This document shows positions 1-64,000 of a DNA stretch of 64,000 nucleotides, one piece after another (within the stretch, counting starts at the first letter, position 1; every line of letters begins with the position of its first letter). Origin of the DNA: Candidatus Poriferihabitaceae bacterium. Its GTDB lineage: Bacteria > Pseudomonadota > Gammaproteobacteria > Arenicellales > Poriferihabitantaceae. The notes under the pieces were generated by a model. That model searched no databases. It was not told the origin of the DNA and worked only from the letters and a program-made list of their open reading frames with translations. The position numbers were made by a program, and so were the translations under genes. Location: NCBI GenBank assembly GCA_965262585.1, contig OZ253546.1:1277202-1341201 (forward strand). The letters are read 5' to 3'.

Positions 1-144
1 ACCAACGCCCTGGATGTCAACCGCTCGGTGCAGGGCGCCACGGCAGCCGCACTGCGCGCCATTCAGGTGGTGAACCGGGTGGCGGCAGCCCAGTTGCCCG
101 CGGCACAACCAACGGCACAACCAGCCCCTGCGGCGGATCATTGA
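1..144 (+). CDS. qmoA: 3' end of QmoA (HdrA-like flavoprotein), partial
   Basis: Frame 1 reads TNALDVNRSVQGATAAALRAIQVVNRVA...*, resembling the HdrA/QmoA C-terminus; its TGA overlaps the ATG of qmoB. Confidence 0.8.
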   Translation, partial: TNALDVNRSVQGATAAALRAIQVVNRVAAAQLPAAQPTAQPAPAADH

Positions 145-2426
145 TGGAAGACGAAATCAAAATCGGTGCATACCTCTGCAAAGGCTGCGGCCTGGGCGAG
201 CGGCTGGATGGTGGGCGGTTGGCGGCGGTTGCTGAATCTGAAGGTGGGGCGGCGGTGGTTCGGGAGCACGAGTATCTTTGCAGCAACGCCGGTGTGTCGC
301 TGATTCGCAATGACATCGAAAGCGAAGGCGTGAATCGGGTAATGATTGGCGCTTGTTCGCGCCGCGCCAAAACCGAAGCGTTTAATTTTGTTGAAGATGG
401 TGGCGTGGCGGTGGCGCGTGCCAACTTGCGCGAAGGCGTAATCTGGAGCCAACCGGACACCGACGAAGCCCGCGAGACCACTCAGGAATTGGCGGAAGAT
501 TATGTGCGTATGGGCTGCGCCGAAGTGAAGTTTATGCAGCCGCCTAAGGCCGCCACCGATCTAGGCGGCAACAAGCGCATTCTGGTAGTGGGCGGTGGCG
601 TCAGCGGCCTGACCGCCGCGCTCGAGACGGCCCGGGCCGGCTACGAGGTGTTGCTGGTGGAGAAGAACTCGCAACTCGGCGGTTGGGCCAACGCGCTGCA
701 TCGCCGCCTACCGTACAGGGAACCCCATACCGACCCCCGCGAAAACGATACCGGCGACCTTATCGCGCAAGTTGAAGCCGAAGCCGGGGTCACGATATTT
801 TTGGATGCGGTGGTAACCCGAACCAGCGGCGCCCCGGGACGCTTTTCGGTGGACATCTCCGGTGCCAACGCCGACACTTCCGTCACCGAAAACATTGGCG
901 CCATCGTACAAGCCAGCGGCTTTAGTCGTTACGACGCCAACCGCCTGCCGGAGTTTGCATACGGCAAAACCCCGGATGTGGTGGATCAACTGGAACTGGA
1001 AGCACTGGCGGCCACCGCCGATGAAACCGGCGCGCCCATCAAGCGTCCGTCAGACGGCAAGGAAGTGCAAAGCGTGGTGTTCGTGCAGTGCGCCGGTCAG
1101 CGTTCGGAAAAAGCCGGGCATCTGCCGTATTGTTCGGGCTATTGCTGCAATGTCAGCATCAAGCAGGCGATGTATTTCAAGGACTGCAACCCCAACGCGG
1201 ACGCCAATATCATCTACACCGACCTGCGAGTGCCGGGTAGCGGCGAGGATTTTTATCGCTCGGCCCAGCAAAAAGGCGTGATGTTCACCAACGGCGTGGT
1301 GCAGCGGGTGGCGGCGGAAGGCGGTGCGTTGGCGGTGCATTTTCACGACCAAATCCTTGCCGAGGACGCCGTGGCCGATGCCGATCTGGTGGTGCTGGCT
1401 ACCGGGCAAGTGCCTAATTCGGGCGTCGACATCTCGGCTGGTGATGACACCGATAAAGATGTCGATAAAGACGCCGGGGATGATGCCAAAGACCAAAAAT
1501 CCGGCGAAGTGCGGGTTTCGGTGGAATCCATCCTCAACCTCGACTACCGCCAGGGGCCGGACATGCCCCACCTCAAACACGGCTTCAGCGACTCGCACTT
1601 TATCTGCTTTCCCTACGAGACCCGCCGCACCGGAATTTACGCTTGCGGGCCGGTGCGCCGTCCGATGGACATTCAGCAGTCCGTCGAAGATGCCACCGGC
1701 GCGGCGATGAAGGCCATTCAAGCGGTGGAAAACGCGAGCCTCGGGCACGCCGCGCATCCGCGTTCGGGCGATTTATCTTATCCAAGTTTTCGCCGAGACG
1801 GCTGCACCCAGTGCAAACGTTGCACCGTGGAATGCCCGTTTGGCGCCATTGACGAAGATGAAAACGGCTATCCGCAATTCAACGAGTCGCGCTGCCGCAG
1901 ATGCGGAACTTGCCTCGGTGCCTGCCCGGTGCGCGTGATTTCCTTTGAGAATTATTCAGTGGACACCGTCGGCCAGCAGATCAAGGCCATCGACATGCCC
2001 GACGAATTCGATGAGAAACCGCGCATCCTGATTCTGGCCTGCGAAAACGACGCCTATCCGGCCCTCGACATGGCCGCCCACAACCGCATCGAATACAATG
2101 CCTTCGTGCGCATCATTCCCATTCGCTGTCTGGGTTCGGTCAATCTCATCTGGGTCACCGACGCGCTGAGCGCCGGTTTCGACGGCATCATGCTAATGGG
2201 TTGCAAGAAGGGCGAGGACTATCAATGCCACTTCGTCAGCGGCGCGGCACTGGCCCACGAGCGCATGAGCAAAATTGACGACACGCTGGAACAACTACAA
2301 CTCGAACCCGATCGCGTGCGCACTTGCGAAGTGGAAATCACCGACCTCCATCGCGTGCCGCAACTCATCAACGACTATGCCGCCAAAATAGACGAGATCG
2401 GCATGAACCCGTTCAAGGGTTTTTGA
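144..2426 (+). CDS. qmoB: QmoB (HdrA-MvhD fusion; FAD, 4Fe-4S, C-terminal MvhD domain)
   Basis: GGGVSG FAD motif, VQCAGQRS..YCS..CC, two CxxCxxCxxxCP ferredoxin motifs, C-terminal CENDAYPALD/RCLGS/CHF MvhD-like domain, ends NPFKGF. Confidence 0.9.
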   Translation: MEDEIKIGAYLCKGCGLGERLDGGRLAAVAESEGGAAVVREHEYLCSNAGVSLIRNDIESEGVNRVMIGACSRRAKTEAFNFVEDGGVAVARANLREGVIWSQPDTDEARETTQELAEDYVRMGCAEVKFMQPPKAATDLGGNKRILVVGGGVSGLTAALETARAGYEVLLVEKNSQLGGWANALHRRLPYREPHTDPRENDTGDLIAQVEAEAGVTIFLDAVVTRTSGAPGRFSVDISGANADTSVTENIGAIVQASGFSRYDANRLPEFAYGKTPDVVDQLELEALAATADETGAPIKRPSDGKEVQSVVFVQCAGQRSEKAGHLPYCSGYCCNVSIKQAMYFKDCNPNADANIIYTDLRVPGSGEDFYRSAQQKGVMFTNGVVQRVAAEGGALAVHFHDQILAEDAVADADLVVLATGQVPNSGVDISAGDDTDKDVDKDAGDDAKDQKSGEVRVSVESILNLDYRQGPDMPHLKHGFSDSHFICFPYETRRTGIYACGPVRRPMDIQQSVEDATGAAMKAIQAVENASLGHAAHPRSGDLSYPSFRRDGCTQCKRCTVECPFGAIDEDENGYPQFNESRCRRCGTCLGACPVRVISFENYSVDTVGQQIKAIDMPDEFDEKPRILILACENDAYPALDMAAHNRIEYNAFVRIIPIRCLGSVNLIWVTDALSAGFDGIMLMGCKKGEDYQCHFVSGAALAHERMSKIDDTLEQLQLEPDRVRTCEVEITDLHRVPQLINDYAAKIDEIGMNPFKGF

Positions 2427-2427
2427 G

Positions 2428-3702
2428 ATGAATCCGCAAGTTCACAACCGCACATTATTCACCGGCGATAACTTGCCGATTTTGCGCGGGCTTGACGGCG
2501 ACAGCGTCGAGTTGATTTATCTCGACCCGCCGTTCAATTCCAACAAACATTATTCCGCACCGGTGGGCAGCGTCGCAGCCGGTGCATCGTTCAAAGATGC
2601 GTGGACGCTTTCGGATGAAGATGAAGCGTGGCACGCCGCCTTGAAATCGCATCATCCAAAACTGTATGCGATCATCCACGCCGCCGGTGCGGTGGGCGGC
2701 AAAGGCGACAAGTCGTATTTGATTTACATGGCGGTGCGCATTCTGGAATTACGCCGAATTCTGAAAAACATCGGCAGTTTGTATTTGCATGTTGACCCGA
2801 CTATGAGTCATAGTTTGAAGTTGGTGCTGGATGCGGTTTTCGGCAAGGCACGTTTTCGTAATGAAGTTATTTGGTGTTATCAAGGCAGAGAATTATCAAA
2901 AAAACAGTACAATAGAAAACACGATGTGATTTTGTTTTATTCCAAAAGCGAAAACGCGGTGTTTAACTGGGAAGAAATTGGACCCACATTGGCGGAAACT
3001 TCACGCAAAGCAATGTCTCGACATGTTGATGACGAAGGGCGGGCATTTGTATTGCGCTATAAAGATGGCGGCGGATTTGCTCCGATAAAAAATGACAAAA
3101 GCGATAAAACGTATCGTCAATATGTGCCGGATAAAATTCCTCCCAGGGATTGGTTTATTATGGATTATTCAAGAAAGAGTGAGCGGATGGGCTATCCCAC
3201 ACAAAAACCGCTGGCGTTGATGGATCGAATAATCCGAGCCTCCAGCAACGAAGGCGACACCGTGCTCGATCCATTTTGCGGTTGCGCCACCACTTGCGTC
3301 GCCGCCGAAGTATTGCACCGCAAGTGGGTTGGCATCGACATCAGCCCGAAAGCGTTGGAATTGGTGAAAATTCGGCTGGACAAAGAAGTATTGGGAGAAG
3401 GCAAAGTGTTTTCCGGCAAGGTAATTCACCGCACCGACCTACCCACCCGCACCGACCTTCCGCGCATCCGCCTGTCCCGGACGGCGATCAAAAAAATTCT
3501 GTATGGAAATCAGGCCGGTATATGCAACGGTTGTGCGATACACTTCCAGATTCAGAATTTTGAGATCGACCACATCGTGCCGAGCAGTGACGGCGGCGCC
3601 GAGGTAATGGAAAATTTTCAATTACTATGCGGTAATTGCAACCGCATCAAAGGCGTCCGCACGATGGAATACCTAAAGTCTCGACTGCTCGAACTGCACT
3701 AA
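2428..3702 (+). CDS. Beta-class amino (N6A/N4C) DNA methyltransferase fused to a C-terminal zinc-binding HNH endonuclease
   Basis: N-terminal LIYLDPPFNS (motif IV), YPTQKP and VLDPFCGCATT (motif I); C-terminal CNGC...IDHIVP...NFQLLCGNCNRIKG. Confidence 0.85.
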   Translation: MNPQVHNRTLFTGDNLPILRGLDGDSVELIYLDPPFNSNKHYSAPVGSVAAGASFKDAWTLSDEDEAWHAALKSHHPKLYAIIHAAGAVGGKGDKSYLIYMAVRILELRRILKNIGSLYLHVDPTMSHSLKLVLDAVFGKARFRNEVIWCYQGRELSKKQYNRKHDVILFYSKSENAVFNWEEIGPTLAETSRKAMSRHVDDEGRAFVLRYKDGGGFAPIKNDKSDKTYRQYVPDKIPPRDWFIMDYSRKSERMGYPTQKPLALMDRIIRASSNEGDTVLDPFCGCATTCVAAEVLHRKWVGIDISPKALELVKIRLDKEVLGEGKVFSGKVIHRTDLPTRTDLPRIRLSRTAIKKILYGNQAGICNGCAIHFQIQNFEIDHIVPSSDGGAEVMENFQLLCGNCNRIKGVRTMEYLKSRLLELH

Positions 3703-3707
3703 ATGAA

Positions 3708-4337
3708 ATGACAACCAATACCGCCGCCATCGAAAAATACCGCAACAACTTCCTGCACGAAGTGGAAGCCAACGTCGAGCAGGGCGAGTGGGTGAAAATG
3801 TGCATGCAATGCGGGGTGTGTTCCGGCTCTTGCCCGCTGGGCAATGCGTGGGCGCATCCGCCACAGGAATTGTTTATGATGATCCGCGCCGGCAAGCGCG
3901 AGGAAGTGCTCAGCAGTGAATCGATGTGGATGTGCACCTCGTGCTACAACTGCGTCACGCGCTGCCCGCGCGGGCTGCCGATTACGCACATCATGCACGG
4001 CCTCGCCAACTACGCCAACCGATTGGGCATCGCGCCGAAAATGAATCCCACCAAACGATTCGCCAAACTTTTCTGGGACAACATCGCCACCACCGGGCGC
4101 GTCAACGAAACCAAACTGTCACTCAAACTGTATTTTATGGACGGTTTTGTAACCGGCCTGAAGCGCGCCTTTGCGATGAAAAATGTCGGCCTCGGCATGC
4201 TCCGAACCGGGCGACTTAATCCCTTCGGCTTGTTCCGTGCCGGCGGCATCAAAGGCAAAAGCGATTTGCGAAAAATGCTTGCCAAAGCATATCAAATCGA
4301 AGATCAACGAAAAGGGCTGAACCAGCCCGGAGGGTAA
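3708..4337 (+). CDS. hdrC: Heterodisulfide reductase subunit C-like 4Fe-4S protein
   Basis: CMQCGVCSGSCP and CTSCYNCVTRCPRG; start taken at ATG 3708 (MTTNTAAIEKY). Confidence 0.85.
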   Translation: MTTNTAAIEKYRNNFLHEVEANVEQGEWVKMCMQCGVCSGSCPLGNAWAHPPQELFMMIRAGKREEVLSSESMWMCTSCYNCVTRCPRGLPITHIMHGLANYANRLGIAPKMNPTKRFAKLFWDNIATTGRVNETKLSLKLYFMDGFVTGLKRAFAMKNVGLGMLRTGRLNPFGLFRAGGIKGKSDLRKMLAKAYQIEDQRKGLNQPGG

Positions 4338-4341
4338 CGCA

Positions 4342-5256
4342 ATGGCAACCAAAGAATACTCCTTTTATCCGGGCTGCTCATCCGAGCGCAAATCATCGGC
4401 ATCCAATTACATGGTGTCGGTCAACAGCATGTGCAAGACTCTCGACATCAAACTCAACGAGATACCCGATTGGAATTGCTGCGGCGCATCCATCGGCTAC
4501 GCCGACGGCGGCGAACTGCCGCGCCATGTGATGAACGCGCGCAATATCGCCCTGTCGCAACAGCACAACAAAGGGCAAGACATAGTCGCCACCTGCGCGG
4601 CGTGCTGGCTGGGCGCCAAGGAATCGGTCGAGCGCCTGTCCAAATCCGAGCAACTGCTGGCGGACACCCAAAACATCCTCGCCGATGTCGGATTGAAAGT
4701 GGACATCGACGAAAAAACCGCCAGCGGCGTACGCCACATGGTCGAAGTGTTGATTGAAGATTTCGGTTACGACGCGCTCGCCGCGCCGGTAACCAAACCC
4801 CTCGAAGGAATCAAAATCGCCGGCTATGTCGGCTGCCAGACCAACCGCCCGTTCGGCATAGACGGCGAGTCGTTCGAGAATCCCAAATACCTCGATAAAA
4901 TGGTCGAAACCATGGGCGCCGAAGCGGCGGATAAATACGAACAAAAAGTCACCTGCTGCGGCGGCGCGCTGGCCTTCTCCGAGCCGGAAAAAAGCCAAGC
5001 ACAAATCAAAGACATCGTCGAATCCGCCTACGACCACAACGCCGACATGATCGTAACCCCCTGCCCGGTATGCCAGATGAACGTCGAGGTCTACCAAGAC
5101 AACATCAACAAAACCTACGGCACCAAATTCGATATGCCGGTGGTTTATTACAGCCAGTTAATGACCGTCGCCTACGGCGGCACCGCCAAACAAGCCGGCC
5201 TGGACGGACAGGTAATCCGCACCAAGAAGTTGGAAGAGATTGCGGCGAAGAAGTAG
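4342..5256 (+). CDS. hdrB: Heterodisulfide reductase subunit B-like CCG-domain protein
   Basis: YPGCS, WNCCGA, CAACW, YVGCQ, TCCGG and TPCPVCQ CCG motifs. Confidence 0.9.
   Translation: MATKEYSFYPGCSSERKSSASNYMVSVNSMCKTLDIKLNEIPDWNCCGASIGYADGGELPRHVMNARNIALSQQHNKGQDIVATCAACWLGAKESVERLSKSEQLLADTQNILADVGLKVDIDEKTASGVRHMVEVLIEDFGYDALAAPVTKPLEGIKIAGYVGCQTNRPFGIDGESFENPKYLDKMVETMGAEAADKYEQKVTCCGGALAFSEPEKSQAQIKDIVESAYDHNADMIVTPCPVCQMNVEVYQDNINKTYGTKFDMPVVYYSQLMTVAYGGTAKQAGLDGQVIRTKKLEEIAAKK
5195..5256 (+). repeat. Copy 1 of a 62-bp direct repeat (3' end of hdrB including the stop codon)
   Basis: 57/62 identical to 5561-5622 by manual alignment. Confidence 0.9.
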
Positions 5257-5341
5257 TGAGTATCTTGTGGGGTGAGAGCGCAGAAGTAGCCGCTTTTGTG
5301 TATAATTCCGTCAACAAATCGCCGAGTGGATTGAGAGGGAT

Positions 5342-5545
5342 ATGATGAGAACGAAGAATGAATATACGGCCGTCATAAAACGAGAGGGAGACTGGTATGT
5401 CGGCTGGATTGAAGAGGTGCCGGGAGTGAATTGTCAGGAAAAAGATGTGCGCACCCTTAAACAAACACTAAAAATTACCCTGAAGGAAGCCCTGGAATTT
5501 AATCGCCAAGATGCCGTGGCGGCGGCGGGTGAAGATTTCCATTAA
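5342..5545 (+). CDS. HicB-family antitoxin, short; no intact hicA partner
   Basis: YTAVIKREGDWYVGWIEEVPGVNCQ...LKEALEFNR is the HicB-like N-terminal fold; RBS GAGAGGG; TATAAT at 5301-5306. Confidence 0.75.
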   Translation: MMRTKNEYTAVIKREGDWYVGWIEEVPGVNCQEKDVRTLKQTLKITLKEALEFNRQDAVAAAGEDFH

Positions 5546-5560
5546 ACGTTCGGCAGTTCC

Positions 5561-5622
5561 CCGGCTTGGACGGGCAGGTAATTCGCACCAGGAAGTTGGA
5601 GGAGATTGCGGCGAAGAAGTAG
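5561..5622 (+). repeat. Copy 2 of the 62-bp direct repeat (duplicate hdrB 3' end)
   Basis: ccggcttggacgggcaggtaattcgcaccaggaagttggaggagattgcggcgaagaagtag versus the hdrB end; 5 transitions. Confidence 0.9.
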
Positions 5623-5724
5623 GTCGACGGCGTTTCGTTGCCCGGCAAGATTATTCCAACCCGCCATTCCCGGTGGCCAATACGAACATTACGCCGGCCA
5701 ACAACTACCTGGCCTTACGAAGCC

Positions 5725-5750
5725 GGACAGGCACAGGGGCCTATCCCTAC
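5725..5750 (-). repeat. GTAG-type REP palindrome
   Basis: Reverse strand reads GTAG-GGATAGGC-ccctgt-GCCTGTCC; related copies at 6751, 49103, 54894, 54949, 57211, 58621, 63958. Confidence 0.7.
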
Positions 5751-5844
5751 GAAGTTGACAGTTCATTGGCCGCCGGCAATCCCGATGTGCCCTCCATACT
5801 TCAATATCATCCACAGTGCATAGGTGGTGGGCGCATACACGGGC

Positions 5845-5874
5845 TTGACAAGGCATAATCCAATGGATTACATT
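5845..5874 (+). promoter_or_regulatory. Sigma70-like promoter with palindromic operator for the TA module
   Basis: TTGACA at 5845-5850, inverted repeat TAATCCAATGGATTA at 5856-5870, TACATT at 5869-5874. Confidence 0.55.
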
Positions 5875-6222
5875 GAACCTTTCCTAACCATCGTTGAATT
5901 GCCGGAATATGAGCGTAGAGCATCCAGATTACTCAGTGCCTCGGAAAAACAGGCGGTCATAAATCATCTGGCAGCCCACCCGCAATCGGGCGCGTTGATG
6001 CAAGGTACCGGAGGAATTAGAAAGTTGCGCTGGGCCGCCGCGGGCCGCGGGAAAAGTGCTGGCGTGCGAATCATTTATTACTTTCACAGCAAGTCAATGC
6101 CCTTGTTTTTACTAACGCTCTTCGGTAAAAATGAAAAAGCAAATTTATCCAAATCGGAACGCAATGAGTTGGCCGGGCTGACCGGTCTGTTGGTTAAAAA
6201 TTACGGTGAAAACCATGTCTGA
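5863..6222 (+). CDS. RelE/HigB2-family toxin (start uncertain)
   Basis: TIVELPEY...GTGGIRKLRWA...GKSAGVRIIYY...LLTLFGKNEKANLS. Confidence 0.85.
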   Translation: MDYIEPFLTIVELPEYERRASRLLSASEKQAVINHLAAHPQSGALMQGTGGIRKLRWAAAGRGKSAGVRIIYYFHSKSMPLFLLTLFGKNEKANLSKSERNELAGLTGLLVKNYGENHV

Positions 6223-6502
6223 ATCTTTCAACAGCATCAAGCAGGGTCTCGCGGAAGCGGTTCGGTATTCCAAAGGCAAGCGGTTGCAAGCAACCGTCCA
6301 TGAATTTGCGCCGCTTGATGTAAAAAACATTCGCGCCGGTCTTAAAATGAGCCAAACCGAATTTGCCGCGGCTTTCGGAATCAGCGTCAGCACATTGCGA
6401 CACTGGGAAAGAGGCGACCGCGTCCCGCAAGGGCCGGCCCGCGTTCTTCTGAATGTGGTAGCCAAAAAACCGAAAGCGGTATTGGACGTACTTACCCGGT
6501 GA
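6215..6502 (+). CDS. HigA-type XRE HTH antitoxin
   Basis: SIKQGLAEAV...VKNIRAGLKMSQTEFA..FGISVSTLRHWERG..P.GPARVLL; overlaps the toxin stop. Confidence 0.85.
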   Translation: MSESFNSIKQGLAEAVRYSKGKRLQATVHEFAPLDVKNIRAGLKMSQTEFAAAFGISVSTLRHWERGDRVPQGPARVLLNVVAKKPKAVLDVLTR

Positions 6503-6750
6503 CCACCCGCGTCTCCGTTCTTGTGCTATGAACGGGGCCAAACCGGTTATGATGAAACGGTTCAATCAACCGCAACCGCCCCGGACACACAAATGAAGCC
6601 CACCGAAACCACTCGCATTCTTACCGACCTGATTGCGCGGGGAAACGTCCTGTTTCCAGCGTCCCTGCGCGCGTCGTTTGGGGTGGTTTTGTGGGGGGGG
6701 AAGGGGGTGTGCAGTGCCGGTTTTTAGTGATGAGCGGCTTGCGCCGCTTC

Positions 6751-6776
6751 GGACAGGCATAGGGGCATGTCCCTAC
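6751..6776 (-). repeat. GTAG-type REP palindrome
   Basis: ggacaggcataggggcatgtccctac, same orientation as 5725-5750. Confidence 0.7.
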
Positions 6777-6833
6777 GAAGTCAGGTAGTTATTTACCGCC
6801 GCCAATCCCCGTTCGCCCGCTTTTGCGGGCGGC

Positions 6834-9404
6834 TTAGGAAAAAATGAATTTTCCGTCAGCCCAGGATATCGTTACGGTGCCGCCGGGTGGGAATCCGCCT
6901 TGTAGGATGCGTTGCGCGAGGGGGTTTTCAATTTCGTTTTGGATCGCGCGTTTTAGGGGGCGTGCGCCGAATACCGGGTCGAAACCGACTTCGGCTATTT
7001 TTTCCAGTGCTTCGGCGGAAATTTCCATGTTCATATCTCGCTGCGCAAGCCGCTCGCGCAGGTATTCCAGTTGGATTTTTGCGATCGCTTTGAGTTGCGC
7101 TTTGTCGAGCGGGCGGAACACCACCAGGTCGTCGATGCGGTTGATAAATTCCGGGCGGAAATGTTCGCCGACCACCTCCAACAGCATGCGTTTCATCGCT
7201 TCGTAACTATCCCGGCCGCTCATCTCTTGAATCATTTGCGAGCCGAGGTTGGAGGTCATGATGATCACGGTGTTGCGAAAATCCACGGTGCGCCCGTGGC
7301 CGTCGGTCAGGCGTCCGTCGTCGAGCACTTGCAGTAGCACGTTGAAAACATCGGCGTGGGCTTTTTCGACCTCGTCTAACAGGATGATCGAATACGGCCG
7401 GCGGCGCACCGCTTCGGTCAGGTAGCCGCCTTCCTCGTAGCCGACATAGCCGGGTGGTGCGCCGATCATGCGTGCGACCGAATGTTTTTCCATAAATTCC
7501 GACATATCGATTCGGATCATCGACTGCTCCGAGTCAAACAGAAATTCGGCCAGTGCTTTGCTCAGTTCAGTCTTGCCGACTCCGGTCGGGCCGAGGAACA
7601 GGAATGAACCATAGGGACGGTTTGGGTCCGACAATCCGGCGCGCGAACGGCGGATGGCGTTGGCGATCACGGTGACTGCCTCGACCTGCCCGACCACCCG
7701 CCGCTGCAGGTTGTCTTCCATCTGCAGCAGTTTTTCTTTTTCCCCTTCGAGCATTTTCGCCACCGGGATACCGGTCCAACCGGACACCACTTCGGCGATT
7801 TCATCTTCATTGACGCGGTTGCGCAACAAGGTCATTTCGCGGGGTTCGAGATCGCCGGCGGCCGCCAGTTGTTTTTCTAATTCGGGAATTCGGCCGTATT
7901 GCAATTCCGACATGCGCGTCAAATCGCCGGCGCGGTGCGCCGCTTCCAACTCGATGCGGGCGCGCTCGATTTCTTCTTTGATGTGCTGACTGCCTTGCAC
8001 CGCCGACTTCTCCGCGTTCCAGATTTCCTCAAGGTCGGCGTATTCGCGTTCCAGTTTTTCGATCTCGGTTTCGATGTCCGCCAGACGCTTGGCCGAGGCG
8101 GCGTCGCTTTCCTTGTTTAATGCCTCGCGCTCGATCTTCAACTGGATCAAGCGGCGGTCGAGGCGATCCATGGATTCCGGTTTGGAATCGATTTCCATGC
8201 GGATGCGGCTGGCCGCTTCATCCACCAGATCGATGGCCTTGTCGGGCAGGTTGCGGTCGGTGATGTAGCGATGCGACAAAGTCACGGCGGCGACGATGGC
8301 CGGGTCGGTGATGTCTACGCCATGATGCACTTCGTAGCGTTCCTTGAGGCCGCGCAGGATGGCGATGGCGTCTTCAACACTCGGCTCGTCCACCAATACT
8401 TTCTGGAAACGCCGTTCGAGTGCCGCGTCCTTTTCGATGTGCTTGCGGTATTCATCGAGCGTGGTTGCGCCGACGCAATGCAACTCGCCGCGTGCCAAGG
8501 CTGGCTTTAGCATGTTTCCGGCGTCCATCGCACCCTCGGCGGCGCCGGCGCCAACCATGGTGTGCAATTCGTCGATAAACAAAATGATCCGCCCTTCCTG
8601 TTTGTTCAGATCGTTGAGCACCGCTTTTAAGCGTTCCTCGAATTCGCCACGGTATTTGGCACCGGCTAACAACGCGCCGAGGTCGAGGGACAGCACCCGT
8701 TTGTTTTTGATGCCCTCGGGCACTTCGCCGTTGACGATACGCTGGGCGAGGCCTTCGATGATCGCGGTTTTGCCAACTCCGGGCTGGCCGATTAACACCG
8801 GGTTGTTTTTGGTGCGTCGCTGCAATACTTGAATGGCGCGGCGGATTTCATCGTCGCGCCCGATCACCGGGTCGAGTTTGCCCTGCTCGGCGCGCTCGGT
8901 GATGTCGACGGTGTATTTTTCCAACGCCTGACGCTGCTCTTCGGCGTTGGGCCCGTCCACGCTGTGCCCGCCGCGCACCGCTTCGATGGCTTTTTCGATG
9001 CCATTTTTGGAAGCACCGGCGGCGCGCAAAATCTCCCCCAACACACCTTTATCGTCGAGCGCGGCGAGCACGAATAACTCACCAGCGATGTATTGGTCGT
9101 TGCGCTCCTGCGCCAGTTTGTCGGCGACATTGAGCAATTTACCGAGGGCGTTGGAAAGATGAACTTCGCCGTCGTTTCCTTCGACCTGCGGCACACGCTC
9201 CAACGCTTCGCCGAGCGCCGAGCGCAAGCGATTTACATTAACATCACCTTTGGCAAGCAAAGATCGCGCGCTGCCGCCTTCCTGGTCGAGCATGGCCAGC
9301 ATCAGGTGCAACGGCTCGATGAACGGATGACCACGCCCGACCGCGAGGCTCTGGGCATCAGCCAGTGCCTGTTGAAATTTCGCCGTCAACTTATCCAAAC
9401 GCAT
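6834..9404 (-). CDS. clpB: ATP-dependent chaperone ClpB
   Basis: MRLDKLT start, two AAA+ modules ([16 protein letters not shown]), coiled-coil M domain, 856 aa. Confidence 0.97.
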
Positions 9405-9494
9405 GAATATTTCCGTAAAAAAATAAGGTCGTGTGTAATAAATGGGGTTGCGCCGCTTCTATTCAACCGCTGATGTTTTGCGGGACGGGCAACC

Positions 9495-10328
9495 TCAGTA
9501 AAACGCCGCCTGCAATCCCATGCGATGTTTGATGGTGCTGCCCAACTCCTCCACCGAATAAGCGGTCGAGTCGCAATGCGCGATACCATAACGATCGAAC
9601 AAGGATTGCGCTATGCGGACTTCTCGGCGGCATTGGGCGAGGGAAGCGTAGTCGCTGTCGGGGCGACGTTCGGAGCGGATCTGCTGCAGCCTGAAAGGAT
9701 CGATGGTGAGCCCGAACACTTTTTCGCGGTGGGCGAGAATTTCATCGGGCAGCGCATCGCGTTCAAAGTCCTCTTCGGTGAGCGGATAGTTGGCCGCATA
9801 AAAACCAAAATGCAGCGCCAAATACAAACTGGTGGGGGTTTTGCCGCACCGCGACACGCCGATCAAGATTACCGTGGCGCGCTGGTAATCGCGCCGGTGC
9901 AAGCCATCATCGCAATGCAGGGCGTAATTGACCGCGCTGATTCGCCGGCCGTATTGCACCGGGTCGGCGATGCCGTGCGCCTTGCCGGCGAGGTGTGAGG
10001 CGACTTGCCCCAGGGCGGCCTCCATGCGCCCGATAAACGGCTCGAACAAGTTGAAAATTTCCGCGTTGGCGGTGGCCGCCAGATCTTGGTGATCTTCACT
10101 GGCGAAAGTGGTGAACACCAGCGGCCGCTTGCCGGATTCCACCGCCACCCGGTTTATGGTGGCGATGGCTTGCTGCAGTTTTGCGCGGTTGTCGATGAAC
10201 GGCAGCGCCTCCTGATTGAACTCGATGGCGGGAAACTGGCTCAGCAACGTGTGGCAGATGGTCTCCGCGGTCAAACCGCTGCGGTCGGACAGAATAAAAA
10301 CCGGATGTTGTGTCGAATGTTGTGTCAT
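9495..10328 (-). CDS. ppsR: PEP synthase/pyruvate dikinase regulatory kinase-pyrophosphorylase (DUF299)
   Basis: SDRSGLTAET, HCDDG, GVSRCGKTPTSLYLA, ANYPL, SVEE motifs. Confidence 0.85.
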   Translation of the reverse strand: MTQHSTQHPVFILSDRSGLTAETICHTLLSQFPAIEFNQEALPFIDNRAKLQQAIATINRVAVESGKRPLVFTTFASEDHQDLAATANAEIFNLFEPFIGRMEAALGQVASHLAGKAHGIADPVQYGRRISAVNYALHCDDGLHRRDYQRATVILIGVSRCGKTPTSLYLALHFGFYAANYPLTEEDFERDALPDEILAHREKVFGLTIDPFRLQQIRSERRPDSDYASLAQCRREVRIAQSLFDRYGIAHCDSTAYSVEELGSTIKHRMGLQAAFY

Positions 10329-10481
10329 GAAGGACCTCTTGAATGCAGTATCCGCGAACCGCCGGGTAGGCGGCATTAGGTATAATGATGCTCGTTGCCG
10401 CGCCGCTTGCGAAGTAGCCCGATGATTACATACCGGCGGCAGAATTGTCATGCACCATCCAATCACCAAACCCTGCAGCCC

Positions 10482-11885
10482 GTGACCGACCTTTATAAAT
10501 TATCCGCCTGCGAAGTGGTGGCACAACTTCAATCCGGCGTCATCACCGCGCACGACGCTCTCGACAGCATCGAAAAGCGGATTCGGTCGGTTGATTCTAA
10601 AATAAACGCCTTGCCAATACGCTGTTTCGAGCGCGCGCGGGAAAATGCCGATGCACTACCCGGCTCTGCCTCGCAACAACGCGCCTTGCAACAGCATGGG
10701 ATGTTGCATGGGCTTCCCGTCACCATCAAGGATTTGTTGCCGGTCGCAAACGTGCGAACGACTTTCGGTTCGCGCATCTATGAACACCACATTCCCGATC
10801 AATCCGACCCGCTGGTTACGCAAATAGAAAAACGCGGCGGAATAATTTATGCCAAATCCAACACCCCCGAATTTGGCACCGGCGGCATTACTTTTAACGA
10901 CCTATTCGGCGCAACCCGCAACCCCCACAACACGAGTTTGGCATCTGGCGGCTCCTCCGGCGGTGCCGCCGCATCGCTTGCCGCCGGTTGCGCGTGGTTA
11001 TCCCACGGATCGGATATGGCCGGTTCCCTGCGCACGCCCGCAAGTTTTTGCGGGGTCGCCAGCCTGCGGCCGTCGCCGAATAAAATTCACGCCGCTTCGG
11101 AATTTCTGCCCTGGGATATTCTCAGCGCTGAAGGCCCCATGGCGCGAAACATCGAAGACCTCGGATTGTTTGCCGACACCATGTTCAACAACTCCGCCGA
11201 ATCCATGTTGCAAGCGGCGCGCCATCCGATAGCACCGCAACGCATCGCCGTCAGCCGAGATTTAGGCGTTGCCACCGTCAACGATCAGGTCGCCGATAAT
11301 TTTCAGAAACTGGTTGACCGACTCGCCGGGGAGAACTGGAATGTCGTTGAAAGTCATCCCGATTTATATGGCGCGCATGAATGCTTTGATGTTCTGCGGG
11401 CGCAATCCTACGCCATCAACCTCGAACAAACCCTCGCCGACCATCCCGATGTTATGAAACCGGAAGTGGTCTGGAATATCCGCGCCGGGCTTGCCCTCAC
11501 CGCCGAAAAAATTCGCCGGGCGATCCGCACCCACGGGCGGATCATCAATCGCTCTGCAAACTATATGCGGGATGTGGACTTGTTGATCTGCCCGGCAACC
11601 AGCGTGGCTTCGGTTGCGGCGGAATTGCGATACCCCGGATCCGACGGAGAAACCCCCATCCCGGAATACTACCGCTGGCTGGCCATCGCATACGCCACCA
11701 CCCTCACCGCCCTGCCAATCATCACCCTGCCTTGTGGCCTCACAGACACCGGCCTACCCGCAGGCATTCAATTAATCGGCAAACCCGGCGGCGAATACCA
11801 ACTTTTTCAACACGCCCGCATGATCGAACGAATCATCGGTTGGGATAGCGAACCCGTTGATCTGGTTGTTGACAAAGCAGGATAA
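10482..11885 (+). CDS. Amidase signature family protein
   Basis: LHGLPVTIKD, KSNTPEFG, GGSSGG, GSDMAGSLRTPA; start uncertain. Confidence 0.85.
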   Translation: MTDLYKLSACEVVAQLQSGVITAHDALDSIEKRIRSVDSKINALPIRCFERARENADALPGSASQQRALQQHGMLHGLPVTIKDLLPVANVRTTFGSRIYEHHIPDQSDPLVTQIEKRGGIIYAKSNTPEFGTGGITFNDLFGATRNPHNTSLASGGSSGGAAASLAAGCAWLSHGSDMAGSLRTPASFCGVASLRPSPNKIHAASEFLPWDILSAEGPMARNIEDLGLFADTMFNNSAESMLQAARHPIAPQRIAVSRDLGVATVNDQVADNFQKLVDRLAGENWNVVESHPDLYGAHECFDVLRAQSYAINLEQTLADHPDVMKPEVVWNIRAGLALTAEKIRRAIRTHGRIINRSANYMRDVDLLICPATSVASVAAELRYPGSDGETPIPEYYRWLAIAYATTLTALPIITLPCGLTDTGLPAGIQLIGKPGGEYQLFQHARMIERIIGWDSEPVDLVVDKAG

Positions 11886-11931
11886 CAATCGACGGGTTAC
11901 AATCGCGCTCGATTACATCGCCCTCCCCCCC

Positions 11932-12942
11932 ATGACCAACCAAACCAATCACCAAAAACCCGCCTATCTTTTTCCCGGGCAGGGTGCGCAGTATTCCGGT
12001 ATCGGCGGGGATTTGTATGCGCAACTTTCCGTGGTTCGGGATACTTACGCTGAGGCGAGCGATGCGTTGGGTTATGACATCGCTGATTTGTCCTTTAATG
12101 CGCCCGCCGAAAAGATCAACCTGACGCGGTATACCCAGCCGGTGTTGTTGACCCACTCCATCGCCTGCCTGCGCGCTTTCAATGAGCGAACCGGGCATTC
12201 GCTGCAGCCGGCCATGGCGGCCGGGCACAGTCTCGGCGAGTATGGCGCGCTGGTCAGTGCCGGTGCGCTTTCTTTTGAACTGGCGTTGCAACTGGTGAAG
12301 CGGCGCGGCGAATTGATGGGGGAATTTGGCCGTGGCGAAATGGAGGCGCTGATGGTCGACTTCGAATCGGCTTGCGAACTGGCCGGGCGACATCATTGCG
12401 AAATCGCCGCTTGCAATCTGCCGGAACAGACCGTGGTGGGCGGCAAGGCGGCGGATCTCGATGCGTTAATCCTCGACCTAGCCACAAGGTTTCCCAAAAA
12501 GCGCAGCGCCCGCCTGAAAACCGAAGGGGCGTTTCATACTTATTACATGGTCGATGCGGCGATGAAATTCCGCGAAACCCTGGAGCAAGCGGCATTCAAT
12601 GCACCGCGCTTTCCGGTGCTATCGAATTTCACCGGCGGCTTTCACAGCACCGGCCATGACGCCGACCTCGCCGCCGACCTCGATGCCCTCAAGTCGCGCC
12701 TGTTCCTGCAGTTGTTCAACCCGGTTCTGTGGCATCAAAACCTGCTGCAAGTCGACGCCGCCGGCGCGGATTTATTGATCGAATTCGGCGGCGGCTTGGG
12801 CCGGGGGGAAACACCGGCATCCAAACGCCCCAATCTGGAAGGCATGGTGAAAAAAACCTGGCGGGATGCAGACCAACGACCAGAATATTTGGCCGTAATC
12901 AATTCGAAAACACTGGAAGAGTCCGCGCTTGCGATTGTTTGA
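11932..12942 (+). CDS. Malonyl-CoA:ACP transacylase (FabD-like), standalone
   Basis: LFPGQGAQ, TQP, AGHSLGEY, GAFHT. Confidence 0.85.
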   Translation: MTNQTNHQKPAYLFPGQGAQYSGIGGDLYAQLSVVRDTYAEASDALGYDIADLSFNAPAEKINLTRYTQPVLLTHSIACLRAFNERTGHSLQPAMAAGHSLGEYGALVSAGALSFELALQLVKRRGELMGEFGRGEMEALMVDFESACELAGRHHCEIAACNLPEQTVVGGKAADLDALILDLATRFPKKRSARLKTEGAFHTYYMVDAAMKFRETLEQAAFNAPRFPVLSNFTGGFHSTGHDADLAADLDALKSRLFLQLFNPVLWHQNLLQVDAAGADLLIEFGGGLGRGETPASKRPNLEGMVKKTWRDADQRPEYLAVINSKTLEESALAIV

Positions 12943-12982
12943 TTGCTCGCGGTTTATGTTCCGGTGCGACAGCGGCGGCTTT

Positions 12983-14047
12983 TCACCCCTCACCCTTCGC
13001 TCGTCGGCGCATTCGTCGGCGTGCGCCCAAGCCGCCTACTGCGCCGGCGGCGATGCTCATTTCGCCGCGTAGTTGTGCTTTGGCGCCGGCTGAGACTTCG
13101 CCGAGGCGGTTTTCGATGGCGGCCAGGGTGGGGACGGCGCGTGGGCGGTGTCGGTCTAGGGCGGCGCGCATCGCCACGATGTGCGCCGGTGTGGTGCCGC
13201 AGCAGCCGCCGATGATGTTGGCACCGGCGTCCACGGCGAGTTTGGCGTATTCGGACATAATCTGCTCATTGCCGCTGTATACGATGCTGCCGTCGATATA
13301 CTGCGGCACCCCGCAGTTGGCTTTGGCGACGATGACCGGATCGACGTTTTGCAATTCGCATGCTTGCCGCATGTTGATAGTGGCGGCGATTAACTCCGAA
13401 GCACCGACCCCGCAGTTGGCGCCGATGGCATCCGGCACCCGTTCCATTTGGTAGCAGAGTTTGACGATGTCCGTCGGCGCAAGGCCCATCATGGTGCGAC
13501 CGTTGGTGTCCACGCTGAAAGTGGCGACCACTGGCAACCCGACCCGCGATGCGCCGACAACGGCGGCCTGCACTTCTTCCCTGGAGGACATGGTTTCGAT
13601 CCAGAATACATCCGCCCCGCCTTCCTTCAACGCTCGGGCTTGTGCCTCGAATGCGGCGGCGGCGGCATCAAAACTCAACTCCCCCAACGGCGCCATGATT
13701 TCCCCGCTGGGGCCCATGGAGCCGCCGACTATGATTTTCCGTTGTGCTTTGTCCACCTGTTCGCGGGCGATGCGCGCGCCCTTGCGATTGAGTTCTGCAA
13801 CCCGCTGTGCAGCGTCGTGCCGTTGCAATCGATAGCAGGTGCCGCCGAAGGTGTTGGTGAGGATGATGTCGGAGCCGGCGGCGATGAAGGCTTGGTATTG
13901 GTGGGCGATGCGGTCGGGGTGGAGGTCGTTCCATAACTCCGGGGAATCGCCGCTCGACAATCCCGCATCAAACAAATTGGAGCCGGTGGCGCCATCCGCC
14001 AGCAGCACGCCACGCTCTTGCAGCAGTTCCCCGATGATATTGGCCAC
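12983..14047 (-). CDS. Homocysteine S-methyltransferase (betaine-homocysteine methyltransferase / MetH N-domain-like)
   Basis: LADGATG, TNTFG, IETMS, GANCGVG and IIGGCCGTTP Zn ligands. Confidence 0.85.
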   Translation of the reverse strand: MANIIGELLQERGVLLADGATGSNLFDAGLSSGDSPELWNDLHPDRIAHQYQAFIAAGSDIILTNTFGGTCYRLQRHDAAQRVAELNRKGARIAREQVDKAQRKIIVGGSMGPSGEIMAPLGELSFDAAAAAFEAQARALKEGGADVFWIETMSSREEVQAAVVGASRVGLPVVATFSVDTNGRTMMGLAPTDIVKLCYQMERVPDAIGANCGVGASELIAATINMRQACELQNVDPVIVAKANCGVPQYIDGSIVYSGNEQIMSEYAKLAVDAGANIIGGCCGTTPAHIVAMRAALDRHRPRAVPTLAAIENRLGEVSAGAKAQLRGEMSIAAGAVGGLGARRRMRRRAKGEG

Positions 14048-14184
14048 AGGATAATACCTCCCCGGAAATATACCGCGAATTATATCCCAGACAACAATGA
14101 GTGGTATCATCGCTTCCGGCGCACAAACACCGCCGCACAAGTACAATCGTGAACCGCCCGAACTTCACCCGCCGGAACCCGCCC

Positions 14185-15315
14185 ATGCTGAGCTCCCCGA
14201 CTTTTTCCATCGGCATCGAAGAAGAATATATGCTGGTGAACCCCCACAGCGGCGATTTGGTGCGCAAGGTGCCGCGCTCGCTGATGCCTGCGATGAAGCG
14301 CAAACTGGGCAACACCGTATCGCCGGAATTTTTGCAATCTCAAGTGGAGGTAGGCACGCCGGTATGCAAATCAGTGGGCGAGGCGAGTCGGCAACTGGCG
14401 CATCTTCGGGCGACCGTGGCGGAGGTTGCAGCCCAGCACGACATGGCCGTCATCGCCGCCTCGACCCATCCGTTTGCCGACGCCCACGATCAACATATCA
14501 CCAACCGGGCGCGTTATGCGGCGCTGGCCGAAGACCTGCAGGGAGTGGTGCGCCGCTTGTTGATCAGCGGCATGCACGTCCATGTGGGCATTGACGATGA
14601 CGACTTGCGCATCGATTTGATGAATCAGGCCAGTTACATCCTGCCGCACCTTCTGGCACTCAGCACCTCTTCGCCGTTCTGGCACGGCAACGATACCGGG
14701 CTCAAGTCCTACCGCATATCGGTGTGGGGGGAAATGCCGCGCACCGGCCTGCCCCACGTCTTCGACACCTTCTCGGATTTCCAGCGCCATGTCGATGTGC
14801 TGGTCGACGCCGGTGTCATCGAAGACGCCACCAAGATCTGGTGGGATATGCGCCCGAGTGCCCGCTATCCCACCCTGGAAATGCGCATCGCCGATTCGTG
14901 CACCACGCTCAAAGACGCGGCTTGCGTGGCGGCGTTGTTTCAGTGCTGGCTGCGGCTGCTGCACCGGCTACGGCTTTCCAACCAACGCTGGCGTCAATAC
15001 TCCACCTGGCTGCTAGAGGAAAACCGCTGGCGCGCACACCGCTACGGCATCGACGGCGGGCTAATTGATTTTGGCCGCGGCTCCATCGTGCCGTATGCCG
15101 ATTTACTCAATGAAATTCTTGACCTCATCAAAGAAGACGCCGAAGCACTCGACTGCGTCGCCGAAGTCAAACACGCACGCACCATCATTCGCCGAGGAAC
15201 CAGCGCCCACCGCCAGTTAAAAGTGTATTACCGCGCCATCGAACAAGGCCATTCCAAACAGGCGGCGTTGGCCAAAGTGGTGCGCTGGTTGTGTAAGGAA
15301 ACCTTGCGGGTGTGA
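14185..15315 (+). CDS. Carboxylate-amine ligase, YbdK/GCS2 family
   Basis: IGIEEEY, GMHVHVG, ALSTSSPFW, WWDMRPS..YPTLEMR. Confidence 0.88.
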   Translation: MLSSPTFSIGIEEEYMLVNPHSGDLVRKVPRSLMPAMKRKLGNTVSPEFLQSQVEVGTPVCKSVGEASRQLAHLRATVAEVAAQHDMAVIAASTHPFADAHDQHITNRARYAALAEDLQGVVRRLLISGMHVHVGIDDDDLRIDLMNQASYILPHLLALSTSSPFWHGNDTGLKSYRISVWGEMPRTGLPHVFDTFSDFQRHVDVLVDAGVIEDATKIWWDMRPSARYPTLEMRIADSCTTLKDAACVAALFQCWLRLLHRLRLSNQRWRQYSTWLLEENRWRAHRYGIDGGLIDFGRGSIVPYADLLNEILDLIKEDAEALDCVAEVKHARTIIRRGTSAHRQLKVYYRAIEQGHSKQAALAKVVRWLCKETLRV

Positions 15316-15472
15316 GGATTGCGGTTGCGCTAGGCTCCGGCGGCGAAGCCGTCGCACAACACAAGCGAATCGTAATCCACCAAAAAACCGCAATCGCCGC
15401 TGTTGTGGAAAATGGTGAAACGAAAGAAATTGTTCTTGTCCATAAACATTAAATTACGCGAGAGAGAAACCG

Positions 15473-15676
15473 ATGACATATACCGACATACAAGCCGAGT
15501 ATTGTAGGCAACACGGCAGAAGCGTTAAAACCTGCTGGATTGCCCATGTAAAACGAGACCACAACGCAACCACACATCAAGCGCACAACCGCATCTCAGG
15601 GGAAGTAATGCATCCATGTCCACCAGAGATTTATCTAAAACTGGAAAAAATCATGAAAGAGGGCGGTGCAATTTGA
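15473..15676 (+). CDS. Small conserved hypothetical protein (TY..IQ...KTCWIAHVK...NR...CP motif)
   Basis: 67-aa AT-rich ORF with a purine-rich upstream RBS, between convergent ybdK and ptsI. Confidence 0.65.
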   Translation: MTYTDIQAEYCRQHGRSVKTCWIAHVKRDHNATTHQAHNRISGEVMHPCPPEIYLKLEKIMKEGGAI

Positions 15677-15707
15677 AGGAAAAGGTAACACTATTTTTTA
15701 CCCTCGG

Positions 15708-17450
15708 CTATTTATTAATCTCCGCCGCCATTTCCCTGATGCGTTCCGGTTCGGCGGTGGTTAGCAACGGGGCTACTTGGGCGGCAAGTCGGCTGGCGTC
15801 GGTTAGGCGGATTTGTTGTTTGACTTCTAGGAGGGAGGCTGGGTCCATGCTGAATTCGCGTAGTCCCAGTCCTAATAGGATGCGGGTGTAGGCTGCATCT
15901 CCGGCCATTTCTCCGCACATGGAAACTGGGATGTTGGCGGATTTTCCGGCGTCTATGATGTTTTTGATTAGGCGCAAGACAGACGGATGCAGTGGGTCGT
16001 AAAGATAGTTCACTTCGTCGTCGATGCGGTCGATGGCGAGGGTGTATTGAATGAGATCGTTGGTGCCGATGGAGAGAAAATCCAGTTTGTGGGCGAATAG
16101 GTCGGCTGCAATCGCCGCCGCCGGTACCTCGATCATGCCGCCGACCGGCACCTCGGGATCAAAGTCATGGCCTTCCTGCTCCAACTCCCGTTTGACCTGA
16201 TCGAGCAGGGCGAATAACTGATTCAACTCATCCATGCTGGAAACCATCGGCACCATGATTCGCACTTGCCCGATGGCCGACACCCGGTAAATCGCTCGCA
16301 ACTGTGGCTTGAATAAGCCGAGGTCGTGCAGGCACAGGCGAATCGCACGGCGTCCCAGTGCCGGATTGGTGGCCATCGCGTCGCTTGCCCGGCCACCGTC
16401 CACCTGCTTGTCGGCGCCGAGGTCTAGAGTGCGGATGGTGACCGGTCGCCGGATTCGCCCGACCACATCGGCATACGCCGCGAATTGCTCTTCCTCATCG
16501 GGCACTCGCCGCCGGTTCATAAACAAAAATTCGGTTCGATACAGCCCTACGCCCTGCGCGTTTCGAGAGATTCCTTCCAACGCCTCGTCGGGTAGTTCGA
16601 TATTCACCAGCAGTGAAATCGTCTGGCCGTCCAGCGTGGTGGCCGAGGCATCCCGCAACGAATCCAGCTCCTGAATGCGCCGCCGAATTTTTTCCCGGCG
16701 GCGTTCATAGGCGGCCAGCGCGGCTTCATCGGGATTCACCAACACCACGCCACGCTTACCGTCAATCACCAGCAAATCGCCGTTGCGCAGGTAGCGGATG
16801 GCGCCGTGCAGGCCGACTATCGCCGGAATGCCCATGCTGCGGGCGAGGATTGCGGTGTGGGATATGGGCCCGCCGAGATTGGTGATGAATGCGCTGATGC
16901 GGTGTCGTTTGAGTTCCACGGCGTCGGCGGGGGTGAGGTCGTTGGCGACGATGATTTCGCCGGCCGCAATATCGAGGACGCCTTCGGGTTGACCGCCCAC
17001 CCCGCTCGATGCCTCCGACAACTCGCCCTGAATGCGTTGGATGACCTGCGCCACATCCGCCGATTTGCCGCTGAGGTAGGGGTCGTGGATGTCCTTGAAA
17101 AATTGATCCAGTTTTCCGGAGTGGCGGTCGAGGGCGGCTTCGGCGTTAATTTTTCGCTTGCGGATGATGCCCGCCGGTTGTTCGAATAACACCGTGTCTT
17201 CCAATATCATCAAGTGAACACCGAGGATCGATACGATTTCTTCAGGCACATCCACGGGCAACTCGTCTCGGATTTTTTCCAACGATGCGCGCGCGCGCTC
17301 CACGGCTTGTTGCAAGCGGGCGACCTCGGCTTCCACCATGCCGTCGTCGATGGAAAATTCGGCAATCTCGCGACCGGCTAGTCGGATGATTCGCGCCGTG
17401 CCGATGGCGATACCGCTACCGCTGCCGCTGGCGTGCAAGGTGAACATCAC
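15708..17450 (-). CDS. ptsI: PTS enzyme I (PEP-protein phosphotransferase)
   Basis: GGPISHTAILAR phospho-His site, GLYRTEFLF, RTLDLGADK, SIGTNDLIQY, CGEMAGD. Confidence 0.93.
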   Translation of the reverse strand: MMFTLHASGSGSGIAIGTARIIRLAGREIAEFSIDDGMVEAEVARLQQAVERARASLEKIRDELPVDVPEEIVSILGVHLMILEDTVLFEQPAGIIRKRKINAEAALDRHSGKLDQFFKDIHDPYLSGKSADVAQVIQRIQGELSEASSGVGGQPEGVLDIAAGEIIVANDLTPADAVELKRHRISAFITNLGGPISHTAILARSMGIPAIVGLHGAIRYLRNGDLLVIDGKRGVVLVNPDEAALAAYERRREKIRRRIQELDSLRDASATTLDGQTISLLVNIELPDEALEGISRNAQGVGLYRTEFLFMNRRRVPDEEEQFAAYADVVGRIRRPVTIRTLDLGADKQVDGGRASDAMATNPALGRRAIRLCLHDLGLFKPQLRAIYRVSAIGQVRIMVPMVSSMDELNQLFALLDQVKRELEQEGHDFDPEVPVGGMIEVPAAAIAADLFAHKLDFLSIGTNDLIQYTLAIDRIDDEVNYLYDPLHPSVLRLIKNIIDAGKSANIPVSMCGEMAGDAAYTRILLGLGLREFSMDPASLLEVKQQIRLTDASRLAAQVAPLLTTAEPERIREMAAEINK

Positions 17451-17456
17451 GCCACC

Positions 17457-17729
17457 CTATTCGCCTTCGCCGAAGCAGTCGGCGAACATCCGGCAGATCG
17501 CATCGGCGGCGCTTTGCGCATCTTCCCCCCGCACCACAAGCGTGAGTTCGCTGCCTTGTGTGGCGGCAAGCATCATCACCCCCATGATGCTTTTGGCGTC
17601 CACCGTTTTTTCAGGCATGCTCAACTTGATCGCGCTGTTGAATCCGGCGGTTAGTTTCACCAATTTGGCGGCGGCGCGGGCATGCAGGCCGAGTTTATTA
17701 ACTACCGTAATGCGCTTTTCGAGATTCAC
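17457..17729 (-). CDS. ptsH: HPr/NPr phosphocarrier
   Basis: NKLGLHARAAAK and DAKSIMGVMML; GTG start overlapping the rapZ stop. Confidence 0.9.
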   Translation of the reverse strand: MNLEKRITVVNKLGLHARAAAKLVKLTAGFNSAIKLSMPEKTVDAKSIMGVMMLAATQGSELTLVVRGEDAQSAADAICRMFADCFGEGE

Positions 17730-18610
17730 TTTGCCAACTCCCGGTGGCGCACCTGTACGCTGACCTCGTGGTCGGCGAAACGCTCGCGCAATCGCTCGGC
17801 GACATATACCGAACGGTGTCGGCCACCGGTGCAACCGATTGCGACTGTGAAATAACTCCGGTTTTCATTGGCAAAACCCGGCAGCCATGTTTTCAGAAAG
17901 CGATGAATCTCATCGGTCATGCGGCGCACGAGTTCGTGCCCGGCGAGATAGTCGATGACCGCCGGATCGAGTCCGGTCAGGGCGCGCAACGCTTCTTCCC
18001 AGTGCGGGTTGGGCAGGCAGCGAACATCAAACACGAAATCCGCTTCCCGTGGCGAGCCGAATTTGAAACCGAAGGATTCGATCAAAAATAGCGGCTTGGC
18101 AGCCGAACCGCCGGTGGCGAAATCCCGCACCAGCCCGCGCAATTCGTGGGGAGTAGTATCGGTGGTGTCGATGATTTTTTCGGCACGGTCGTGGAGCGGC
18201 TGCAGCAACAACCTTTCTTGCCGGATGCCCTCGATCAGCGGAGTATGCAGGTCGGTCAGCGGATGCTTGCGGCGGGTTTCGCTGTATCTGCGTATCAACA
18301 TCTGCTCCTCCGCTTCCAGAAAAAGCAAGCGATAGAAAGTTCCGCCGCGCTCCAGTTCTTTCAGTTTGTCGTCGAGCAACAACAAGAAATGCTTGTTGCG
18401 CGAATCGATACTGACCGCCGCCCCGGTCGGCACATTCTGCACTTCCAAGTCGAGATCGTCTTGAAGGTAGACGCCAAATTCGGGCAGCAGTACCGACGGC
18501 AAATTGTCGATGCAGTAATAGCCGATGTCCTCCAAGGATTGCAACGCCACGCTCCTGCCGGATCCGGACAGGCCGCTGATGATTATCATGCCGGAGGACG
18601 ATGCGTTCAT
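17726..18610 (-). CDS. rapZ: RNase adapter RapZ
   Basis: SGLSGSG, DNLP, SFGFKFG, FDVRCLPNPHW, IGCTGGRHRSV. Confidence 0.93.
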   Translation of the reverse strand: MNASSSGMIIISGLSGSGRSVALQSLEDIGYYCIDNLPSVLLPEFGVYLQDDLDLEVQNVPTGAAVSIDSRNKHFLLLLDDKLKELERGGTFYRLLFLEAEEQMLIRRYSETRRKHPLTDLHTPLIEGIRQERLLLQPLHDRAEKIIDTTDTTPHELRGLVRDFATGGSAAKPLFLIESFGFKFGSPREADFVFDVRCLPNPHWEEALRALTGLDPAVIDYLAGHELVRRMTDEIHRFLKTWLPGFANENRSYFTVAIGCTGGRHRSVYVAERLRERFADHEVSVQVRHRELAK

Positions 18611-18677
18611 AGTTTTCTCGCTGTCGGGGGCGTTATTGGACGAATCGCAAATTGATTCGGCGGGCGGGCGAAAGTGC

Positions 18678-19262
18678 TCAAGTCGAAACCGGTGTGTTTT
18701 GGAAATGCGCCGCCAATTCCGCCGCACTACCGGCTTTTTTGAGTTGCTCGAGAAAACCCGGCGTGCTGAAGCGTTCCGCCAGTGCAGCGAGCAATTTTAA
18801 GTGCGTCTCGTTGGCCTCGACCGGCGCCAGCAGGCATACCGCCAACCACACTGGCACCTCGTCCGGGGAGTCGTAATCGATAGCGTGTTTCAGCCGGGCG
18901 ACCGCGATCATCGGTTCGGCGAGACCTTCGATGCGGCCATGGGGCAGGGCGATGCCGTTGCCGATTCCGGTGCAGCCGAGTTTTTCGCGCTTGGTCAGAA
19001 TGTGTAGCACGGTGTCGAGGTCCGGGCCGGGTTGGTCTTTGTCGCTGTCAGCGCCATTACTATCGGCATCATCATCATTATGCGACGCCAGCAAGTTCGC
19101 CATTTTCTCGAACAACCGCTTGCGGCTGGACACATCGAGGTCAATCACCACCCGCCGGTGGTCGAGAAAATCACCAATCACCGGCGCCGGTGCACCAACT
19201 CCCATTGGAGCGTCAACACGAGCCATCAAAAGATGCGCGTCATCAAGGGCTGAAGTTTTCAT
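18678..19262 (-). CDS. ptsN: PTS EIIA(Ntr)-like protein
   Basis: REKLGCTGIGNGIALPHGR; contains an acidic insertion (HNDDDADSNGADSDKDQPG). Confidence 0.85.
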   Translation of the reverse strand: MKTSALDDAHLLMARVDAPMGVGAPAPVIGDFLDHRRVVIDLDVSSRKRLFEKMANLLASHNDDDADSNGADSDKDQPGPDLDTVLHILTKREKLGCTGIGNGIALPHGRIEGLAEPMIAVARLKHAIDYDSPDEVPVWLAVCLLAPVEANETHLKLLAALAERFSTPGFLEQLKKAGSAAELAAHFQNTPVST

Positions 19263-19582
19263 TCGCGCATTTGCTTCAACGATTCATCGTTGCGATGGTG
19301 GTCAACGAGTTTTTCCTTGCGCTTGATCACTTGCCGGTCGAGTTTGCCGGCCATCGCATCGATCGCGGCGTACATATCATCGGCGCTGCCGGAAGCGTGC
19401 AGGGTTGCGCCTTTGGTGTTGATGGTCGCTTCTGCCAGATGGCGGGTTTTTTCCACACGCAGTACCACCTTGGTGTTGGTAACATGGTCGAAGTGGCGGG
19501 TGATTTTCCCCACTCTTTCGGCTACATGGTCGTGCAACGCCGGGGTGACTTCCAGATGTTGTCCGCTGATTGATAGTTGCAT
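19259..19582 (-). CDS. hpf: Ribosome hibernation promoting factor
   Basis: MQLSISGQHLEVTPAL...DMYAAID...KLDRQ. Confidence 0.93.
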   Translation of the reverse strand: MQLSISGQHLEVTPALHDHVAERVGKITRHFDHVTNTKVVLRVEKTRHLAEATINTKGATLHASGSADDMYAAIDAMAGKLDRQVIKRKEKLVDHHRNDESLKQMRE

Positions 19583-19689
19583 AAAAAAATTCTCCCATTA
19601 GGTTAACTAGCGCGAATAAAACTTTTTTCAAACGAGGTCGAAAAATTATGGCGACCGGGAAATTATACCGCAAAAAATTTTTGTCATTC

Positions 19690-20415
19690 TTACATGTGAA
19701 AATCGTGTCCGAGATAGGCTTGGCGCACTTTTTCATCCGCCATAATCGATTCTGGCTTGCCACGCGCAAGCACCTTGCCGAAATGTAGAATGTAGGCGCG
19801 GTCGCAAATGCCGAGGGTTTCGCGGACATTGTGATCGGTAATCAACACCCCGATTCCGCGATCTTTCAACAGCCGAATGATGTTCTGAATATCGCGCACC
19901 GCGATCGGGTCGATGCCGGCAAACGGTTCGTCGAGCAAGATGAACGCCGGTTGCAACGCCAGCGCGCGGGCGATTTCCACGCGCCGCTGCTCACCCCCGG
20001 AAAGTCGGATAGCGGGTTTGTCGCGCAAGTGGACGATGCCAAATTCGTCCATCAAGCGTTCACTAATCTGCAATCGTTCGGCGGCGCCATGCTTACCCGC
20101 CGCTTCGAGCACGGCGAGGATGTTCTGCTCGGCGGTGAGTTTTCGGAATATCGAATGCTCTTGAGGCAGATAGCCGATGCCCTTGCGCGCGCGTTGGTGC
20201 ATGGGCAGCCGCGTGAGGTCTTCATCGTCCACAAAAATTTTACCTTCGGTGTGTCGCACCAGCCCGATGATCATGTTGAAACAAGTGGTTTTGCCGGCGC
20301 CGTTGGCACCCAGCAACCCGACCACTTCGCCGCCCGATACCGTGAGATCGACATGGTCTACGATCACCGCGCGGTCGTATTTCTTTACCAATCCGGTGGC
20401 TTGCAGGGATTTCAT
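19690..20415 (-). CDS. lptB: LPS export ABC ATPase LptB
   Basis: [51 protein letters not shown]. Confidence 0.95.
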
Positions 20416-20422
20416 CCGGCGT

Positions 20423-20980
20423 TCAGTCTGGTTGATTTTTTTGCGGCTGAATAATCAGGCGCGGGCGGGCGGCGGATGATGCGGTCTCCCCGGCTTCCGT
20501 TTCGGATGCGGCTTCGCCGGTCACTTTGGCTTTTTTGGTGGTCAGATCGTAGGTAATCACCCGGCCTTGAATTTGCTTTCCTTCCTGCCGAATATCGGCG
20601 CGTTCTTTCAGCGTTACCAAGCCCTTGACCCGGTCCAGCGTGATGGATCTCGCGCGGCCCAGAATATCGGAATCCCGGCCCTCGGGGCGCTGCTTGAATC
20701 GCCCCGGATTGCCGGTGCACACGCCCTTGTCCAGTTTGTCGTCATCGTTGTAGTAGGTTGTTAATTCATCGCAATCAAGGCGCATGCTGCCTTGTAGAAA
20801 CACCACATTTCCGCGATAGGTGCGCACTCCGGTTTCCAGATCCAGTTCAAAATCGTCGGCCTCCAGAACCGCCGATTGCTGCTTGTCCGAGTCCAGCGCA
20901 AACGCGCCGCCGATGTTGACGCCAACCAGAACCGCTATGGCAAGCGCGTGAGGCAATTTGAATCTCATGCCAAAATTCAT
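20423..20980 (-). CDS. lptA: LPS transport periplasmic protein LptA
   Basis: Signal peptide, [19 protein letters not shown], synteny. Confidence 0.85.
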
Positions 20981-20983
20981 GTC

Positions 20984-21412
20984 TCAGCCGCCCTTGAGGC
21001 GGATTAACATTTTTTGAGAAGTGACCACGGTGCCACCGGCATCCGGGTTTTCGATGACCCTGACATTGCCGGACAGCAGCACTTCTTCAGTGTCGTTATA
21101 GAGCCAGCCGGAATCCGCGTAGATGTGTCGCGGGCTGGCGGGGGGTTGGTATTGGATGATGTGCGGGCGGTGCAATGCGGCGCGGCGGTCGAGGGGATAG
21201 TGTTCGAGGCGTTCGGCGCTGAGCCGGTATTTGCGCCCGTGCCGGGACATGCCCACCGACTCGAAGTTTTCGATATAGTAGTCCGGGTGGTTATTTTGCG
21301 TGGCGGAAACCGCGCGTCCGGCGGATGCCGATAACCCGAACTGCAGCCACGCCGCAATCCCCGCCAGCAGCGCGAATAGCAGAAACAAAACCGTGGTTTG
21401 CCGCGTGTTCAT
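20984..21412 (-). CDS. lptC: LPS export protein LptC (short)
   Basis: N-terminal TM helix, PDYYIENF, L.A.RLEHYP, LSGNVRV; synteny. Confidence 0.8.
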   Translation of the reverse strand: MNTRQTTVLFLLFALLAGIAAWLQFGLSASAGRAVSATQNNHPDYYIENFESVGMSRHGRKYRLSAERLEHYPLDRRAALHRPHIIQYQPPASPRHIYADSGWLYNDTEEVLLSGNVRVIENPDAGGTVVTSQKMLIRLKGG

Positions 21413-21429
21413 GATGCTTAAATGGATGC

Positions 21430-22419
21430 TTAAATGACGCCGACCCGCAGCAGGTCGTGGGTGTTGAGCGCGCCCACCACGCGCTGCTCGGCATCGACCA
21501 CGAATAGGCTGTTGAGCGCGTGCGGGCCGCGCTGGGCGAATTCCCGCATGATTTTGACGATTTCTTCGGCAAGCGTATCGGGCTTGATGGTGAAAGGATC
21601 GGGCGTCATCAGGTCAACCGCATTGCTGTTGTAGATATCGACTTCGTCGTTGAGGGCGCGCCGCAGGTCGCCGTCGGTGAACATGCCGAGCAGTTTGTGA
21701 TTGGCGTCCACCACGCCGGCCATGCCGAGGGATTTGGAAGACATCTCCAACACCAACTGCCGCAGGGTGGCGTGCTCATCCACCAACGGCAATGCGTCGC
21801 CGGTGTGCATCAGATCCGAGGCGTATAACAACAACCGCTTGCCGAGCACGCCGCCGGGATGCGTGCGGGCGAAATCCTGCGCCGAAAACCCTCGCATCTG
21901 TTGCACCACCACCGCCAGCGCATCCCCCATCACCAGCGCCGCGGTGGTGCTGGCCGTGGGCGCGAGGTTGTGCGGGCAGGCTTCTTTGGCGACGCTGATG
22001 TCGAGACACGCATCGGAATGCCGCGCCAGCGAGGAGTCGAGGTTGCCGGTCATGCTCACCAAGCCGCCGCCGATTCGTTTGACGATGGGAACAATGGTGA
22101 TGACTTCAGAAGTTTCCCCCGAATTAGAAATCGCCAGCGTCACATCGTCGGTTGTGATCATACCGAGATCGCCGTGGCTGGCTTCGCCGGGGTGGACAAA
22201 GAAAGACGGGGTGCCGGTGCTGGCAAGCGTCGAGGCGATCTTGCCGCCGATGTGGCCCGATTTCCCCATGCCAATCACCACCACCCGCCCACCGCAGTTC
22301 AAGATCATCCCGCAGGCTTTTTCAAAACTCGCGCCAATGCGCTCGGCCAACGCGGTGACCGCGTCGGCTTCGATTTGAATCACCGACCGCGCATTGGAAA
22401 TGGCACTTTGTGGATGCAT
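21430..22419 (-). CDS. kdsD: Arabinose-5-phosphate isomerase (SIS + CBS)
   Basis: GMGKSGHIG, HPGEASHGDLG, NLAPTASTT, HPGG.LG, CBS pair. Confidence 0.93.
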   Translation of the reverse strand: MHPQSAISNARSVIQIEADAVTALAERIGASFEKACGMILNCGGRVVVIGMGKSGHIGGKIASTLASTGTPSFFVHPGEASHGDLGMITTDDVTLAISNSGETSEVITIVPIVKRIGGGLVSMTGNLDSSLARHSDACLDISVAKEACPHNLAPTASTTAALVMGDALAVVVQQMRGFSAQDFARTHPGGVLGKRLLLYASDLMHTGDALPLVDEHATLRQLVLEMSSKSLGMAGVVDANHKLLGMFTDGDLRRALNDEVDIYNSNAVDLMTPDPFTIKPDTLAEEIVKIMREFAQRGPHALNSLFVVDAEQRVVGALNTHDLLRVGVI

Positions 22420-22475
22420 CGTGACGACTGGAGGGGGCTGTGGCTGGGTTGAGCAGGACTGGCAGTATAGCAAAA

Positions 22476-22731
22476 AGGAGCGGCTACGCCACTAGCCGTC
22501 ATTCCTGAAGGAGCGGCTATCGCCAGCCGCCGCATTCCCGAACGATAGAAAAATAAGGAGCGCCAGCCGCCGTCATTCTCGAACGATAGAAAAATAGGGA
22601 GCGCCAGCGACCATATTTTTCATCGTATCGGGAATCCAGAAGGCCAATAATGAGTCGGCTATCGCCGGCATGTTGTACTGGATTCCAGTTGCGCGAGAAT
22701 GACGGCGGTTCATCGTATCGGGAATCCAGAA
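22476..22731. repeat. Cluster of dRS3/RPE-like palindromic repeats (GTCATTCCCG...CGGGAATCCAG) including long-loop variants
   Basis: gtcattctcgaacgatagaaaaatagggagcgccagcgaccatatttttcatcgtatcgggaatccag plus partial copies; also at 25.3-25.6 kb and 48.6-49.1 kb. Confidence 0.85.
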
Positions 22732-22749
22732 AACTAAATTTAGAACTTA

Positions 22750-23715
22750 TTAAAACTCCACAGTTGCGCCGATGCGGGCGCCGAAATCGCTTCGGCTGGC
22801 GCCATAACCAACGCCGCCGTTGATCGACCAGCGGTCATCGACACGCACGCCAACGGAAACGGCGACCGCTTCTTCACCATTGTAAGTGCCGGCGCCGATG
22901 GACAGATTCAATCTTTTGCCCGGGGAAACCGCCGGTGCTTGCAGTGCCAAAGACATGGCGATGCCAGCCGACAACTCTGCTTCCAATTTGTCTACCTTCT
23001 GGTTCAAATCTTTAATCGCAGCGACATTCTCATCAATCGCAACGACATTCTTATCAATCGCAACGACATTCGCAGAGATGCGGTTGTCGAGGAGGCCGTC
23101 CGCAACCATTCTGGCCGCTTCCTCATTGTTGATGTTCACTTGAAGCATGTCATCGGCCGCTTCTCTGGCATCTTCCTCAGTGTCGATGTTCATTTGAAGC
23201 ATGGCATCCGCAGCAGTTCTGGCGGTTTCCTCAATGTCGATGTTCGTTTGAAGCGTGGCATCCGCAGCTCCCCTAGCGGTTGCCTCAGCGGCATCCGCAG
23301 CAGTTCTGGCGGTTGCCTCAGCGGTGATATTCGTTTGAAGTCCGGTATCGGCCGCTGTTCTGTCAGTTATTTCAACGCTTATACGACCTCTTTCAATGGC
23401 AAGTTCATCTCGAATTTCAGTGTCCCCACGGCCTCTGGCAGCCGATTCTGTATTAATATTATCTTGAAGCTCGGTGTCCGTCATGGCTCTTGCCGCCGCT
23501 TCATCTATTACCTGCTCAGCGAGATTACAAAATATATTCCGTTCAGTACTATCCGAGCCGGCCACGCCGTCAGTACAAGTTATCGTGGTGCTCGCGGCGG
23601 GCCTGCCTACTTCCGTTACTACCGCCGGGTTCTGCGCCTGTGCTAACGGTGCGAATAACAGGAAAGCAAGCAGGGTTGCCCCTCTGAATCTATCTATCGG
23701 TGTAAAATGGTTCAT
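22750..23715 (-). CDS. YadA-family trimeric autotransporter adhesin (coiled-coil stalk + beta-barrel anchor)
   Basis: Signal peptide, repeated E..AR.AAD..LQ.NI stalk, NVVAIDK heptads, GIAMSLA...GAGTYNGEEAVAVSVG anchor ending in F. Confidence 0.85.
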   Translation of the reverse strand: MNHFTPIDRFRGATLLAFLLFAPLAQAQNPAVVTEVGRPAASTTITCTDGVAGSDSTERNIFCNLAEQVIDEAAARAMTDTELQDNINTESAARGRGDTEIRDELAIERGRISVEITDRTAADTGLQTNITAEATARTAADAAEATARGAADATLQTNIDIEETARTAADAMLQMNIDTEEDAREAADDMLQVNINNEEAARMVADGLLDNRISANVVAIDKNVVAIDENVAAIKDLNQKVDKLEAELSAGIAMSLALQAPAVSPGKRLNLSIGAGTYNGEEAVAVSVGVRVDDRWSINGGVGYGASRSDFGARIGATVEF

Positions 23716-23873
23716 TAGGTTATTCTCCGATTAAATGGTGAAAGATACGATATTCCCTTTTATTTTAATATAGTTTGGGGGAATGTATACAAAAAATGGT
23801 GCGTATTTGCCGCTTTATTCCGTTCGCCGCATCATCGGCGCAGTTCAATTTTCCACCACCACAAGGCCATCCA

Positions 23874-24206
23874 ATGCCCGACTCCCCCGACCTCGACTCA
23901 GACCTCAACAATCCGATACGCCGCGAAATCGAAGCGGCGATTGGCCGCAAGATGATGGCGCATTTGCGCAAGCATCCTGAAGTGCAGAATATCGATCTGA
24001 TGAACCTCGCGTATTTCTGCCGCAACTGTTTGTCCAAATGGTATCGCGGTGCGGCCGCGGATCTTGGAATTGAAATGGATTACGATCAGGCGCGGGAAAT
24101 CGTGTATGGCATGCCGTATTCCGAATACCGATCAAAACACGCGCGCGAGGCTTCCGAGGAACAACTGCGGGAATTCGAGCAGGCGCGGCACAAGGCGAGC
24201 GAATAA
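23874..24206 (+). CDS. DUF1244 family protein
   Basis: HLRKHPEVQNIDLMNLAYFCRNCLSKWY...AREIVYGMPY. Confidence 0.85.
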   Translation: MPDSPDLDSDLNNPIRREIEAAIGRKMMAHLRKHPEVQNIDLMNLAYFCRNCLSKWYRGAAADLGIEMDYDQAREIVYGMPYSEYRSKHAREASEEQLREFEQARHKASE

Positions 24207-24240
24207 TATTGCCGCCGAGGTGCCGACAATCAGGCGCGGT

Positions 24241-25293
24241 TCAACGCTGGCTAAGCCGGTGGACGGCGTCGACCAGACAAGCGACTCGCTCGGGCCGGAC
24301 GCCCGGGTCGATGCCGTGGCCGAGATTAAAAATATGCCCGGGCTGGGCGCCGAATTGGGTGAGTATGCGCTCGACTTCGCGTTCGATTTTTTCGCACGAA
24401 GCGTGTAACACCGCCGGGTCGAGGTTGCCTTGTAGCGCAACGCGATGGCCGATGCGTCGCCGCGCTTGCGCCGGTGGAATCGTGCAGTCAAGGGACACCG
24501 CATCGCAGCCGGTGTCGGCAATCAGTTCCAACCAGTTACCGCCGCCCTTGGTGAATAGCGTGAGCGGAATTTCGCAACTGGCGGGGTCGGCTTTGAGGGA
24601 TTCGACGATCGCGCCGAGATAGTCGAGCGAGAATTCGACATAGTCCGAGGCCGCAAGCATCCCGCCCCAGGTGTCGAAGATCATCAACGCCTGCGCGCCG
24701 GCGGCGGCTTGTGCTTTAAGGTAGTCGATGATCGCGGTGGTGAGTTTTTGAAGCAGTTGATGCGCGCTGTGCGGGTCATCGTGCAGCAAGCCTTTGGCAC
24801 GGCGAAAATCCTTGCTGCCGCCGCCCTCAACCATATAGGCGGCGAGCGTCCACGGGCTGCCGCTAAAGCCAATCAGCGGAACGCGGTCATCGAGTTCACG
24901 GCGAATCAAGCGAATCGCCGCCATGACATAAGATAAATCGGCCTCGGCATCCAGTTCGGGCAACGCTTCGATCTGACGCTGGGATCTCAGCGGCTTGCGA
25001 AAGCGCGGGCCGACTCCTTCTTCGATGGACAAACCAAGCCCCATAGCATCGGGAATGGTCAGAATATCCGAAAACAAAATCGCGGCATCCAACGGAAACC
25101 GCTGCAACGGCTGCAAAGTCACTTCACAAGCCAGTTCCGGCGTCTTGCACAAAGTCAAAAAATCCCCAGCCCGCCCCCGCGCCGCCCGATACTCCGGCAA
25201 ATACCGCCCCGCCTGCCGCATAATCCACACCGGCGTACAATCCACTTCCTCCCGCCGCAGCGCACGCAATAGGCGATCATTTTTTGGGGGCAT
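24241..25293 (-). CDS. hemE: Uroporphyrinogen decarboxylase
   Basis: [35 protein letters not shown]. Confidence 0.96.
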
Positions 25294-25338
25294 TGGGTAG
25301 GGCGGGGTGGTTGTTGATGATGGGCATATTATATGCAA

Positions 25339-25617
25339 AGGAGCGGCTTACGCCGGACATGTTTTTACTGGATTCCCGCTGTCGCGGAAATAACGGCGTA
25401 GGGAGTCGGCTGTCGCCGGCATGTTGTACTGGATTCCCGTGTCCCCCAACTCGTCATTCCTGCTGTCGCAGGAATAACGAGTTGGGGGCACGAGAATGAC
25501 GGCGGTACGTCGTCATTCCCGAACGATAGAAAAATAGGGAGCGCCAGCGACCATATTTTTCATCGTATCGGGAATCCAGAAGGCTAATAATGAGTCGGCT
25601 GTCGCAGGAATGACGGG
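25339..25617. repeat. Composite nested palindromic repeat cluster
   Basis: Nested ATTCCCGTGTCCCCCAACTCG[tcattcctgctgtcgcaggaataa]CGAGTTGGGGGCACGAGAAT plus a long-loop unit; near reverse complement of 48741-48974. Confidence 0.88.
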
Positions 25618-25629
25618 CCTGGGCCGTCG

Positions 25630-27081
25630 CTACTCCGGCAACTCGCTCGTCCCGCGCAAGTAGCAATCTACCGCGCGTGCGCATTGGCGGCCTTCGCGGA
25701 TTGCCCAGACTACTAGTGACTGGCCGCGGCGCATGTCGCCGGCGGTGAAAACTTTTTCGAAACTGGTTTGATAGGCGTTTTGTCCGTGCACGGGTGCATC
25801 GACATTGCCGCGTTGGTCGAGGCGGACGCCGAGGTCTTTGATCATTCCTTGATGTAACGGATGCGTGAATCCCATGGCTAGCGTTGCCAGATTGGCGGGT
25901 AGGTCGAATTGTGAGTGGGGGATTTCTTTCATTTTCCATTGGCCGCGTTCGTTATGCCACGCGACTTTGACGCAGCGAACCGCCGCCAGCCGTCCGTCTC
26001 CGTCGTCGATGAAGGCTTTGGTTGCGACATCCCAAAGACGTTCGCAGCCTTCTTCCTGTGAAGACGAGGTGCGAAATTTATGCGGCCATTCGGGCCAGGT
26101 AAGGGCTTTGTCTTCGGTTTCAGGTGGGAGCGAGAGGATTTCGATTTGGGTGATTGATGCTGCGCTTTGGCGGGCGGCGGTGCCGATGCAGTCGGAGCCG
26201 GTGTCGCCGCCGCCGATGACTATTAGATGCTTGCCACGCGCCGAAATAATCTCGTCATCGTCGCGCGCCGCGCCCTGCACTCGCCGGGTGTTGTTGCGAA
26301 GATAGTCCATGGCGAAATAAACGCCGCCCAGATCGCGCCCCGGCACCGGTAGGTCGCGCGGTTGCTCGGCGCCACCGGCGAGCACCAGCGCGTCGAAATT
26401 ATCCAGCAACTCGCGCGCCGGAATATCGACGCCGATATGCGTGCCGCTGTGAAACTCCACGCCTTCGGTTTTCATCTGCGCCATGCGGCGGTCGATGACG
26501 CGCTTGTCCAGTTTGAAATCCGGGATGCCGTAGCGTAGCAAACCGCCGCTGCGCTCTTGTTTGTCGTATAACGAAACCCGGTGGCCGGCGCGCGCCAACT
26601 GTTGCGCACACGCCAACCCGGCGGGCCCCGAGCCGACGATGGCGACTCGCTTGTCGGTGCGTTGCGCCGGTATCTGCGGTTGCACCCAGCCTTCCGCCCA
26701 GGCGCGTTCGACGATGGCGTGTTCGATGGTTTTGATGGTGACCGGTTGGTCGTTGAAATACAAAGTGCACGCGGTTTCGCACGGCGCCGGACAAACCCGG
26801 CCGGTAAATTCCGGAAAATTGTTGGTGGAATGCAGCGTCTCGGCGGCGGTTTTCCAATCGCCGCGATACACCAAATCATTCCAATCGGGAATCAGATTAT
26901 TCACCGGGCAGCCGGTGTGGCAGTAGGGAATGCCGCAATCCATGCAGCGCGCGCCTTGTCGCGACAATTCTTGTTCGTCCAAGTCGATGACGAACTCGCT
27001 GAAATTTCCAGTGCGGCGGTGCACCGGCAGGTATTGCCGTTCCTTGCGCTCGATTTCGATGAACCCGGTAACCTTACCCAT
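25630..27081 (-). CDS. gltD: Glutamate synthase small subunit
   Basis: [47 protein letters not shown]. Confidence 0.96.
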
Positions 27082-30000
27082 GGCGCGCCTCCGCCGCAGC
27101 GATGCGTTTTTCGGCTTGCTGTTGTAGCAACGCGCGCCGGTAATCGACCGGCATAACCTTGACGAATTGGCCGAGATGGTCGCGCCAGAATTTGAGCACG
27201 GTGTTGGCGAGACGGCTGTCGGTATATTGCGCGTGCAATTCGATCAGCCGTTTCAATCTAACTTCATCGGCGCCGGTCATATCGTTGATATCAGGTGCGC
27301 CGTGGTTGGCTTCGACCGCTTCCAAGCGCACCGTTTTTTGATTGCAATGCGCGGCAAATTCGCCGTCACGGTCGAGCAGGTAGGCGATGCCGCCGGACAT
27401 ACCGGCGGCGAAGTTGCGCCCGGTCGCCCCGAGGCAGACCACCACGCCGCCGGTCATATATTCGCAACCGTGATCGCCGACTCCTTCGACGACCGCCGTA
27501 GCCCCGGAATTGCGCACCGCAAAACGCTCGCCGGCGACGCCGCTGAAAAAACACTCACCGGCGATTGCGCCGTATAACGCGGTGTTGCCGATGATGATGT
27601 TGTGCGCGGCGTCGCCGATGCCGCTGGTGCGCGGCGGGCGGATGATCAAGCGTCCGCCAGACAAACCCTTGCCGACATAATCGTTGCCTTCGCCTTCGAG
27701 TTCGATGGTTACGCCACGCGCCAGCCATGCGCCAAACGATTGTCCGGCGGTGCCGCGCGCACGGATTCGGATGGTGTCGTCGGGCAGACCGGCGTGGCCG
27801 TAAGCGCGGGCGATGCGCCCCGATAACATAGCACCGACGGCGCGGTTGCTGTTTTTGATGTCGAGGTCGATGCGTACTTTTTGCTGTGCGCGCAATGCCG
27901 GTTCGGCGCGTTCGATCAGTTGGTGGTCGAGGGCATGTTCGAGGCCGTGATGTTGTGTTTCGCGGTTGTATATCGCGACCTTCGGGGCGACTTTGGGCTT
28001 GGCAAGAAGGCGCGAATAGTCGAGGCCGTTGGCTTTCCAGTGGTTAATCGCGGCGCGCATATCAAGCCGCTGCATCTGCCCGATCATCTCGTCCACCGTG
28101 CGATAGCCGAGCCGCGCCATGATTTCACGAAGTTGTTCGGCGACCATGAAAAAATAATTAATTATATGTTCCGGTTGGCCGCTGAACTTCGCGCGCAGTT
28201 GCGGGTCTTGCGTCGCCACCCCGACCGGGCAAGTGTTGAGATGGCATTTGCGCATCATCAAGCAGCCCGAGACGATCAACGGTGCGGTGGCGAAACCGAA
28301 TTCGTCGGCGCCGAGCAACGCGCCGATGGCGACATCGCGACCGGTGCGCAACCCGCCGTCCACCTGCACCGCGATTCGCCCGCGCAGATTGTTTAACACC
28401 AAGGTCTGTTGGGTTTCGGAAAGGCCGATCTCCCACGGCGAACCGGCGTGTTTGATTGAGGTCAGCGGGCTTGCGCCGGTGCCGCCTTCGTGGCCGGAAA
28501 TAGTCAGGTGGTCGGCGTGCGCTTTCGATACCCCGGCGGCGACCGTGCCGACTCCGGTTTCGGCGACTAGTTTGACCGAAATGCGCGCTTCGGGATTGAC
28601 ATTTTTCAGGTCGTGGATCAACTGCGCGAGGTCTTCAATGGAATAGATGTCGTGGTGTGGCGGCGGCGAGATCAATCCCACGCCGGGGGTCGAATGTCGC
28701 ACCCCGGCGATTTGCTCGCTGACCTTGTAGCCGGGTATCTGCCCGCCTTCGCCGGGCTTGGCACCTTGCGCCATTTTGATCTGCAGGTCATCGGCGTTGA
28801 CCAAATATTCGGTGGTTACGCCGAAACGCCCGGAGGCGACTTGTTTGATTGCCGAGCGTTCGGGGTTGGGCGAACCGTCGGCGAGTGGCTTGTAGCGAGA
28901 CGCTTGTTCGCCGCCTTCGCCAGTGTTTGATTTGCCGCCGATGCGGTTCATCGCCCGCGCCAAGGTGGAATGCGCTTCATAGGAAATCGAGCCAAACGAC
29001 ATCGCGCCGGTGGAAAATCGCTTGACGATTTTGCTCGCCGGCTCCACTTGCTCGAGGGGCAACGGCGCATCGCTCCAGTTAAATTCGAACAAACCGCGCA
29101 GGTTGTAAAATTTTTTCTCCTGATGGTCGATGGCGGTAGTAAATTCTTCGAAGGTCGTGGCGTTGTTGGTGCGCGTTGCCTTTTGCAACTTGCCGATGGT
29201 TTCGGGATTCCACGCATGCGCTTCGCCGCGCACGCGATAGGCGTAGTCGCCACCGGCGTCCAGTTGGCGGCGGTATAACGGATTATCGCCGTAGGCGTGG
29301 GTGTGCCATTGAAGGGCTTCGGCGGCGATGTGCGCGAGACCAACTCCTTCGACCGCGCTGGTGGTGCCGCTGAAGTATTGATCGACAAACTCGGTGGATA
29401 ACCCCACCGCGTCGAAAATTTGCGCGCCGCAATAGGATTGATAGGTCGAGATACCCATCTTCGACATGACTTTTTTTAACCCGGCGCCGAGTGCCGCGAC
29501 ATAACGCGCCTGCGCTTTTTCAAAACCGGGGTTATCTTCGAGGTACGGTAGCAGCGAACAGATGGTATCGAAAGCGAGATACGGATTGATCGCCTCGGCG
29601 CCGTAACCGGCGAGCGTGGCGGCGTGATGAACTTCGACGCAAGCGCCGGTTTCGACCACCAGTCCGGTTTCGGTGCGCACGCCTTCGCGGATTAAGTGAT
29701 GATGCACCGCCGAGGTTGCGAGCAACGCCGGAATCGCAACATGCCGTGCGTCCATCTGTCGATCCGACAGGATTAGAATGTTATCGCCACGCCGCCGCAC
29801 CGCGTGTTCGGCGAATTCGCATAATTTCGCCAGCGCGCCTTTCATTCCGGCGGCACCGTCGCCCACCGGAAAGCAGATGTTGAGGGTGCGGGTTTTGAAT
29901 GCGCCGTTGGAATGGTCTTCGATCTGGCGGATGCGTTCCAGTTGGTTGTTGGTCAAGATTGGCTGCGGCACGGTCAAGCGCATGCTGTCGCCGCCATCGT

Positions 30001-31660
30001 CACCAAACAGATTCGGGCGTGGCCCGATCAACGACAACAGCGACATCACCAGTTGTTCGCGGATCGGATCAATGGGCGGGTTGGTAACCTGCGCGAAATT
30101 TTGCTTGAAATAATTGGCCAGCGGCTTGCTGCGGTCGGATAACACCGCCGGCGGCACATCGGTACCCATCGAGCCGACCGCTTCGGCGCCGTCGGTGAGC
30201 ATCGGCGGCAACAAAAACTTCAGGTCTTCCTGCGTATAGCCGAAGGCCTGCTGGGTTTTGAGCAGCGTTTCCCGATCCGGGGACATGGCGGCCACGGCGA
30301 CTCGCAGCGAGTTCAGGTTAATCTGGGTTCGGTCGAGGCGGCGTTGATAATCGTGCTTGGATGCGAGGTCGTTTTTGATTTCTTCGTCGTCGATGATGCG
30401 TCCTTGTTCGAGATCGATGAGCAACATTTTGCCGGGTTGTAGACGCCACTTGCGCACGATGTCTCGTTCGGGTATGTCGAGCACTCCCATCTCCGACGCC
30501 ATCACTACTTTATGATCGCGGGTTACCAAATAGCGCGCCGGACGCAAGCCATTGCGGTCGAGGGTCGCGCCGATTTGACGGCCATCGGTGAAGGCGACCG
30601 CCGCCGGGCCATCCCACGGCTCCATCAAAGCCGCGTGGTATTCGTAAAACGCCCGACGCTTGGCGTCCATCTGACGATTTTCCGACCACGCTTCGGGAAT
30701 CAACATCATCATCGCATGCGCCAGCGGATACCCACCGGCGAGCAGCAATTCCACGGCGTTGTCGAACGCCGCCGAATCCGATTGCCCTTCGGGGATCAAC
30801 GGCCACACCTTGTCGAGATCATCGCCAAGCAGCGACGACGACATCGCATCGCGGCGCGCCGCCATCCAGTTAACATTGCCGCGCAGGGTGTTGATCTCGC
30901 CGTTGTGGGCGATCAAACGATACGGATGGGCCATCCCCCAGGCGGGAAAAGTGTTGGTGGAAAAACGCTGATGCACGAGCGCGAGCGCCGACTCCATTCG
31001 CTGGTCCATGAGGTCGGGGTAATACTCGCTGAGTTGGGCGGCCAGTAGCATGCCCTTGTAGACAATCACTCTGGAGGACATCGATGCGATGTAAAAATCC
31101 GTCTTGCCGTGAATATCCGAATTCCTGATTAGGTTTCCGATTTGCTTGCGAATGACGAATAATTTGCGTTCGAACGCCGCTTGCGTGGCGCACTCGGGCG
31201 CGCGGCCGATGAACACCTGCCGAATCGGCGGCTCGGTGGGCCGAACGCTCGCGCCGAGATTTTCGTTATTGACCGGAACCGTGCGCCAACCGAGCACGCG
31301 CTGGCCCTCGGCGAGGATATAACGCTCCACCACGCCGCTGGCCTCGGCAAGGCCCAAACTGGAGCGCGGCATAAAAATCATTCCCACCCCGTAGTCGCCG
31401 GGGGCGGGCAGATCGAAGCGCGTCTCGCCCGCAAAAAACGCATCGGGCAACTGCAGCAACATACCGGCACCATCGCCCGCCATTTTATCCGCACCAACCG
31501 CACCGCGATGGCTCATGTTATTGAGAATTTCAAGACCGTGAGCGACTATCTGGTGACTTTTATCGCCCCGAATATCGGCGATAAAACCAACCCCGCAAGC
31601 ATCATGCTCCCGACTCGGGTCGTATAGCCCCTGCTTGAATGGCATTCCTGCGGCGTTCAT
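27074..31660 (-). CDS. gltB: Glutamate synthase large subunit
   Basis: [43 protein letters not shown]; 1528 aa. Confidence 0.97.
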
Positions 31661-31663
31661 TAT

Positions 31664-32281
31664 TCAGCCAATCCGCGACACTCGGAGCAGGTGTTTCAGG
31701 TCTTTGAGTAGTAGGCCGGGGTCGAGGTCGGCGGGGATGATCATCATGAGGTTGCCGAGGGGGTCTATTAGCAGGGCGTCGTTGATGCCGATGGTGCGGT
31801 GTTTGAGGGCGGCGGACAACTGGTTTTCGAGGCCGTTTGCGGGGGTGGTGCGGGAGGATAGCAGGCGGATGGTGCCGGGGTGGTTGGTGGCGAGGCGGTT
31901 GAGTAACGCTTGGTTGGGGCTGAGTAGGATTCGTTGAATGCGGTTGGCGTTCTTGCCGACGGCGAGGCGGGTTTGGCGGGTGTTGTATAAAGATTTTTCG
32001 CAGTGCTGGTCGCAATGTTCGGTTAGCAAATGAACCACGCTCCAGCGGTGCTTGAGGTCGGCAAGGGTAAATGGCGTGCTGTCGATGGCGGCGTTGGAAA
32101 ACGATTGCAAGGGGACTGCGGGTGAAATGAGCGGCGCGTGGTTGGTGCCGTCTCGGGGTGCGCGTAGCCCGTCGAATCCGTCGAATCCGTAATAGCCGAT
32201 GAAGGCCGCCAGCAACGGGCCGAGAAATACGGCGAAAATGATAAACAGTTTAATGCGATTGCGTTTCATGGTTTGCTTCAT
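31664..32281 (-). CDS. Cytochrome oxidase cluster thioredoxin/SCO-like membrane-anchored protein
   Basis: N-terminal TM, CDQHC, TRQTRLAVG, LIDPLGNLMM...KDLKHLLRVSRIG; follows SURF1. Confidence 0.75.
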   Translation of the reverse strand: MKQTMKRNRIKLFIIFAVFLGPLLAAFIGYYGFDGFDGLRAPRDGTNHAPLISPAVPLQSFSNAAIDSTPFTLADLKHRWSVVHLLTEHCDQHCEKSLYNTRQTRLAVGKNANRIQRILLSPNQALLNRLATNHPGTIRLLSSRTTPANGLENQLSAALKHRTIGINDALLIDPLGNLMMIIPADLDPGLLLKDLKHLLRVSRIG

Positions 32282-33123
32282 GCCGAGTTCCGGTCATCGG
32301 TGCGGGTGGATTGTCGATGCCAGATAACGCCGAATACCAGCAGCGTGGCGGCCAGCCCCCACCACTGCACGGCGTAGGCGAAATGCCGGGTGGCGTTCAT
32401 CGAATAAGCGCGCCAGATTCGCACAAAGGCGCCGGGGTGATTGGTGTCGAGGGCCAGTGACGCGGGTTGCAGGGCGCTGCCGAAGACGGCGGACAGGGCT
32501 GGTGCGTCAAAGTATTGGATGACTTTCGGCCATTGGCTTTGATTGGCCGGCGGCGATTGATAAGCGGCGCCAAGGGTCAAGCCCTTGTGCGGCAGATAGA
32601 GTTGACCGCGGACTTCGTCGGGGCTTTGTTGGTCGATTTTCAGGGTGTTTTGTAACTCGCCGAGCAATTTGTCGGATAACTCATCAGGCGCGGTGTTTTC
32701 ATTCCATGTGTCGGCACCGATCCAGCCGCGATTAACCAGCAGCGTGGCGCCGTCGGCGGCCAGTTGGAAGGGGCTGAATACTTCATAACCAAGCCGTCCC
32801 TGATGGATGCGGTTGGCGAGTAGAAAATGGGCATTCGCTACTTCTGGTGTTCTCTCCATCCAATCGCCTTCCAGCCGCACTCGACGATAGGCGAGAGCAT
32901 CCCAGTTGGGCGGTATGCGGTCGATGGTGATATATTGGTTTGGCGAATGCGCGAGCAATTTTTCGATGGCCGATTTCTCAAGGCCGCGATTCAATTGCCA
33001 GCCGCCCAGCGTCAATAACAACGACAAACTCATAAAAAAAACCAGATAAACCGCCGCCGTTTTCCTGTTATTCTTGCGCGGCAGGCCGATCTTTTCATCG
33101 GCATTTCGCCGCCGCTTATGCAA
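32278..33123 (-). CDS. SURF1 family cytochrome oxidase biogenesis protein (start uncertain)
   Basis: LGGWQLNRG.EK, LVNRGW, HFAYAVQWW. Confidence 0.85.
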   Translation of the reverse strand: MHKRRRNADEKIGLPRKNNRKTAAVYLVFFMSLSLLLTLGGWQLNRGLEKSAIEKLLAHSPNQYITIDRIPPNWDALAYRRVRLEGDWMERTPEVANAHFLLANRIHQGRLGYEVFSPFQLAADGATLLVNRGWIGADTWNENTAPDELSDKLLGELQNTLKIDQQSPDEVRGQLYLPHKGLTLGAAYQSPPANQSQWPKVIQYFDAPALSAVFGSALQPASLALDTNHPGAFVRIWRAYSMNATRHFAYAVQWWGLAATLLVFGVIWHRQSTRTDDRNSA

Positions 33124-33151
33124 TGCCTGCAACCACTTTGCCCGATACGCC

Positions 33152-33364
33152 ATGTTGCTATTCAAACTCATCATCGTCATTTTGCTACTGTTTGTGGTGG
33201 GCAGTTTGTTCACGGCGCTGTATTTCCTCATCAAGTCCCCGTCCGAATCACAGCGAGTGGTCAAATCGCTAGGCTGGCGGATTGGATTGTCGTTATTTAT
33301 TTTGCTGCTGTTGTTTATCGGCATCCAGACCGGGCTGATTGTGCCTCACGACGTCGGCGGCTGA
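33152..33364 (+). CDS. Twin-transmembrane-helix small protein (DUF2909-like)
   Basis: SLFTALYFL...RVVKSL.WRIGLS...G.I.PH; typical position between cox3 and SURF1. Confidence 0.8.
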   Translation: MLLFKLIIVILLLFVVGSLFTALYFLIKSPSESQRVVKSLGWRIGLSLFILLLLFIGIQTGLIVPHDVGG

Positions 33365-33383
33365 GTTAACTTGTTTAACGCAT

Positions 33384-33413
33384 AAAAAAGCACCGTAGGT
33401 GTAGTGCTTTTTT
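33384..33413. terminator. Bidirectional intrinsic terminator
   Basis: AAAAAAGCAC-loop-GTGCTTTTTT between convergent genes. Confidence 0.7.
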
Positions 33414-33422
33414 CAGAGTCCG

Positions 33423-34298
33423 TTACAAAATATAAACGAACAAAAACAACCCAAGCCAAACCACATCGACGAAATGCCAATACCACGCCGCCGCCTCGAA
33501 GGCGAAGTGGCGTCCCGGGGTGAAATGGCCGCGTATGGCGCGCACCAAAATCACGGCGAGCATGGTGGCGCCGAGGGTTACGTGCATGCCGTGGAATCCG
33601 GTTAGCATGAAGAAGGTCGAGCCGTAGATGCCGCTGCCGAGTTTCAGGCCGGCGTCGTATGCCTCGATATATTCGACGCCCTGCAGGAACACAAACAGGA
33701 AGCCGAGGAAAACAGTCAGGAACAAGCCGGCGATAATCTGGGTGCGTTTGTTTTCCCGGATGCCGTGGTGTGCCCAGGTGACGGTCAGGCCCGAAGTAAG
33801 CAGGATGACCGTGTTGATAAACGGCAAAGGCCACCAGCCCATGTGGAAATCACTACCGCCCAGGTCGCCCGGGCCATTGGTGGGCCAAAATTCGGTGTAG
33901 GTGCTCCATAAGGTTTGGTGAGTGGATACGCCCGCGCCCTCCCCCAGCAGCCACGGCACCGAGAAAAGTCGGGCGTAAAACAACGCACCGAAAAAGCCGG
34001 CGAAAAACATCACTTCGGAGAAGATGAACCAAGCCATGCCGAGGCGGAATGATTTGTCCTCCCAGGATTTGTATACGCCCTGTTCGCTCTCGACCACCAC
34101 GGTGCCAAACCAACCAAACAGCATCACCACCATCACCGCAAACCCGGCCCACATCAAATCGGAGCCGTGGGACACGCCGTTCAGATAAGCAGCAAATCCG
34201 CCCAACAACAAAGTCAGCCCGATGGAGCCAACCAATGGCCATTTGGCGGTGTGGGGAACATAATATTGCGCTTCCGCGCTCGTTGTGTGTTGTGTCAT
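33423..34298 (-). CDS. coxC: Cytochrome c oxidase subunit III
   Basis: WFIFSEVMFF, TGFHGMHV, AAAWYWHFVDVVW. Confidence 0.95.
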   Translation of the reverse strand: MTQHTTSAEAQYYVPHTAKWPLVGSIGLTLLLGGFAAYLNGVSHGSDLMWAGFAVMVVMLFGWFGTVVVESEQGVYKSWEDKSFRLGMAWFIFSEVMFFAGFFGALFYARLFSVPWLLGEGAGVSTHQTLWSTYTEFWPTNGPGDLGGSDFHMGWWPLPFINTVILLTSGLTVTWAHHGIRENKRTQIIAGLFLTVFLGFLFVFLQGVEYIEAYDAGLKLGSGIYGSTFFMLTGFHGMHVTLGATMLAVILVRAIRGHFTPGRHFAFEAAAWYWHFVDVVWLGLFLFVYIL

Positions 34299-34331
34299 TT
34301 TGAATCTCGCTATATTCGTTTGTTAATAATG

Positions 34332-34712
34332 TTACGGGACTAACCCCATTTTCTTGGCTTGTCTACGAAACGCTTTGTCTTTCTTTATGAGTTCTGGGAT
34401 ATGGTTTTTCCAGTATTCTAAATCCTCGCTCCCAGGATTCTCGCCACCAACGCCCCCGTAAGCCACCCGGTTACATTGTTCACAAAACCAATTAATTGTT
34501 CCTGACGGGCTAATAAAGAGTGATTCAAAATAATATTCATTATTACTTTTGCCCAAACGAACATGGGGACACATATTTTGCAATCGCATAGTTTGCGATT
34601 TCTTTCGTGACTCCTGCCACTTATTTAGGTCAAATTGAAAATTGATTCGCACTGCAAGTATCACGGCGGAACCCGCCAGTACGCCATAAAAAAATGATTG
34701 CCACGAATCCAT
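34332..34712 (-). CDS. Hypothetical AT-rich protein: N-terminal TM, CPH...CxxC possible metal ribbon
   Basis: ORF co-oriented within the cox operon; MCPH and WFCEQC motifs. Confidence 0.6.
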   Translation of the reverse strand: MDSWQSFFYGVLAGSAVILAVRINFQFDLNKWQESRKKSQTMRLQNMCPHVRLGKSNNEYYFESLFISPSGTINWFCEQCNRVAYGGVGGENPGSEDLEYWKNHIPELIKKDKAFRRQAKKMGLVP

Positions 34713-34725
34713 TATTATTGCCTCG

Positions 34726-35199
34726 TTAAACCGGGTCTCCGAAACGATTCGCTTGCTCATCTCCCTTTCTACAGAGCCAAACCAACAACAACAAAAGAGG
34801 AGCCAAGCCACCTACTACTATCGCCCCCAATAGGTATCCGTGTACATCGCTGATGACTCCACTGATAAAAAGAGAAATATAGGCATTCATGAATAACCCT
34901 GATGTTATCAATGGAACAATACTAAAAATCTGCCACCAACCACTTCGATTGATATCGTGCAACCTTCTTGCTCCAACTGCCAACAGTGGAACAGCTACCA
35001 CTAACCACCAACAAACAAGTACCCAGTATTGGTTAAAATCCCCTATAGTAGACCATACATAATAAAACAACCAAAACCACCAATACTCTGCTTTGTTTGC
35101 TCTTCCCTTGAAGTCAGCATACTTCTTAAAACAAGTTTTCAGGGCAGTTAATGGCCCCATCATTTTGCGCGATTGCGTAGTGGCATTTTCTTGATTCAT
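34726..35199 (-). CDS. DUF805 (YhaH-like) membrane protein
   Basis: CFKKYADFKGRA.KAEYWWF, LAVGARRLHDINRSGWW, G...NRFG. Confidence 0.88.
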   Translation of the reverse strand: MNQENATTQSRKMMGPLTALKTCFKKYADFKGRANKAEYWWFWLFYYVWSTIGDFNQYWVLVCWWLVVAVPLLAVGARRLHDINRSGWWQIFSIVPLITSGLFMNAYISLFISGVISDVHGYLLGAIVVGGLAPLLLLLVWLCRKGDEQANRFGDPV

Positions 35200-35209
35200 T
35201 GATATGCCT

Positions 35210-35815
35210 CTACAGGTTTATGCCGGGTTTGGGGGGTGGGGAGTGAACGGTGTCGATTCCGTGGTCGTGCTCCGAGTGGTCGTGTTCTTGTTCATCGTCT
35301 TGCGCGTCTATTTCGAAAAAGGTGTAGGACAGGGTGATGGTTTCGACATCGGCGGGCAGGTTGGGGTGGATGACGAATACCAGTGGCAAGTCGCGTTGTT
35401 CGCCGGCGGCGAAGGCTTGTCGTCCGAAGCAAAAACATTCGGTTTTGTTGAAATACGCCGAGGCTTTGGACGGCGCCACGCTCGGCACCGCCTGACCGAC
35501 CATGGCCGTGGCTTTGCGATTGCGCGCTTGATAAGTGGCCTGATAGGTTTTACCCGGATGCACCATCATGCTGCGTGCCACTGGCGCGAAGTCGATGGGC
35601 ATGTCGCGGTTGCGATTGGCCATGAACTCGACCTTGATCAGCCGCGATTCATCCACCTGCATGCGCCCGACTCGCTCAACCGTGGTGGTGCCGGTCTTGC
35701 CATTCAAGCCGGTGAGTTCGCAAAATATATCGTAAATCGGCACCATCAAGTAGCCAAACCCGAACATCAGCACCGGGATTACAAATAGCACGGCGATGTT
35801 CTTTCTAATTTTCAC
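35210..35815 (-). CDS. ctaG: Cytochrome c oxidase Cu chaperone CtaG/Cox11
   Basis: MFGFGY..VPIYDIFCE.TGLNGKT, YFNKTECFCF; His/Asp-rich tail. Confidence 0.93.
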   Translation of the reverse strand: MKIRKNIAVLFVIPVLMFGFGYLMVPIYDIFCELTGLNGKTGTTTVERVGRMQVDESRLIKVEFMANRNRDMPIDFAPVARSMMVHPGKTYQATYQARNRKATAMVGQAVPSVAPSKASAYFNKTECFCFGRQAFAAGEQRDLPLVFVIHPNLPADVETITLSYTFFEIDAQDDEQEHDHSEHDHGIDTVHSPPPKPGINL

Positions 35816-35913
35816 AGGACGGCCATCAGGATAAAACCAAGATAAAACGCAAATGCCACCGCGAACAGGGCGAGTATGGTGCGTTTGACTGCGGGGTTCA
35901 TAATAGTGCGCAT
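35812..35913 (-). CDS. Small single-TM cytochrome oxidase cluster protein (33 aa, absent from the ORF track)
   Basis: MRTIMNPAVKRTILALFAVAFAFYLGFILMAVL; its TGA overlaps the ctaG GTG; usual slot between coxA and ctaG. Confidence 0.7.
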   Translation of the reverse strand: MRTIMNPAVKRTILALFAVAFAFYLGFILMAVL

Positions 35914-35946
35914 GGTCGTTGGTTTATGGTCGCGTCATGAAGCCGG

Positions 35947-37533
35947 TTACTTAATCACCGGTTGCGGCGAGAACGAGTGGTAGGGTGGTGGTGAGGTGAG
36001 GGTCCACTCTAGGCCGTGTGCGCCTTCCCATACTTGGTTGCCGGATTTTTCGCCGCCACGGATGCATTGCACCACCAACACCAGCAGCAGAATTTGCGCG
36101 AAGCCGAAGCCGAATGCGCCGACCGTGGCGATGGCGTTGAAGTCGGCGAATTGCACTGCGTAATCGGGGATGCGGCGCGGCATACCGGCGAGGCCGACGA
36201 AGTGCATGGGGAAAAACAGCAGGTTGACAAAGATGGTGGACAGCCAGAAATGCCATTTGCCGAGGGCTTCGTTGTAGTAGTTGCCGGTCCACTTCGGTAG
36301 CCAGTAATAGACCCCGGCGATGATGCCGAAAATCGCGCCGGGCACCAGCACATAATGGAAGTGGGCGACTACGAAGTAGGTGTCGTGGTATTGGAAGTCG
36401 ATGGGCGTCATGGCCAGCATCAAACCTGAAAATCCGCCGATGGTGAACATCACCACGAAACCCAGGGCGAACAGCATCGGGGTTTCAAAGGTGAGCGCGC
36501 CGCGCCACATGGTCGACACCCAGTTGAACACCTTGACCCCGGTAGGCACGGCGATGAGCATGGTGGTGAACATAAAAAATAATTCGCCCACCAGCGGCAT
36601 GCCGACGGTGAACATGTGGTGCGCCCAGACGATGAACGACAAAAACGCGATGGATGAGGTGGCGTAGACCATGGAAGCGTAGCCGAACAGCGGCTTGCGC
36701 GAGAAAGTCGGGATGATTTCCGAGACCAAGCCGAACGATGGCAGAATCAGAATATAGACTTCCGGGTGGCCGAAGAACCAGAAGATGTGTTGGAACATTA
36801 CCGGGTCGCCACCACCGGCGGCGTCGAAAAAACTGGTGCCGAAAAACTTGTCGGTCAGCAACATGGTCACCGCACCGGCGAGCACTGGCATGACCGCAAT
36901 CAGCAAGTAGGCGGTGATGAACCAAGTCCACACGAACAGCGGCATCTTCATATAGGTCATGCCCGGTGCGCGCAGGTTCATGATGGTGGCGACGATGTTG
37001 ATCGCGCCCATGATGCTGGATGCGCCGAGCATGTGAATGGAAAAAATTACGAACGGCAGGCTGTCGCCGCCCTGCAACGACAACGGCGGATACAAAGTCC
37101 AGCCGGCCGCCGGGCCGCCGCCTTCCATGAATAGCGTCGATAGCATCATGGCGAAAGCGAACGGCAGAATCCAAAAACTCCAGTTGTTCATACGCGGCAA
37201 CGCCATGTCCGGCGCGCCAATCATGATCGGCACCATCCAGTTGGCAAGCCCCACAAACGCCGGCATCACCACCCCGAAAATCATCACCAGCGCGTGCATG
37301 GTGGTCATCTGATTGAAGAAGTGCGGGTCGACGATCTGCAAGCCGGGCTGAAACAATTCGGCGCGAATGATGAGCGCCATGAAACCGCCGATGAAAAACA
37401 TAATCAGCGAAAACCACAGATACAAAGTGCCGATGTCCTTGTGGTTGGTGGTGGTAACCCAACGCATCAACCCGGGCGCGGGGCCGTGGTGATCGTGGTC
37501 AGCGTGGTCGGCGGTGGTTGCGTAGGCGTTCAT
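35947..37533 (-). CDS. coxA: Cytochrome c oxidase subunit I (aa3 type)
   Basis: TTNHKDIG, WFFGHPEVY, WAHHMF, VVAHFHYV, GMPRRI. Confidence 0.97.
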   Translation of the reverse strand: MNAYATTADHADHDHHGPAPGLMRWVTTTNHKDIGTLYLWFSLIMFFIGGFMALIIRAELFQPGLQIVDPHFFNQMTTMHALVMIFGVVMPAFVGLANWMVPIMIGAPDMALPRMNNWSFWILPFAFAMMLSTLFMEGGGPAAGWTLYPPLSLQGGDSLPFVIFSIHMLGASSIMGAINIVATIMNLRAPGMTYMKMPLFVWTWFITAYLLIAVMPVLAGAVTMLLTDKFFGTSFFDAAGGGDPVMFQHIFWFFGHPEVYILILPSFGLVSEIIPTFSRKPLFGYASMVYATSSIAFLSFIVWAHHMFTVGMPLVGELFFMFTTMLIAVPTGVKVFNWVSTMWRGALTFETPMLFALGFVVMFTIGGFSGLMLAMTPIDFQYHDTYFVVAHFHYVLVPGAIFGIIAGVYYWLPKWTGNYYNEALGKWHFWLSTIFVNLLFFPMHFVGLAGMPRRIPDYAVQFADFNAIATVGAFGFGFAQILLLVLVVQCIRGGEKSGNQVWEGAHGLEWTLTSPPPYHSFSPQPVIK

Positions 37534-37693
37534 TGGGGTTCCTCAAAATGTTTGGCAGACCTGCCGTGCAAGAAATGCGGTCATCGTGGCAGATTGTAAT
37601 GAATAGTAAGCGACGCGCCTTTGCCCGCCCGTTCGCGTTTCGGCATACAACTGGCTACGAAAAATTATTGGTGTCGTCATTTTTTCTCTTCGA

Positions 37694-37981
37694 TTATTCC
37701 AACATCACCGACATCACACCAAGAATAATACCAATCGTGGCGACCCATCCGGCGGTGAATATCGCGCCTAGTTTGAGTAGTAATTCTTTTCGCGCCAATT
37801 CGATTGCATATTTCACCAACTCGATTTCGTGTTTCACCGATTCGACGTCGTGCTTGGTCGCTAGGTTTTCATCGATGATTTTGGATTGATAACGTGCGAT
37901 GGCCTCGGCTTGCGGTGCGGGCATGCCGGTGTCGATGAGTTCTTTGATGTACTCGTGGGTTTTCATAGCAAGCATGCTCAT
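37694..37981 (-). CDS. DUF1640/CCDC90-like coiled-coil protein with C-terminal TM
   Basis: TH.Y.KEL...GM...QAEAI.......NLATK.DV..VK.EI, then a hydrophobic tail. Confidence 0.7.
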   Translation of the reverse strand: MSMLAMKTHEYIKELIDTGMPAPQAEAIARYQSKIIDENLATKHDVESVKHEIELVKYAIELARKELLLKLGAIFTAGWVATIGIILGVMSVMLE

Positions 37982-38027
37982 TAGGTTAAATCCAGGTGGT
38001 TTATTCGCGGGCGATTTATCCGGGCAA

Positions 38028-39155
38028 TCATCGCGCCGCCTTAACCGCGCTCGGCTGCAACACATCGCCGCTGTCATTGCCCCAGGCGTTGCGTTCGTAA
38101 GTGATGATTGCGGCGATGTCGACATCGCTTAACTGCGCGCCGAAGGCTTGCATGGCGGTGCCGGGCGCGCCGTTCAGGACGATGTTGAGATGGTCTTCCA
38201 GGCTAATTGTGCCCGCATCGAGTGCCGGGAACACGCCCGGAATGCCCTGGCCGTTGGCTTGGTGGCAAGCCACGCAGTTGGTGCCGTAGGTTGCTTGACC
38301 TTTCTCCATCAGTTCCGCTTGAGACCATTCACGGTCGGCGGAACCGGCTTCGGCACTCGCCGCCGCCAGTTGCGCGCCGGTCCACTGCTCGAATTCCCCG
38401 GCGGACACCGCTTCCACCACGATGGGCATGAAGCCATGATCCTTGCCGCATAACTCCGCGCACTGGCCGCGATAGGTTCCGGGTTCATCGATAATCGTCC
38501 ACATCTCGCGGATGAAACCGGGCACGGCGTCTTTCTTGATGGCGAAATCCGGCACCCACCAGGCGTGTAGAACGTCGTTAGAGGTCAGCAGAATGCGCAC
38601 TTTCCGGCCCACCGGCAACACCAGAGGGTTGTCCACTTCGAGCAGATAATTTTCCACACTGTACGGGTCGATGCCGGAACCGCGCGGGCGGGCTTCGCGG
38701 CTTTTTTCACCGAGGTTGCTGAAAAAGCGTATGCCCTGTTCCGGGTAGGCGTATTCCCATTTCCATTGATGGCCGGTGACCTGGATGGTCAGGTCGGCGT
38801 TGCTGGCATCCTCCATTTTAATCAGCGCCTTGGCCGCCGGTATCGCCATGCCGATTAGAATTAGAAACGGAATCACAGTCCAGATGATTTCGGCGGTGGT
38901 GCTATGGGTAAAAGTGGCCGGCGGATTGCCGTTGGATTTGCGGTGGCGGATGATGCTGATAAACATCGCGCCGAACACCAACACGCCGATGACGGTGCAG
39001 ATATACAAAACCATCATGTGCATGTCATAGACTTCGTTGCTGATTTCGGAGACGCCCCGTGGCAGGTTCACCTCCCAATCCGCAAACAGCGGCAACGCAA
39101 ACACCGAAAGCAACACGCCCGCCGATGCGCGCACCACCCGTTGAAATAAATTCAT
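38028..39155 (-). CDS. coxB: Cytochrome c oxidase subunit II with fused C-terminal cytochrome c
   Basis: DVLHAWW, CAELCGKDHGFM CuA site, CVACH haem motif. Confidence 0.95.
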   Translation of the reverse strand: MNLFQRVVRASAGVLLSVFALPLFADWEVNLPRGVSEISNEVYDMHMMVLYICTVIGVLVFGAMFISIIRHRKSNGNPPATFTHSTTAEIIWTVIPFLILIGMAIPAAKALIKMEDASNADLTIQVTGHQWKWEYAYPEQGIRFFSNLGEKSREARPRGSGIDPYSVENYLLEVDNPLVLPVGRKVRILLTSNDVLHAWWVPDFAIKKDAVPGFIREMWTIIDEPGTYRGQCAELCGKDHGFMPIVVEAVSAGEFEQWTGAQLAAASAEAGSADREWSQAELMEKGQATYGTNCVACHQANGQGIPGVFPALDAGTISLEDHLNIVLNGAPGTAMQAFGAQLSDVDIAAIITYERNAWGNDSGDVLQPSAVKAAR

Positions 39156-39289
39156 TAAATTAGAGTCCCCGCCAACAATCAATGGTGAAGTTTAACCGAT
39201 GGCCGCCAAACACCGCGCAACCAAATCAAGCGCAAATACAGGCCCGGATACAAAGCCGAATTATAGCCTATTATCGAAAAAATATAACC

Positions 39290-39410
39290 CGTCATTCCCG
39301 CGAAACTGGAATCTAGTAAAAGCATGTGCAGCGTAAGCCGCGCATTAATAATGTCCGGCTTACGCCGGGATTGTTTAACTGGATTCCAGTTTCGCGGGAA
39401 TGAAGACGGG
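39290..39410. repeat. Inverted pair of dRS3-like palindromes (REPIN-like)
   Basis: gtcattcccgcgaaactggaatctag ... ctggattccagtttcgcgggaatga. Confidence 0.8.
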
Positions 39411-39436
39411 TGGAGATTGCCAGCGAGAGGAGTCTC

Positions 39437-39734
39437 AAATCTTCTCATAAACCCCCAAATCTTCTCATAAACGCTCAAATTCTCTCATAAATCTTCTAAT
39501 TCTTCTCATAAATGTTCTAAAAGGCTCTAAATCTTCTCATAAATGTTCTAATTCTTCTCATAAAACCCCAAATCTTCTCATAAATGTTCTAATTCTTCTC
39601 ATAAATGTTCTAATTCTTCTCACAAATGTTCTAAATCTTCTCATAAAGCCCAAAATCTTCTCATAAACCTTCTAAATCTTCTCATAAAACCCTAATTCTT
39701 CTCATAAATCTTCTCACAACCCCTAAAATCTTCT
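39437..39734. repeat. Tandem array of about 14 units of 20-21 bp, core AAWTCTTCTCATAAA plus a variable 5-6 nt tail
   Basis: Read directly from the sequence; almost G-free on the + strand. Confidence 0.92.
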
Positions 39735-39759
39735 AATACGCAGGCGGCGGACTGACATA

Positions 39760-39993
39760 TCACGAAGCCGTGGCCACCAGCACCTGCACTGCGCCCCATA
39801 TCAACCCTACGAAAAACAGCACGAAAATAATTCCGGCGGCGACGAAATGCCAGAACTTGCCGCTTTCAAAATCGCGTTTGCGGTTGGCTTCGCTTTGGAC
39901 GCCGAAAAATGCGGCGCACGCGCTTTGTATGAGGCTGAAAAAGGTGACCTCGGTGGGCTTGTCGTCGCTGTTGTCGTTGTCGGGTTTGCGCAT
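39760..39993 (-). CDS. DUF2970 family small membrane protein
   Basis: S..AAFFGVQS..NR.RDF..G....F...GI. Confidence 0.85.
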   Translation of the reverse strand: MRKPDNDNSDDKPTEVTFFSLIQSACAAFFGVQSEANRKRDFESGKFWHFVAAGIIFVLFFVGLIWGAVQVLVATAS

Positions 39994-40005
39994 GGGTATT
40001 TGGGG

Positions 40006-40914
40006 TTAATCGAGGACAAACGTGCGCAGGAAAATCCGCGCGTAGTGGTCGAGTAGCAGGAATGCGAACAATGCGCTCAAGTAGAAAATCGAGTAGCCGA
40101 AGGTTTTCATCGCGTGTCGGTCGCCTTCGGCGCGGTATAGTTTGACCGCGTGATAGACGAAGCCGATGCCGAGGGCGAGGGCGCCGGCGAGGTAGATGAC
40201 GCCGCTCATCATCACCACAAACGGCATCATGGTCACCACCACCAGCAAAATGGCGTATAGCAAAATGTGCAGTTTGGTGAAGGCGATGCCGTAAGCCACC
40301 GGCAGCATCGGCACACCGGCTTTGGCGTAGTCGTCCACGCGCTTGATGGCCAGCGCCCAGAAATGGGGCGGAGTCCAGACGAAGATAATCAGAAATAACA
40401 GCAATGCTTCGCCGTGAATTTCGCCGGTCACCGCGGTCCAGCCGAGCACCGGTGGCGCCGCACCGGCAGCGCCGCCGAGGACGATATTCTGCGGTGTCGA
40501 GTGCTTTAAGAACATGCTGTAGATGACCGCATAGCCGACCATAGAGGCGAATGTTAAAGCCGCGGTCAGGGCGTTCACAAAGGTCAGCAACACCACCATC
40601 GACAACGCGGCCAGCACCAGCGCAAAGGTGACCGCCTGACGGCTGCTGATTATTCCCCGGGGCAGCGGGCGGGCGCGGGTGCGCTCCATGCGCGCGTCGA
40701 TTTCTTCGTCCACCCAGTGATTCAACGCCGCCCCGGCGGAGGCCCCCAGCGCGATGCCGATGAGCCCCCAAAATCCCGCGGCAAGCGGTATCCAGCCATC
40801 GGTGGACAGGAACATCCCGACCAATGCGGTGAACAGGATTAGCAGCACCACCTTGGGCTTGCACAACGCCAAATATTCGCGCCAAGTCGGAGCGTTGGAA
40901 GCCGCCTCAAGCAT
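40006..40914 (-). CDS. cyoE: Protoheme IX farnesyltransferase (heme o synthase)
   Basis: YLALCKPKVV, IDARM.RT..RPLP, QNIVLGG.AGA, WTPPHFWALA. Confidence 0.95.
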   Translation of the reverse strand: MLEAASNAPTWREYLALCKPKVVLLILFTALVGMFLSTDGWIPLAAGFWGLIGIALGASAGAALNHWVDEEIDARMERTRARPLPRGIISSRQAVTFALVLAALSMVVLLTFVNALTAALTFASMVGYAVIYSMFLKHSTPQNIVLGGAAGAAPPVLGWTAVTGEIHGEALLLFLIIFVWTPPHFWALAIKRVDDYAKAGVPMLPVAYGIAFTKLHILLYAILLVVVTMMPFVVMMSGVIYLAGALALGIGFVYHAVKLYRAEGDRHAMKTFGYSIFYLSALFAFLLLDHYARIFLRTFVLD

Positions 40915-41121
40915 GGTCGTGGCGGCCCTGGTCGTGGCGGCATGGCGGGTGCGGTTTGGCCGGATGGTGAATTTCCGTTTCGCTACTGAACATTTGGGGT
41001 GGGTTCGCTGATTTTGAGATACAGATAGTATCAAATTATCGCCGTTGCGCGGTTAGAATGCCCATTCTGGCAAACTCCCCGGTTACTCCCCCGACAAACT
41101 CCCTCCGGCGTCCACAAACCC

Positions 41122-42051
41122 ATGTCCGAAGTGCTACTGATCAAGTCCGACTATGGCTCCTTGTCGCCGTGGGCCGATGCCTTCACGGGCTTTGATATCG
41201 AGGTGCGTGACTGGAGCGCGCCGGGTGCCCCGGAGGAGATCGACTACGCGCTGGTATGGCAGCCCGAGCCGGGAGTGCTGACCGGCTTTGCCAACCTGAA
41301 ATTGATTTTTTCGCTGGGCGCCGGGGTCGATCATTTGCTGAAAGAAGGCGTAGTTCCCCCCGGCATTCCGGTTATTCGCATGGTGGATGATGTGCTGACC
41401 GCCGGTATGACCGAATATGTTTTATACAACGTGCTGCGTTTTCACCGCGATATGCCGCAATATGAAGCCGCCCGGCGCAACCGGATATGGAATCAACACC
41501 GGCAAATTCGGGCATCGGCGCGAAGCGTGGGCATCCTCGGCCTCGGCGTGCTGGGAAGTGCCGCCGCCGGTGCGCTGGCGACGCTGGGCTTCGAGGTGGC
41601 CGGCTGGAGTCGCACCGAAAAACATATCGAAGGAATCGCCTCCTACTATGGCGATCAACAACTGCCCGCGTTTCTGGCGCGCAGCGGGATACTGGTATGC
41701 CTGCTGCCGCTAACCGCACAGACCGAAAACATCCTCAACGCCGCCACCCTCGCGCAACTGCCAAAAGGCGCATTCGTAATCAACGCCGCCCGCGGCGGCC
41801 ATTGCAACGAAGCCGACTTACTCGCAGCCCTAGACAACGGCCATATCACCGGCGCCGCACTGGACGTATTCAAGACCGAGCCACTAGAAAAAAGCAGCCC
41901 ACTATGGCAACACCCACAAGTGTACATCACCCCCCACATAGCCAGCATGACCCTAGCCGCCTCCAGCACCCGGCATGTAATCGACAACATCACCCGTTTC
42001 CGCACCGGACAAGCATTGACCCACACGATAAACCTTGGACGCGGGTATTGA
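41122..42051 (+). CDS. ghrA: Glyoxylate/hydroxypyruvate reductase A (2-hydroxyacid dehydrogenase)
   Basis: SLGAGVDH, GILGLGVLG, GWSRT.K, INAARG, LDVF..EPL, TPHIAS. Confidence 0.88.
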   Translation: MSEVLLIKSDYGSLSPWADAFTGFDIEVRDWSAPGAPEEIDYALVWQPEPGVLTGFANLKLIFSLGAGVDHLLKEGVVPPGIPVIRMVDDVLTAGMTEYVLYNVLRFHRDMPQYEAARRNRIWNQHRQIRASARSVGILGLGVLGSAAAGALATLGFEVAGWSRTEKHIEGIASYYGDQQLPAFLARSGILVCLLPLTAQTENILNAATLAQLPKGAFVINAARGGHCNEADLLAALDNGHITGAALDVFKTEPLEKSSPLWQHPQVYITPHIASMTLAASSTRHVIDNITRFRTGQALTHTINLGRGY

Positions 42052-42113
42052 AAAAGCGCAGATTGGAATAACCCGCCCACTCCATTCGTATTGGCCACCG
42101 ATAATCTTAAATA

Positions 42114-42200
42114 CGTCATTTCCGATAATGTCCGGCTTACGCCGGGATTATTCCACTGGATTCCAGTTGCGCGGGAATGACGACGGGTGCGGCGTAGCCG
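42114..42200. repeat. dRS3-like palindrome with CGGCTTACGCCG satellite hairpin
   Basis: tccggcttacgccgggattattccactggattccagttgcgcgggaatgac. Confidence 0.8.
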
Positions 42201-42361
42201 GTCCTTGGCGCAATAGGTGGTGGGCGGATACAAACTATTGCTAGCGGCATTTCTAAGTGGTATTGTGGTTACACAAAGTGGCGGGCGTTGCCGGTGGTCG
42301 CGGGTTGAGAAATGACCGATGGCAACTAACGCCCCAATATGATGCCCACAGCGAGGAATAG

Positions 42362-42844
42362 ATGATGCAACGATCCCTATATATAGACGCCGACAAATGC
42401 ACCGGTTGTCTGCAATGCGAAATGGCGTGTTCCTACGAGAACGAAGGCGTGTTCAATCCCGCCAAGTCGCGGATTAAGGTGTTTACTTTCCACGATGAGG
42501 GACGCTTCGTGCCTTATACCTGCACCCAGTGCGACGAAGCATGGTGCATGGCGGCTTGCCCGGTGGATGCGATTACTATGAATCGCGAGACCGGTGCTAT
42601 GGAAGTGGCCGATGCGGTATGTGTCGGTTGCAAGGTGTGCACCATCGCCTGCCCGTTCGGCACGATCAATTACAATCAGGACAGCGGCAAAGTGATCAAA
42701 TGCGATTTGTGCGGCGGCGATCCTGAATGCGCCAAAGCCTGCCCGACCGAGGCGATTACCTACGTCGATGCAGACGCCACCGGCCTCGATAAAATGCGCG
42801 CCTGGGCGGCGAAAACCGACAACGCCGCAGCCGCGGCCAACTAG
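42362..42844 (+). CDS. 4x[4Fe-4S] electron-transfer subunit of AOR (AorA-like)
   Basis: CTGCLQCEMAC, CTQC...C...CP, CVGCKVCTIACP, KCDLC....C...CP. Confidence 0.88.
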   Translation: MMQRSLYIDADKCTGCLQCEMACSYENEGVFNPAKSRIKVFTFHDEGRFVPYTCTQCDEAWCMAACPVDAITMNRETGAMEVADAVCVGCKVCTIACPFGTINYNQDSGKVIKCDLCGGDPECAKACPTEAITYVDADATGLDKMRAWAAKTDNAAAAAN

Positions 42845-42854
42845 GAGGTGTGAC

Positions 42855-44711
42855 ATGGCTTGGACTCAAAAAGTTTTGCGCGTCAATCTCACTGAAGGGC
42901 GCATCAGCGAGGAACCCCTCAACATGGAATGGGCCGCCGAATATATCGGCCAGCGTGGCCTCGGCACTCGTTATCTGGTGGCGGAAACCGACCCCAAGTG
43001 CGACCCCCTCGGCGTCGACAACAAATTGATTTTTGCCACCGGGCCGCTCACCGGCACTCCGGTATCCACCGGCGGGCGGTATTCGGTGATCACCAAAAGC
43101 CCGCTCACCGGCGCCGTGGCGTGCTCCAATTCCGGCGGTTTCATCGGTGCCGAATTGAAATCGGCGGGCTGGGACATGATCATCTGTGAGGGCAAATCGC
43201 CTTCGCCGGTGATGTTGCTCGTCATCAACGAGAAGGCCGAATTGGTGCCGGCGGATGATCTGTGGGGCAAGAGCGTGTGGCAAACCGACAAACTGATTCA
43301 CGACAAATATCAAGACCCGCAAATGCGCATCGCCGCGGTGGGCCGTGCCGCCGAAGCGGGGTGTTTGTATTCGGCTATCGTGAACGACCTGCACCGTGCC
43401 GCCGGACGCTCCGGGGTGGGCACGGTCATGGCCTCTAAAAACTTGAAAGCGTTGGCGGTGCGCGGCACGCGCGGGGTTGGCAACATCAAAGACCCGTCCC
43501 GCTTCCTGAAAAGCGTGGCCGAACACAAGCAAGTGTTGGCGGATAACGCAGTCACCGGCAAAGGCTTGCCGGCCCTGGGCACGCAGGTTTTGATGAATGT
43601 CATCAACGAAGTCGGCGCGCTACCCGCCAACAACATGCGCGAAGTGCAGTTCGAAGGCGCGAGTAAAATTTCCGGCGAAGCCATGCTCGAACTCCGCGCC
43701 AGCGATGGCAAACCCAACCTCACCACCAACGCCGCCTGCTTCGGTTGCACCATCGCCTGCGGGCGGATTTCCACCATCGATAAAACCCATTTCAGCGTCG
43801 AGAACAAACCCGAATACTGGGGCAATTCCGGCGGGCTTGAATACGAAGCCGCTTGGGCAATGGGCGCGGACACCGGCGTCGACGACATCGATGCCATCAC
43901 CTACACCAACTTCGTCTGCAACGAAGACGGCATGGACCCGATCTCCTTCGGCGCCACCGTCGCCGCGGCTATGGAAATGTTTGAAATCGGCGCCATCACT
44001 ACCGAGCAGACCGGCGGTATGGAATTGAAATTCGGTTCCGCCGAAGCGCTGATCTGGTGCGTCGATAAAGTCGCCATCGGCGAAGGTTTCGGCAAAGAAC
44101 TCGGCCTCGGCTCGAAGCGATTGTGTGAAAAATACGGCCACCCGGAACTCTCCATGACGGTCAAAGGTCAGGAATTCCCGGCCTACGACCCGCGTGGCAT
44201 TCAAGGCATGGGCTTGACCTACGCCACCTCCAACCGAGGTGCATGCCATTTGCGCAGTTACACGGTCGCCTCGGAAATACTCGGCATCCCGGAAAAAACC
44301 GACCCGCTGGTCACAGACGGCAAAGCCGGGCTGGTGAAGGCCTTTCAGGACGCCACCGCGGCGGTGGATTCCATGGGGATTTGCGTATTCACCACGTTCG
44401 CCTGGACCCTCGACAACATGGCGCCGCAGATGGACGCCGCTTGCGAAGGCGAGTGGAGCGTCGAGCGGCTGGCCGAATCCGGCGAGCGCATCTGGAACCT
44501 CGAACGCGATTACAACCTGAAAGCCGGGCTGACCGGCGCAGACGACAAACTGCCCGAACGGTTGATGAAAGAAGCCGCCAAAACCGGCCCCGCGAAAGGC
44601 AAGGTCAGCGGGCTGGATGTAATGCTGCCCGAATATTACCAGTTGCGCGGCTGGACCAAAGACGGCCAACTCACCGACAAAGTCCGCAAGCAGTTTGCGT
44701 TGCCGGTTTGA
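42855..44711 (+). CDS. Aldehyde:ferredoxin oxidoreductase family catalytic subunit (probably W-bispterin)
   Basis: LRVNLT, KSPLTG, SNSGG, AGRSG.G.VM.SK, CFGCTIACG, EYE, DPRG, RGACH, YYQLRGW. Confidence 0.92.
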   Translation: MAWTQKVLRVNLTEGRISEEPLNMEWAAEYIGQRGLGTRYLVAETDPKCDPLGVDNKLIFATGPLTGTPVSTGGRYSVITKSPLTGAVACSNSGGFIGAELKSAGWDMIICEGKSPSPVMLLVINEKAELVPADDLWGKSVWQTDKLIHDKYQDPQMRIAAVGRAAEAGCLYSAIVNDLHRAAGRSGVGTVMASKNLKALAVRGTRGVGNIKDPSRFLKSVAEHKQVLADNAVTGKGLPALGTQVLMNVINEVGALPANNMREVQFEGASKISGEAMLELRASDGKPNLTTNAACFGCTIACGRISTIDKTHFSVENKPEYWGNSGGLEYEAAWAMGADTGVDDIDAITYTNFVCNEDGMDPISFGATVAAAMEMFEIGAITTEQTGGMELKFGSAEALIWCVDKVAIGEGFGKELGLGSKRLCEKYGHPELSMTVKGQEFPAYDPRGIQGMGLTYATSNRGACHLRSYTVASEILGIPEKTDPLVTDGKAGLVKAFQDATAAVDSMGICVFTTFAWTLDNMAPQMDAACEGEWSVERLAESGERIWNLERDYNLKAGLTGADDKLPERLMKEAAKTGPAKGKVSGLDVMLPEYYQLRGWTKDGQLTDKVRKQFALPV

Positions 44712-44779
44712 CGAATCGATCATCACTTTGGTACTCTTTTGCTTGCACCATTTGTGAGTTGTCTTGAATCCAAGATAGG

Positions 44780-45307
44780 ATGATCTTTTTTAAAAAAACA
44801 ATTGAAGCACCATTTGGTTTGAAGTGGGGACAGAGCTCAATATCGTTGCGGGAGAAAGGCGTGAAAATGTACAGCCCCGCCGACCAAGACGAATATGGCT
44901 ATAAAATACTGTATTGTGAGGCACGAAACCCACCGAAGCCGGTTTCTTTTTGCAGTGTGTACCGTTTGAGATTTTTGCCTGGTTTTTTATATGATAGGTT
45001 GGGAAAAGTATCAGCAAATGGATTTGAAGACATCACTGGTACGAAGGGAAAGGGGTTATATGCACAAATCAAATCTAATTTGATTCGGAAATACGGTGAA
45101 CCAACACAAGCGCAAAAGAAAAAACCAAGTGATGAACGGCGATCTGAGTGGGGAGGTGCCGCTTTTCGAGGTAATATTGTGCTAGAAATTGAGGATGAAA
45201 TGGTGTTGCTTGAGTATCAGTCTGAAGAGTGGGCGCAAATAGATTGGCAAGCAATCAGGGATCGTGACCTAGCAGATCAAGTCATCGATGATAAATATAA
45301 CTTATAA
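44780..45307 (+). CDS. Hypothetical AT-rich protein inserted in the aor operon
   Basis: 175-aa ORF starting APFGLKWG; codon usage visibly unlike the flanking genes. Confidence 0.6.
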   Translation: MIFFKKTIEAPFGLKWGQSSISLREKGVKMYSPADQDEYGYKILYCEARNPPKPVSFCSVYRLRFLPGFLYDRLGKVSANGFEDITGTKGKGLYAQIKSNLIRKYGEPTQAQKKKPSDERRSEWGGAAFRGNIVLEIEDEMVLLEYQSEEWAQIDWQAIRDRDLADQVIDDKYNL

Positions 45308-45331
45308 AAAATGCCGACAGGACACTAAATA

Positions 45332-46582
45332 ATGACGACATATACAATTATAGGCGCCGGCCCCGCTGGCGTAGTGGCCGCCGAGACCTTGCGCGGGCTT
45401 GATCCGAAGGCGGGGATTACTCTCATTGGGGACGAGCCGGAGCCGCCTTATTCGCGTATGGCGATTCCTTATCTTCTGCAGAATCAGATTGACGAGGGCG
45501 GCACCCACCTGCGCAAACGGCGGGATTATTTTGATTCGCTGAATATCAAGGTGATGCGCGACCGTGCGCAGTCGGTAGATTTTGCGGCGAAAAAAGTGAA
45601 GTTGGCGGGCGGGAGCAATTCCGCCTACGACAAACTGCTGGTTGCCACCGGATCAAAACCCCTGAAGCCGCCGATTCCCGGCATCGACCACGCCAAAGTC
45701 AGTAGTTGCTGGACGCTGGAAGATGCCCGCAAAATCACCGCCGGTATCAAACCGGGCGCGCCGGTGGTGTTGATTGGCGCAGGCTTCATCGGTTGCATCA
45801 TCCTCGAAGCGTTGGTGTCCGCCGGTGCGAAACTGACCGTCATCGAGATGGGCAACCGAATGGTGCCGCGAATGCTCGATGAAACCTGTGGCGCGCTGTT
45901 GCAAAAATGGTGCGAGCAAAAGGGCGTCAAGGTGATAACAGACGCGGTGGTGTCGGCCATCGAAACAGACGGCGAACACCTTGCGGTGCGGGTCGAGGGC
46001 GCCAAGTCGTCCATAGGCGCCGAACTGGTAATCAGCGCAACCGGAGTGCGCGCCAATGCCGATTTTCTTAAAGACAGCAGCGTCACCCTAAAAGACGGCG
46101 CGGTGCTGGTTGATGATTTCATGGCGGCATCACAGCCGCACCTCTATGCCGCCGGTGATGTCGCCTGTGGCAAGGACTTCTCCACCGGTGAATACTCGGT
46201 TCAAGCCATTCAACCCACCGCCGTGGAACACGCCCGCATCGCCGCGCACAATATGCACTGCCACGGCTCGGTGCGGCACAAGGGCGCGGTGCCTATGAAT
46301 GTGCTCGATACCATCGGCTTGATCTCGGCTTCCTACGGCCTGTGGCAAGGCGTCGAAGGCGGCGACAGCAGCGAACTACTGGATGAGGATGGCTTTCGCT
46401 ACATCCGCCTGCGCTTTGAAGACGACCGGCTGATTGGCGCCAACACCCTGGGAATGACCCAGCACATCGGCATCATCCGTGGCTTGATACAAGGGCGCTT
46501 CGGCCTCGGAAAATGGAAAGACCGACTGATGGAAAACCCCTTGCAACTGATGGAAGCCTATCTGGCGGCGACTCAGGGCTGA
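45332..46582 (+). CDS. FAD/NAD(P)-dependent oxidoreductase (AorC-like)
   Basis: IIGAGPAG, PYSR, LVATGS, IGAGFIG, YAAGDVA. Confidence 0.88.
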   Translation: MTTYTIIGAGPAGVVAAETLRGLDPKAGITLIGDEPEPPYSRMAIPYLLQNQIDEGGTHLRKRRDYFDSLNIKVMRDRAQSVDFAAKKVKLAGGSNSAYDKLLVATGSKPLKPPIPGIDHAKVSSCWTLEDARKITAGIKPGAPVVLIGAGFIGCIILEALVSAGAKLTVIEMGNRMVPRMLDETCGALLQKWCEQKGVKVITDAVVSAIETDGEHLAVRVEGAKSSIGAELVISATGVRANADFLKDSSVTLKDGAVLVDDFMAASQPHLYAAGDVACGKDFSTGEYSVQAIQPTAVEHARIAAHNMHCHGSVRHKGAVPMNVLDTIGLISASYGLWQGVEGGDSSELLDEDGFRYIRLRFEDDRLIGANTLGMTQHIGIIRGLIQGRFGLGKWKDRLMENPLQLMEAYLAATQG

Positions 46583-46620
46583 GACTGCACGGCTGTTTGC
46601 TGATATATGGCCTGAAGCAG

Positions 46621-46869
46621 GTGCAAATCACTTTCAAACTGTTTGCCACGCTGATCGGGCATCTTCCCCCCACGGCGGTCAAACACGCGGTAACCCTGGA
46701 GGTGGACGAAACCATCACCCCCAACCAGTTGATTGACCGCTTTTCGGTGCCTCGTGCCGAGGTTCATCTGGTGCTGGTGAATGGCGTTTATCTCGCGGAA
46801 GAGGATCGCGACAAGCCGCTGCAGGAAGGCGATGCGCTGGCCATCTGGCCGCCGGTGGCCGGCGGGTGA
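46621..46869 (+). CDS. MoaD/ThiS sulfur-carrier protein
   Basis: KLFATL...LVLVNG...GD.LAIWPPVAGG C-terminal diglycine. Confidence 0.88.
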   Translation: MQITFKLFATLIGHLPPTAVKHAVTLEVDETITPNQLIDRFSVPRAEVHLVLVNGVYLAEEDRDKPLQEGDALAIWPPVAGG

Positions 46870-47195
46870 ATCGGGAAGACCGTGCCCGGGAAGACCGTGA
46901 TGATGCCGATTTCACCCACCGGGCGGAAATGGGCTTCAGCCACCGGGAATTACTGAAAGGTCTGCCCGCGGCGGTGGCGCCTTTTTCCATCGAAAAACGT
47001 TCCGATTTGGTATACCAGTTTGACCACGAAAAACGGCGTGTGCTGCTCACGCTGCAACCGGAGAGCAGCCGGCAGATTCATGCGCTCTGCATACCGGTGA
47101 CCGAAGTCGAATTGAAATTTTTCGGCTTCAGCCGCGCCGACTTCGACGAATTTATGCACCGTTATAAACGCTACTTACACAAGGGGGGCGGATGA
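46866..47195 (+). CDS. Conserved hypothetical protein ending in KGGG
   Basis: Overlaps both MoaD genes; EMGFSHRE..., F..RY.RY.HKGGG. Confidence 0.7.
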   Translation: MNREDRAREDRDDADFTHRAEMGFSHRELLKGLPAAVAPFSIEKRSDLVYQFDHEKRRVLLTLQPESSRQIHALCIPVTEVELKFFGFSRADFDEFMHRYKRYLHKGGG

Positions 47196-47440
47196 AAATC
47201 ACCTTGAAACTGTTTTCCGGATTGACCGAATATCTGCCGCCGGAGGCCGAGGGCAACACCCTTGCGGTCAGCGTCCCGGATTCCATGACCATCGAGATGC
47301 TTATCGACCGATACCGGGTGCCGCGTGCCGAGGCGCAAGTGGTGATGGTGAACGGCGAGTTTCGGCCCACAGAGCAACGCGACTTGCCGTTGCAGGACGG
47401 AGATGTGATTTCCGTGTGGCCCTCCATTCAGGGCGGCTGA
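47192..47440 (+). CDS. Second MoaD/ThiS sulfur-carrier protein
   Basis: MKITLKLFSGL...VMVNG...DGD.ISVWPSIQGG. Confidence 0.88.
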   Translation: MKITLKLFSGLTEYLPPEAEGNTLAVSVPDSMTIEMLIDRYRVPRAEAQVVMVNGEFRPTEQRDLPLQDGDVISVWPSIQGG

Positions 47441-47507
47441 GCGGCTTATTTCGCGGGCAGCGGCGTTATAATACATTGGTTATCGGGCATTCGCCCCCGG
47501 CATCATC

Positions 47508-48593
47508 ATGAACCATATCAAGCATCCCCAACTCGCCACCGAAAAAAAGCCCCCCGGCGTCTTCGACCGCCACGGCCGGGCCCTGCACGACCTGCGGGTG
47601 TCGGTCACCGACCGCTGCAATTTTCGTTGCGAGTATTGCATGCCCAAGGATGTGTTCGGGCGCAACTACCGATTTTTGCCGAAAGAGCGGTTGTTGCGCT
47701 ACGAAGAAATCGAAACGCTGGTGCGCGCTTTTGTCCGCCTCGGCGTCCACAAAGTCCGCCTGACCGGCGGCGAGCCGCTACTGCGAAACGACCTCGAAGA
47801 CTTGATCGCAAGGCTGTCGCGGATTGAAAACCTCGACGATCTGGCCATCACCACCAACGCCTCGCTACTCAGCGAATCACGCGCCGCCGCGCTGCGAGAC
47901 GCCGGTATTCGCCGGGTGAACATCAGCCTCGACGCCCTCGACGAACCAATCTACCGCAGCATCAACCGCATCCAATCCCCCCTCAAGAACATCCTCCGAG
48001 GCATCGACCACGCCCTCGGTGCGGGCTTCGCTTCGGTCAAAATCAACATGGTGGTGCAAAAAGACATAAACGTCGGCGAGATCATTCCGATGGCGAAGTA
48101 TTTCCGTGGAAGCGGGGCGATTTTGCGTTTCATTGAATTTATGGATGTCGGAAACCACAACCAATGGTCGCTGGAGCGCGTGTTCACCGCCCGGGAAATC
48201 ATCGACCACATCGATCCCGTGTATCCCCTGCAACCGCTGGACGCGAATTACCACGGCGAAGTCGCAAAACGCTGGCGCTACGCCGACGGCGAGGGCGAAA
48301 TCGGCGTCATCTCCTCCATCAGCCAACCCTTCTGCGGCGGTTGCGCCCGCGCCCGCCTGTCCGCAGTGGGCGAACTCTACACCTGCCTATTCGCCACCAC
48401 CGGCGTCGACCTTCGAAAATTGCTGAGAAGCGGCGTCGGCGAACAAGACCTTGCCGAACAAATAGCCACCTTGTGGCAAAACCGGCGAGATCAATACTCC
48501 ATGGAAAGAGCATCCGGGCAATCGCTAAAAATCAATGGGCCCGACCACCAAAAAGCCGCGCAAAAAGTGGAAATGTCTTATATTGGTGGGTGA
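47508..48593 (+). CDS. moaA: GTP 3',8-cyclase MoaA
   Basis: LRVSVTDRCNFRCEYCMP, LTGGEP, FCGGC.R.RL, MSYIGG. Confidence 0.95.
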   Translation: MNHIKHPQLATEKKPPGVFDRHGRALHDLRVSVTDRCNFRCEYCMPKDVFGRNYRFLPKERLLRYEEIETLVRAFVRLGVHKVRLTGGEPLLRNDLEDLIARLSRIENLDDLAITTNASLLSESRAAALRDAGIRRVNISLDALDEPIYRSINRIQSPLKNILRGIDHALGAGFASVKINMVVQKDINVGEIIPMAKYFRGSGAILRFIEFMDVGNHNQWSLERVFTAREIIDHIDPVYPLQPLDANYHGEVAKRWRYADGEGEIGVISSISQPFCGGCARARLSAVGELYTCLFATTGVDLRKLLRSGVGEQDLAEQIATLWQNRRDQYSMERASGQSLKINGPDHQKAAQKVEMSYIGG

Positions 48594-48600
48594 AGGGGTT

Positions 48601-49075
48601 TAAGGAGCGGCTGGCGCCGACATGTTTTTTACTGGATTCCCGATACGATGAAAAATATAGTCGCTGGCGCTCCCTATTTTTCTATCGTTCGGGAATGACG
48701 ACTTGGGGGACACGGGAATCCAGTAAAACATGCCGGCGATAGCCGACTCCTTATTAGCCTTCTGGATTCCCGATACGATGAAAAATATGGTCGCTGGCGC
48801 TCCCTATTTTTCTATCGTTCGGGAATGACGACGCGCCGCCGTCATTCTCGTGCCCCCAAGTCGTTATTCACGCGACAGCGGGGATGACGACTTGGGGGAC
48901 ACGGGAATCCAGTAAAACATGCCGGCGATAGCCGACTCCTTACGCCGTTATTCTCGCGAAAGCGGGAATCCAGTGTTCGGCGATAGCCGACTCATTATTG
49001 GCCTTCTGGATTCCCGATACGATGAAAAATATAGTCGCTGACGCTCCTTATTTTTCTATCGTTCGGGAATGACGA
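48601..49075. repeat. Largest nested dRS3/RPE-like palindromic cluster (three long-loop units plus nested units)
   Basis: ctggattcccgatacgatgaaaaatat.gtcgctg.cgctcc.tatttttctatcgttcgggaatgac three times; nested cccccaagtcg...cgacttggggg unit. Confidence 0.9.
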
Positions 49076-49102
49076 GTTTTGATATTCCTCGTTTGTCGCT
49101 GT

Positions 49103-49129
49103 GGACAGGCACGGGGGCGCTGTCCCTAC
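49103..49129 (-). repeat. GTAG-type REP
   Basis: ggacaggcacgggggcgctgtccctac. Confidence 0.65.
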
Positions 49130-49232
49130 AAGGGAATGACGAATTCGGTGTGGGGGGTGGTTTGGCGGGGGGTGGGAGTCCCTGCAGAGGCGCGGGGGCC
49201 TCTGCAGGTTCTCGGTGTACCCCGTTCTGGTT

Positions 49233-49853
49233 TTACCAGGGTAACGGGATACCTAATCCCGCTTTTTTGCGGGTGGTCTTTTTCTTCGAGGCCTTCTTTT
49301 TACGGGCCTTTTTCTTGCCGACCTTTTTACGGGTCGTCTTTTTCTTTGAGGCTTTCTTTTTGCCAGCCTTTTTCTTGCCGGCCTTTTTACGGGTCGCTTT
49401 TTTCTTTGAGGCCTTTTTCTTACCGGCCTTTTTACGGGTCGTCTTTTTCTTCGAGGCCTTTTTCTTGCCGGCCTTTTTACGGGTCGTCTTTTTCTTCGAG
49501 GCCTTTTTCTTACCGGCCTTTTTACGGGTCGTCTTTTTCTTTGAGGCCTTTTTCTTACCGGCCTTTTTACGGGTCGTCTTTTTCTTTGAGGCCTTTTTCT
49601 TACCGGCCTTTTTACGGGTCGTCTTTTTCTTTGAGGCCTTTTTCTTACCGGCCTTTTTACGGGTCGTCTTTTTCTTCGAGGCCTTTTTCTTACCGGCCTT
49701 TTTACGGGTCATCTTTTTCTTTGAAGCTTTGCGTTTGGTAGCCTTTTTACGGGTCACCTTTTTCTTCGCAGTTTTCTTTGCGACTTTACGCTTGGTGGCC
49801 TTTTTGGCCCCCGTCTTTCGCTTGGTTGAAGTTGACTTCTTCTTTTTTGCCAT
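49233..49853 (-). CDS. Histone H1-like Lys-rich protein with tandem 15-aa repeats (ASKKKTTRKKAGKKK)
   Basis: MAKKKK start with GAGAGG RBS; about 10 repeats of 45 bp with synonymous variation between copies; no acidic residue. Confidence 0.85.
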   Translation of the reverse strand: MAKKKKSTSTKRKTGAKKATKRKVAKKTAKKKVTRKKATKRKASKKKMTRKKAGKKKASKKKTTRKKAGKKKASKKKTTRKKAGKKKASKKKTTRKKAGKKKASKKKTTRKKAGKKKASKKKTTRKKAGKKKASKKKTTRKKAGKKKASKKKATRKKAGKKKAGKKKASKKKTTRKKVGKKKARKKKASKKKTTRKKAGLGIPLPW

Positions 49854-50322
49854 GAGTGATTACCTCTCGGTCGTCAGGAAAAAATTTGCGCCCAGCATCA
49901 GGTCAGGTAAATTGATAGTTATGGGCACGATGAAGTTGATACTTGATATTTCACTCGATAAATTTACTTGAAAACCATCATCGATTTCGTGTAACAATTT
50001 CATGTAACGGTCTCAAGTAATTTACAAAAGTGAGTTTCATAAGGCTTTACCGGCCTTGGGAAGCGACCTTAAAATAACTTATTGGGAATGTCAATAGATA
50101 TTTTACTAATAAATAATTGCTCGTACGGACAAATAACAGCGCATCAAATCGAGTGTTATCCGAATGCCGTGCAAATGCGCGATGCATCAAAACATACCAG
50201 TTGCATTCTTTAATAATTTGTCCACACAAGGTTCACGGCGATACGCGGTGTTATTTCGGTGCAAATTCAGCACAAATTCGGGCGCCGGTATGCGGTAAAA
50301 TCCGCTTTTCAGATCATCGCTT

Positions 50323-50865
50323 GTGGAAAATTACTTGACCGCTCAACAACATCAATACGATAAGGACGAGTTGCTGGACTGCGGACACGGTCGCCTGTTC
50401 GGGCCCGGCAACGCGCAGTTGCCGCTGCCGGATATGCTGATGTTCGACCGCATCGTGCGCATTGACGACGACGGCGGCGAATACGGCAAAGGCATTGTGG
50501 TGGCGGAACTCGACATCACCCCGGAGATGTGGTTTTTCCAATGCCATTTCGAGGGCGACCCGGTGATGCCCGGCTGTCTCGGTGTCGACGCGCTTTGGCA
50601 ACTGGTCGGATTTTCCCTCGGCTGGCGTGGCGGGCAGGGCGGCGGTCGCGCACTCGGCGCCGGCGAGATCAAGTTCATCGGGCAGGTCTCCCCGGTCAAC
50701 CACAAAGTCACCTACCGAGTCGATTTCAAGCGCGTGATCATGCGCAAGGTCATTATAGGAGTCGCCGATGGAACGGTGGTGGCGGACGACCAACTGGTGT
50801 ATTCCTGCAAAGATCTGCGGGTGGGATTGTTCCGAACCCCGGAGTCCACGGAACCCCCGGCATGA
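50323..50865 (+). CDS. fabA: 3-hydroxydecanoyl-ACP dehydratase/isomerase
   Basis: [34 protein letters not shown]. Confidence 0.95.
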
Positions 50866-50912
50866 CCGGCCAATATCGGTAACCCGGTATCGATAAATTT
50901 TGTGAGGTGTAA

Positions 50913-52145
50913 ATGAAACGAATCGTAATCACCGGCTGCGGCATCGTGTCCAGCCTCGGAAACAACCAAGCCGAAGTGTGCGAATCGCTGCGCCGTGGCA
51001 GATCCGGCATCGTCTTCAATCAGGAGTATGCCGACCTCGGCATGCGCAGCCGCGTGTGCGGCGAAATCAACCTCGACGCCGAGGCGATGATCGACCGCAA
51101 ACTCTACCGCTTCATGGGCGACGCCGCGGCCTACAGTTACATCGCCATGGGCGAAGCCATCGAGCAAGCCGGATTGTCCGAATCCATGGTCTCAAACGAA
51201 AGAACCGGCCTGCTGCTCGGCACCGGCGGCGCATCACCGCAACACATCGTCCACGCCGCCGACACCCTGCGCGAGCGCGGCATTCGCCGGGTCGGGCCGT
51301 ACATGGTTACCAAGACCATGGCCAGCACCATCACCGCCTGCGTCGGCACCGCCCTGAAAATCAAGGGCGTGTCTTACGCCATCAGTTCCGCCTGCTCCAC
51401 CAGCGCCCACTGCATCGGCCACGGTGCCGAGTTGATTGAACTCGGCAAGCAGGATGTGGTGTTTGCCGGCGGCGGCGAGGAATTGCACTGGACGCTGTCG
51501 GTATTGTTCGACGGCATGGGCGCGATGTCATCAAACTTCAATGATTCACCGACCACCGCATCTCGCCCCTACGACCGCGACCGAGACGGCTTCGTGATTT
51601 CCGGCGGTGCCGGGGTGGTGGTGCTGGAATCATTGCAACACGCCGAAAAACGCGGCGCGCCCATCCTCGCCGAACTGGTCGGCTATGGTGCCACCTCAGA
51701 CGGCTTCGATATGGTGCAACCCTCCGGCGAAGGCGCGGTGCGTTGCATGCGTCAGGCGATGCAACACCTCGACCCCGCCGAAACCCCGGTGCAATACATC
51801 AACGCCCACGGCACCAGCACGCCGGTCGGCGATATGTGCGAACTCAAGGCCATCGCCGAAATATTCGGCAACGGCGAGGGCGCACCGTGGATAGGCTCCA
51901 CCAAATCCCTGAGCGGCCACGCCTTAGGTGCAGCCGGCGTCAACGAGACCATCTACACGCTGCTGATGATGAAAGAAGGCTTTGTCGCCGCCTCCGCCAA
52001 CATCGAAAACCTCGCCCCCGAAGCCATCGGCCATCCCATCGTGACCAAACGCCAAGACGGAGTCGACCTGCAAGTAGCCATGAGCAACAGTTTCGGTTTC
52101 GGCGGCACCAACAGCAGCCTGATATTCAAACGCTGGAGCGGATGA
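50913..52145 (+). CDS. fabB: Beta-ketoacyl-ACP synthase I
   Basis: [40 protein letters not shown]; follows fabA. Confidence 0.95.
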
Positions 52146-53209
52146 TTCAACGACACTCGTCTTCATTCCCGCGCAGGCGGGAATCCAGTAAAACAAACTC
52201 GGCGCAAGCCGCTCCTTCATCCATCATCCTATGGCTATCGCTATGTTGCCTGCTGATATTTGCTCTGGTGGTTCTTGGCGGTGCAGTGCGCCTTACCGGT
52301 TCCGGGCTTTCCATGGTCGACTGGCGGCCCCTCGGCGGCATCCTTCCGCCTCTCAATAAAATAGAGTGGCTTCAAGCCTTCGAAAGTTATCGGCAATTCC
52401 CCGAGTTTCAACTCGTCAACCCCGACATGACCCTCGCCGGGTTTCGCTTCATATTCTGGATGGAATACGCCCACCGCCTGCTCGGGCGCGTAGTCGGCAT
52501 GGTATTCCTGCTGCCGTTTTTGTTTTTTCTGTGGCGCGGGATGTTGCCCCGGGCGGTGGCCGGCGGCCTGTGGGGACTGTTTTTTCTCGGCGCATTACAA
52601 GGATTGCTCGGCTGGTATATGGTGCAAAGCGGCCTCGCCGACAACCCCGAAGTCAGCCACTACCGCCTGCTGATGCACTTCATGCTGGCGGTCATCATTT
52701 ATGCCTGTCTGGTAGGCATGGCGGCTAGCCTTCACCGACCCGCCACATCGCCCTCGCCCTCGTCCGCGCCCGCGCACCACACCGGCAAAATCGCCCTGGG
52801 CATGCTGCTATTAATGATGGCAAGCGGTGCGTTGGTGGCCGGTAGCGGCGCCGGCTACGCCTACAACACCTGGCCGAAAATGGGCACGCTATGGATACCC
52901 GAATCACTCCTAGCCCTGCACCCGTGGTGGCTCAATTTTGTCGAAAATCCGCTTGCCATCCAATTCACCCACCGCTGGCTGGCGGTGCTGGTACTCCTCG
53001 CCACCGGCGCATTCGCCCGCCGCCTGATGCGCACCGCCCGCCCCCTCGCCGCCGCCATCCTGCTGACGGCGGTAGCAACCCAATTCGCCCTCGGCATCGC
53101 CACTTTGCTACTGGGCGTCCCCGCCGCCCTCGGCATCGCCCACCAAGCCGGAGCGATGATTTTGCTGACCGTGATAGTGTTCAACCTCGCTATCTTGCCA
53201 CCCCGATAA
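52142..53209 (+). CDS. ctaA: Heme A synthase (COX15/CtaA) with a palindromic-repeat-derived N-terminal peptide
   Basis: [38 protein letters not shown]; ATGA overlap with fabB. Confidence 0.9.
52160..52216. repeat. dRS3/RPE-like element inside the ctaA 5' coding region
   Basis: ttcattcccgcgcaggcgggaatccagtaaaacaaactcggcgcaagccgctcc encodes [18 protein letters not shown]. Confidence 0.85.
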
Positions 53210-53276
53210 ATTACAACATAAAAAACAATAAGTTACACCAAAAACCCTAAAAAACGCAGGAAATCACAAAAATTCC

Positions 53277-53305
53277 TTGACAAACATTAACAAAATGTTA
53301 ATATT
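53277..53305 (+). promoter_or_regulatory. Candidate sigma70 promoter with palindromic operator
   Basis: TTGACA at 53277-53282, ATTAACA-AAA-TGTTAAT at 53286-53302, TAATAT at 53299-53304. Confidence 0.5.
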
Positions 53306-53309
53306 CGCC

Positions 53310-53496
53310 CCACTAATGATGCATTCGGCATCGTTGCGCTATTTTAATAGTGCGTGGTAAATACTATTACTACGCATAAAAATCCCGTTTTACGGCACAT
53401 AAGTGCTTGATTAGCATTGTGATTCGCGGTTATCACGCAGTTTTTTCGGTTAGAAAGTCAAGATCAAAAAAAACCGGAGCCGAAGCCCCGGTTTTT
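53310..53496 (+). ncRNA. Candidate structured small RNA (unassigned)
   Basis: Promoter upstream, several short hairpins, terminator downstream, no credible ORF. Confidence 0.3.
53466..53496. terminator. Bidirectional intrinsic terminator
   Basis: AAAAAAAACCGGAGC-CGAA-GCCCCGGTTTTT. Confidence 0.75.
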
Positions 53497-53597
53497 CATA
53501 CAGGTGGGATTTGGGGGGAACACATACGAGAGGTGCAGACCCCCTCGCATGCAGAGGTATCTCACGCCTCCCCCCGCATCCCATTTACCGCATAGGA

Positions 53598-54833
53598 TTA
53601 AAAATCAACCCGCATGCCAATGTAATGGCGGGAACCGTCCCAATTTTTGTTCTCGCTGTCGAGGTCGACGGCTTCGTAGTAAATCTTCAGACCACCGCCT
53701 ACGTTGTGGTAGACACCCCAGGTGAATTGCTCTGAATCATCATTACTTACCGAAACACCTGTGCTCTCGCTTCTAACTTGACGACCATCATCAGCCTCGG
53801 AGTAACCAAGCAACCAATTGGTTTTTTCGCTGAAGTTACCACCGCCATAGATAAAGAAGGTATCAATATCATCATTAGCCTTAATAACGAAACCGAGACT
53901 GCTTACATCACTTTCCCCGGTATTATCAGTAGAATTACCGTTATCGTTGGCATCAATCGTACCCGTTACTGGGATATCTCTTACATCATCCCGTTCATAG
54001 TTCTGCCAACCGACCGACAACCAGTATCCACCGAAATTGCCTTTTATAGCAACACCGATGCGCTCTTCGTCGTGGCCAATTTCATCTTCACCTTCAAACT
54101 CCCCAGTAGCTAAAGCCCCATCACCTGCGGTACCATCCGCCGACAATACAAATGAACGGTTGTTAAGAGGGGAATCATTGGCATCCTCACGTTCTTCGGA
54201 ATCCCAAGCCGCAGCAATGGTGAAACTGTCACTGATTGCCCAACTTAAGCCAAGACCTACACCGTCACCACGGAGTTTTTCCGCCACACCTGATCCTTCG
54301 TTGCCATCATCATTCACGCGAACATCCAATTCAGCATATATCGGGCCGAAGGAATTGGAATACTTGATGGTGTTGGAAGTACGGAAAGGAGCACCGCCGA
54401 CAGATGAGTACAGGTAGTAGCCGAGCGAGTAGGTCGGGCTGACTAGCGTACCGAAAGTGTTGAAGTAGGAACTCCACTGGTTACCGACATCGATACGACC
54501 GAAAGGTCCGGAAAGACCGACTGTGGCAATACGGATGTCGTTGATGCCCGGCTCTTCTTTGTCGGTAGTGGTAGCAAACTCATACCGCCCGTGGGCGGTC
54601 AAGCCGTTACCGATTTCCTTGTTGTATTTGATGCCAAAACGGGATGAAACGCTGCTCACATCGGTGCTCGAATCACTCTCATCGAAGCCGGGAGTATCGG
54701 GGTCATCATTCACAGCGATGTCGTTAATATCAATGGCGTTGTTGATACGGCCATATAGCGTAACCTCGCCATATGCCGCCACCGGCGCCACTATTGCGGC
54801 GGACACGGCGGCTGCGATTAGTTTTTTGTTCAT
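53598..54833 (-). CDS. Gram-negative general porin
   Basis: MNKKLIAAAV signal peptide, VTLYGRIN, SRFGIK, terminal GMRVDF. Confidence 0.88.
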   Translation of the reverse strand: MNKKLIAAAVSAAIVAPVAAYGEVTLYGRINNAIDINDIAVNDDPDTPGFDESDSSTDVSSVSSRFGIKYNKEIGNGLTAHGRYEFATTTDKEEPGINDIRIATVGLSGPFGRIDVGNQWSSYFNTFGTLVSPTYSLGYYLYSSVGGAPFRTSNTIKYSNSFGPIYAELDVRVNDDGNEGSGVAEKLRGDGVGLGLSWAISDSFTIAAAWDSEEREDANDSPLNNRSFVLSADGTAGDGALATGEFEGEDEIGHDEERIGVAIKGNFGGYWLSVGWQNYERDDVRDIPVTGTIDANDNGNSTDNTGESDVSSLGFVIKANDDIDTFFIYGGGNFSEKTNWLLGYSEADDGRQVRSESTGVSVSNDDSEQFTWGVYHNVGGGLKIYYEAVDLDSENKNWDGSRHYIGMRVDF

Positions 54834-54893
54834 GAGTTACCTCTCGGTTATAGTATTTACCGAGTACTATCGAAACCAAGAACAAACCCAAAA

Positions 54894-54970
54894 GGACAGA
54901 TCGCGACCTTTCCCTACGGGGGGCGACGGGGATTGCCGGTGGCAATGCGGACAGGCACAGGGGCCTACCC
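54894..54970. repeat. Two degenerate GTAG-type REPs flanking a ggcgacggggattgccgg segment
   Basis: ggacagatcgcgacctttccctac and ggacaggcacaggggcctaccc; the spacer resembles the reverse complement of sequence following the REPs at 5725 and 6751. Confidence 0.55.
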
Positions 54971-56125
54971 GGCTTCCGCCGCTGGCAGGCTTTGCAGTAC
55001 ATCATCCAAAAACCGGTAGCCACGCTCGCCGCATCCTATGTGGCCTTTTTCGTACACCACCCAGCCTCGGGTGATGGCGTCGTCCAGTAAGGCGACTGCT
55101 TCGCCGGTGCTGTGGCCGGTGCGGGTTGTGATCAGGCGGGTATCGAAGCCGTCGGTTAGGCGTAGGGCGTTCATCAGGAACTCAAACAATACCTCGTGGC
55201 TCGGGACTTCTCCGCTCCCGCCGACTCCCCGCTCGTCTCCCACCGAATCCAAATAACGCTGCGGATGCTTTTGTTTCCAGTAGCGGGTGATTTGGCTGTG
55301 GTGGGTGATTTTCCCATGGGCGCCGGCGCCGATGCCGAGGTAGTCGCCGAATTGCCAGTAGTTGAGGTTGTGTTGGCATTGCTGGCCCGGCTTGGCGTGG
55401 GCGGAAACTTCGTAGCGGTTGTAGCCGTGCCCGGCTGCCAGTTGGTGCAGTTCTTCCTGCATTTCCACGATGCGGTCGTGGTCTGGCAAGTTCGGGGGAT
55501 GGCGGTGGAACCAGGTGTTGGGCTCGATGGTGAGTTGGTAGAGCGACAGGTGGGGCGGTGAAAACTCCAGAGCAGATTCCAAGTCGCGGAGTGCCGCTTG
55601 TGGGGTTTGTTCCGGCAGGCCATACATTAAGTCGAGGTTGAAGTTGGTGAATCCGGCGTCACGGGCGGCGCGAATGGCGGCGCGGATTTCATCGGCGGTG
55701 TGAATGCGTCCGAGCCGCGCAAGGTGGGCGTCGTTAAAACTCTGCGCGCCCAGCGACAGGCGGTTGACGCCGGCCGCTCGGTAGGCGGCGAAGTCATCGT
55801 GTTCGACGGCGCCGGGGTTGGCTTCCATGGTGATTTCGATGGACTCGTCGAACGGCAGGCGCGCCCGGACTTCCCTCAGCAAGCGAGCGATGGCGGGAGC
55901 ACCAAACAAACTCGGCGTGCCGCCGCCCATGAAGATGGAAACTAGTTTTCGCCGGGCGCTGGGGTGGATGGCGAGGTCGTGGTCCAGGTCACGAATCAGC
56001 GCGTCGATATAGGCCGGTTGGTTGACGGGGGCGCGTTGCCGATGGGAATTGAAATCGCAGTAGGGACATTTTTTTACGCACCAGGGGAAATGGACATAAA
56101 GAGACAGGGGGGGTGCGGTATGCAT
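54965..56125 (-). CDS. hemW: Radical SAM heme chaperone HemW
   Basis: LYVHFPWCVKKCPYCDFNS, GGGTPS, YEVS, HNLNYW.FGDYLGIGAGAHG. Confidence 0.93.
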   Translation of the reverse strand: MHTAPPLSLYVHFPWCVKKCPYCDFNSHRQRAPVNQPAYIDALIRDLDHDLAIHPSARRKLVSIFMGGGTPSLFGAPAIARLLREVRARLPFDESIEITMEANPGAVEHDDFAAYRAAGVNRLSLGAQSFNDAHLARLGRIHTADEIRAAIRAARDAGFTNFNLDLMYGLPEQTPQAALRDLESALEFSPPHLSLYQLTIEPNTWFHRHPPNLPDHDRIVEMQEELHQLAAGHGYNRYEVSAHAKPGQQCQHNLNYWQFGDYLGIGAGAHGKITHHSQITRYWKQKHPQRYLDSVGDERGVGGSGEVPSHEVLFEFLMNALRLTDGFDTRLITTRTGHSTGEAVALLDDAITRGWVVYEKGHIGCGERGYRFLDDVLQSLPAAEAG

Positions 56126-56251
56126 ATCAAAGATTATATTGGCAACCGGTTTGCGCCGGGTGCGCAAGCGGCACATTTGCAAACCGGGGTATTTACAAAA
56201 CCGCGCCGATGTCGGTGGCGGCCTATCCTTCGCAGGATGCGCAGATTGCCT

Positions 56252-56359
56252 TTACTTCGGCTTGGTGTCGCCGCGGCGCGCTTCGGTGCGAATGACCAAA
56301 ATCATTATCACTGCCCAGAGAACCGTCGCAGTCAGCACGGCAAGGAAACCAGCATCCAT
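56252..56359 (-). CDS. Small single-TM protein (35 aa, absent from the ORF track)
   Basis: GAGGG RBS then MDAGFLAVLTATVLWAVIMILVIRTEARRGDTKPK*. Confidence 0.5.
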   Translation of the reverse strand: MDAGFLAVLTATVLWAVIMILVIRTEARRGDTKPK

Positions 56360-56420
56360 CAAACTACCCTCGAAACGCCTATCTAATTTGCGCTCCCGCG
56401 CAACATCGTGGTGTCAAACT

Positions 56421-57044
56421 TCATTTCTCCACCCAGCGAATCAGCGGCCGCCACTGCTCCACATCTTGCCCCACCTGATACGGCGACATTTCAAAAATTC
56501 CATACCCGGCATCAGCGGCGCGGATGTAGTTCTGGGCATCCCGCAGGTGAGTGATGAGGGGGATTTTTATCCGCCGCAGGAACTGTTCGAGGTTGTGGTA
56601 GATGACGGTGTTTTCGCGGACGCGGTTGGCGACCAGGCCCACCGAGGCGGTGTGCAGGAGATCGCTGAGCATGAGTTCGCCGATGAAATGGCCGGCGGCG
56701 CGGATGTCGATGGGCGATGGCAACACCGGCAGGATTACGCGGTCGGCGAATGCGAACAGGCGCTTTAACTGCTGGAGTGGGATGCGCGCCGGGGAGTCGA
56801 TAATGACCCGCTGAATATCATCGGACACGCTGGCACGACCGGCCTGACCGAGGCTGGCGTCTATGCCCTGAATAGGATTCAAATCCGAACTCCGCTGGGC
56901 CAGCCATTCAAGGCTGGATTGCTGGGGATCGTAATCCACCAACGCCACGGGCACTTTCCACAGCGCGTAGTAACTGGCCAGATTGGTAGCCAGCGTGGAT
57001 TTCCCACAGCCGCCCTTGGAATTCACCACCAAAATTGTTTTCAT
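56421..57044 (-). CDS. ParA/MinD-family ATPase (orphan)
   Basis: NSKGGCGKST, DYDPQQS, IIDSPA, VLPSPIDI. Confidence 0.88.
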   Translation of the reverse strand: MKTILVVNSKGGCGKSTLATNLASYYALWKVPVALVDYDPQQSSLEWLAQRSSDLNPIQGIDASLGQAGRASVSDDIQRVIIDSPARIPLQQLKRLFAFADRVILPVLPSPIDIRAAGHFIGELMLSDLLHTASVGLVANRVRENTVIYHNLEQFLRRIKIPLITHLRDAQNYIRAADAGYGIFEMSPYQVGQDVEQWRPLIRWVEK

Positions 57045-57210
57045 CGCATTCTCCTGTTGTTTTCGCTTGCGCCGGGTGGCCGGCGTTGAGGAATTATGAG
57101 GCATTCTATAGGGCAATGCCGGGGAAATTCAATAGCCATATATGCCGTTCACCACCTATTATGCTTTGGATGAGGCTGAAATAGGGAGGGATTGTGGATT
57201 TTCCGACCTC

Positions 57211-57234
57211 GTAGGGGCATCGCCCTGCTTATCC
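57211..57234 (+). repeat. Degenerate GTAG-type REP
   Basis: gtaggggcatcgccctgcttatcc. Confidence 0.5.
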
Positions 57235-57280
57235 GAAGCGGCAGAGTTACTCATTATAATGTCCGGCGCAAGCCGCTTCC

Positions 57281-58423
57281 TTATACCGTTAGGATTTTAA
57301 TTTTTGTGGCGATTAATGCGGCGGTGGTTAGCATCAGGGCTGAGATCATTACCAACGCTTGCCAGCCAAGGCCGAGGTAGACATAGCCCGATAGCCACGA
57401 GCCGAGGGCGCCGCTGGAATAATAAATGGATACATATAATCCGTTGACTACGCCTTTGTGTTCGGTTGCGAGTTCGTTGGCGAGGCCGAATAGTGCGGCG
57501 TGGATGAAAAACATTCCGGCGGCGAATATGAACATCGTTGCGAATAACACGGTGGCGTCGGGCACGATGTAGAGCGTTAGGCCGATGGCGTTCACGCCGA
57601 GACCGAGGAGCAAGGCGCGATTGACGGAACCGCAGGCGCGCACGATTTGAGATGAAAAGACCGCGGCGGGAATGCCGACCAGATAGCCGGTATACAACAG
57701 CGAGGCGTGCAGCGATCCGCTCGATGGGGCGATTTCTGCGAGTCGGAATGGCAGTAGGTTGAGCATCCCGGAGAACACGATGAAAGCGCAGGACAACACC
57801 AGATAACTGTTGCGGTATAGCGGGGTGGCGAGCACTCGTTTGATGCTGCGCACATCGAGGCGTTGAAAATCGATTTCGGCATCGGCGTCGAGGTGGCGCA
57901 ACATCACCCACGCCGGTAGCAATAGCAATCCCATGAGCACGAACATCCACTGCCAGTTGAGCCAGTGGGTGAGCAAACCGCCGAGCAAGCGGCTGGTGAA
58001 ACCGCCGAAGATGGTCGCGCCGATATACCAGCCCATGATGCGCCGCAGTTTGCCGGGCGGTGCCATAGTGGCGCAATAAGTGGTGAGCGAAGTGAAGATC
58101 GCCGGTAGTAACAAGCCTTGCACAAAGCGCAACGCCAAGAGATGCCAGAATTCGGTCGCCGCGAAAAATGCGAGTTGGTTGATGATTAACAACAACACCG
58201 CCATACGCAACATCGAGCGCGCCGGAATCGCCTGCAAAAAATAGCCGTAGATGATCGGCGCAAGCGCGAGTGGTGCAAGCGTAAACGTAACCAACAACGC
58301 ACTATCGGCGGCGCTCACGCCAAACTCGGCACTCAGCAACGGCAGAATCGGCTGCGGCGTATACAAAGTACAAAACGACAGGAAAGTCGTGCCGAGCGCA
58401 ATCAGCAGGTTTTTGTCATTCAT
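57281..58423 (-). CDS. MFS transporter (YnfM-like)
   Basis: LYTPQPILP, LRFVQG, GLYVSIYY.SG; about 12 TM. Confidence 0.85.
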   Translation of the reverse strand: MNDKNLLIALGTTFLSFCTLYTPQPILPLLSAEFGVSAADSALLVTFTLAPLALAPIIYGYFLQAIPARSMLRMAVLLLIINQLAFFAATEFWHLLALRFVQGLLLPAIFTSLTTYCATMAPPGKLRRIMGWYIGATIFGGFTSRLLGGLLTHWLNWQWMFVLMGLLLLPAWVMLRHLDADAEIDFQRLDVRSIKRVLATPLYRNSYLVLSCAFIVFSGMLNLLPFRLAEIAPSSGSLHASLLYTGYLVGIPAAVFSSQIVRACGSVNRALLLGLGVNAIGLTLYIVPDATVLFATMFIFAAGMFFIHAALFGLANELATEHKGVVNGLYVSIYYSSGALGSWLSGYVYLGLGWQALVMISALMLTTAALIATKIKILTV

Positions 58424-58554
58424 CCGGCGGTCGGCGTGGGAATGTGCGGGGGGGATTATAGGGTAAGTTTGGGATGGGGGGGTTGCGGTTGCGCTAGGCG
58501 CGGGGGGTGCGCGTGACGCGCAATGCGGGGGGTTTGTGCCGGTTCTTAGTAATG

Positions 58555-58644
58555 AACGGCTACGCCGCACATTTTTTTACTGGATTCCAGTTGCGCGGGA
58601 ATGACGGGGTTATGTTTTTCGTAGGGACAGGTGCCTGTCCCTAC
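58555..58644. repeat. Composite dRS3-like + GTAG palindrome
   Basis: ctggattccagttgcgcgggaatgacggggttatgtttttc-GTAGGGACAGGTGCCTGTCCCTAC. Confidence 0.8.
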
Positions 58645-58657
58645 GAGGTTGGGCGTG

Positions 58658-59962
58658 CTATTTATTCAGGTCTATATGCAGTTGCAGGGCAAAGATATTT
58701 GCTGCGGTGTCTTCGTATTTGCCGTTTAGGTTGGAGGCTACCGCTTGAGGTGTCGCGCCCGGTATGCCGCTGAGGGTTGTTTGATTAATCGCGGCGTCGT
58801 CGGTGAACAAATGCGCGAAGGAGAAATCGATGCGCATTCGGGGGGTTGCTTGATAACTGCCGCCGGCGGTTAGCCATTCGCGGTTGCTGTCGGGGATGCG
58901 CGGGGTGCGGTAGGTGTCGTTTTTGATGGGCGATTCATCGCGGGCGTAACCGGCGCGCACTGTCCAGCGGTCGGTGGGGCGGTAGCGGAGGCCGATGCTG
59001 TAGGTGTTTGAATTTTTCCAGTTTTGCGGGGTGACATCCGCCGCCCCGCCGTTGTCCAATTCGATGCGTAGTTCTTCGAACTCGCTCCAGTCGGTGTGGC
59101 GAATGGTGGCGAATAGGTCGAATTGGTCGCTGAGTTTTTTGAAGCCGGACAGGTATATGGTGGACGGCAAGTTCAGATCGGCACTGGCGCCGGTTTTTAC
59201 GCCGAGTCCGGGGATGGTCAGGTCGCCGTCCAATTCAAGGGCGGTGCGCGAGCGGTATCCTAAGCCGATGCGCGCATTTTCATCGCCGACTACGATGCCG
59301 AAATTAAAACCAACGCCGGTGTCGTCGCCTTCTACGGTGGCGCGGGCATCGGGGTTGCCGGCGCCGGTATACAGGGCGCGACTGAGTTCGGCGTCGGCGG
59401 TGATTAAGGTAATACCGGCGCCGATGCTGAAGGTGTCGTTCACTTTGTATGCCACCGCCGGGTTGATTTCAACGGTGATGAGTTCGGTTTTGATGGCGTG
59501 ATAGCGGCCAATCCAGTTGGCGTTGTATTCGGTGGTCAAGCCAAACGGCGAGGTGATGCCGATGCCGTAGCGCAGGTTTGTGCCGAGGTCGGCGGCGTAA
59601 AAGAAATTCGGCACCAGCGCGTCTTCACCGCCATTCGCTTCGATTCCGGTTGCGGGTGTGGGTGGCGAAATGGTCGGGAGTAGCGGAGTTTCGGTGGAGT
59701 TGAGGTTCTTGAATTGTGCGTTCGGGTGAATGGAATGTAATCCGAATTGGAAATCGCGCCCGGTGCCGAGCATTAACCCGGCCGGGTTGTGGAACAGGTC
59801 GGCGGGCCCGTTGCCGGTGATGCCGGCGCCGGCAAAAGCCAACCCCAAGCCGCTGACGCTGGTTTCGCTTACTTGAAATCCGGCCGCTAATGCGCTTCCG
59901 CTGACCAGCGGGAATGCGATTGCAGTTGCGATGAGTGAACGGATTATTGTTGAAATTTTCAT
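58658..59962 (-). CDS. FadL/OmpP1/TodX outer-membrane transporter
   Basis: AGFQVSETSVSGLG.AFAG, NPAG, PFGL.TEY, RTPRIPD..R. Confidence 0.9.
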   Translation of the reverse strand: MKISTIIRSLIATAIAFPLVSGSALAAGFQVSETSVSGLGLAFAGAGITGNGPADLFHNPAGLMLGTGRDFQFGLHSIHPNAQFKNLNSTETPLLPTISPPTPATGIEANGGEDALVPNFFYAADLGTNLRYGIGITSPFGLTTEYNANWIGRYHAIKTELITVEINPAVAYKVNDTFSIGAGITLITADAELSRALYTGAGNPDARATVEGDDTGVGFNFGIVVGDENARIGLGYRSRTALELDGDLTIPGLGVKTGASADLNLPSTIYLSGFKKLSDQFDLFATIRHTDWSEFEELRIELDNGGAADVTPQNWKNSNTYSIGLRYRPTDRWTVRAGYARDESPIKNDTYRTPRIPDSNREWLTAGGSYQATPRMRIDFSFAHLFTDDAAINQTTLSGIPGATPQAVASNLNGKYEDTAANIFALQLHIDLNK

Positions 59963-59984
59963 TATGAGTGCTTCCTTTATAAAG

Positions 59985-60035
59985 TCCGGCTACGCCGGGA
60001 TTGTTTTCCTGGATTCCAGTTGCGCGGGAATGACG
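59985..60035. repeat. dRS3-like palindrome with satellite hairpin
   Basis: tccggctacgccgggattgttttcctggattccagttgcgcgggaatgac. Confidence 0.8.
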
Positions 60036-60548
60036 ATGGGTGGAGGGAATACAAACGATGCGACTTGGTATGATGCGATTTGCAACCGGGCGGGAGGATA
60101 GCGGTTTTTGAAAATTAATCAAGGAGTGTCTGTGGCTTTGAATTCAACCTTAGAAGTGCAACAAGGGATTTATGCCGAATAGTCCTGATTCGGTGTTTTC
60201 ATGCCAAGGCATTTACGCGACCGGTTGTTAATTTGGTTGACCACCTGTGCCAGTTGCGAGGTTCTGATGATCGCAAAATCATAGTTTTGGAAAAAATATT
60301 GCCGTATCAGCCTGTTGGTATTCTCATTCATGGGCTGCTTGTGTGCCCCTACTGGCGCCTAACTGCGGGCTCCGGCAGGGGCGCATCGCCATATTGATTG
60401 GCGAAAATCAAGAGGCTACCGCATCCCACCTTTCCGTCATCGGTGAAGTTGCACTTATGAATTGAATTCAACAAATATGCGCATGAGGGGGCGATTCGGG
60501 GTATAATTGCGCCGATTTTTAACCAGGTTATTGAAGAGGCGATTTAGA

Positions 60549-60764
60549 ATGCCATTTGTACAAGTCCGGCAGAACGAGCCGTTTGACGTCATATTGCGGC
60601 GTTTTCGCCGTGCCTGCGAGCGTGCCGGTGTGTTCACCGAATCCCGCCGTCGCCAGTGCTATGAAAAACCCACCACCATCCGCAAGCGAGACGGCGATGC
60701 CGCGGTTCGCCGGGAAATGAAGCGCGTATCCCGGCAAAAGGCGCGCCGCCAGCGGAAGTACTGA
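60549..60764 (+). CDS. rpsU: 30S ribosomal protein S21
   Basis: MP.V.VR.NEPFDV.LRRF.R.CE.AG...E.RRR..YEKPT. Confidence 0.93.
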
Positions 60765-60835
60765 AAAACCCAACTGCCCAACTACCAGATACAAATTCCC
60801 CGCCCCGCCGGATTAATCCGGCCCCACCCGCCTCA

Positions 60836-62458
60836 TCACCTAATTCGGATTAACGACTGCCGATAGTCTTTTGGGGCATGGTATCCCAGCAGGTTGAACA
60901 CCGTTGCGGCGACGTTGGCGAGGCCCGGGTTGTCAACTTCGGCCATTTCGTAAGCGCGGTCGGCACTGGGATCCACAATCGCAAAGGGCACCGGATTCAA
61001 ACTGTGGGCGGTGCGCACAATCCGCTGGCCGTCTTTTTCCACGAACATCTCATCGGCATTGCCGTGATCCGCGGTTACCAGCACTACGCCCCGGCATTCC
61101 GACACCACTTCAATCAGGCGGCCAATGCACTGGTCCACCACTTCCATGGCGCGCACGGTGGCTTTGATATTGCCGCTGTGGCCGACCATGTCGCCGTTGG
61201 CGAAGTTGATGCGCCCGAAGCGGTATTCCTCGGAGCGGACTAATTCGATGGTGGCATCGGTTATCTCTTTTGCTTTCATCGCCGGTGCACGGCTGAAGTC
61301 GATGTTGTCCGAGGGAATTTCTATCCAGGTTTCGAGGTCTTCATCGAAGCGCCCCGAGCGGTTGCCGTTCCAGAAATAGGTTACATGTCCGAATTTCTGG
61401 GTTTCGCTGACGGCAAAAGTTTTTACTTTTTCGGCGCATAAAAATTCGACCATAGTGCGGTCGATGACCGGCGGGGCGACCAGATAATGCCGAGGCACAT
61501 TGAGGTCGCCGTCGTATTGCAGCATGCCGCAGAAAAACAATTCCGGCATGTCGCCGCGCTCGAAGGCGTCGAAGGACTCGTCTTCCAGCGCGCGGGAAAT
61601 CTCGATAGCGCGGTCGCCGCGAAAATTGAATAACACCACCGCGTCCCCGTCTCGCATGGCACCGACCGGGTTTCCATCGCCATCCGCAATCACGAACGCT
61701 TCGAGAAACTGATCGTTGACATCGGCGTCGGCTTCATACTGGCGCTGAATTTCTTGCGCGGCGTTGTCGGCGGTGCGGCCAATTCCATGAACATGCGCGT
61801 CGAATCCTTTTTTCACCATCGGCCAGTCGGCCTGATAGCGATCCATGGTGATCGCCATGCGCCCGCCGCCGGAGGCGATTCGGTAGTGAAAGCCGTCGCC
61901 GCGGTTAATGGCCGCCAACTCGGTTTCGAGTCGTTCCAAATAGACCAGGGCGGAACGCGGCGCGACATCCCGGCCGTCGAGCAGGGCGTGGATGCAGACC
62001 GATTGAATCCCCGAACGGTGGCAGCGTTTGAGTAGCCCGAGCAGGTGGCCGATGTGGGAGTGCACGTTGCCGTCTGACAGCAGGCCGAGGAAATGCACGG
62101 TATGGCCGCCTTTGCCACGGGATTCCACTTCGCCCCAGGCGTCGCCGTCAAAAATCGAGCCGTTGTCGAGGGCCTGCTTGACTAATTTCGCGCCCTGGTC
62201 GAAGACGCGGCCACCGCCCAGAGTGTTGTGTCCCACTTCGCTGTTGCCCATCTCCCGGTCGTCGGTGAGGCCGACGTGGGTGCCGTGGGCGTGCAGTTTG
62301 GTGTGGTAGTCCGAGGCCATGAGTTTGTCCAACACCGGGGTATGTGCCAGCGACACGGCATTGGCCGGCCCCGCCGCCGCCAACCCGACGCCGTCCATGA
62401 CAATCAGCAGCAACGGGCCGGCACGCCCTCGGAAGGTGGTTAGTTTTTTAAGGTGCAT
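60836..62458 (-). CDS. gpmI: 2,3-BPG-independent phosphoglycerate mutase
   Basis: MGNSEVGH, SDGNVHSH, LDGRD, NFRGDRA, ETQKFGHVTYF, NGDMVGH, TADHGNA. Confidence 0.95.
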   Translation of the reverse strand: MHLKKLTTFRGRAGPLLLIVMDGVGLAAAGPANAVSLAHTPVLDKLMASDYHTKLHAHGTHVGLTDDREMGNSEVGHNTLGGGRVFDQGAKLVKQALDNGSIFDGDAWGEVESRGKGGHTVHFLGLLSDGNVHSHIGHLLGLLKRCHRSGIQSVCIHALLDGRDVAPRSALVYLERLETELAAINRGDGFHYRIASGGGRMAITMDRYQADWPMVKKGFDAHVHGIGRTADNAAQEIQRQYEADADVNDQFLEAFVIADGDGNPVGAMRDGDAVVLFNFRGDRAIEISRALEDESFDAFERGDMPELFFCGMLQYDGDLNVPRHYLVAPPVIDRTMVEFLCAEKVKTFAVSETQKFGHVTYFWNGNRSGRFDEDLETWIEIPSDNIDFSRAPAMKAKEITDATIELVRSEEYRFGRINFANGDMVGHSGNIKATVRAMEVVDQCIGRLIEVVSECRGVVLVTADHGNADEMFVEKDGQRIVRTAHSLNPVPFAIVDPSADRAYEMAEVDNPGLANVAATVFNLLGYHAPKDYRQSLIRIR

Positions 62459-62511
62459 GTTTCAAGGTGCATGTGAGATGAGGAGGCGGTACTACCGATG
62501 AATTATAACCG

Positions 62512-63099
62512 TTACAGCAACATCCGCAGTTGTTGCAACGCCTGGCCACGATGGCTCAAGCGATTCTTCAGCGCCGGCTCCAGTTGCGCCGAGGTTTGGC
62601 CGAGGGCGTCGATAAAAAACACCGAGTCGTAGCCAAATCCGTTGTCCCCCACCGGCGCATCGGCAATCCGCCCTTCCCATGCACCGACGCTGATGAGCGG
62701 TGACGGGTCGGCGGCATCGCGCATGAACACCAACACGCAGCGAAAGCGCGCGGTTCGGGCGGCGGGGTTCACCGCTTCGAGATTTTTCAGCAGTTTGCGA
62801 ATGTTGTCGGCGGCGGACGCATTTTCGCCTGCGTAGCGGGCCGAACGGATGCCGGGCGCGCCTCCCAGCGCGTCTACTTCCAGCCCCGAATCATCGGCGA
62901 TGGCGGCGAGGCCGGTATGCATGCAGGCGTGGCGGGCTTTGAGCAGGGCGTTGTCGATGAAAGTGAGGCCGGACTCGACCACCTCGTCAAAACCAAACTC
63001 CGATTGCGGGACAATTTCCCAGCCACACGGCGCGAGCAGCGCGCCGAGTTCGGTTAGTTTTCCGGGGTTGCCGGTGGCCGCGACTACGCGCTTATTCAA
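62512..63099 (-). CDS. rdgB: dITP/XTP pyrophosphatase RdgB
   Basis: ATGNPGK, ADDSGL.V.ALGGAPG..SARY, GFGYD, KN..SHRG. Confidence 0.95.
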
Positions 63100-63838
63100 C
63101 GCCGACGCCGGGCGCTTCGCCGATGCCCAATGCCTCCCGCTGGGCGCTTAAAATCTGCTTGATGCCGGCCGTCGCCTGGTCGAGCATTCGCGTCAGGGTG
63201 TCGCGGTCGAAGGGCTTGGCTTCGGCGGTTCCCTGAATTTCAATCAGCCCGCCGTGCTCGTCCATGACCACATTCAGGTCGGTGTCGGCGCGCTTGTCCT
63301 CGGTGTAGTCGAGATCGGTGATGACGCGGTTTCCCAGCACCCCCACGGAAACCGCGGCGATCGCACGCCGCACCGGGGTTGCCTCGATCAACTCCTGATG
63401 AAGCAGCCAGCCCACCGCATCCACCAACGCCACATAAGCACCGGAAACCGCCGCGGTGCGGGTGCCGCCGTCGGCTTGAATGACATCGCAATCCAGCACG
63501 ATGCTACGCTCGCCAAGCGCGGGCAGATCGAGAGCGGCGCGCAGGGAACGGCCAATCAGCCGCTGGATCTCCAGAGTGCGCCCATCCTGCCGCCCACGGG
63601 CCGCCTCGCGACTGTTGCGGGTAGTAGTGGAGCGCGGCAGCATGCTGTATTCCGCAGTCACCCAGCCGCTTTTTTTATTACGCAAAAACGGCGGAACCCG
63701 CTCCTCGATGCTGGCGTTGCACAACACCCGCGTATCGCCGAGACTAATCAACACCGACCCTTCGGCGTGTTTAGTGTAATGCCGAATAATGGATACCGGC
63801 CGCAGTTCATCATCCTGTCGGCTATTTGTGCGAGACAT
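63092..63838 (-). CDS. rph: Ribonuclease PH
   Basis: [44 protein letters not shown]. Confidence 0.96.
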
Positions 63839-63932
63839 GGGTAAATCCGGAAGTGGAGGAGTGTTTGATTATATTGAAAAACCGACCCGCCCCGCAAATA
63901 CAAATGCGAAAACCGTGCGAACCGGCGAGGGA

Positions 63933-63977
63933 TGGGAATGACGGGATTATGTTTTTCGTAGGGACGGGTGCTTGTCC
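63933..63977. repeat. Degenerate composite dRS3-like + GTAG element
   Basis: gggaatgacgggattatgtttttcgtagggacgggtgcttgtcc, same junction as at 58596-58644. Confidence 0.65.
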
Positions 63978-64000
63978 GGGTTGGCGATGGCATTGACCCC

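Follow-up and report, generated by a model that had tools for sequence, protein, structure and literature searches.

A/C-to-G/T composition flips at gene ends of Candidatus Poriferihabitaceae bacterium: silent-site zones at transcription-unit ends and hairpin-repeat clusters, and a possible relation to Rho loading

Genes, composition flips and repeat clusters in the window

The DNA analyzed, here called the window, is a stretch of 64,000 nt from Candidatus Poriferihabitaceae bacterium (assembly GCA_965262585.1, contig OZ253546.1, positions 1,277,202-1,341,201 of the forward strand). An earlier note had pointed by eye to eleven places where its + strand turns from A/C-rich to G/T-rich near gene ends. 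Keto skew was taken as (G+T-A-C)/length, and change-points were called with 150 bp on each side and a difference of at least 0.45. The gene set consisted of 1,839 genes from our own codon-usage caller, with the start set by the longest ORF. As a control, 12 shuffles were run with synonymous codons permuted inside each gene. The features are listed below, pairs of values being left/right.

5025..5425, + strand: flip at 5225, near the 3′ end of an HdrB-like gene (4342-5256); all-base difference +0.38, third positions -0.55/+0.30; not recovered by the caller
5195..5256, + strand: terminal 62 nt of the HdrB-like gene, taken as the reference copy in a direct duplication (family D1)
5561..5622, + strand: non-coding duplicate of those 62 nt, 366 bp downstream
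11765..12165, + strand: flip at the start of a FabD-like gene (true start about 11935); difference +0.35, change-point 11960, third positions -0.32/+0.36
15060..15460, + strand: flip at the 3′ end of a carboxylate-amine ligase gene (14101-15315); difference +0.22, third positions -0.52/+0.44
15540..15940, - strand: flip at 15740, 3′ end of ptsI (15708-17450); change-point 15694, D=0.56, right third positions +0.70 on the + strand
22477..22779, no strand: hairpin-repeat cluster with dRS3-like cores; exception to the usual polarity, left +0.08, right -0.15
24900..25293, - strand: hemE 5′ halo, coding strand G/T-rich at third positions; change-point 25270, D=0.67, + strand -0.85/+0.48
25339..25623, no strand: hairpin-repeat cluster lying between the hemE start and the 3′ end of gene 25630-27081; + strand third positions left -0.78, right +0.55
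31480..31880, - strand: flip at 31680, between the 3′ end of a PA0111-family gene and the gltB start; change-point 31690, third positions -0.23/+0.76
35670..36070, - strand: flip between the ctaG start (35815) and the ctaD 3′ end (35947); change-point 35868, D=0.60, third positions 0.0/+0.45
37290..37690, - strand: weak flip at the ctaD start; difference only +0.19, not recovered by the caller, third positions -0.01/+0.57
39286..39709, no strand: hairpin-repeat cluster; flanks -0.20/+0.33
40710..41110, - strand: flip at the 5′ end of a heme o synthase gene (40006-41034); change-point 40874, third positions -0.19/+0.32
42125..42187, no strand: small dRS3-type repeat cluster; left third positions -0.60, too few coding sites on the right
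48300..48567, + strand: 3′ halo of moaA (47508-48593), flip at 48570; change-point 48567, left third positions -0.55
48601..49145, no strand: hairpin-repeat cluster beginning 8 nt past the moaA stop; left flank -0.60
52163..52214, no strand: small dRS3-type repeat cluster; left third positions -0.55, too few coding sites on the right
58205..58423, - strand: 5′ halo of an MFS transporter gene (57281-58423); change-point 58405, D=0.65, third positions -0.52/+0.42
58481..58648, no strand: hairpin-repeat cluster lying between the MFS gene start and the 3′ end of gene 58658-59962; flanks -0.45/+0.55
59987..60037, no strand: small dRS3-type repeat cluster; left third positions +0.45, against the usual polarity, too few coding sites on the right

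The HdrB-like family assignment scored below the curated cut-offs; hemE was identified with 434 bits. The last 9 codons of moaA turn to G/T-ending codons, the tail reading TCT TAT ATT GGT GGG vs. TCC/TCG, TAC/TAT, ATC, GGC, GGC in the gene ends recovered from three relatives (nine loci tried). Downstream of it, positions 48600-48745 are predicted to fold as single-stranded DNA with -40.7 kcal/mol (z = -8.6).

The right-minus-left keto difference (200 bp per side) was positive at all eleven places, from +0.19 to +0.58, and the caller recovered eight of them, missing 5225, 15260 and 37490. Third-codon contrasts were strong at each of the nine places with more than 10 third positions of called genes on both sides; at 15740 and 48570 a single side was measurable. 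For eight of the eleven, no repeat with 10 or more copies occurs within 600 bp, and at 31680 the closest repeat is more than 3 kb away.

Occurrence of the flips in the genome

Considering the whole genome, A/C-to-G/T flips outnumbered the reverse ones by 214 to 118 at a difference of 0.5, and by 70 to 20 at 0.6. The flips exceeded those of codon-preserving shuffles, a comparison named in the earlier note: the 214 real flips compare with 82.2 ± 5.0 in the shuffles (n = 12, highest 93), those at most 100 bp away from a gene end were 135 vs. 47.2 ± 3.5, and between positions 5000 and 63900 of the window six were found at 0.6 vs. 1.3 ± 0.7. A gene end lay within 100 bp of 59% of 406 flips at threshold 0.45 and 64% of 118 at 0.55, compared with 33% of 264 and 27% of 45 reverse flips, and with 21% of 20,000 random positions. 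The flips are real, and they are peculiar to this lineage.

An artefact of assembly, polishing or gene calling was considered, as the gene calls are home-made with longest-ORF starts, and it has a practically negligible probability. The all-base flips do not depend on gene calls, and the same pipeline gave nothing in three relatives (G002, G013 and G017) or in E. coli. The eight listed contig pieces of run X4 over positions 15000-34999 (of more than 5,000 for all four runs together) had no differing letter, the ptsI halo included (identical across 15722-16652); X4 is possibly the sample behind the assembly of the window, although its contigs were assembled separately. Sample X6, the second one compared, differed from the window only by scattered SNPs.

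Silent-site skew along genes and transcription units

The pattern is carried by synonymous positions, as the earlier note had maintained. The coding-strand skew at four-fold sites was about +0.06 after starts, -0.1 mid-gene and about -0.2 at codons 20-60 before stops, while positions 1 and 2 were nearly flat, with a slight drift in the same direction (-0.053 vs. -0.004; nonsynonymous keto-to-amino changes, 232 vs. 187). The 3′ dip was nearly absent from 325 operon-internal genes (-0.11 to -0.13) and reached -0.27 to -0.31 in 156 co-directional genes followed by a gap of at least 150 bp and in 270 convergent genes. The zones are restricted to the 450 nt or so that precede a unit end and to roughly 300 nt past a unit start. 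As to the location of the flips some tens of bp inside genes, it held at 3′ ends, where the skew stops 10-15 codons before the stop, while the 5′ offset is partly an effect of start calling: longest-ORF starts placed too far upstream account for part of it (hemE start 25293, MFS gene 58423).

Repeat-free unit ends (n = 401) still averaged -0.20, but the skew beside repeats was 2-3 times as strong as elsewhere, in agreement with the claim that flips are strongest there. The 91 repeat-adjacent genes averaged -0.55, with four-fold C and G at 0.575 and 0.172 vs. 0.428 and 0.338 mid-gene. In the halos A and C both rose and G and T were both halved, with the A/C and G/T ratios nearly constant, so the shift is one of amino (A, C) versus keto (G, T) bases; the purine share went from 0.44 to 0.36. 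The rare codon CTA rose from 0.07 to 0.35, and the first-position leucine choice TTA/(TTA+CTA) fell from 0.58 to 0.19.

A third-position effect, weak in non-coding DNA and multiplicative in its amino-versus-keto shift, could reflect translation-level codon choice, in which G/U-ending codons, decoded by wobble, would slow the ribosome in a 5′ ramp and A/C-ending ones, decoded by Watson-Crick pairing, would dominate near the 3′ end. This is largely refuted and we consider it very improbable. G-ending codons were lost equally in codon boxes with a dedicated C34 tRNA (ratios 0.28, 0.52, 0.58, 0.36) and in boxes without it (0.36, 0.55, 0.79, 0.50), the effect is nearly absent within operons, a rare codon increases, and both the leucine first position and positions 1 and 2 shift too.

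Flanks of the hairpin-repeat clusters

On the + strand, the order A/C, cluster, G/T was found in 108 of the 117 clusters with coding sequence on both flanks (median right-minus-left difference 0.65), which bears out the independence from gene direction. Since a flip from A/C to G/T looks identical from either strand, this independence follows automatically from any within-gene gradient from 5′ G/T to 3′ A/C. With a gene 3′ or 5′ end facing the cluster, the skew was, respectively, -0.55 and -0.28 on the left and +0.54 and +0.27 on the right (baselines -0.07 and +0.07).

The prevailing polarity, together with a shift of similar size in 3′- and 5′-facing genes, would be expected of a strand-asymmetric DNA-level process starting at the clusters, which generalizes the idea of the earlier note. 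Such a process, be it repeated nicking accompanied by strand displacement, repair synthesis where an element has been excised or transcription directed outward, would expose or resynthesize the strand running 5′ to 3′ away from the cluster, which would lose C and A and gain G and T. The drift of positions 1 and 2 and of nonsynonymous changes also fits, and repeat copies about 97% identical point to ongoing turnover. Against it, non-coding flanks at equal distance were barely skewed (-0.06 to -0.08 vs. -0.4 to -0.55 at third positions), and the 0-60 nt adjoining the cluster had no skew or a reversed one. The 3′ profile aligned to the stop codon and not to the cluster edge, it was nearly lost inside operons, and 3′-facing flanks displayed no dose-response with cluster length (-0.37, -0.40, -0.43, -0.41). 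Motif discovery found none enriched, the one cluster scanned had no sigma-70-like promoter, and the searches gave no Y1 (RAYT-type) or IS110-type transposase, nor any integron integrase scoring above the cut-off. Resection from a break within the cluster would presumably act on the other strand, so that the polarity would be reversed.

Strand-biased gene conversion, in which recombination initiated at repeats would form heteroduplex of fixed polarity and mismatch repair would favour G/T on one strand, would yield both a fixation bias and the symmetry around clusters. It is nevertheless improbable: it leaves the weak non-coding skew and the stop-codon anchoring unexplained, and no repair bias is known to yield amino versus keto.

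The causality could also be reversed, mobile hairpin elements inserting or persisting at boundaries already polarised, for instance strongly terminated, transcriptionally quiet gaps, so that repeats would mark the zones. The strong contrasts at the eight places far from repeats, the mean of the repeat-free unit ends and the lack of dose-response agree with this, as does the location of 93% of repeat-core bases outside called genes. We regard it as unlikely, somewhat less so than gene conversion, since the 2-3-fold stronger zones beside repeats speak against it and the maker of the zones is left unexplained.

Relatives and E. coli

The strength of the zones tracked the repeat load of the genome, which favours the DNA-level process: G000 had strong zones, G004 and G011 weak to moderate ones, and G002, G013 and G017 none. 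Repeat-poor relatives without any zones speak against reversed causality, since they offer no set of boundaries polarised beforehand among which the elements could choose. In E. coli, 51 coding flanks of 30 REP-like clusters (42 3′-facing, 9 5′-facing) had no A/C zone.

Intrinsic-terminator-like sites followed 84 of 781 unit ends, vs. 21 in shuffled regions; G002 was equally poor in them (25 of 275) and yet had no zones. In six of the eight genomes sampled, unit ends with such a site were less A/C-rich than those without it. In G000 the values with and without the site were -0.133 vs. -0.197 in the absence of repeats and -0.446 vs. -0.526 in their presence; in E. coli they were +0.263 vs. +0.165.

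Substitution spectrum

The earlier note had read the flips as mutational halos of deamination-type changes, which is supported only in part. The silent sites, the single polarity and the maximum at repeats stood, while the spectrum, the non-coding flanks and the stop anchoring did not agree. The polarity does match the one seen at replication origins, or the one expected if a nick at the cluster let a strand be displaced, but the change is not of the deamination type alone: when 30 halo genes were compared with their orthologs in the halo-free G002, the G sites had changed to C (26%) nearly as often as to A (27.5%). The joint gain of A/C and halving of G/T is a prediction of selection against pairing bases, not of a process restricted to transitions.

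In 3′ halos the reverse changes were suppressed (C>G 3.9% vs. 11%, C>T 3.3% vs. 8%) and C sites were more conserved (16.6% ± 2.0 changed vs. 24.2%). There, the one-parameter fixation-bias model (lnL -1349.9) was ahead of added mutation with one (-1359.0) or four (-1356.3) parameters by 9.1 and 6.4 log-likelihood units. In 5′ halos, added mutation was slightly ahead (-1688.0 vs. -1689.9, 1.9 units). The five differences of the hdrB duplicate were, as claimed, all C>T or A>G, the polarity expected of a DNA-level process; with G010 and G002 as outgroups, three were assigned to the non-coding copy and two were ambiguous. Altogether, the DNA-level process is weakened, and it seems to us a doubtful alternative, albeit the least so of those considered.

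Proposed selection for Rho loading

The observations comprise the zones themselves, the way they depend on unit ends and on repeats, the lack of them in relatives, and a signature of fixation bias at 3′ ends. In the best reading, which we hold tentatively and at somewhat less than even confidence, selection keeps the RNA before unit ends and hairpin clusters rich in C and poor in G so that Rho can load there. A rho gene was found (688.6 bits). In PMC6061677, rut sites are described as unstructured, C-rich and G-poor across 80-90 nt, and able to precede the termination point by more than 100 nt; in E. coli the rut signal is reported there to be downstream of REPs and not upstream, which counts against this reading. 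bioRxiv 10.64898/2026.03.23.713779 presents REP arrays as partial Rho-dependent terminators, and PMC13323073 presents gene nucleotide content as shaped by Rho avoidance.

Selection for Rho loading is supported by the near-absence of the dip inside operons, the halo composition, the fixation-bias fit, the stop anchoring, the scarcity of terminator-like sites, the lesser A/C richness of most unit ends that have one, and the short spacers, the distance from stop to repeat being below 15 nt in 68 of 129 3′-facing genes. Several observations count against it. For the 5′ zones a further assumption has to be made, and there the fit to added mutation is slightly better, G002 has few terminator-like sites and no zones, the REP-like clusters of E. 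coli lack the A/C zone, the non-coding flanks, free to evolve, are hardly skewed, and strong flips also appear where neither a repeat nor an intergenic gap is present, as at 31680. Besides, ribosomes would often cover a rut that sits within an open reading frame.

According to the Rho reading, the flips would be the edges of composition zones set at silent codon positions by fixation bias and not by extra mutation. In the last 60-400 nt of coding sequence before a unit end, the transcript would be kept C-rich, G-poor and short of pairing bases, most strongly where the unit ends at long hairpin repeats clustered directly against the stop codon. We infer that Rho is the reader of this signal, the A/C zone being a putative rut-type loading site; as any 3′ untranslated RNA would be taken up by the structured hairpin repeats, the site is proposed to be built from synonymous codons. 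The same cause may account for the 5′ zone, where the first 300 nt or so of coding sequence past a unit start would be kept G/U-rich, shielding young transcripts from premature Rho action. With such a gradient from 5′ G/T to 3′ A/C in each gene, gene boundaries would read A/C and then G/T on either strand and for any gene direction.

Genome setting and gene calls

The window occupies positions 1,277,202-1,341,201 of a single contig of 2.60 Mb with 56% G+C, along which neither GC skew nor keto skew, (G+T−A−C)/length, gave a clear signal of replication origin or terminus. The genes were those of a codon-usage caller that sets the start at the longest ORF (1,839 genes, covering 85.5% of the genome), gene spacing was the sole basis for inferring transcription units, and the search for tRNA genes gave 42. 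Family scans supported the names FabD-like, ptsI, hemE, gltB, ctaD, ctaG and moaA, while the HdrB-like gene gave a family match below the curated cut-offs. An Rfam scan of the window gave no matches. Two loci are recorded here apart from the main question:

5195-5622, a region where a copy of the final 62 nt of the HdrB-like gene stands 366 bp downstream of the original, with a 304-nt insert (5257-5560) between the two; the arrangement resembles an insertion with a long duplication of its target
53598-54833, coding for a protein of 411 aa; its N-terminus gives a weak match to a PorB porin model of Neisseria type (E = 9e-11, far under the cut-off), and the gene may be cargo in view of its low codon score

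Occurrence and position of the composition flips

The earlier note had marked by eye eleven points at which the + strand turns from A/C-rich to G/T-rich. The right-minus-left keto difference was positive at all eleven (+0.19 to +0.58, 200 bp a side), and eight of them were recovered by calling change-points (150 bp on each side, difference of at least 0.45). In the window these calls comprised 16 A/C-to-G/T flips and 7 in the reverse sense; genome-wide there were 214 versus 118 when the difference was set at 0.5, and 70 versus 20 at 0.6. Since an A/C-to-G/T flip is identical on both strands, the two kinds of flip are truly different objects. The comparison by which the earlier note proposed that the pattern be judged, with codon-preserving shuffles, was run as 12 shuffles in which synonymous codons were permuted within each gene. 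It left 82.2 ± 5.0 A/C-to-G/T flips against the 214 real ones, and, counting those at most 100 bp from a gene end, 47.2 ± 3.5 against 135. The claimed location at gene ends held as well, with 59-64% of the A/C-to-G/T flips within 100 bp of a gene end, compared to 27-33% of the reverse flips and 21% of random positions.

Concerning a possible assembly artefact, contig pieces from sequencing run X4 were letter-identical to the window across several halos (the skewed silent-site stretches at gene ends), among the eight pieces listed of more than 5,000 in total over four runs; X4 may be the source sample of the window, its contigs being a separate assembly. A second sample, X6, differed from the window only by scattered SNPs across the halos compared. 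Taken together, these two results mean that the flips are not a polishing artefact. The flips described in the earlier note are confirmed, and the pattern is stronger than the eye could tell. The X6 differences (at 18620, 16404-16566 and elsewhere) were mostly transitions, with a 12-nt deletion at 18620; judged from them, X6 represents another strain of this organism.

Composition along genes and transcription units

Coding-strand keto skew at four-fold sites was averaged over about 1,000 genes of at least 300 codons. It was +0.06 at codons 20-40, about −0.1 in mid-gene, −0.20/−0.22 at codons 20-60 before the stop and −0.055 in the last 20 codons; medians and means followed the same trend, and codon positions 1+2 were nearly flat. 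At codons 40-50 before the stop, C rose to 0.496 and G fell to 0.286. Such a saw-tooth in each gene produces A/C-to-G/T steps at gene boundaries for every arrangement of gene directions. The 3' dip was nearly absent (−0.11 to −0.13) in the 325 genes with a co-directional gene at most 40 bp downstream, and reached −0.27 to −0.31 in 156 co-directional genes followed by a gap of at least 150 bp together with 270 convergent genes. The skew was local along the inferred units, extending to about 450 nt from the unit end and about 300 nt from the unit start; whole-base composition at unit ends was C 0.30-0.32 and G 0.245-0.26.

The extreme ends of genes behave differently. The last 10-20 codons of unit-terminal genes were G/T-rich at four-fold sites in the comparison genomes G002, G004, G006 and G011 (+0.09 to +0.22, reaching +0.47 beside repeats in G011), and in the source genome only the last 10 codons were positive (+0.04). 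G/T-rich last codons look like a genus-wide trait. The 60 nt around start codons were A/C-rich genome-wide (−0.07 to −0.10). Two leaders in the window, both downstream of a TATAAT box, were A/C-rich with C-runs and showed no clear Shine-Dalgarno sequence:

25294-25338, minus strand, leader of hemE
58424-58480, minus strand, leader of an MFS gene

Hairpin-repeat clusters and their flanks

The intergenic repeat words of this genome reach 270-675 copies, with 93% of the repeat-core bases falling outside the called genes. Among unit-end genes, those with a repeat core at most 250 nt downstream (n = 91) had four-fold keto skews of −0.55, −0.54, −0.45 and −0.44 from codon 20 to codon 100 ahead of the stop, against a mean of −0.23 for those without one (n = 335). 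At unit starts, genes with an upstream repeat (n = 67) showed +0.15 to +0.22, against about +0.03 without (n = 389). Other high-copy repeats behaved in the same way at their flanks, and unit ends without any repeat (n = 401) still gave −0.20. Profiles centred on 154 clusters had the same polarity on both sides, as summarized in the table.

Third-position keto skew on the + strand in the flanks of 154 hairpin-repeat clusters
Left flank, 3' end of a + gene facing the cluster: n = 72; −0.55; baseline −0.07
Left flank, 5' end of a − gene facing the cluster: n = 61; −0.28; baseline +0.07
Right flank, 5' end of a + gene facing the cluster: n = 52; +0.27; baseline −0.07
Right flank, 3' end of a − gene facing the cluster: n = 84; +0.54; baseline +0.07

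The skew was maximal at 120-200 nt from the cluster edge and had faded by 400-600 nt, and in the nearest 60 nt it was absent or reversed. In 108 of the 117 clusters with two coding flanks, third-position keto was higher on the right than on the left (median difference 0.65). Clusters in the window included:

25339-25623, polarity obeyed
39286-39709, polarity obeyed
48601-49145, polarity obeyed
58481-58648, polarity obeyed
22477-22779, exception to the polarity

The claim that the flips are strongest next to repeats was confirmed. Of the eleven points, only three (25270, 48570 and 58405) lie at most 100 nt from a cluster; the other eight lie more than 600 bp from any repeat of at least 10 copies and still have strong third-position contrasts. 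Repeats therefore intensify the pattern and are not required for it. In 3'-facing flanks, four classes of cluster length gave −0.37, −0.40, −0.43 and −0.41, with no length effect. With a spacer to the cluster longer by about 65 nt, the 3' profile shifted by only about 5 codons, so its main anchor is the stop codon. At distances of 60-450 nt, the non-coding flanks, which may be young, had −0.06 to −0.08, versus −0.4 to −0.55 at silent sites.

As for signals or enzymes acting at these places, the motif discovery proposed in the earlier note gave nothing: no 5-7-letter word was enriched beyond composition in 308 halo flanks (78.5 kb). A search of the genome for a RAYT (Y1) transposase (PF01797) gave no matches, the best match to the integron integrase model TIGR02249 was 80 bits versus a cut-off of 265, its matches falling in two tyrosine-recombinase genes, and the dedicated recombinases searched for in the genome gave none, or matches below cut-off only. 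Folded as single-stranded DNA, 48600-48745 forms a long hairpin (−40.7 kcal/mol, z = −8.6), and a second repeat stretch gave no fold (z = +0.56). No outward sigma-70-like promoter was seen in 48400-49900, where 0.9 were expected. An attempt to polarise changes in 260 copies of the repeat unit was set aside, as the 166 changes mostly reflected unit orientation and shared variants and were confounded.

Further repeated elements in the window were recorded as follows:

49245-49710, about ten units of 45 nt in tandem, in each of which a T-run comes after a short G+C hairpin (terminator-like, + strand); the array accounts for the extreme A-T skew of −0.51 in 49001-50000, and terminator-like sites in 48400-49900 number 17, versus 4.3 ± 2.2 in shuffles
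49069-49971, ORF of 300 aa across this array, without family match and probably not a gene
5724-5755, 6750-6781 and about 58612-58650, a lower-copy palindromic element of about 32 nt (...GGACAGG...CCTGTCCCTAC-like), near gene ends
15317-15340 and 58481-58500, just outside two gene ends, sharing the 17-nt word TTGCGGTTGCGCTAGGC, possibly the edge of another repeat family

Lineage distribution

The same pipeline was applied to 400-kb samples of other genomes (800 kb in all for G002, 400 kb for G004). The pattern was absent from the samples of G013 and G017, of other families in the same order, and from that of G002, a close relative with few repeats (moaA 83% identical in DNA). G004, which has the repeat family in common with the source genome at lower density, showed a weak dip (−0.14 to −0.20). 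G011, with related repeats of its own, showed a moderate repeat-linked effect, its 5' ends having +0.08 to +0.22 versus about 0 without repeats, and G006, without repeats, gave about −0.1. No gradient along genes was found in 500 kb of E. coli K-12. The flanks of E. coli REP elements were considered as a general precedent and discarded, since 30 REP-like clusters showed no zone at 42 3'-facing and 9 5'-facing flanks.

Nucleotide-level pressure, mutation and fixation

A third-position split between amino and keto bases could mirror Watson-Crick versus wobble decoding. G-ending codons were lost equally in codon boxes with and without a C34 tRNA, as assigned from the 42 tRNA genes, and the first-position synonymous choice of Leu and positions 1+2 shifted likewise (−0.053 versus −0.004). 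Both results indicate a pressure on nucleotides rather than on decoding, and a translational ramp or wobble-based codon choice was rejected because the shift is independent of the decoding tRNAs. Nonsynonymous differences leaned the same way (232 versus 187), and amino-acid identity was slightly lower in halos (0.73 versus 0.76-0.77).

The earlier note had attributed the flips to deamination-type changes, C>T and A>G, around sites of recurrent nicking, strand displacement or the start of recombination. The four-fold composition of 109 repeat-flanked 3' zones was A 0.184, C 0.575, G 0.172 and T 0.069, versus A 0.105, C 0.428, G 0.338 and T 0.128 in mid-gene. G and T were both halved, the A/C and G/T ratios hardly moved, and the purine share fell from 0.44 to 0.36; transitions alone would hold the purine share constant, so the changes are not transitions only. 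The comparison of 325 ortholog pairs between the source genome and G002, here serving as the halo-free relative, with the halo test on 30 pairs that have a halo at the 3' end and 30 that have one at the 5' end, gave the differences tabulated.

Changes from G002 to the source genome in 3' halos and in controls
G to A: 3' halo 27.5%; controls 8-15%
G to C: 3' halo 26.2%; controls 18-20%
C to any other base: 3' halo 16.6 ± 2.0%; controls 24.2%
C to G: 3' halo 3.9%; controls 11%
C to T: 3' halo 3.3%; controls 8%
A to G: 3' halo 19.6%; controls 36-42%

The deamination spectrum failed here, G>C being about as frequent as G>A (26.2% versus 27.5% of G sites). In a two-branch Markov model of the 3' halos, a one-parameter fixation bias (S = 2.05) gave lnL −1349.9, and added mutation gave −1359.0 with one parameter and −1356.3 with four. 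In 5' halos, added mutation was marginally better (−1688.0 versus −1689.9). The model is crude, and sites of one gene are non-independent.

The mechanism of the earlier note was right about polarity and the association with repeats, which also favour any strand-asymmetric DNA process; the mutation spectrum, the suppressed reverse changes, the weak non-coding skew and the anchoring to the stop codon go against it, and we consider such a process unlikely. In a form that takes in conversion as well, the hairpin clusters would be places where a strand-asymmetric DNA transaction recurs, whether nicking and strand displacement, resynthesis during repair or conversion biased by strand; it would rewrite silent sites in the flanking genes on either side, as far in as about 500 bp and with the polarity of an origin, an account that seems to us rather doubtful. 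Reverse causality and biased conversion together take most of the remaining probability.

Two known DNA patterns may be compared with this process. As at replication origins, the + strand is A/C-rich and then G/T-rich around a point (108/117 clusters), but here the effect is local (a few hundred bp), occurs at more than 100 sites, is not made of transitions only and is weak in non-coding DNA, in a genome without clear replication skew. Strand-coordinated mutation clusters beside DNA breaks, of the kataegis type, were reportedly described by Roberts et al. in 2012. The likeness is that C is lost as C>T and C>G on one strand, the one running away from the cluster, with the strand switching across the point; the polarity here, however, is the opposite of what 5'->3' resection of a break within the cluster would leave; in addition, there is suppression of reverse changes, and the pattern is an evolutionary steady state and not a burst.

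Possible relation to transcription termination

The reading we tentatively prefer, short of an even chance, is selection on transcript composition, in which putative Rho loading before unit ends and hairpin clusters would be combined with protection of 5' regions. The genome encodes rho (TIGR00767, 688.6 bits, above cut-off). The zones are C-rich and G-poor over at least 80 nt (four-fold C 0.575 versus G 0.172 in the 109 repeat-flanked 3' zones), and they precede unit ends, being strong in 426 unit-end genes and nearly absent in 325 operon-internal genes. A hairpin at the flip was rejected: none of eight 146-nt RNAs centred on a flip folded better than shuffles (z −0.67 to +1.25).

Intrinsic-terminator-like sites followed 84 of 781 unit ends, versus 21 in shuffled controls. 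Loss of intrinsic terminators as the lineage difference was discarded, the proportions being 11% in the source genome and 9% (25/275) in G002. In the source genome, unit ends with such a site were less A/C-rich, by 0.06-0.08 with or without a repeat, and of the 8 genomes sampled 6 showed a difference in that direction (E. coli, +0.263 with a site versus +0.165 without; G011, a gap of only 0.005). Such a trend agrees with a link, general but modest, between Rho-type ends and gene tails rich in C; alone it is far too small to account for −0.55. The RNA runs contained 7-9% of the sampled words, in low-depth contigs without strand or transcript ends. None of the models considered accounts for what causes the 5' zones, for the exemption of the last 10-15 codons or for the low skew of non-coding DNA.

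Codon-usage gradients along genes, said to have been reported by Hooper and Berg in 2000, likewise make third-position composition vary with position in the gene; the present effect differs in occurring only at unit ends and in being far larger, lineage-specific and tied to repeats. The clusters contain ATTCCC-N8-GGGAAT-like cores (10 in 400 kb) in intergenic arrays, a likeness to the dRS3 repeats and intergenic mosaic elements of Neisseria; we know of no effect of those elements on flank composition.

Rho-dependent terminators offer a closer comparison. According to passages of one account (PMC6061677), rut sites are C-rich and G-poor, as are the zones here, which are also poor in pairing bases and lie upstream of unit ends. 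The difference is that the putative zone here lies inside coding sequence, in synonymous codons at hundreds of genes, and has a mirror-image G/T zone after gene starts. E. coli REP/BIME elements are also multi-copy intergenic hairpins at gene 3' ends; parts of a preprint (bioRxiv 10.64898/2026.03.23.713779) tie REPs to Rho-dependent 3' ends and treat REP arrays as partial Rho-dependent terminators. In E. coli, however, the 42 3'-facing REP-like flanks lack an A/C zone (+0.139 versus +0.098 expected), and rut signals, with the C/G signal, are placed downstream of the REP hairpins in the passages of PMC6061677; moreover, no RAYT transposase was found here. Rho avoidance, according to PMC13323073, shapes nucleotide content as a gene-wide purine versus pyrimidine bias. 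Coding-strand base content is there, too, constrained by termination, but the present bias is positional within genes and sets amino against keto bases.

Implications

Silent sites are usually seen as the product of translational selection and of a mutation bias common to the whole genome. Here a local, polar and lineage-specific influence determines as much as 77% of third positions over stretches of at least 50 codons, at some 100 gene ends. A full-text literature search of limited coverage found no earlier description of such zones. Whichever the cause, the zones distort measures of dS, codon bias and horizontal transfer near gene ends. If a DNA process is responsible, it would be a new kind of repeat-linked, site-directed mutagenesis or conversion, undescribed in bacteria. 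If the zones are a termination signal, the ends of transcription units would be readable from sequence only, with a caution for codon-optimised gene design, and a mobile hairpin element would have made hundreds of genes encode Rho-loading sites in their synonymous codons.
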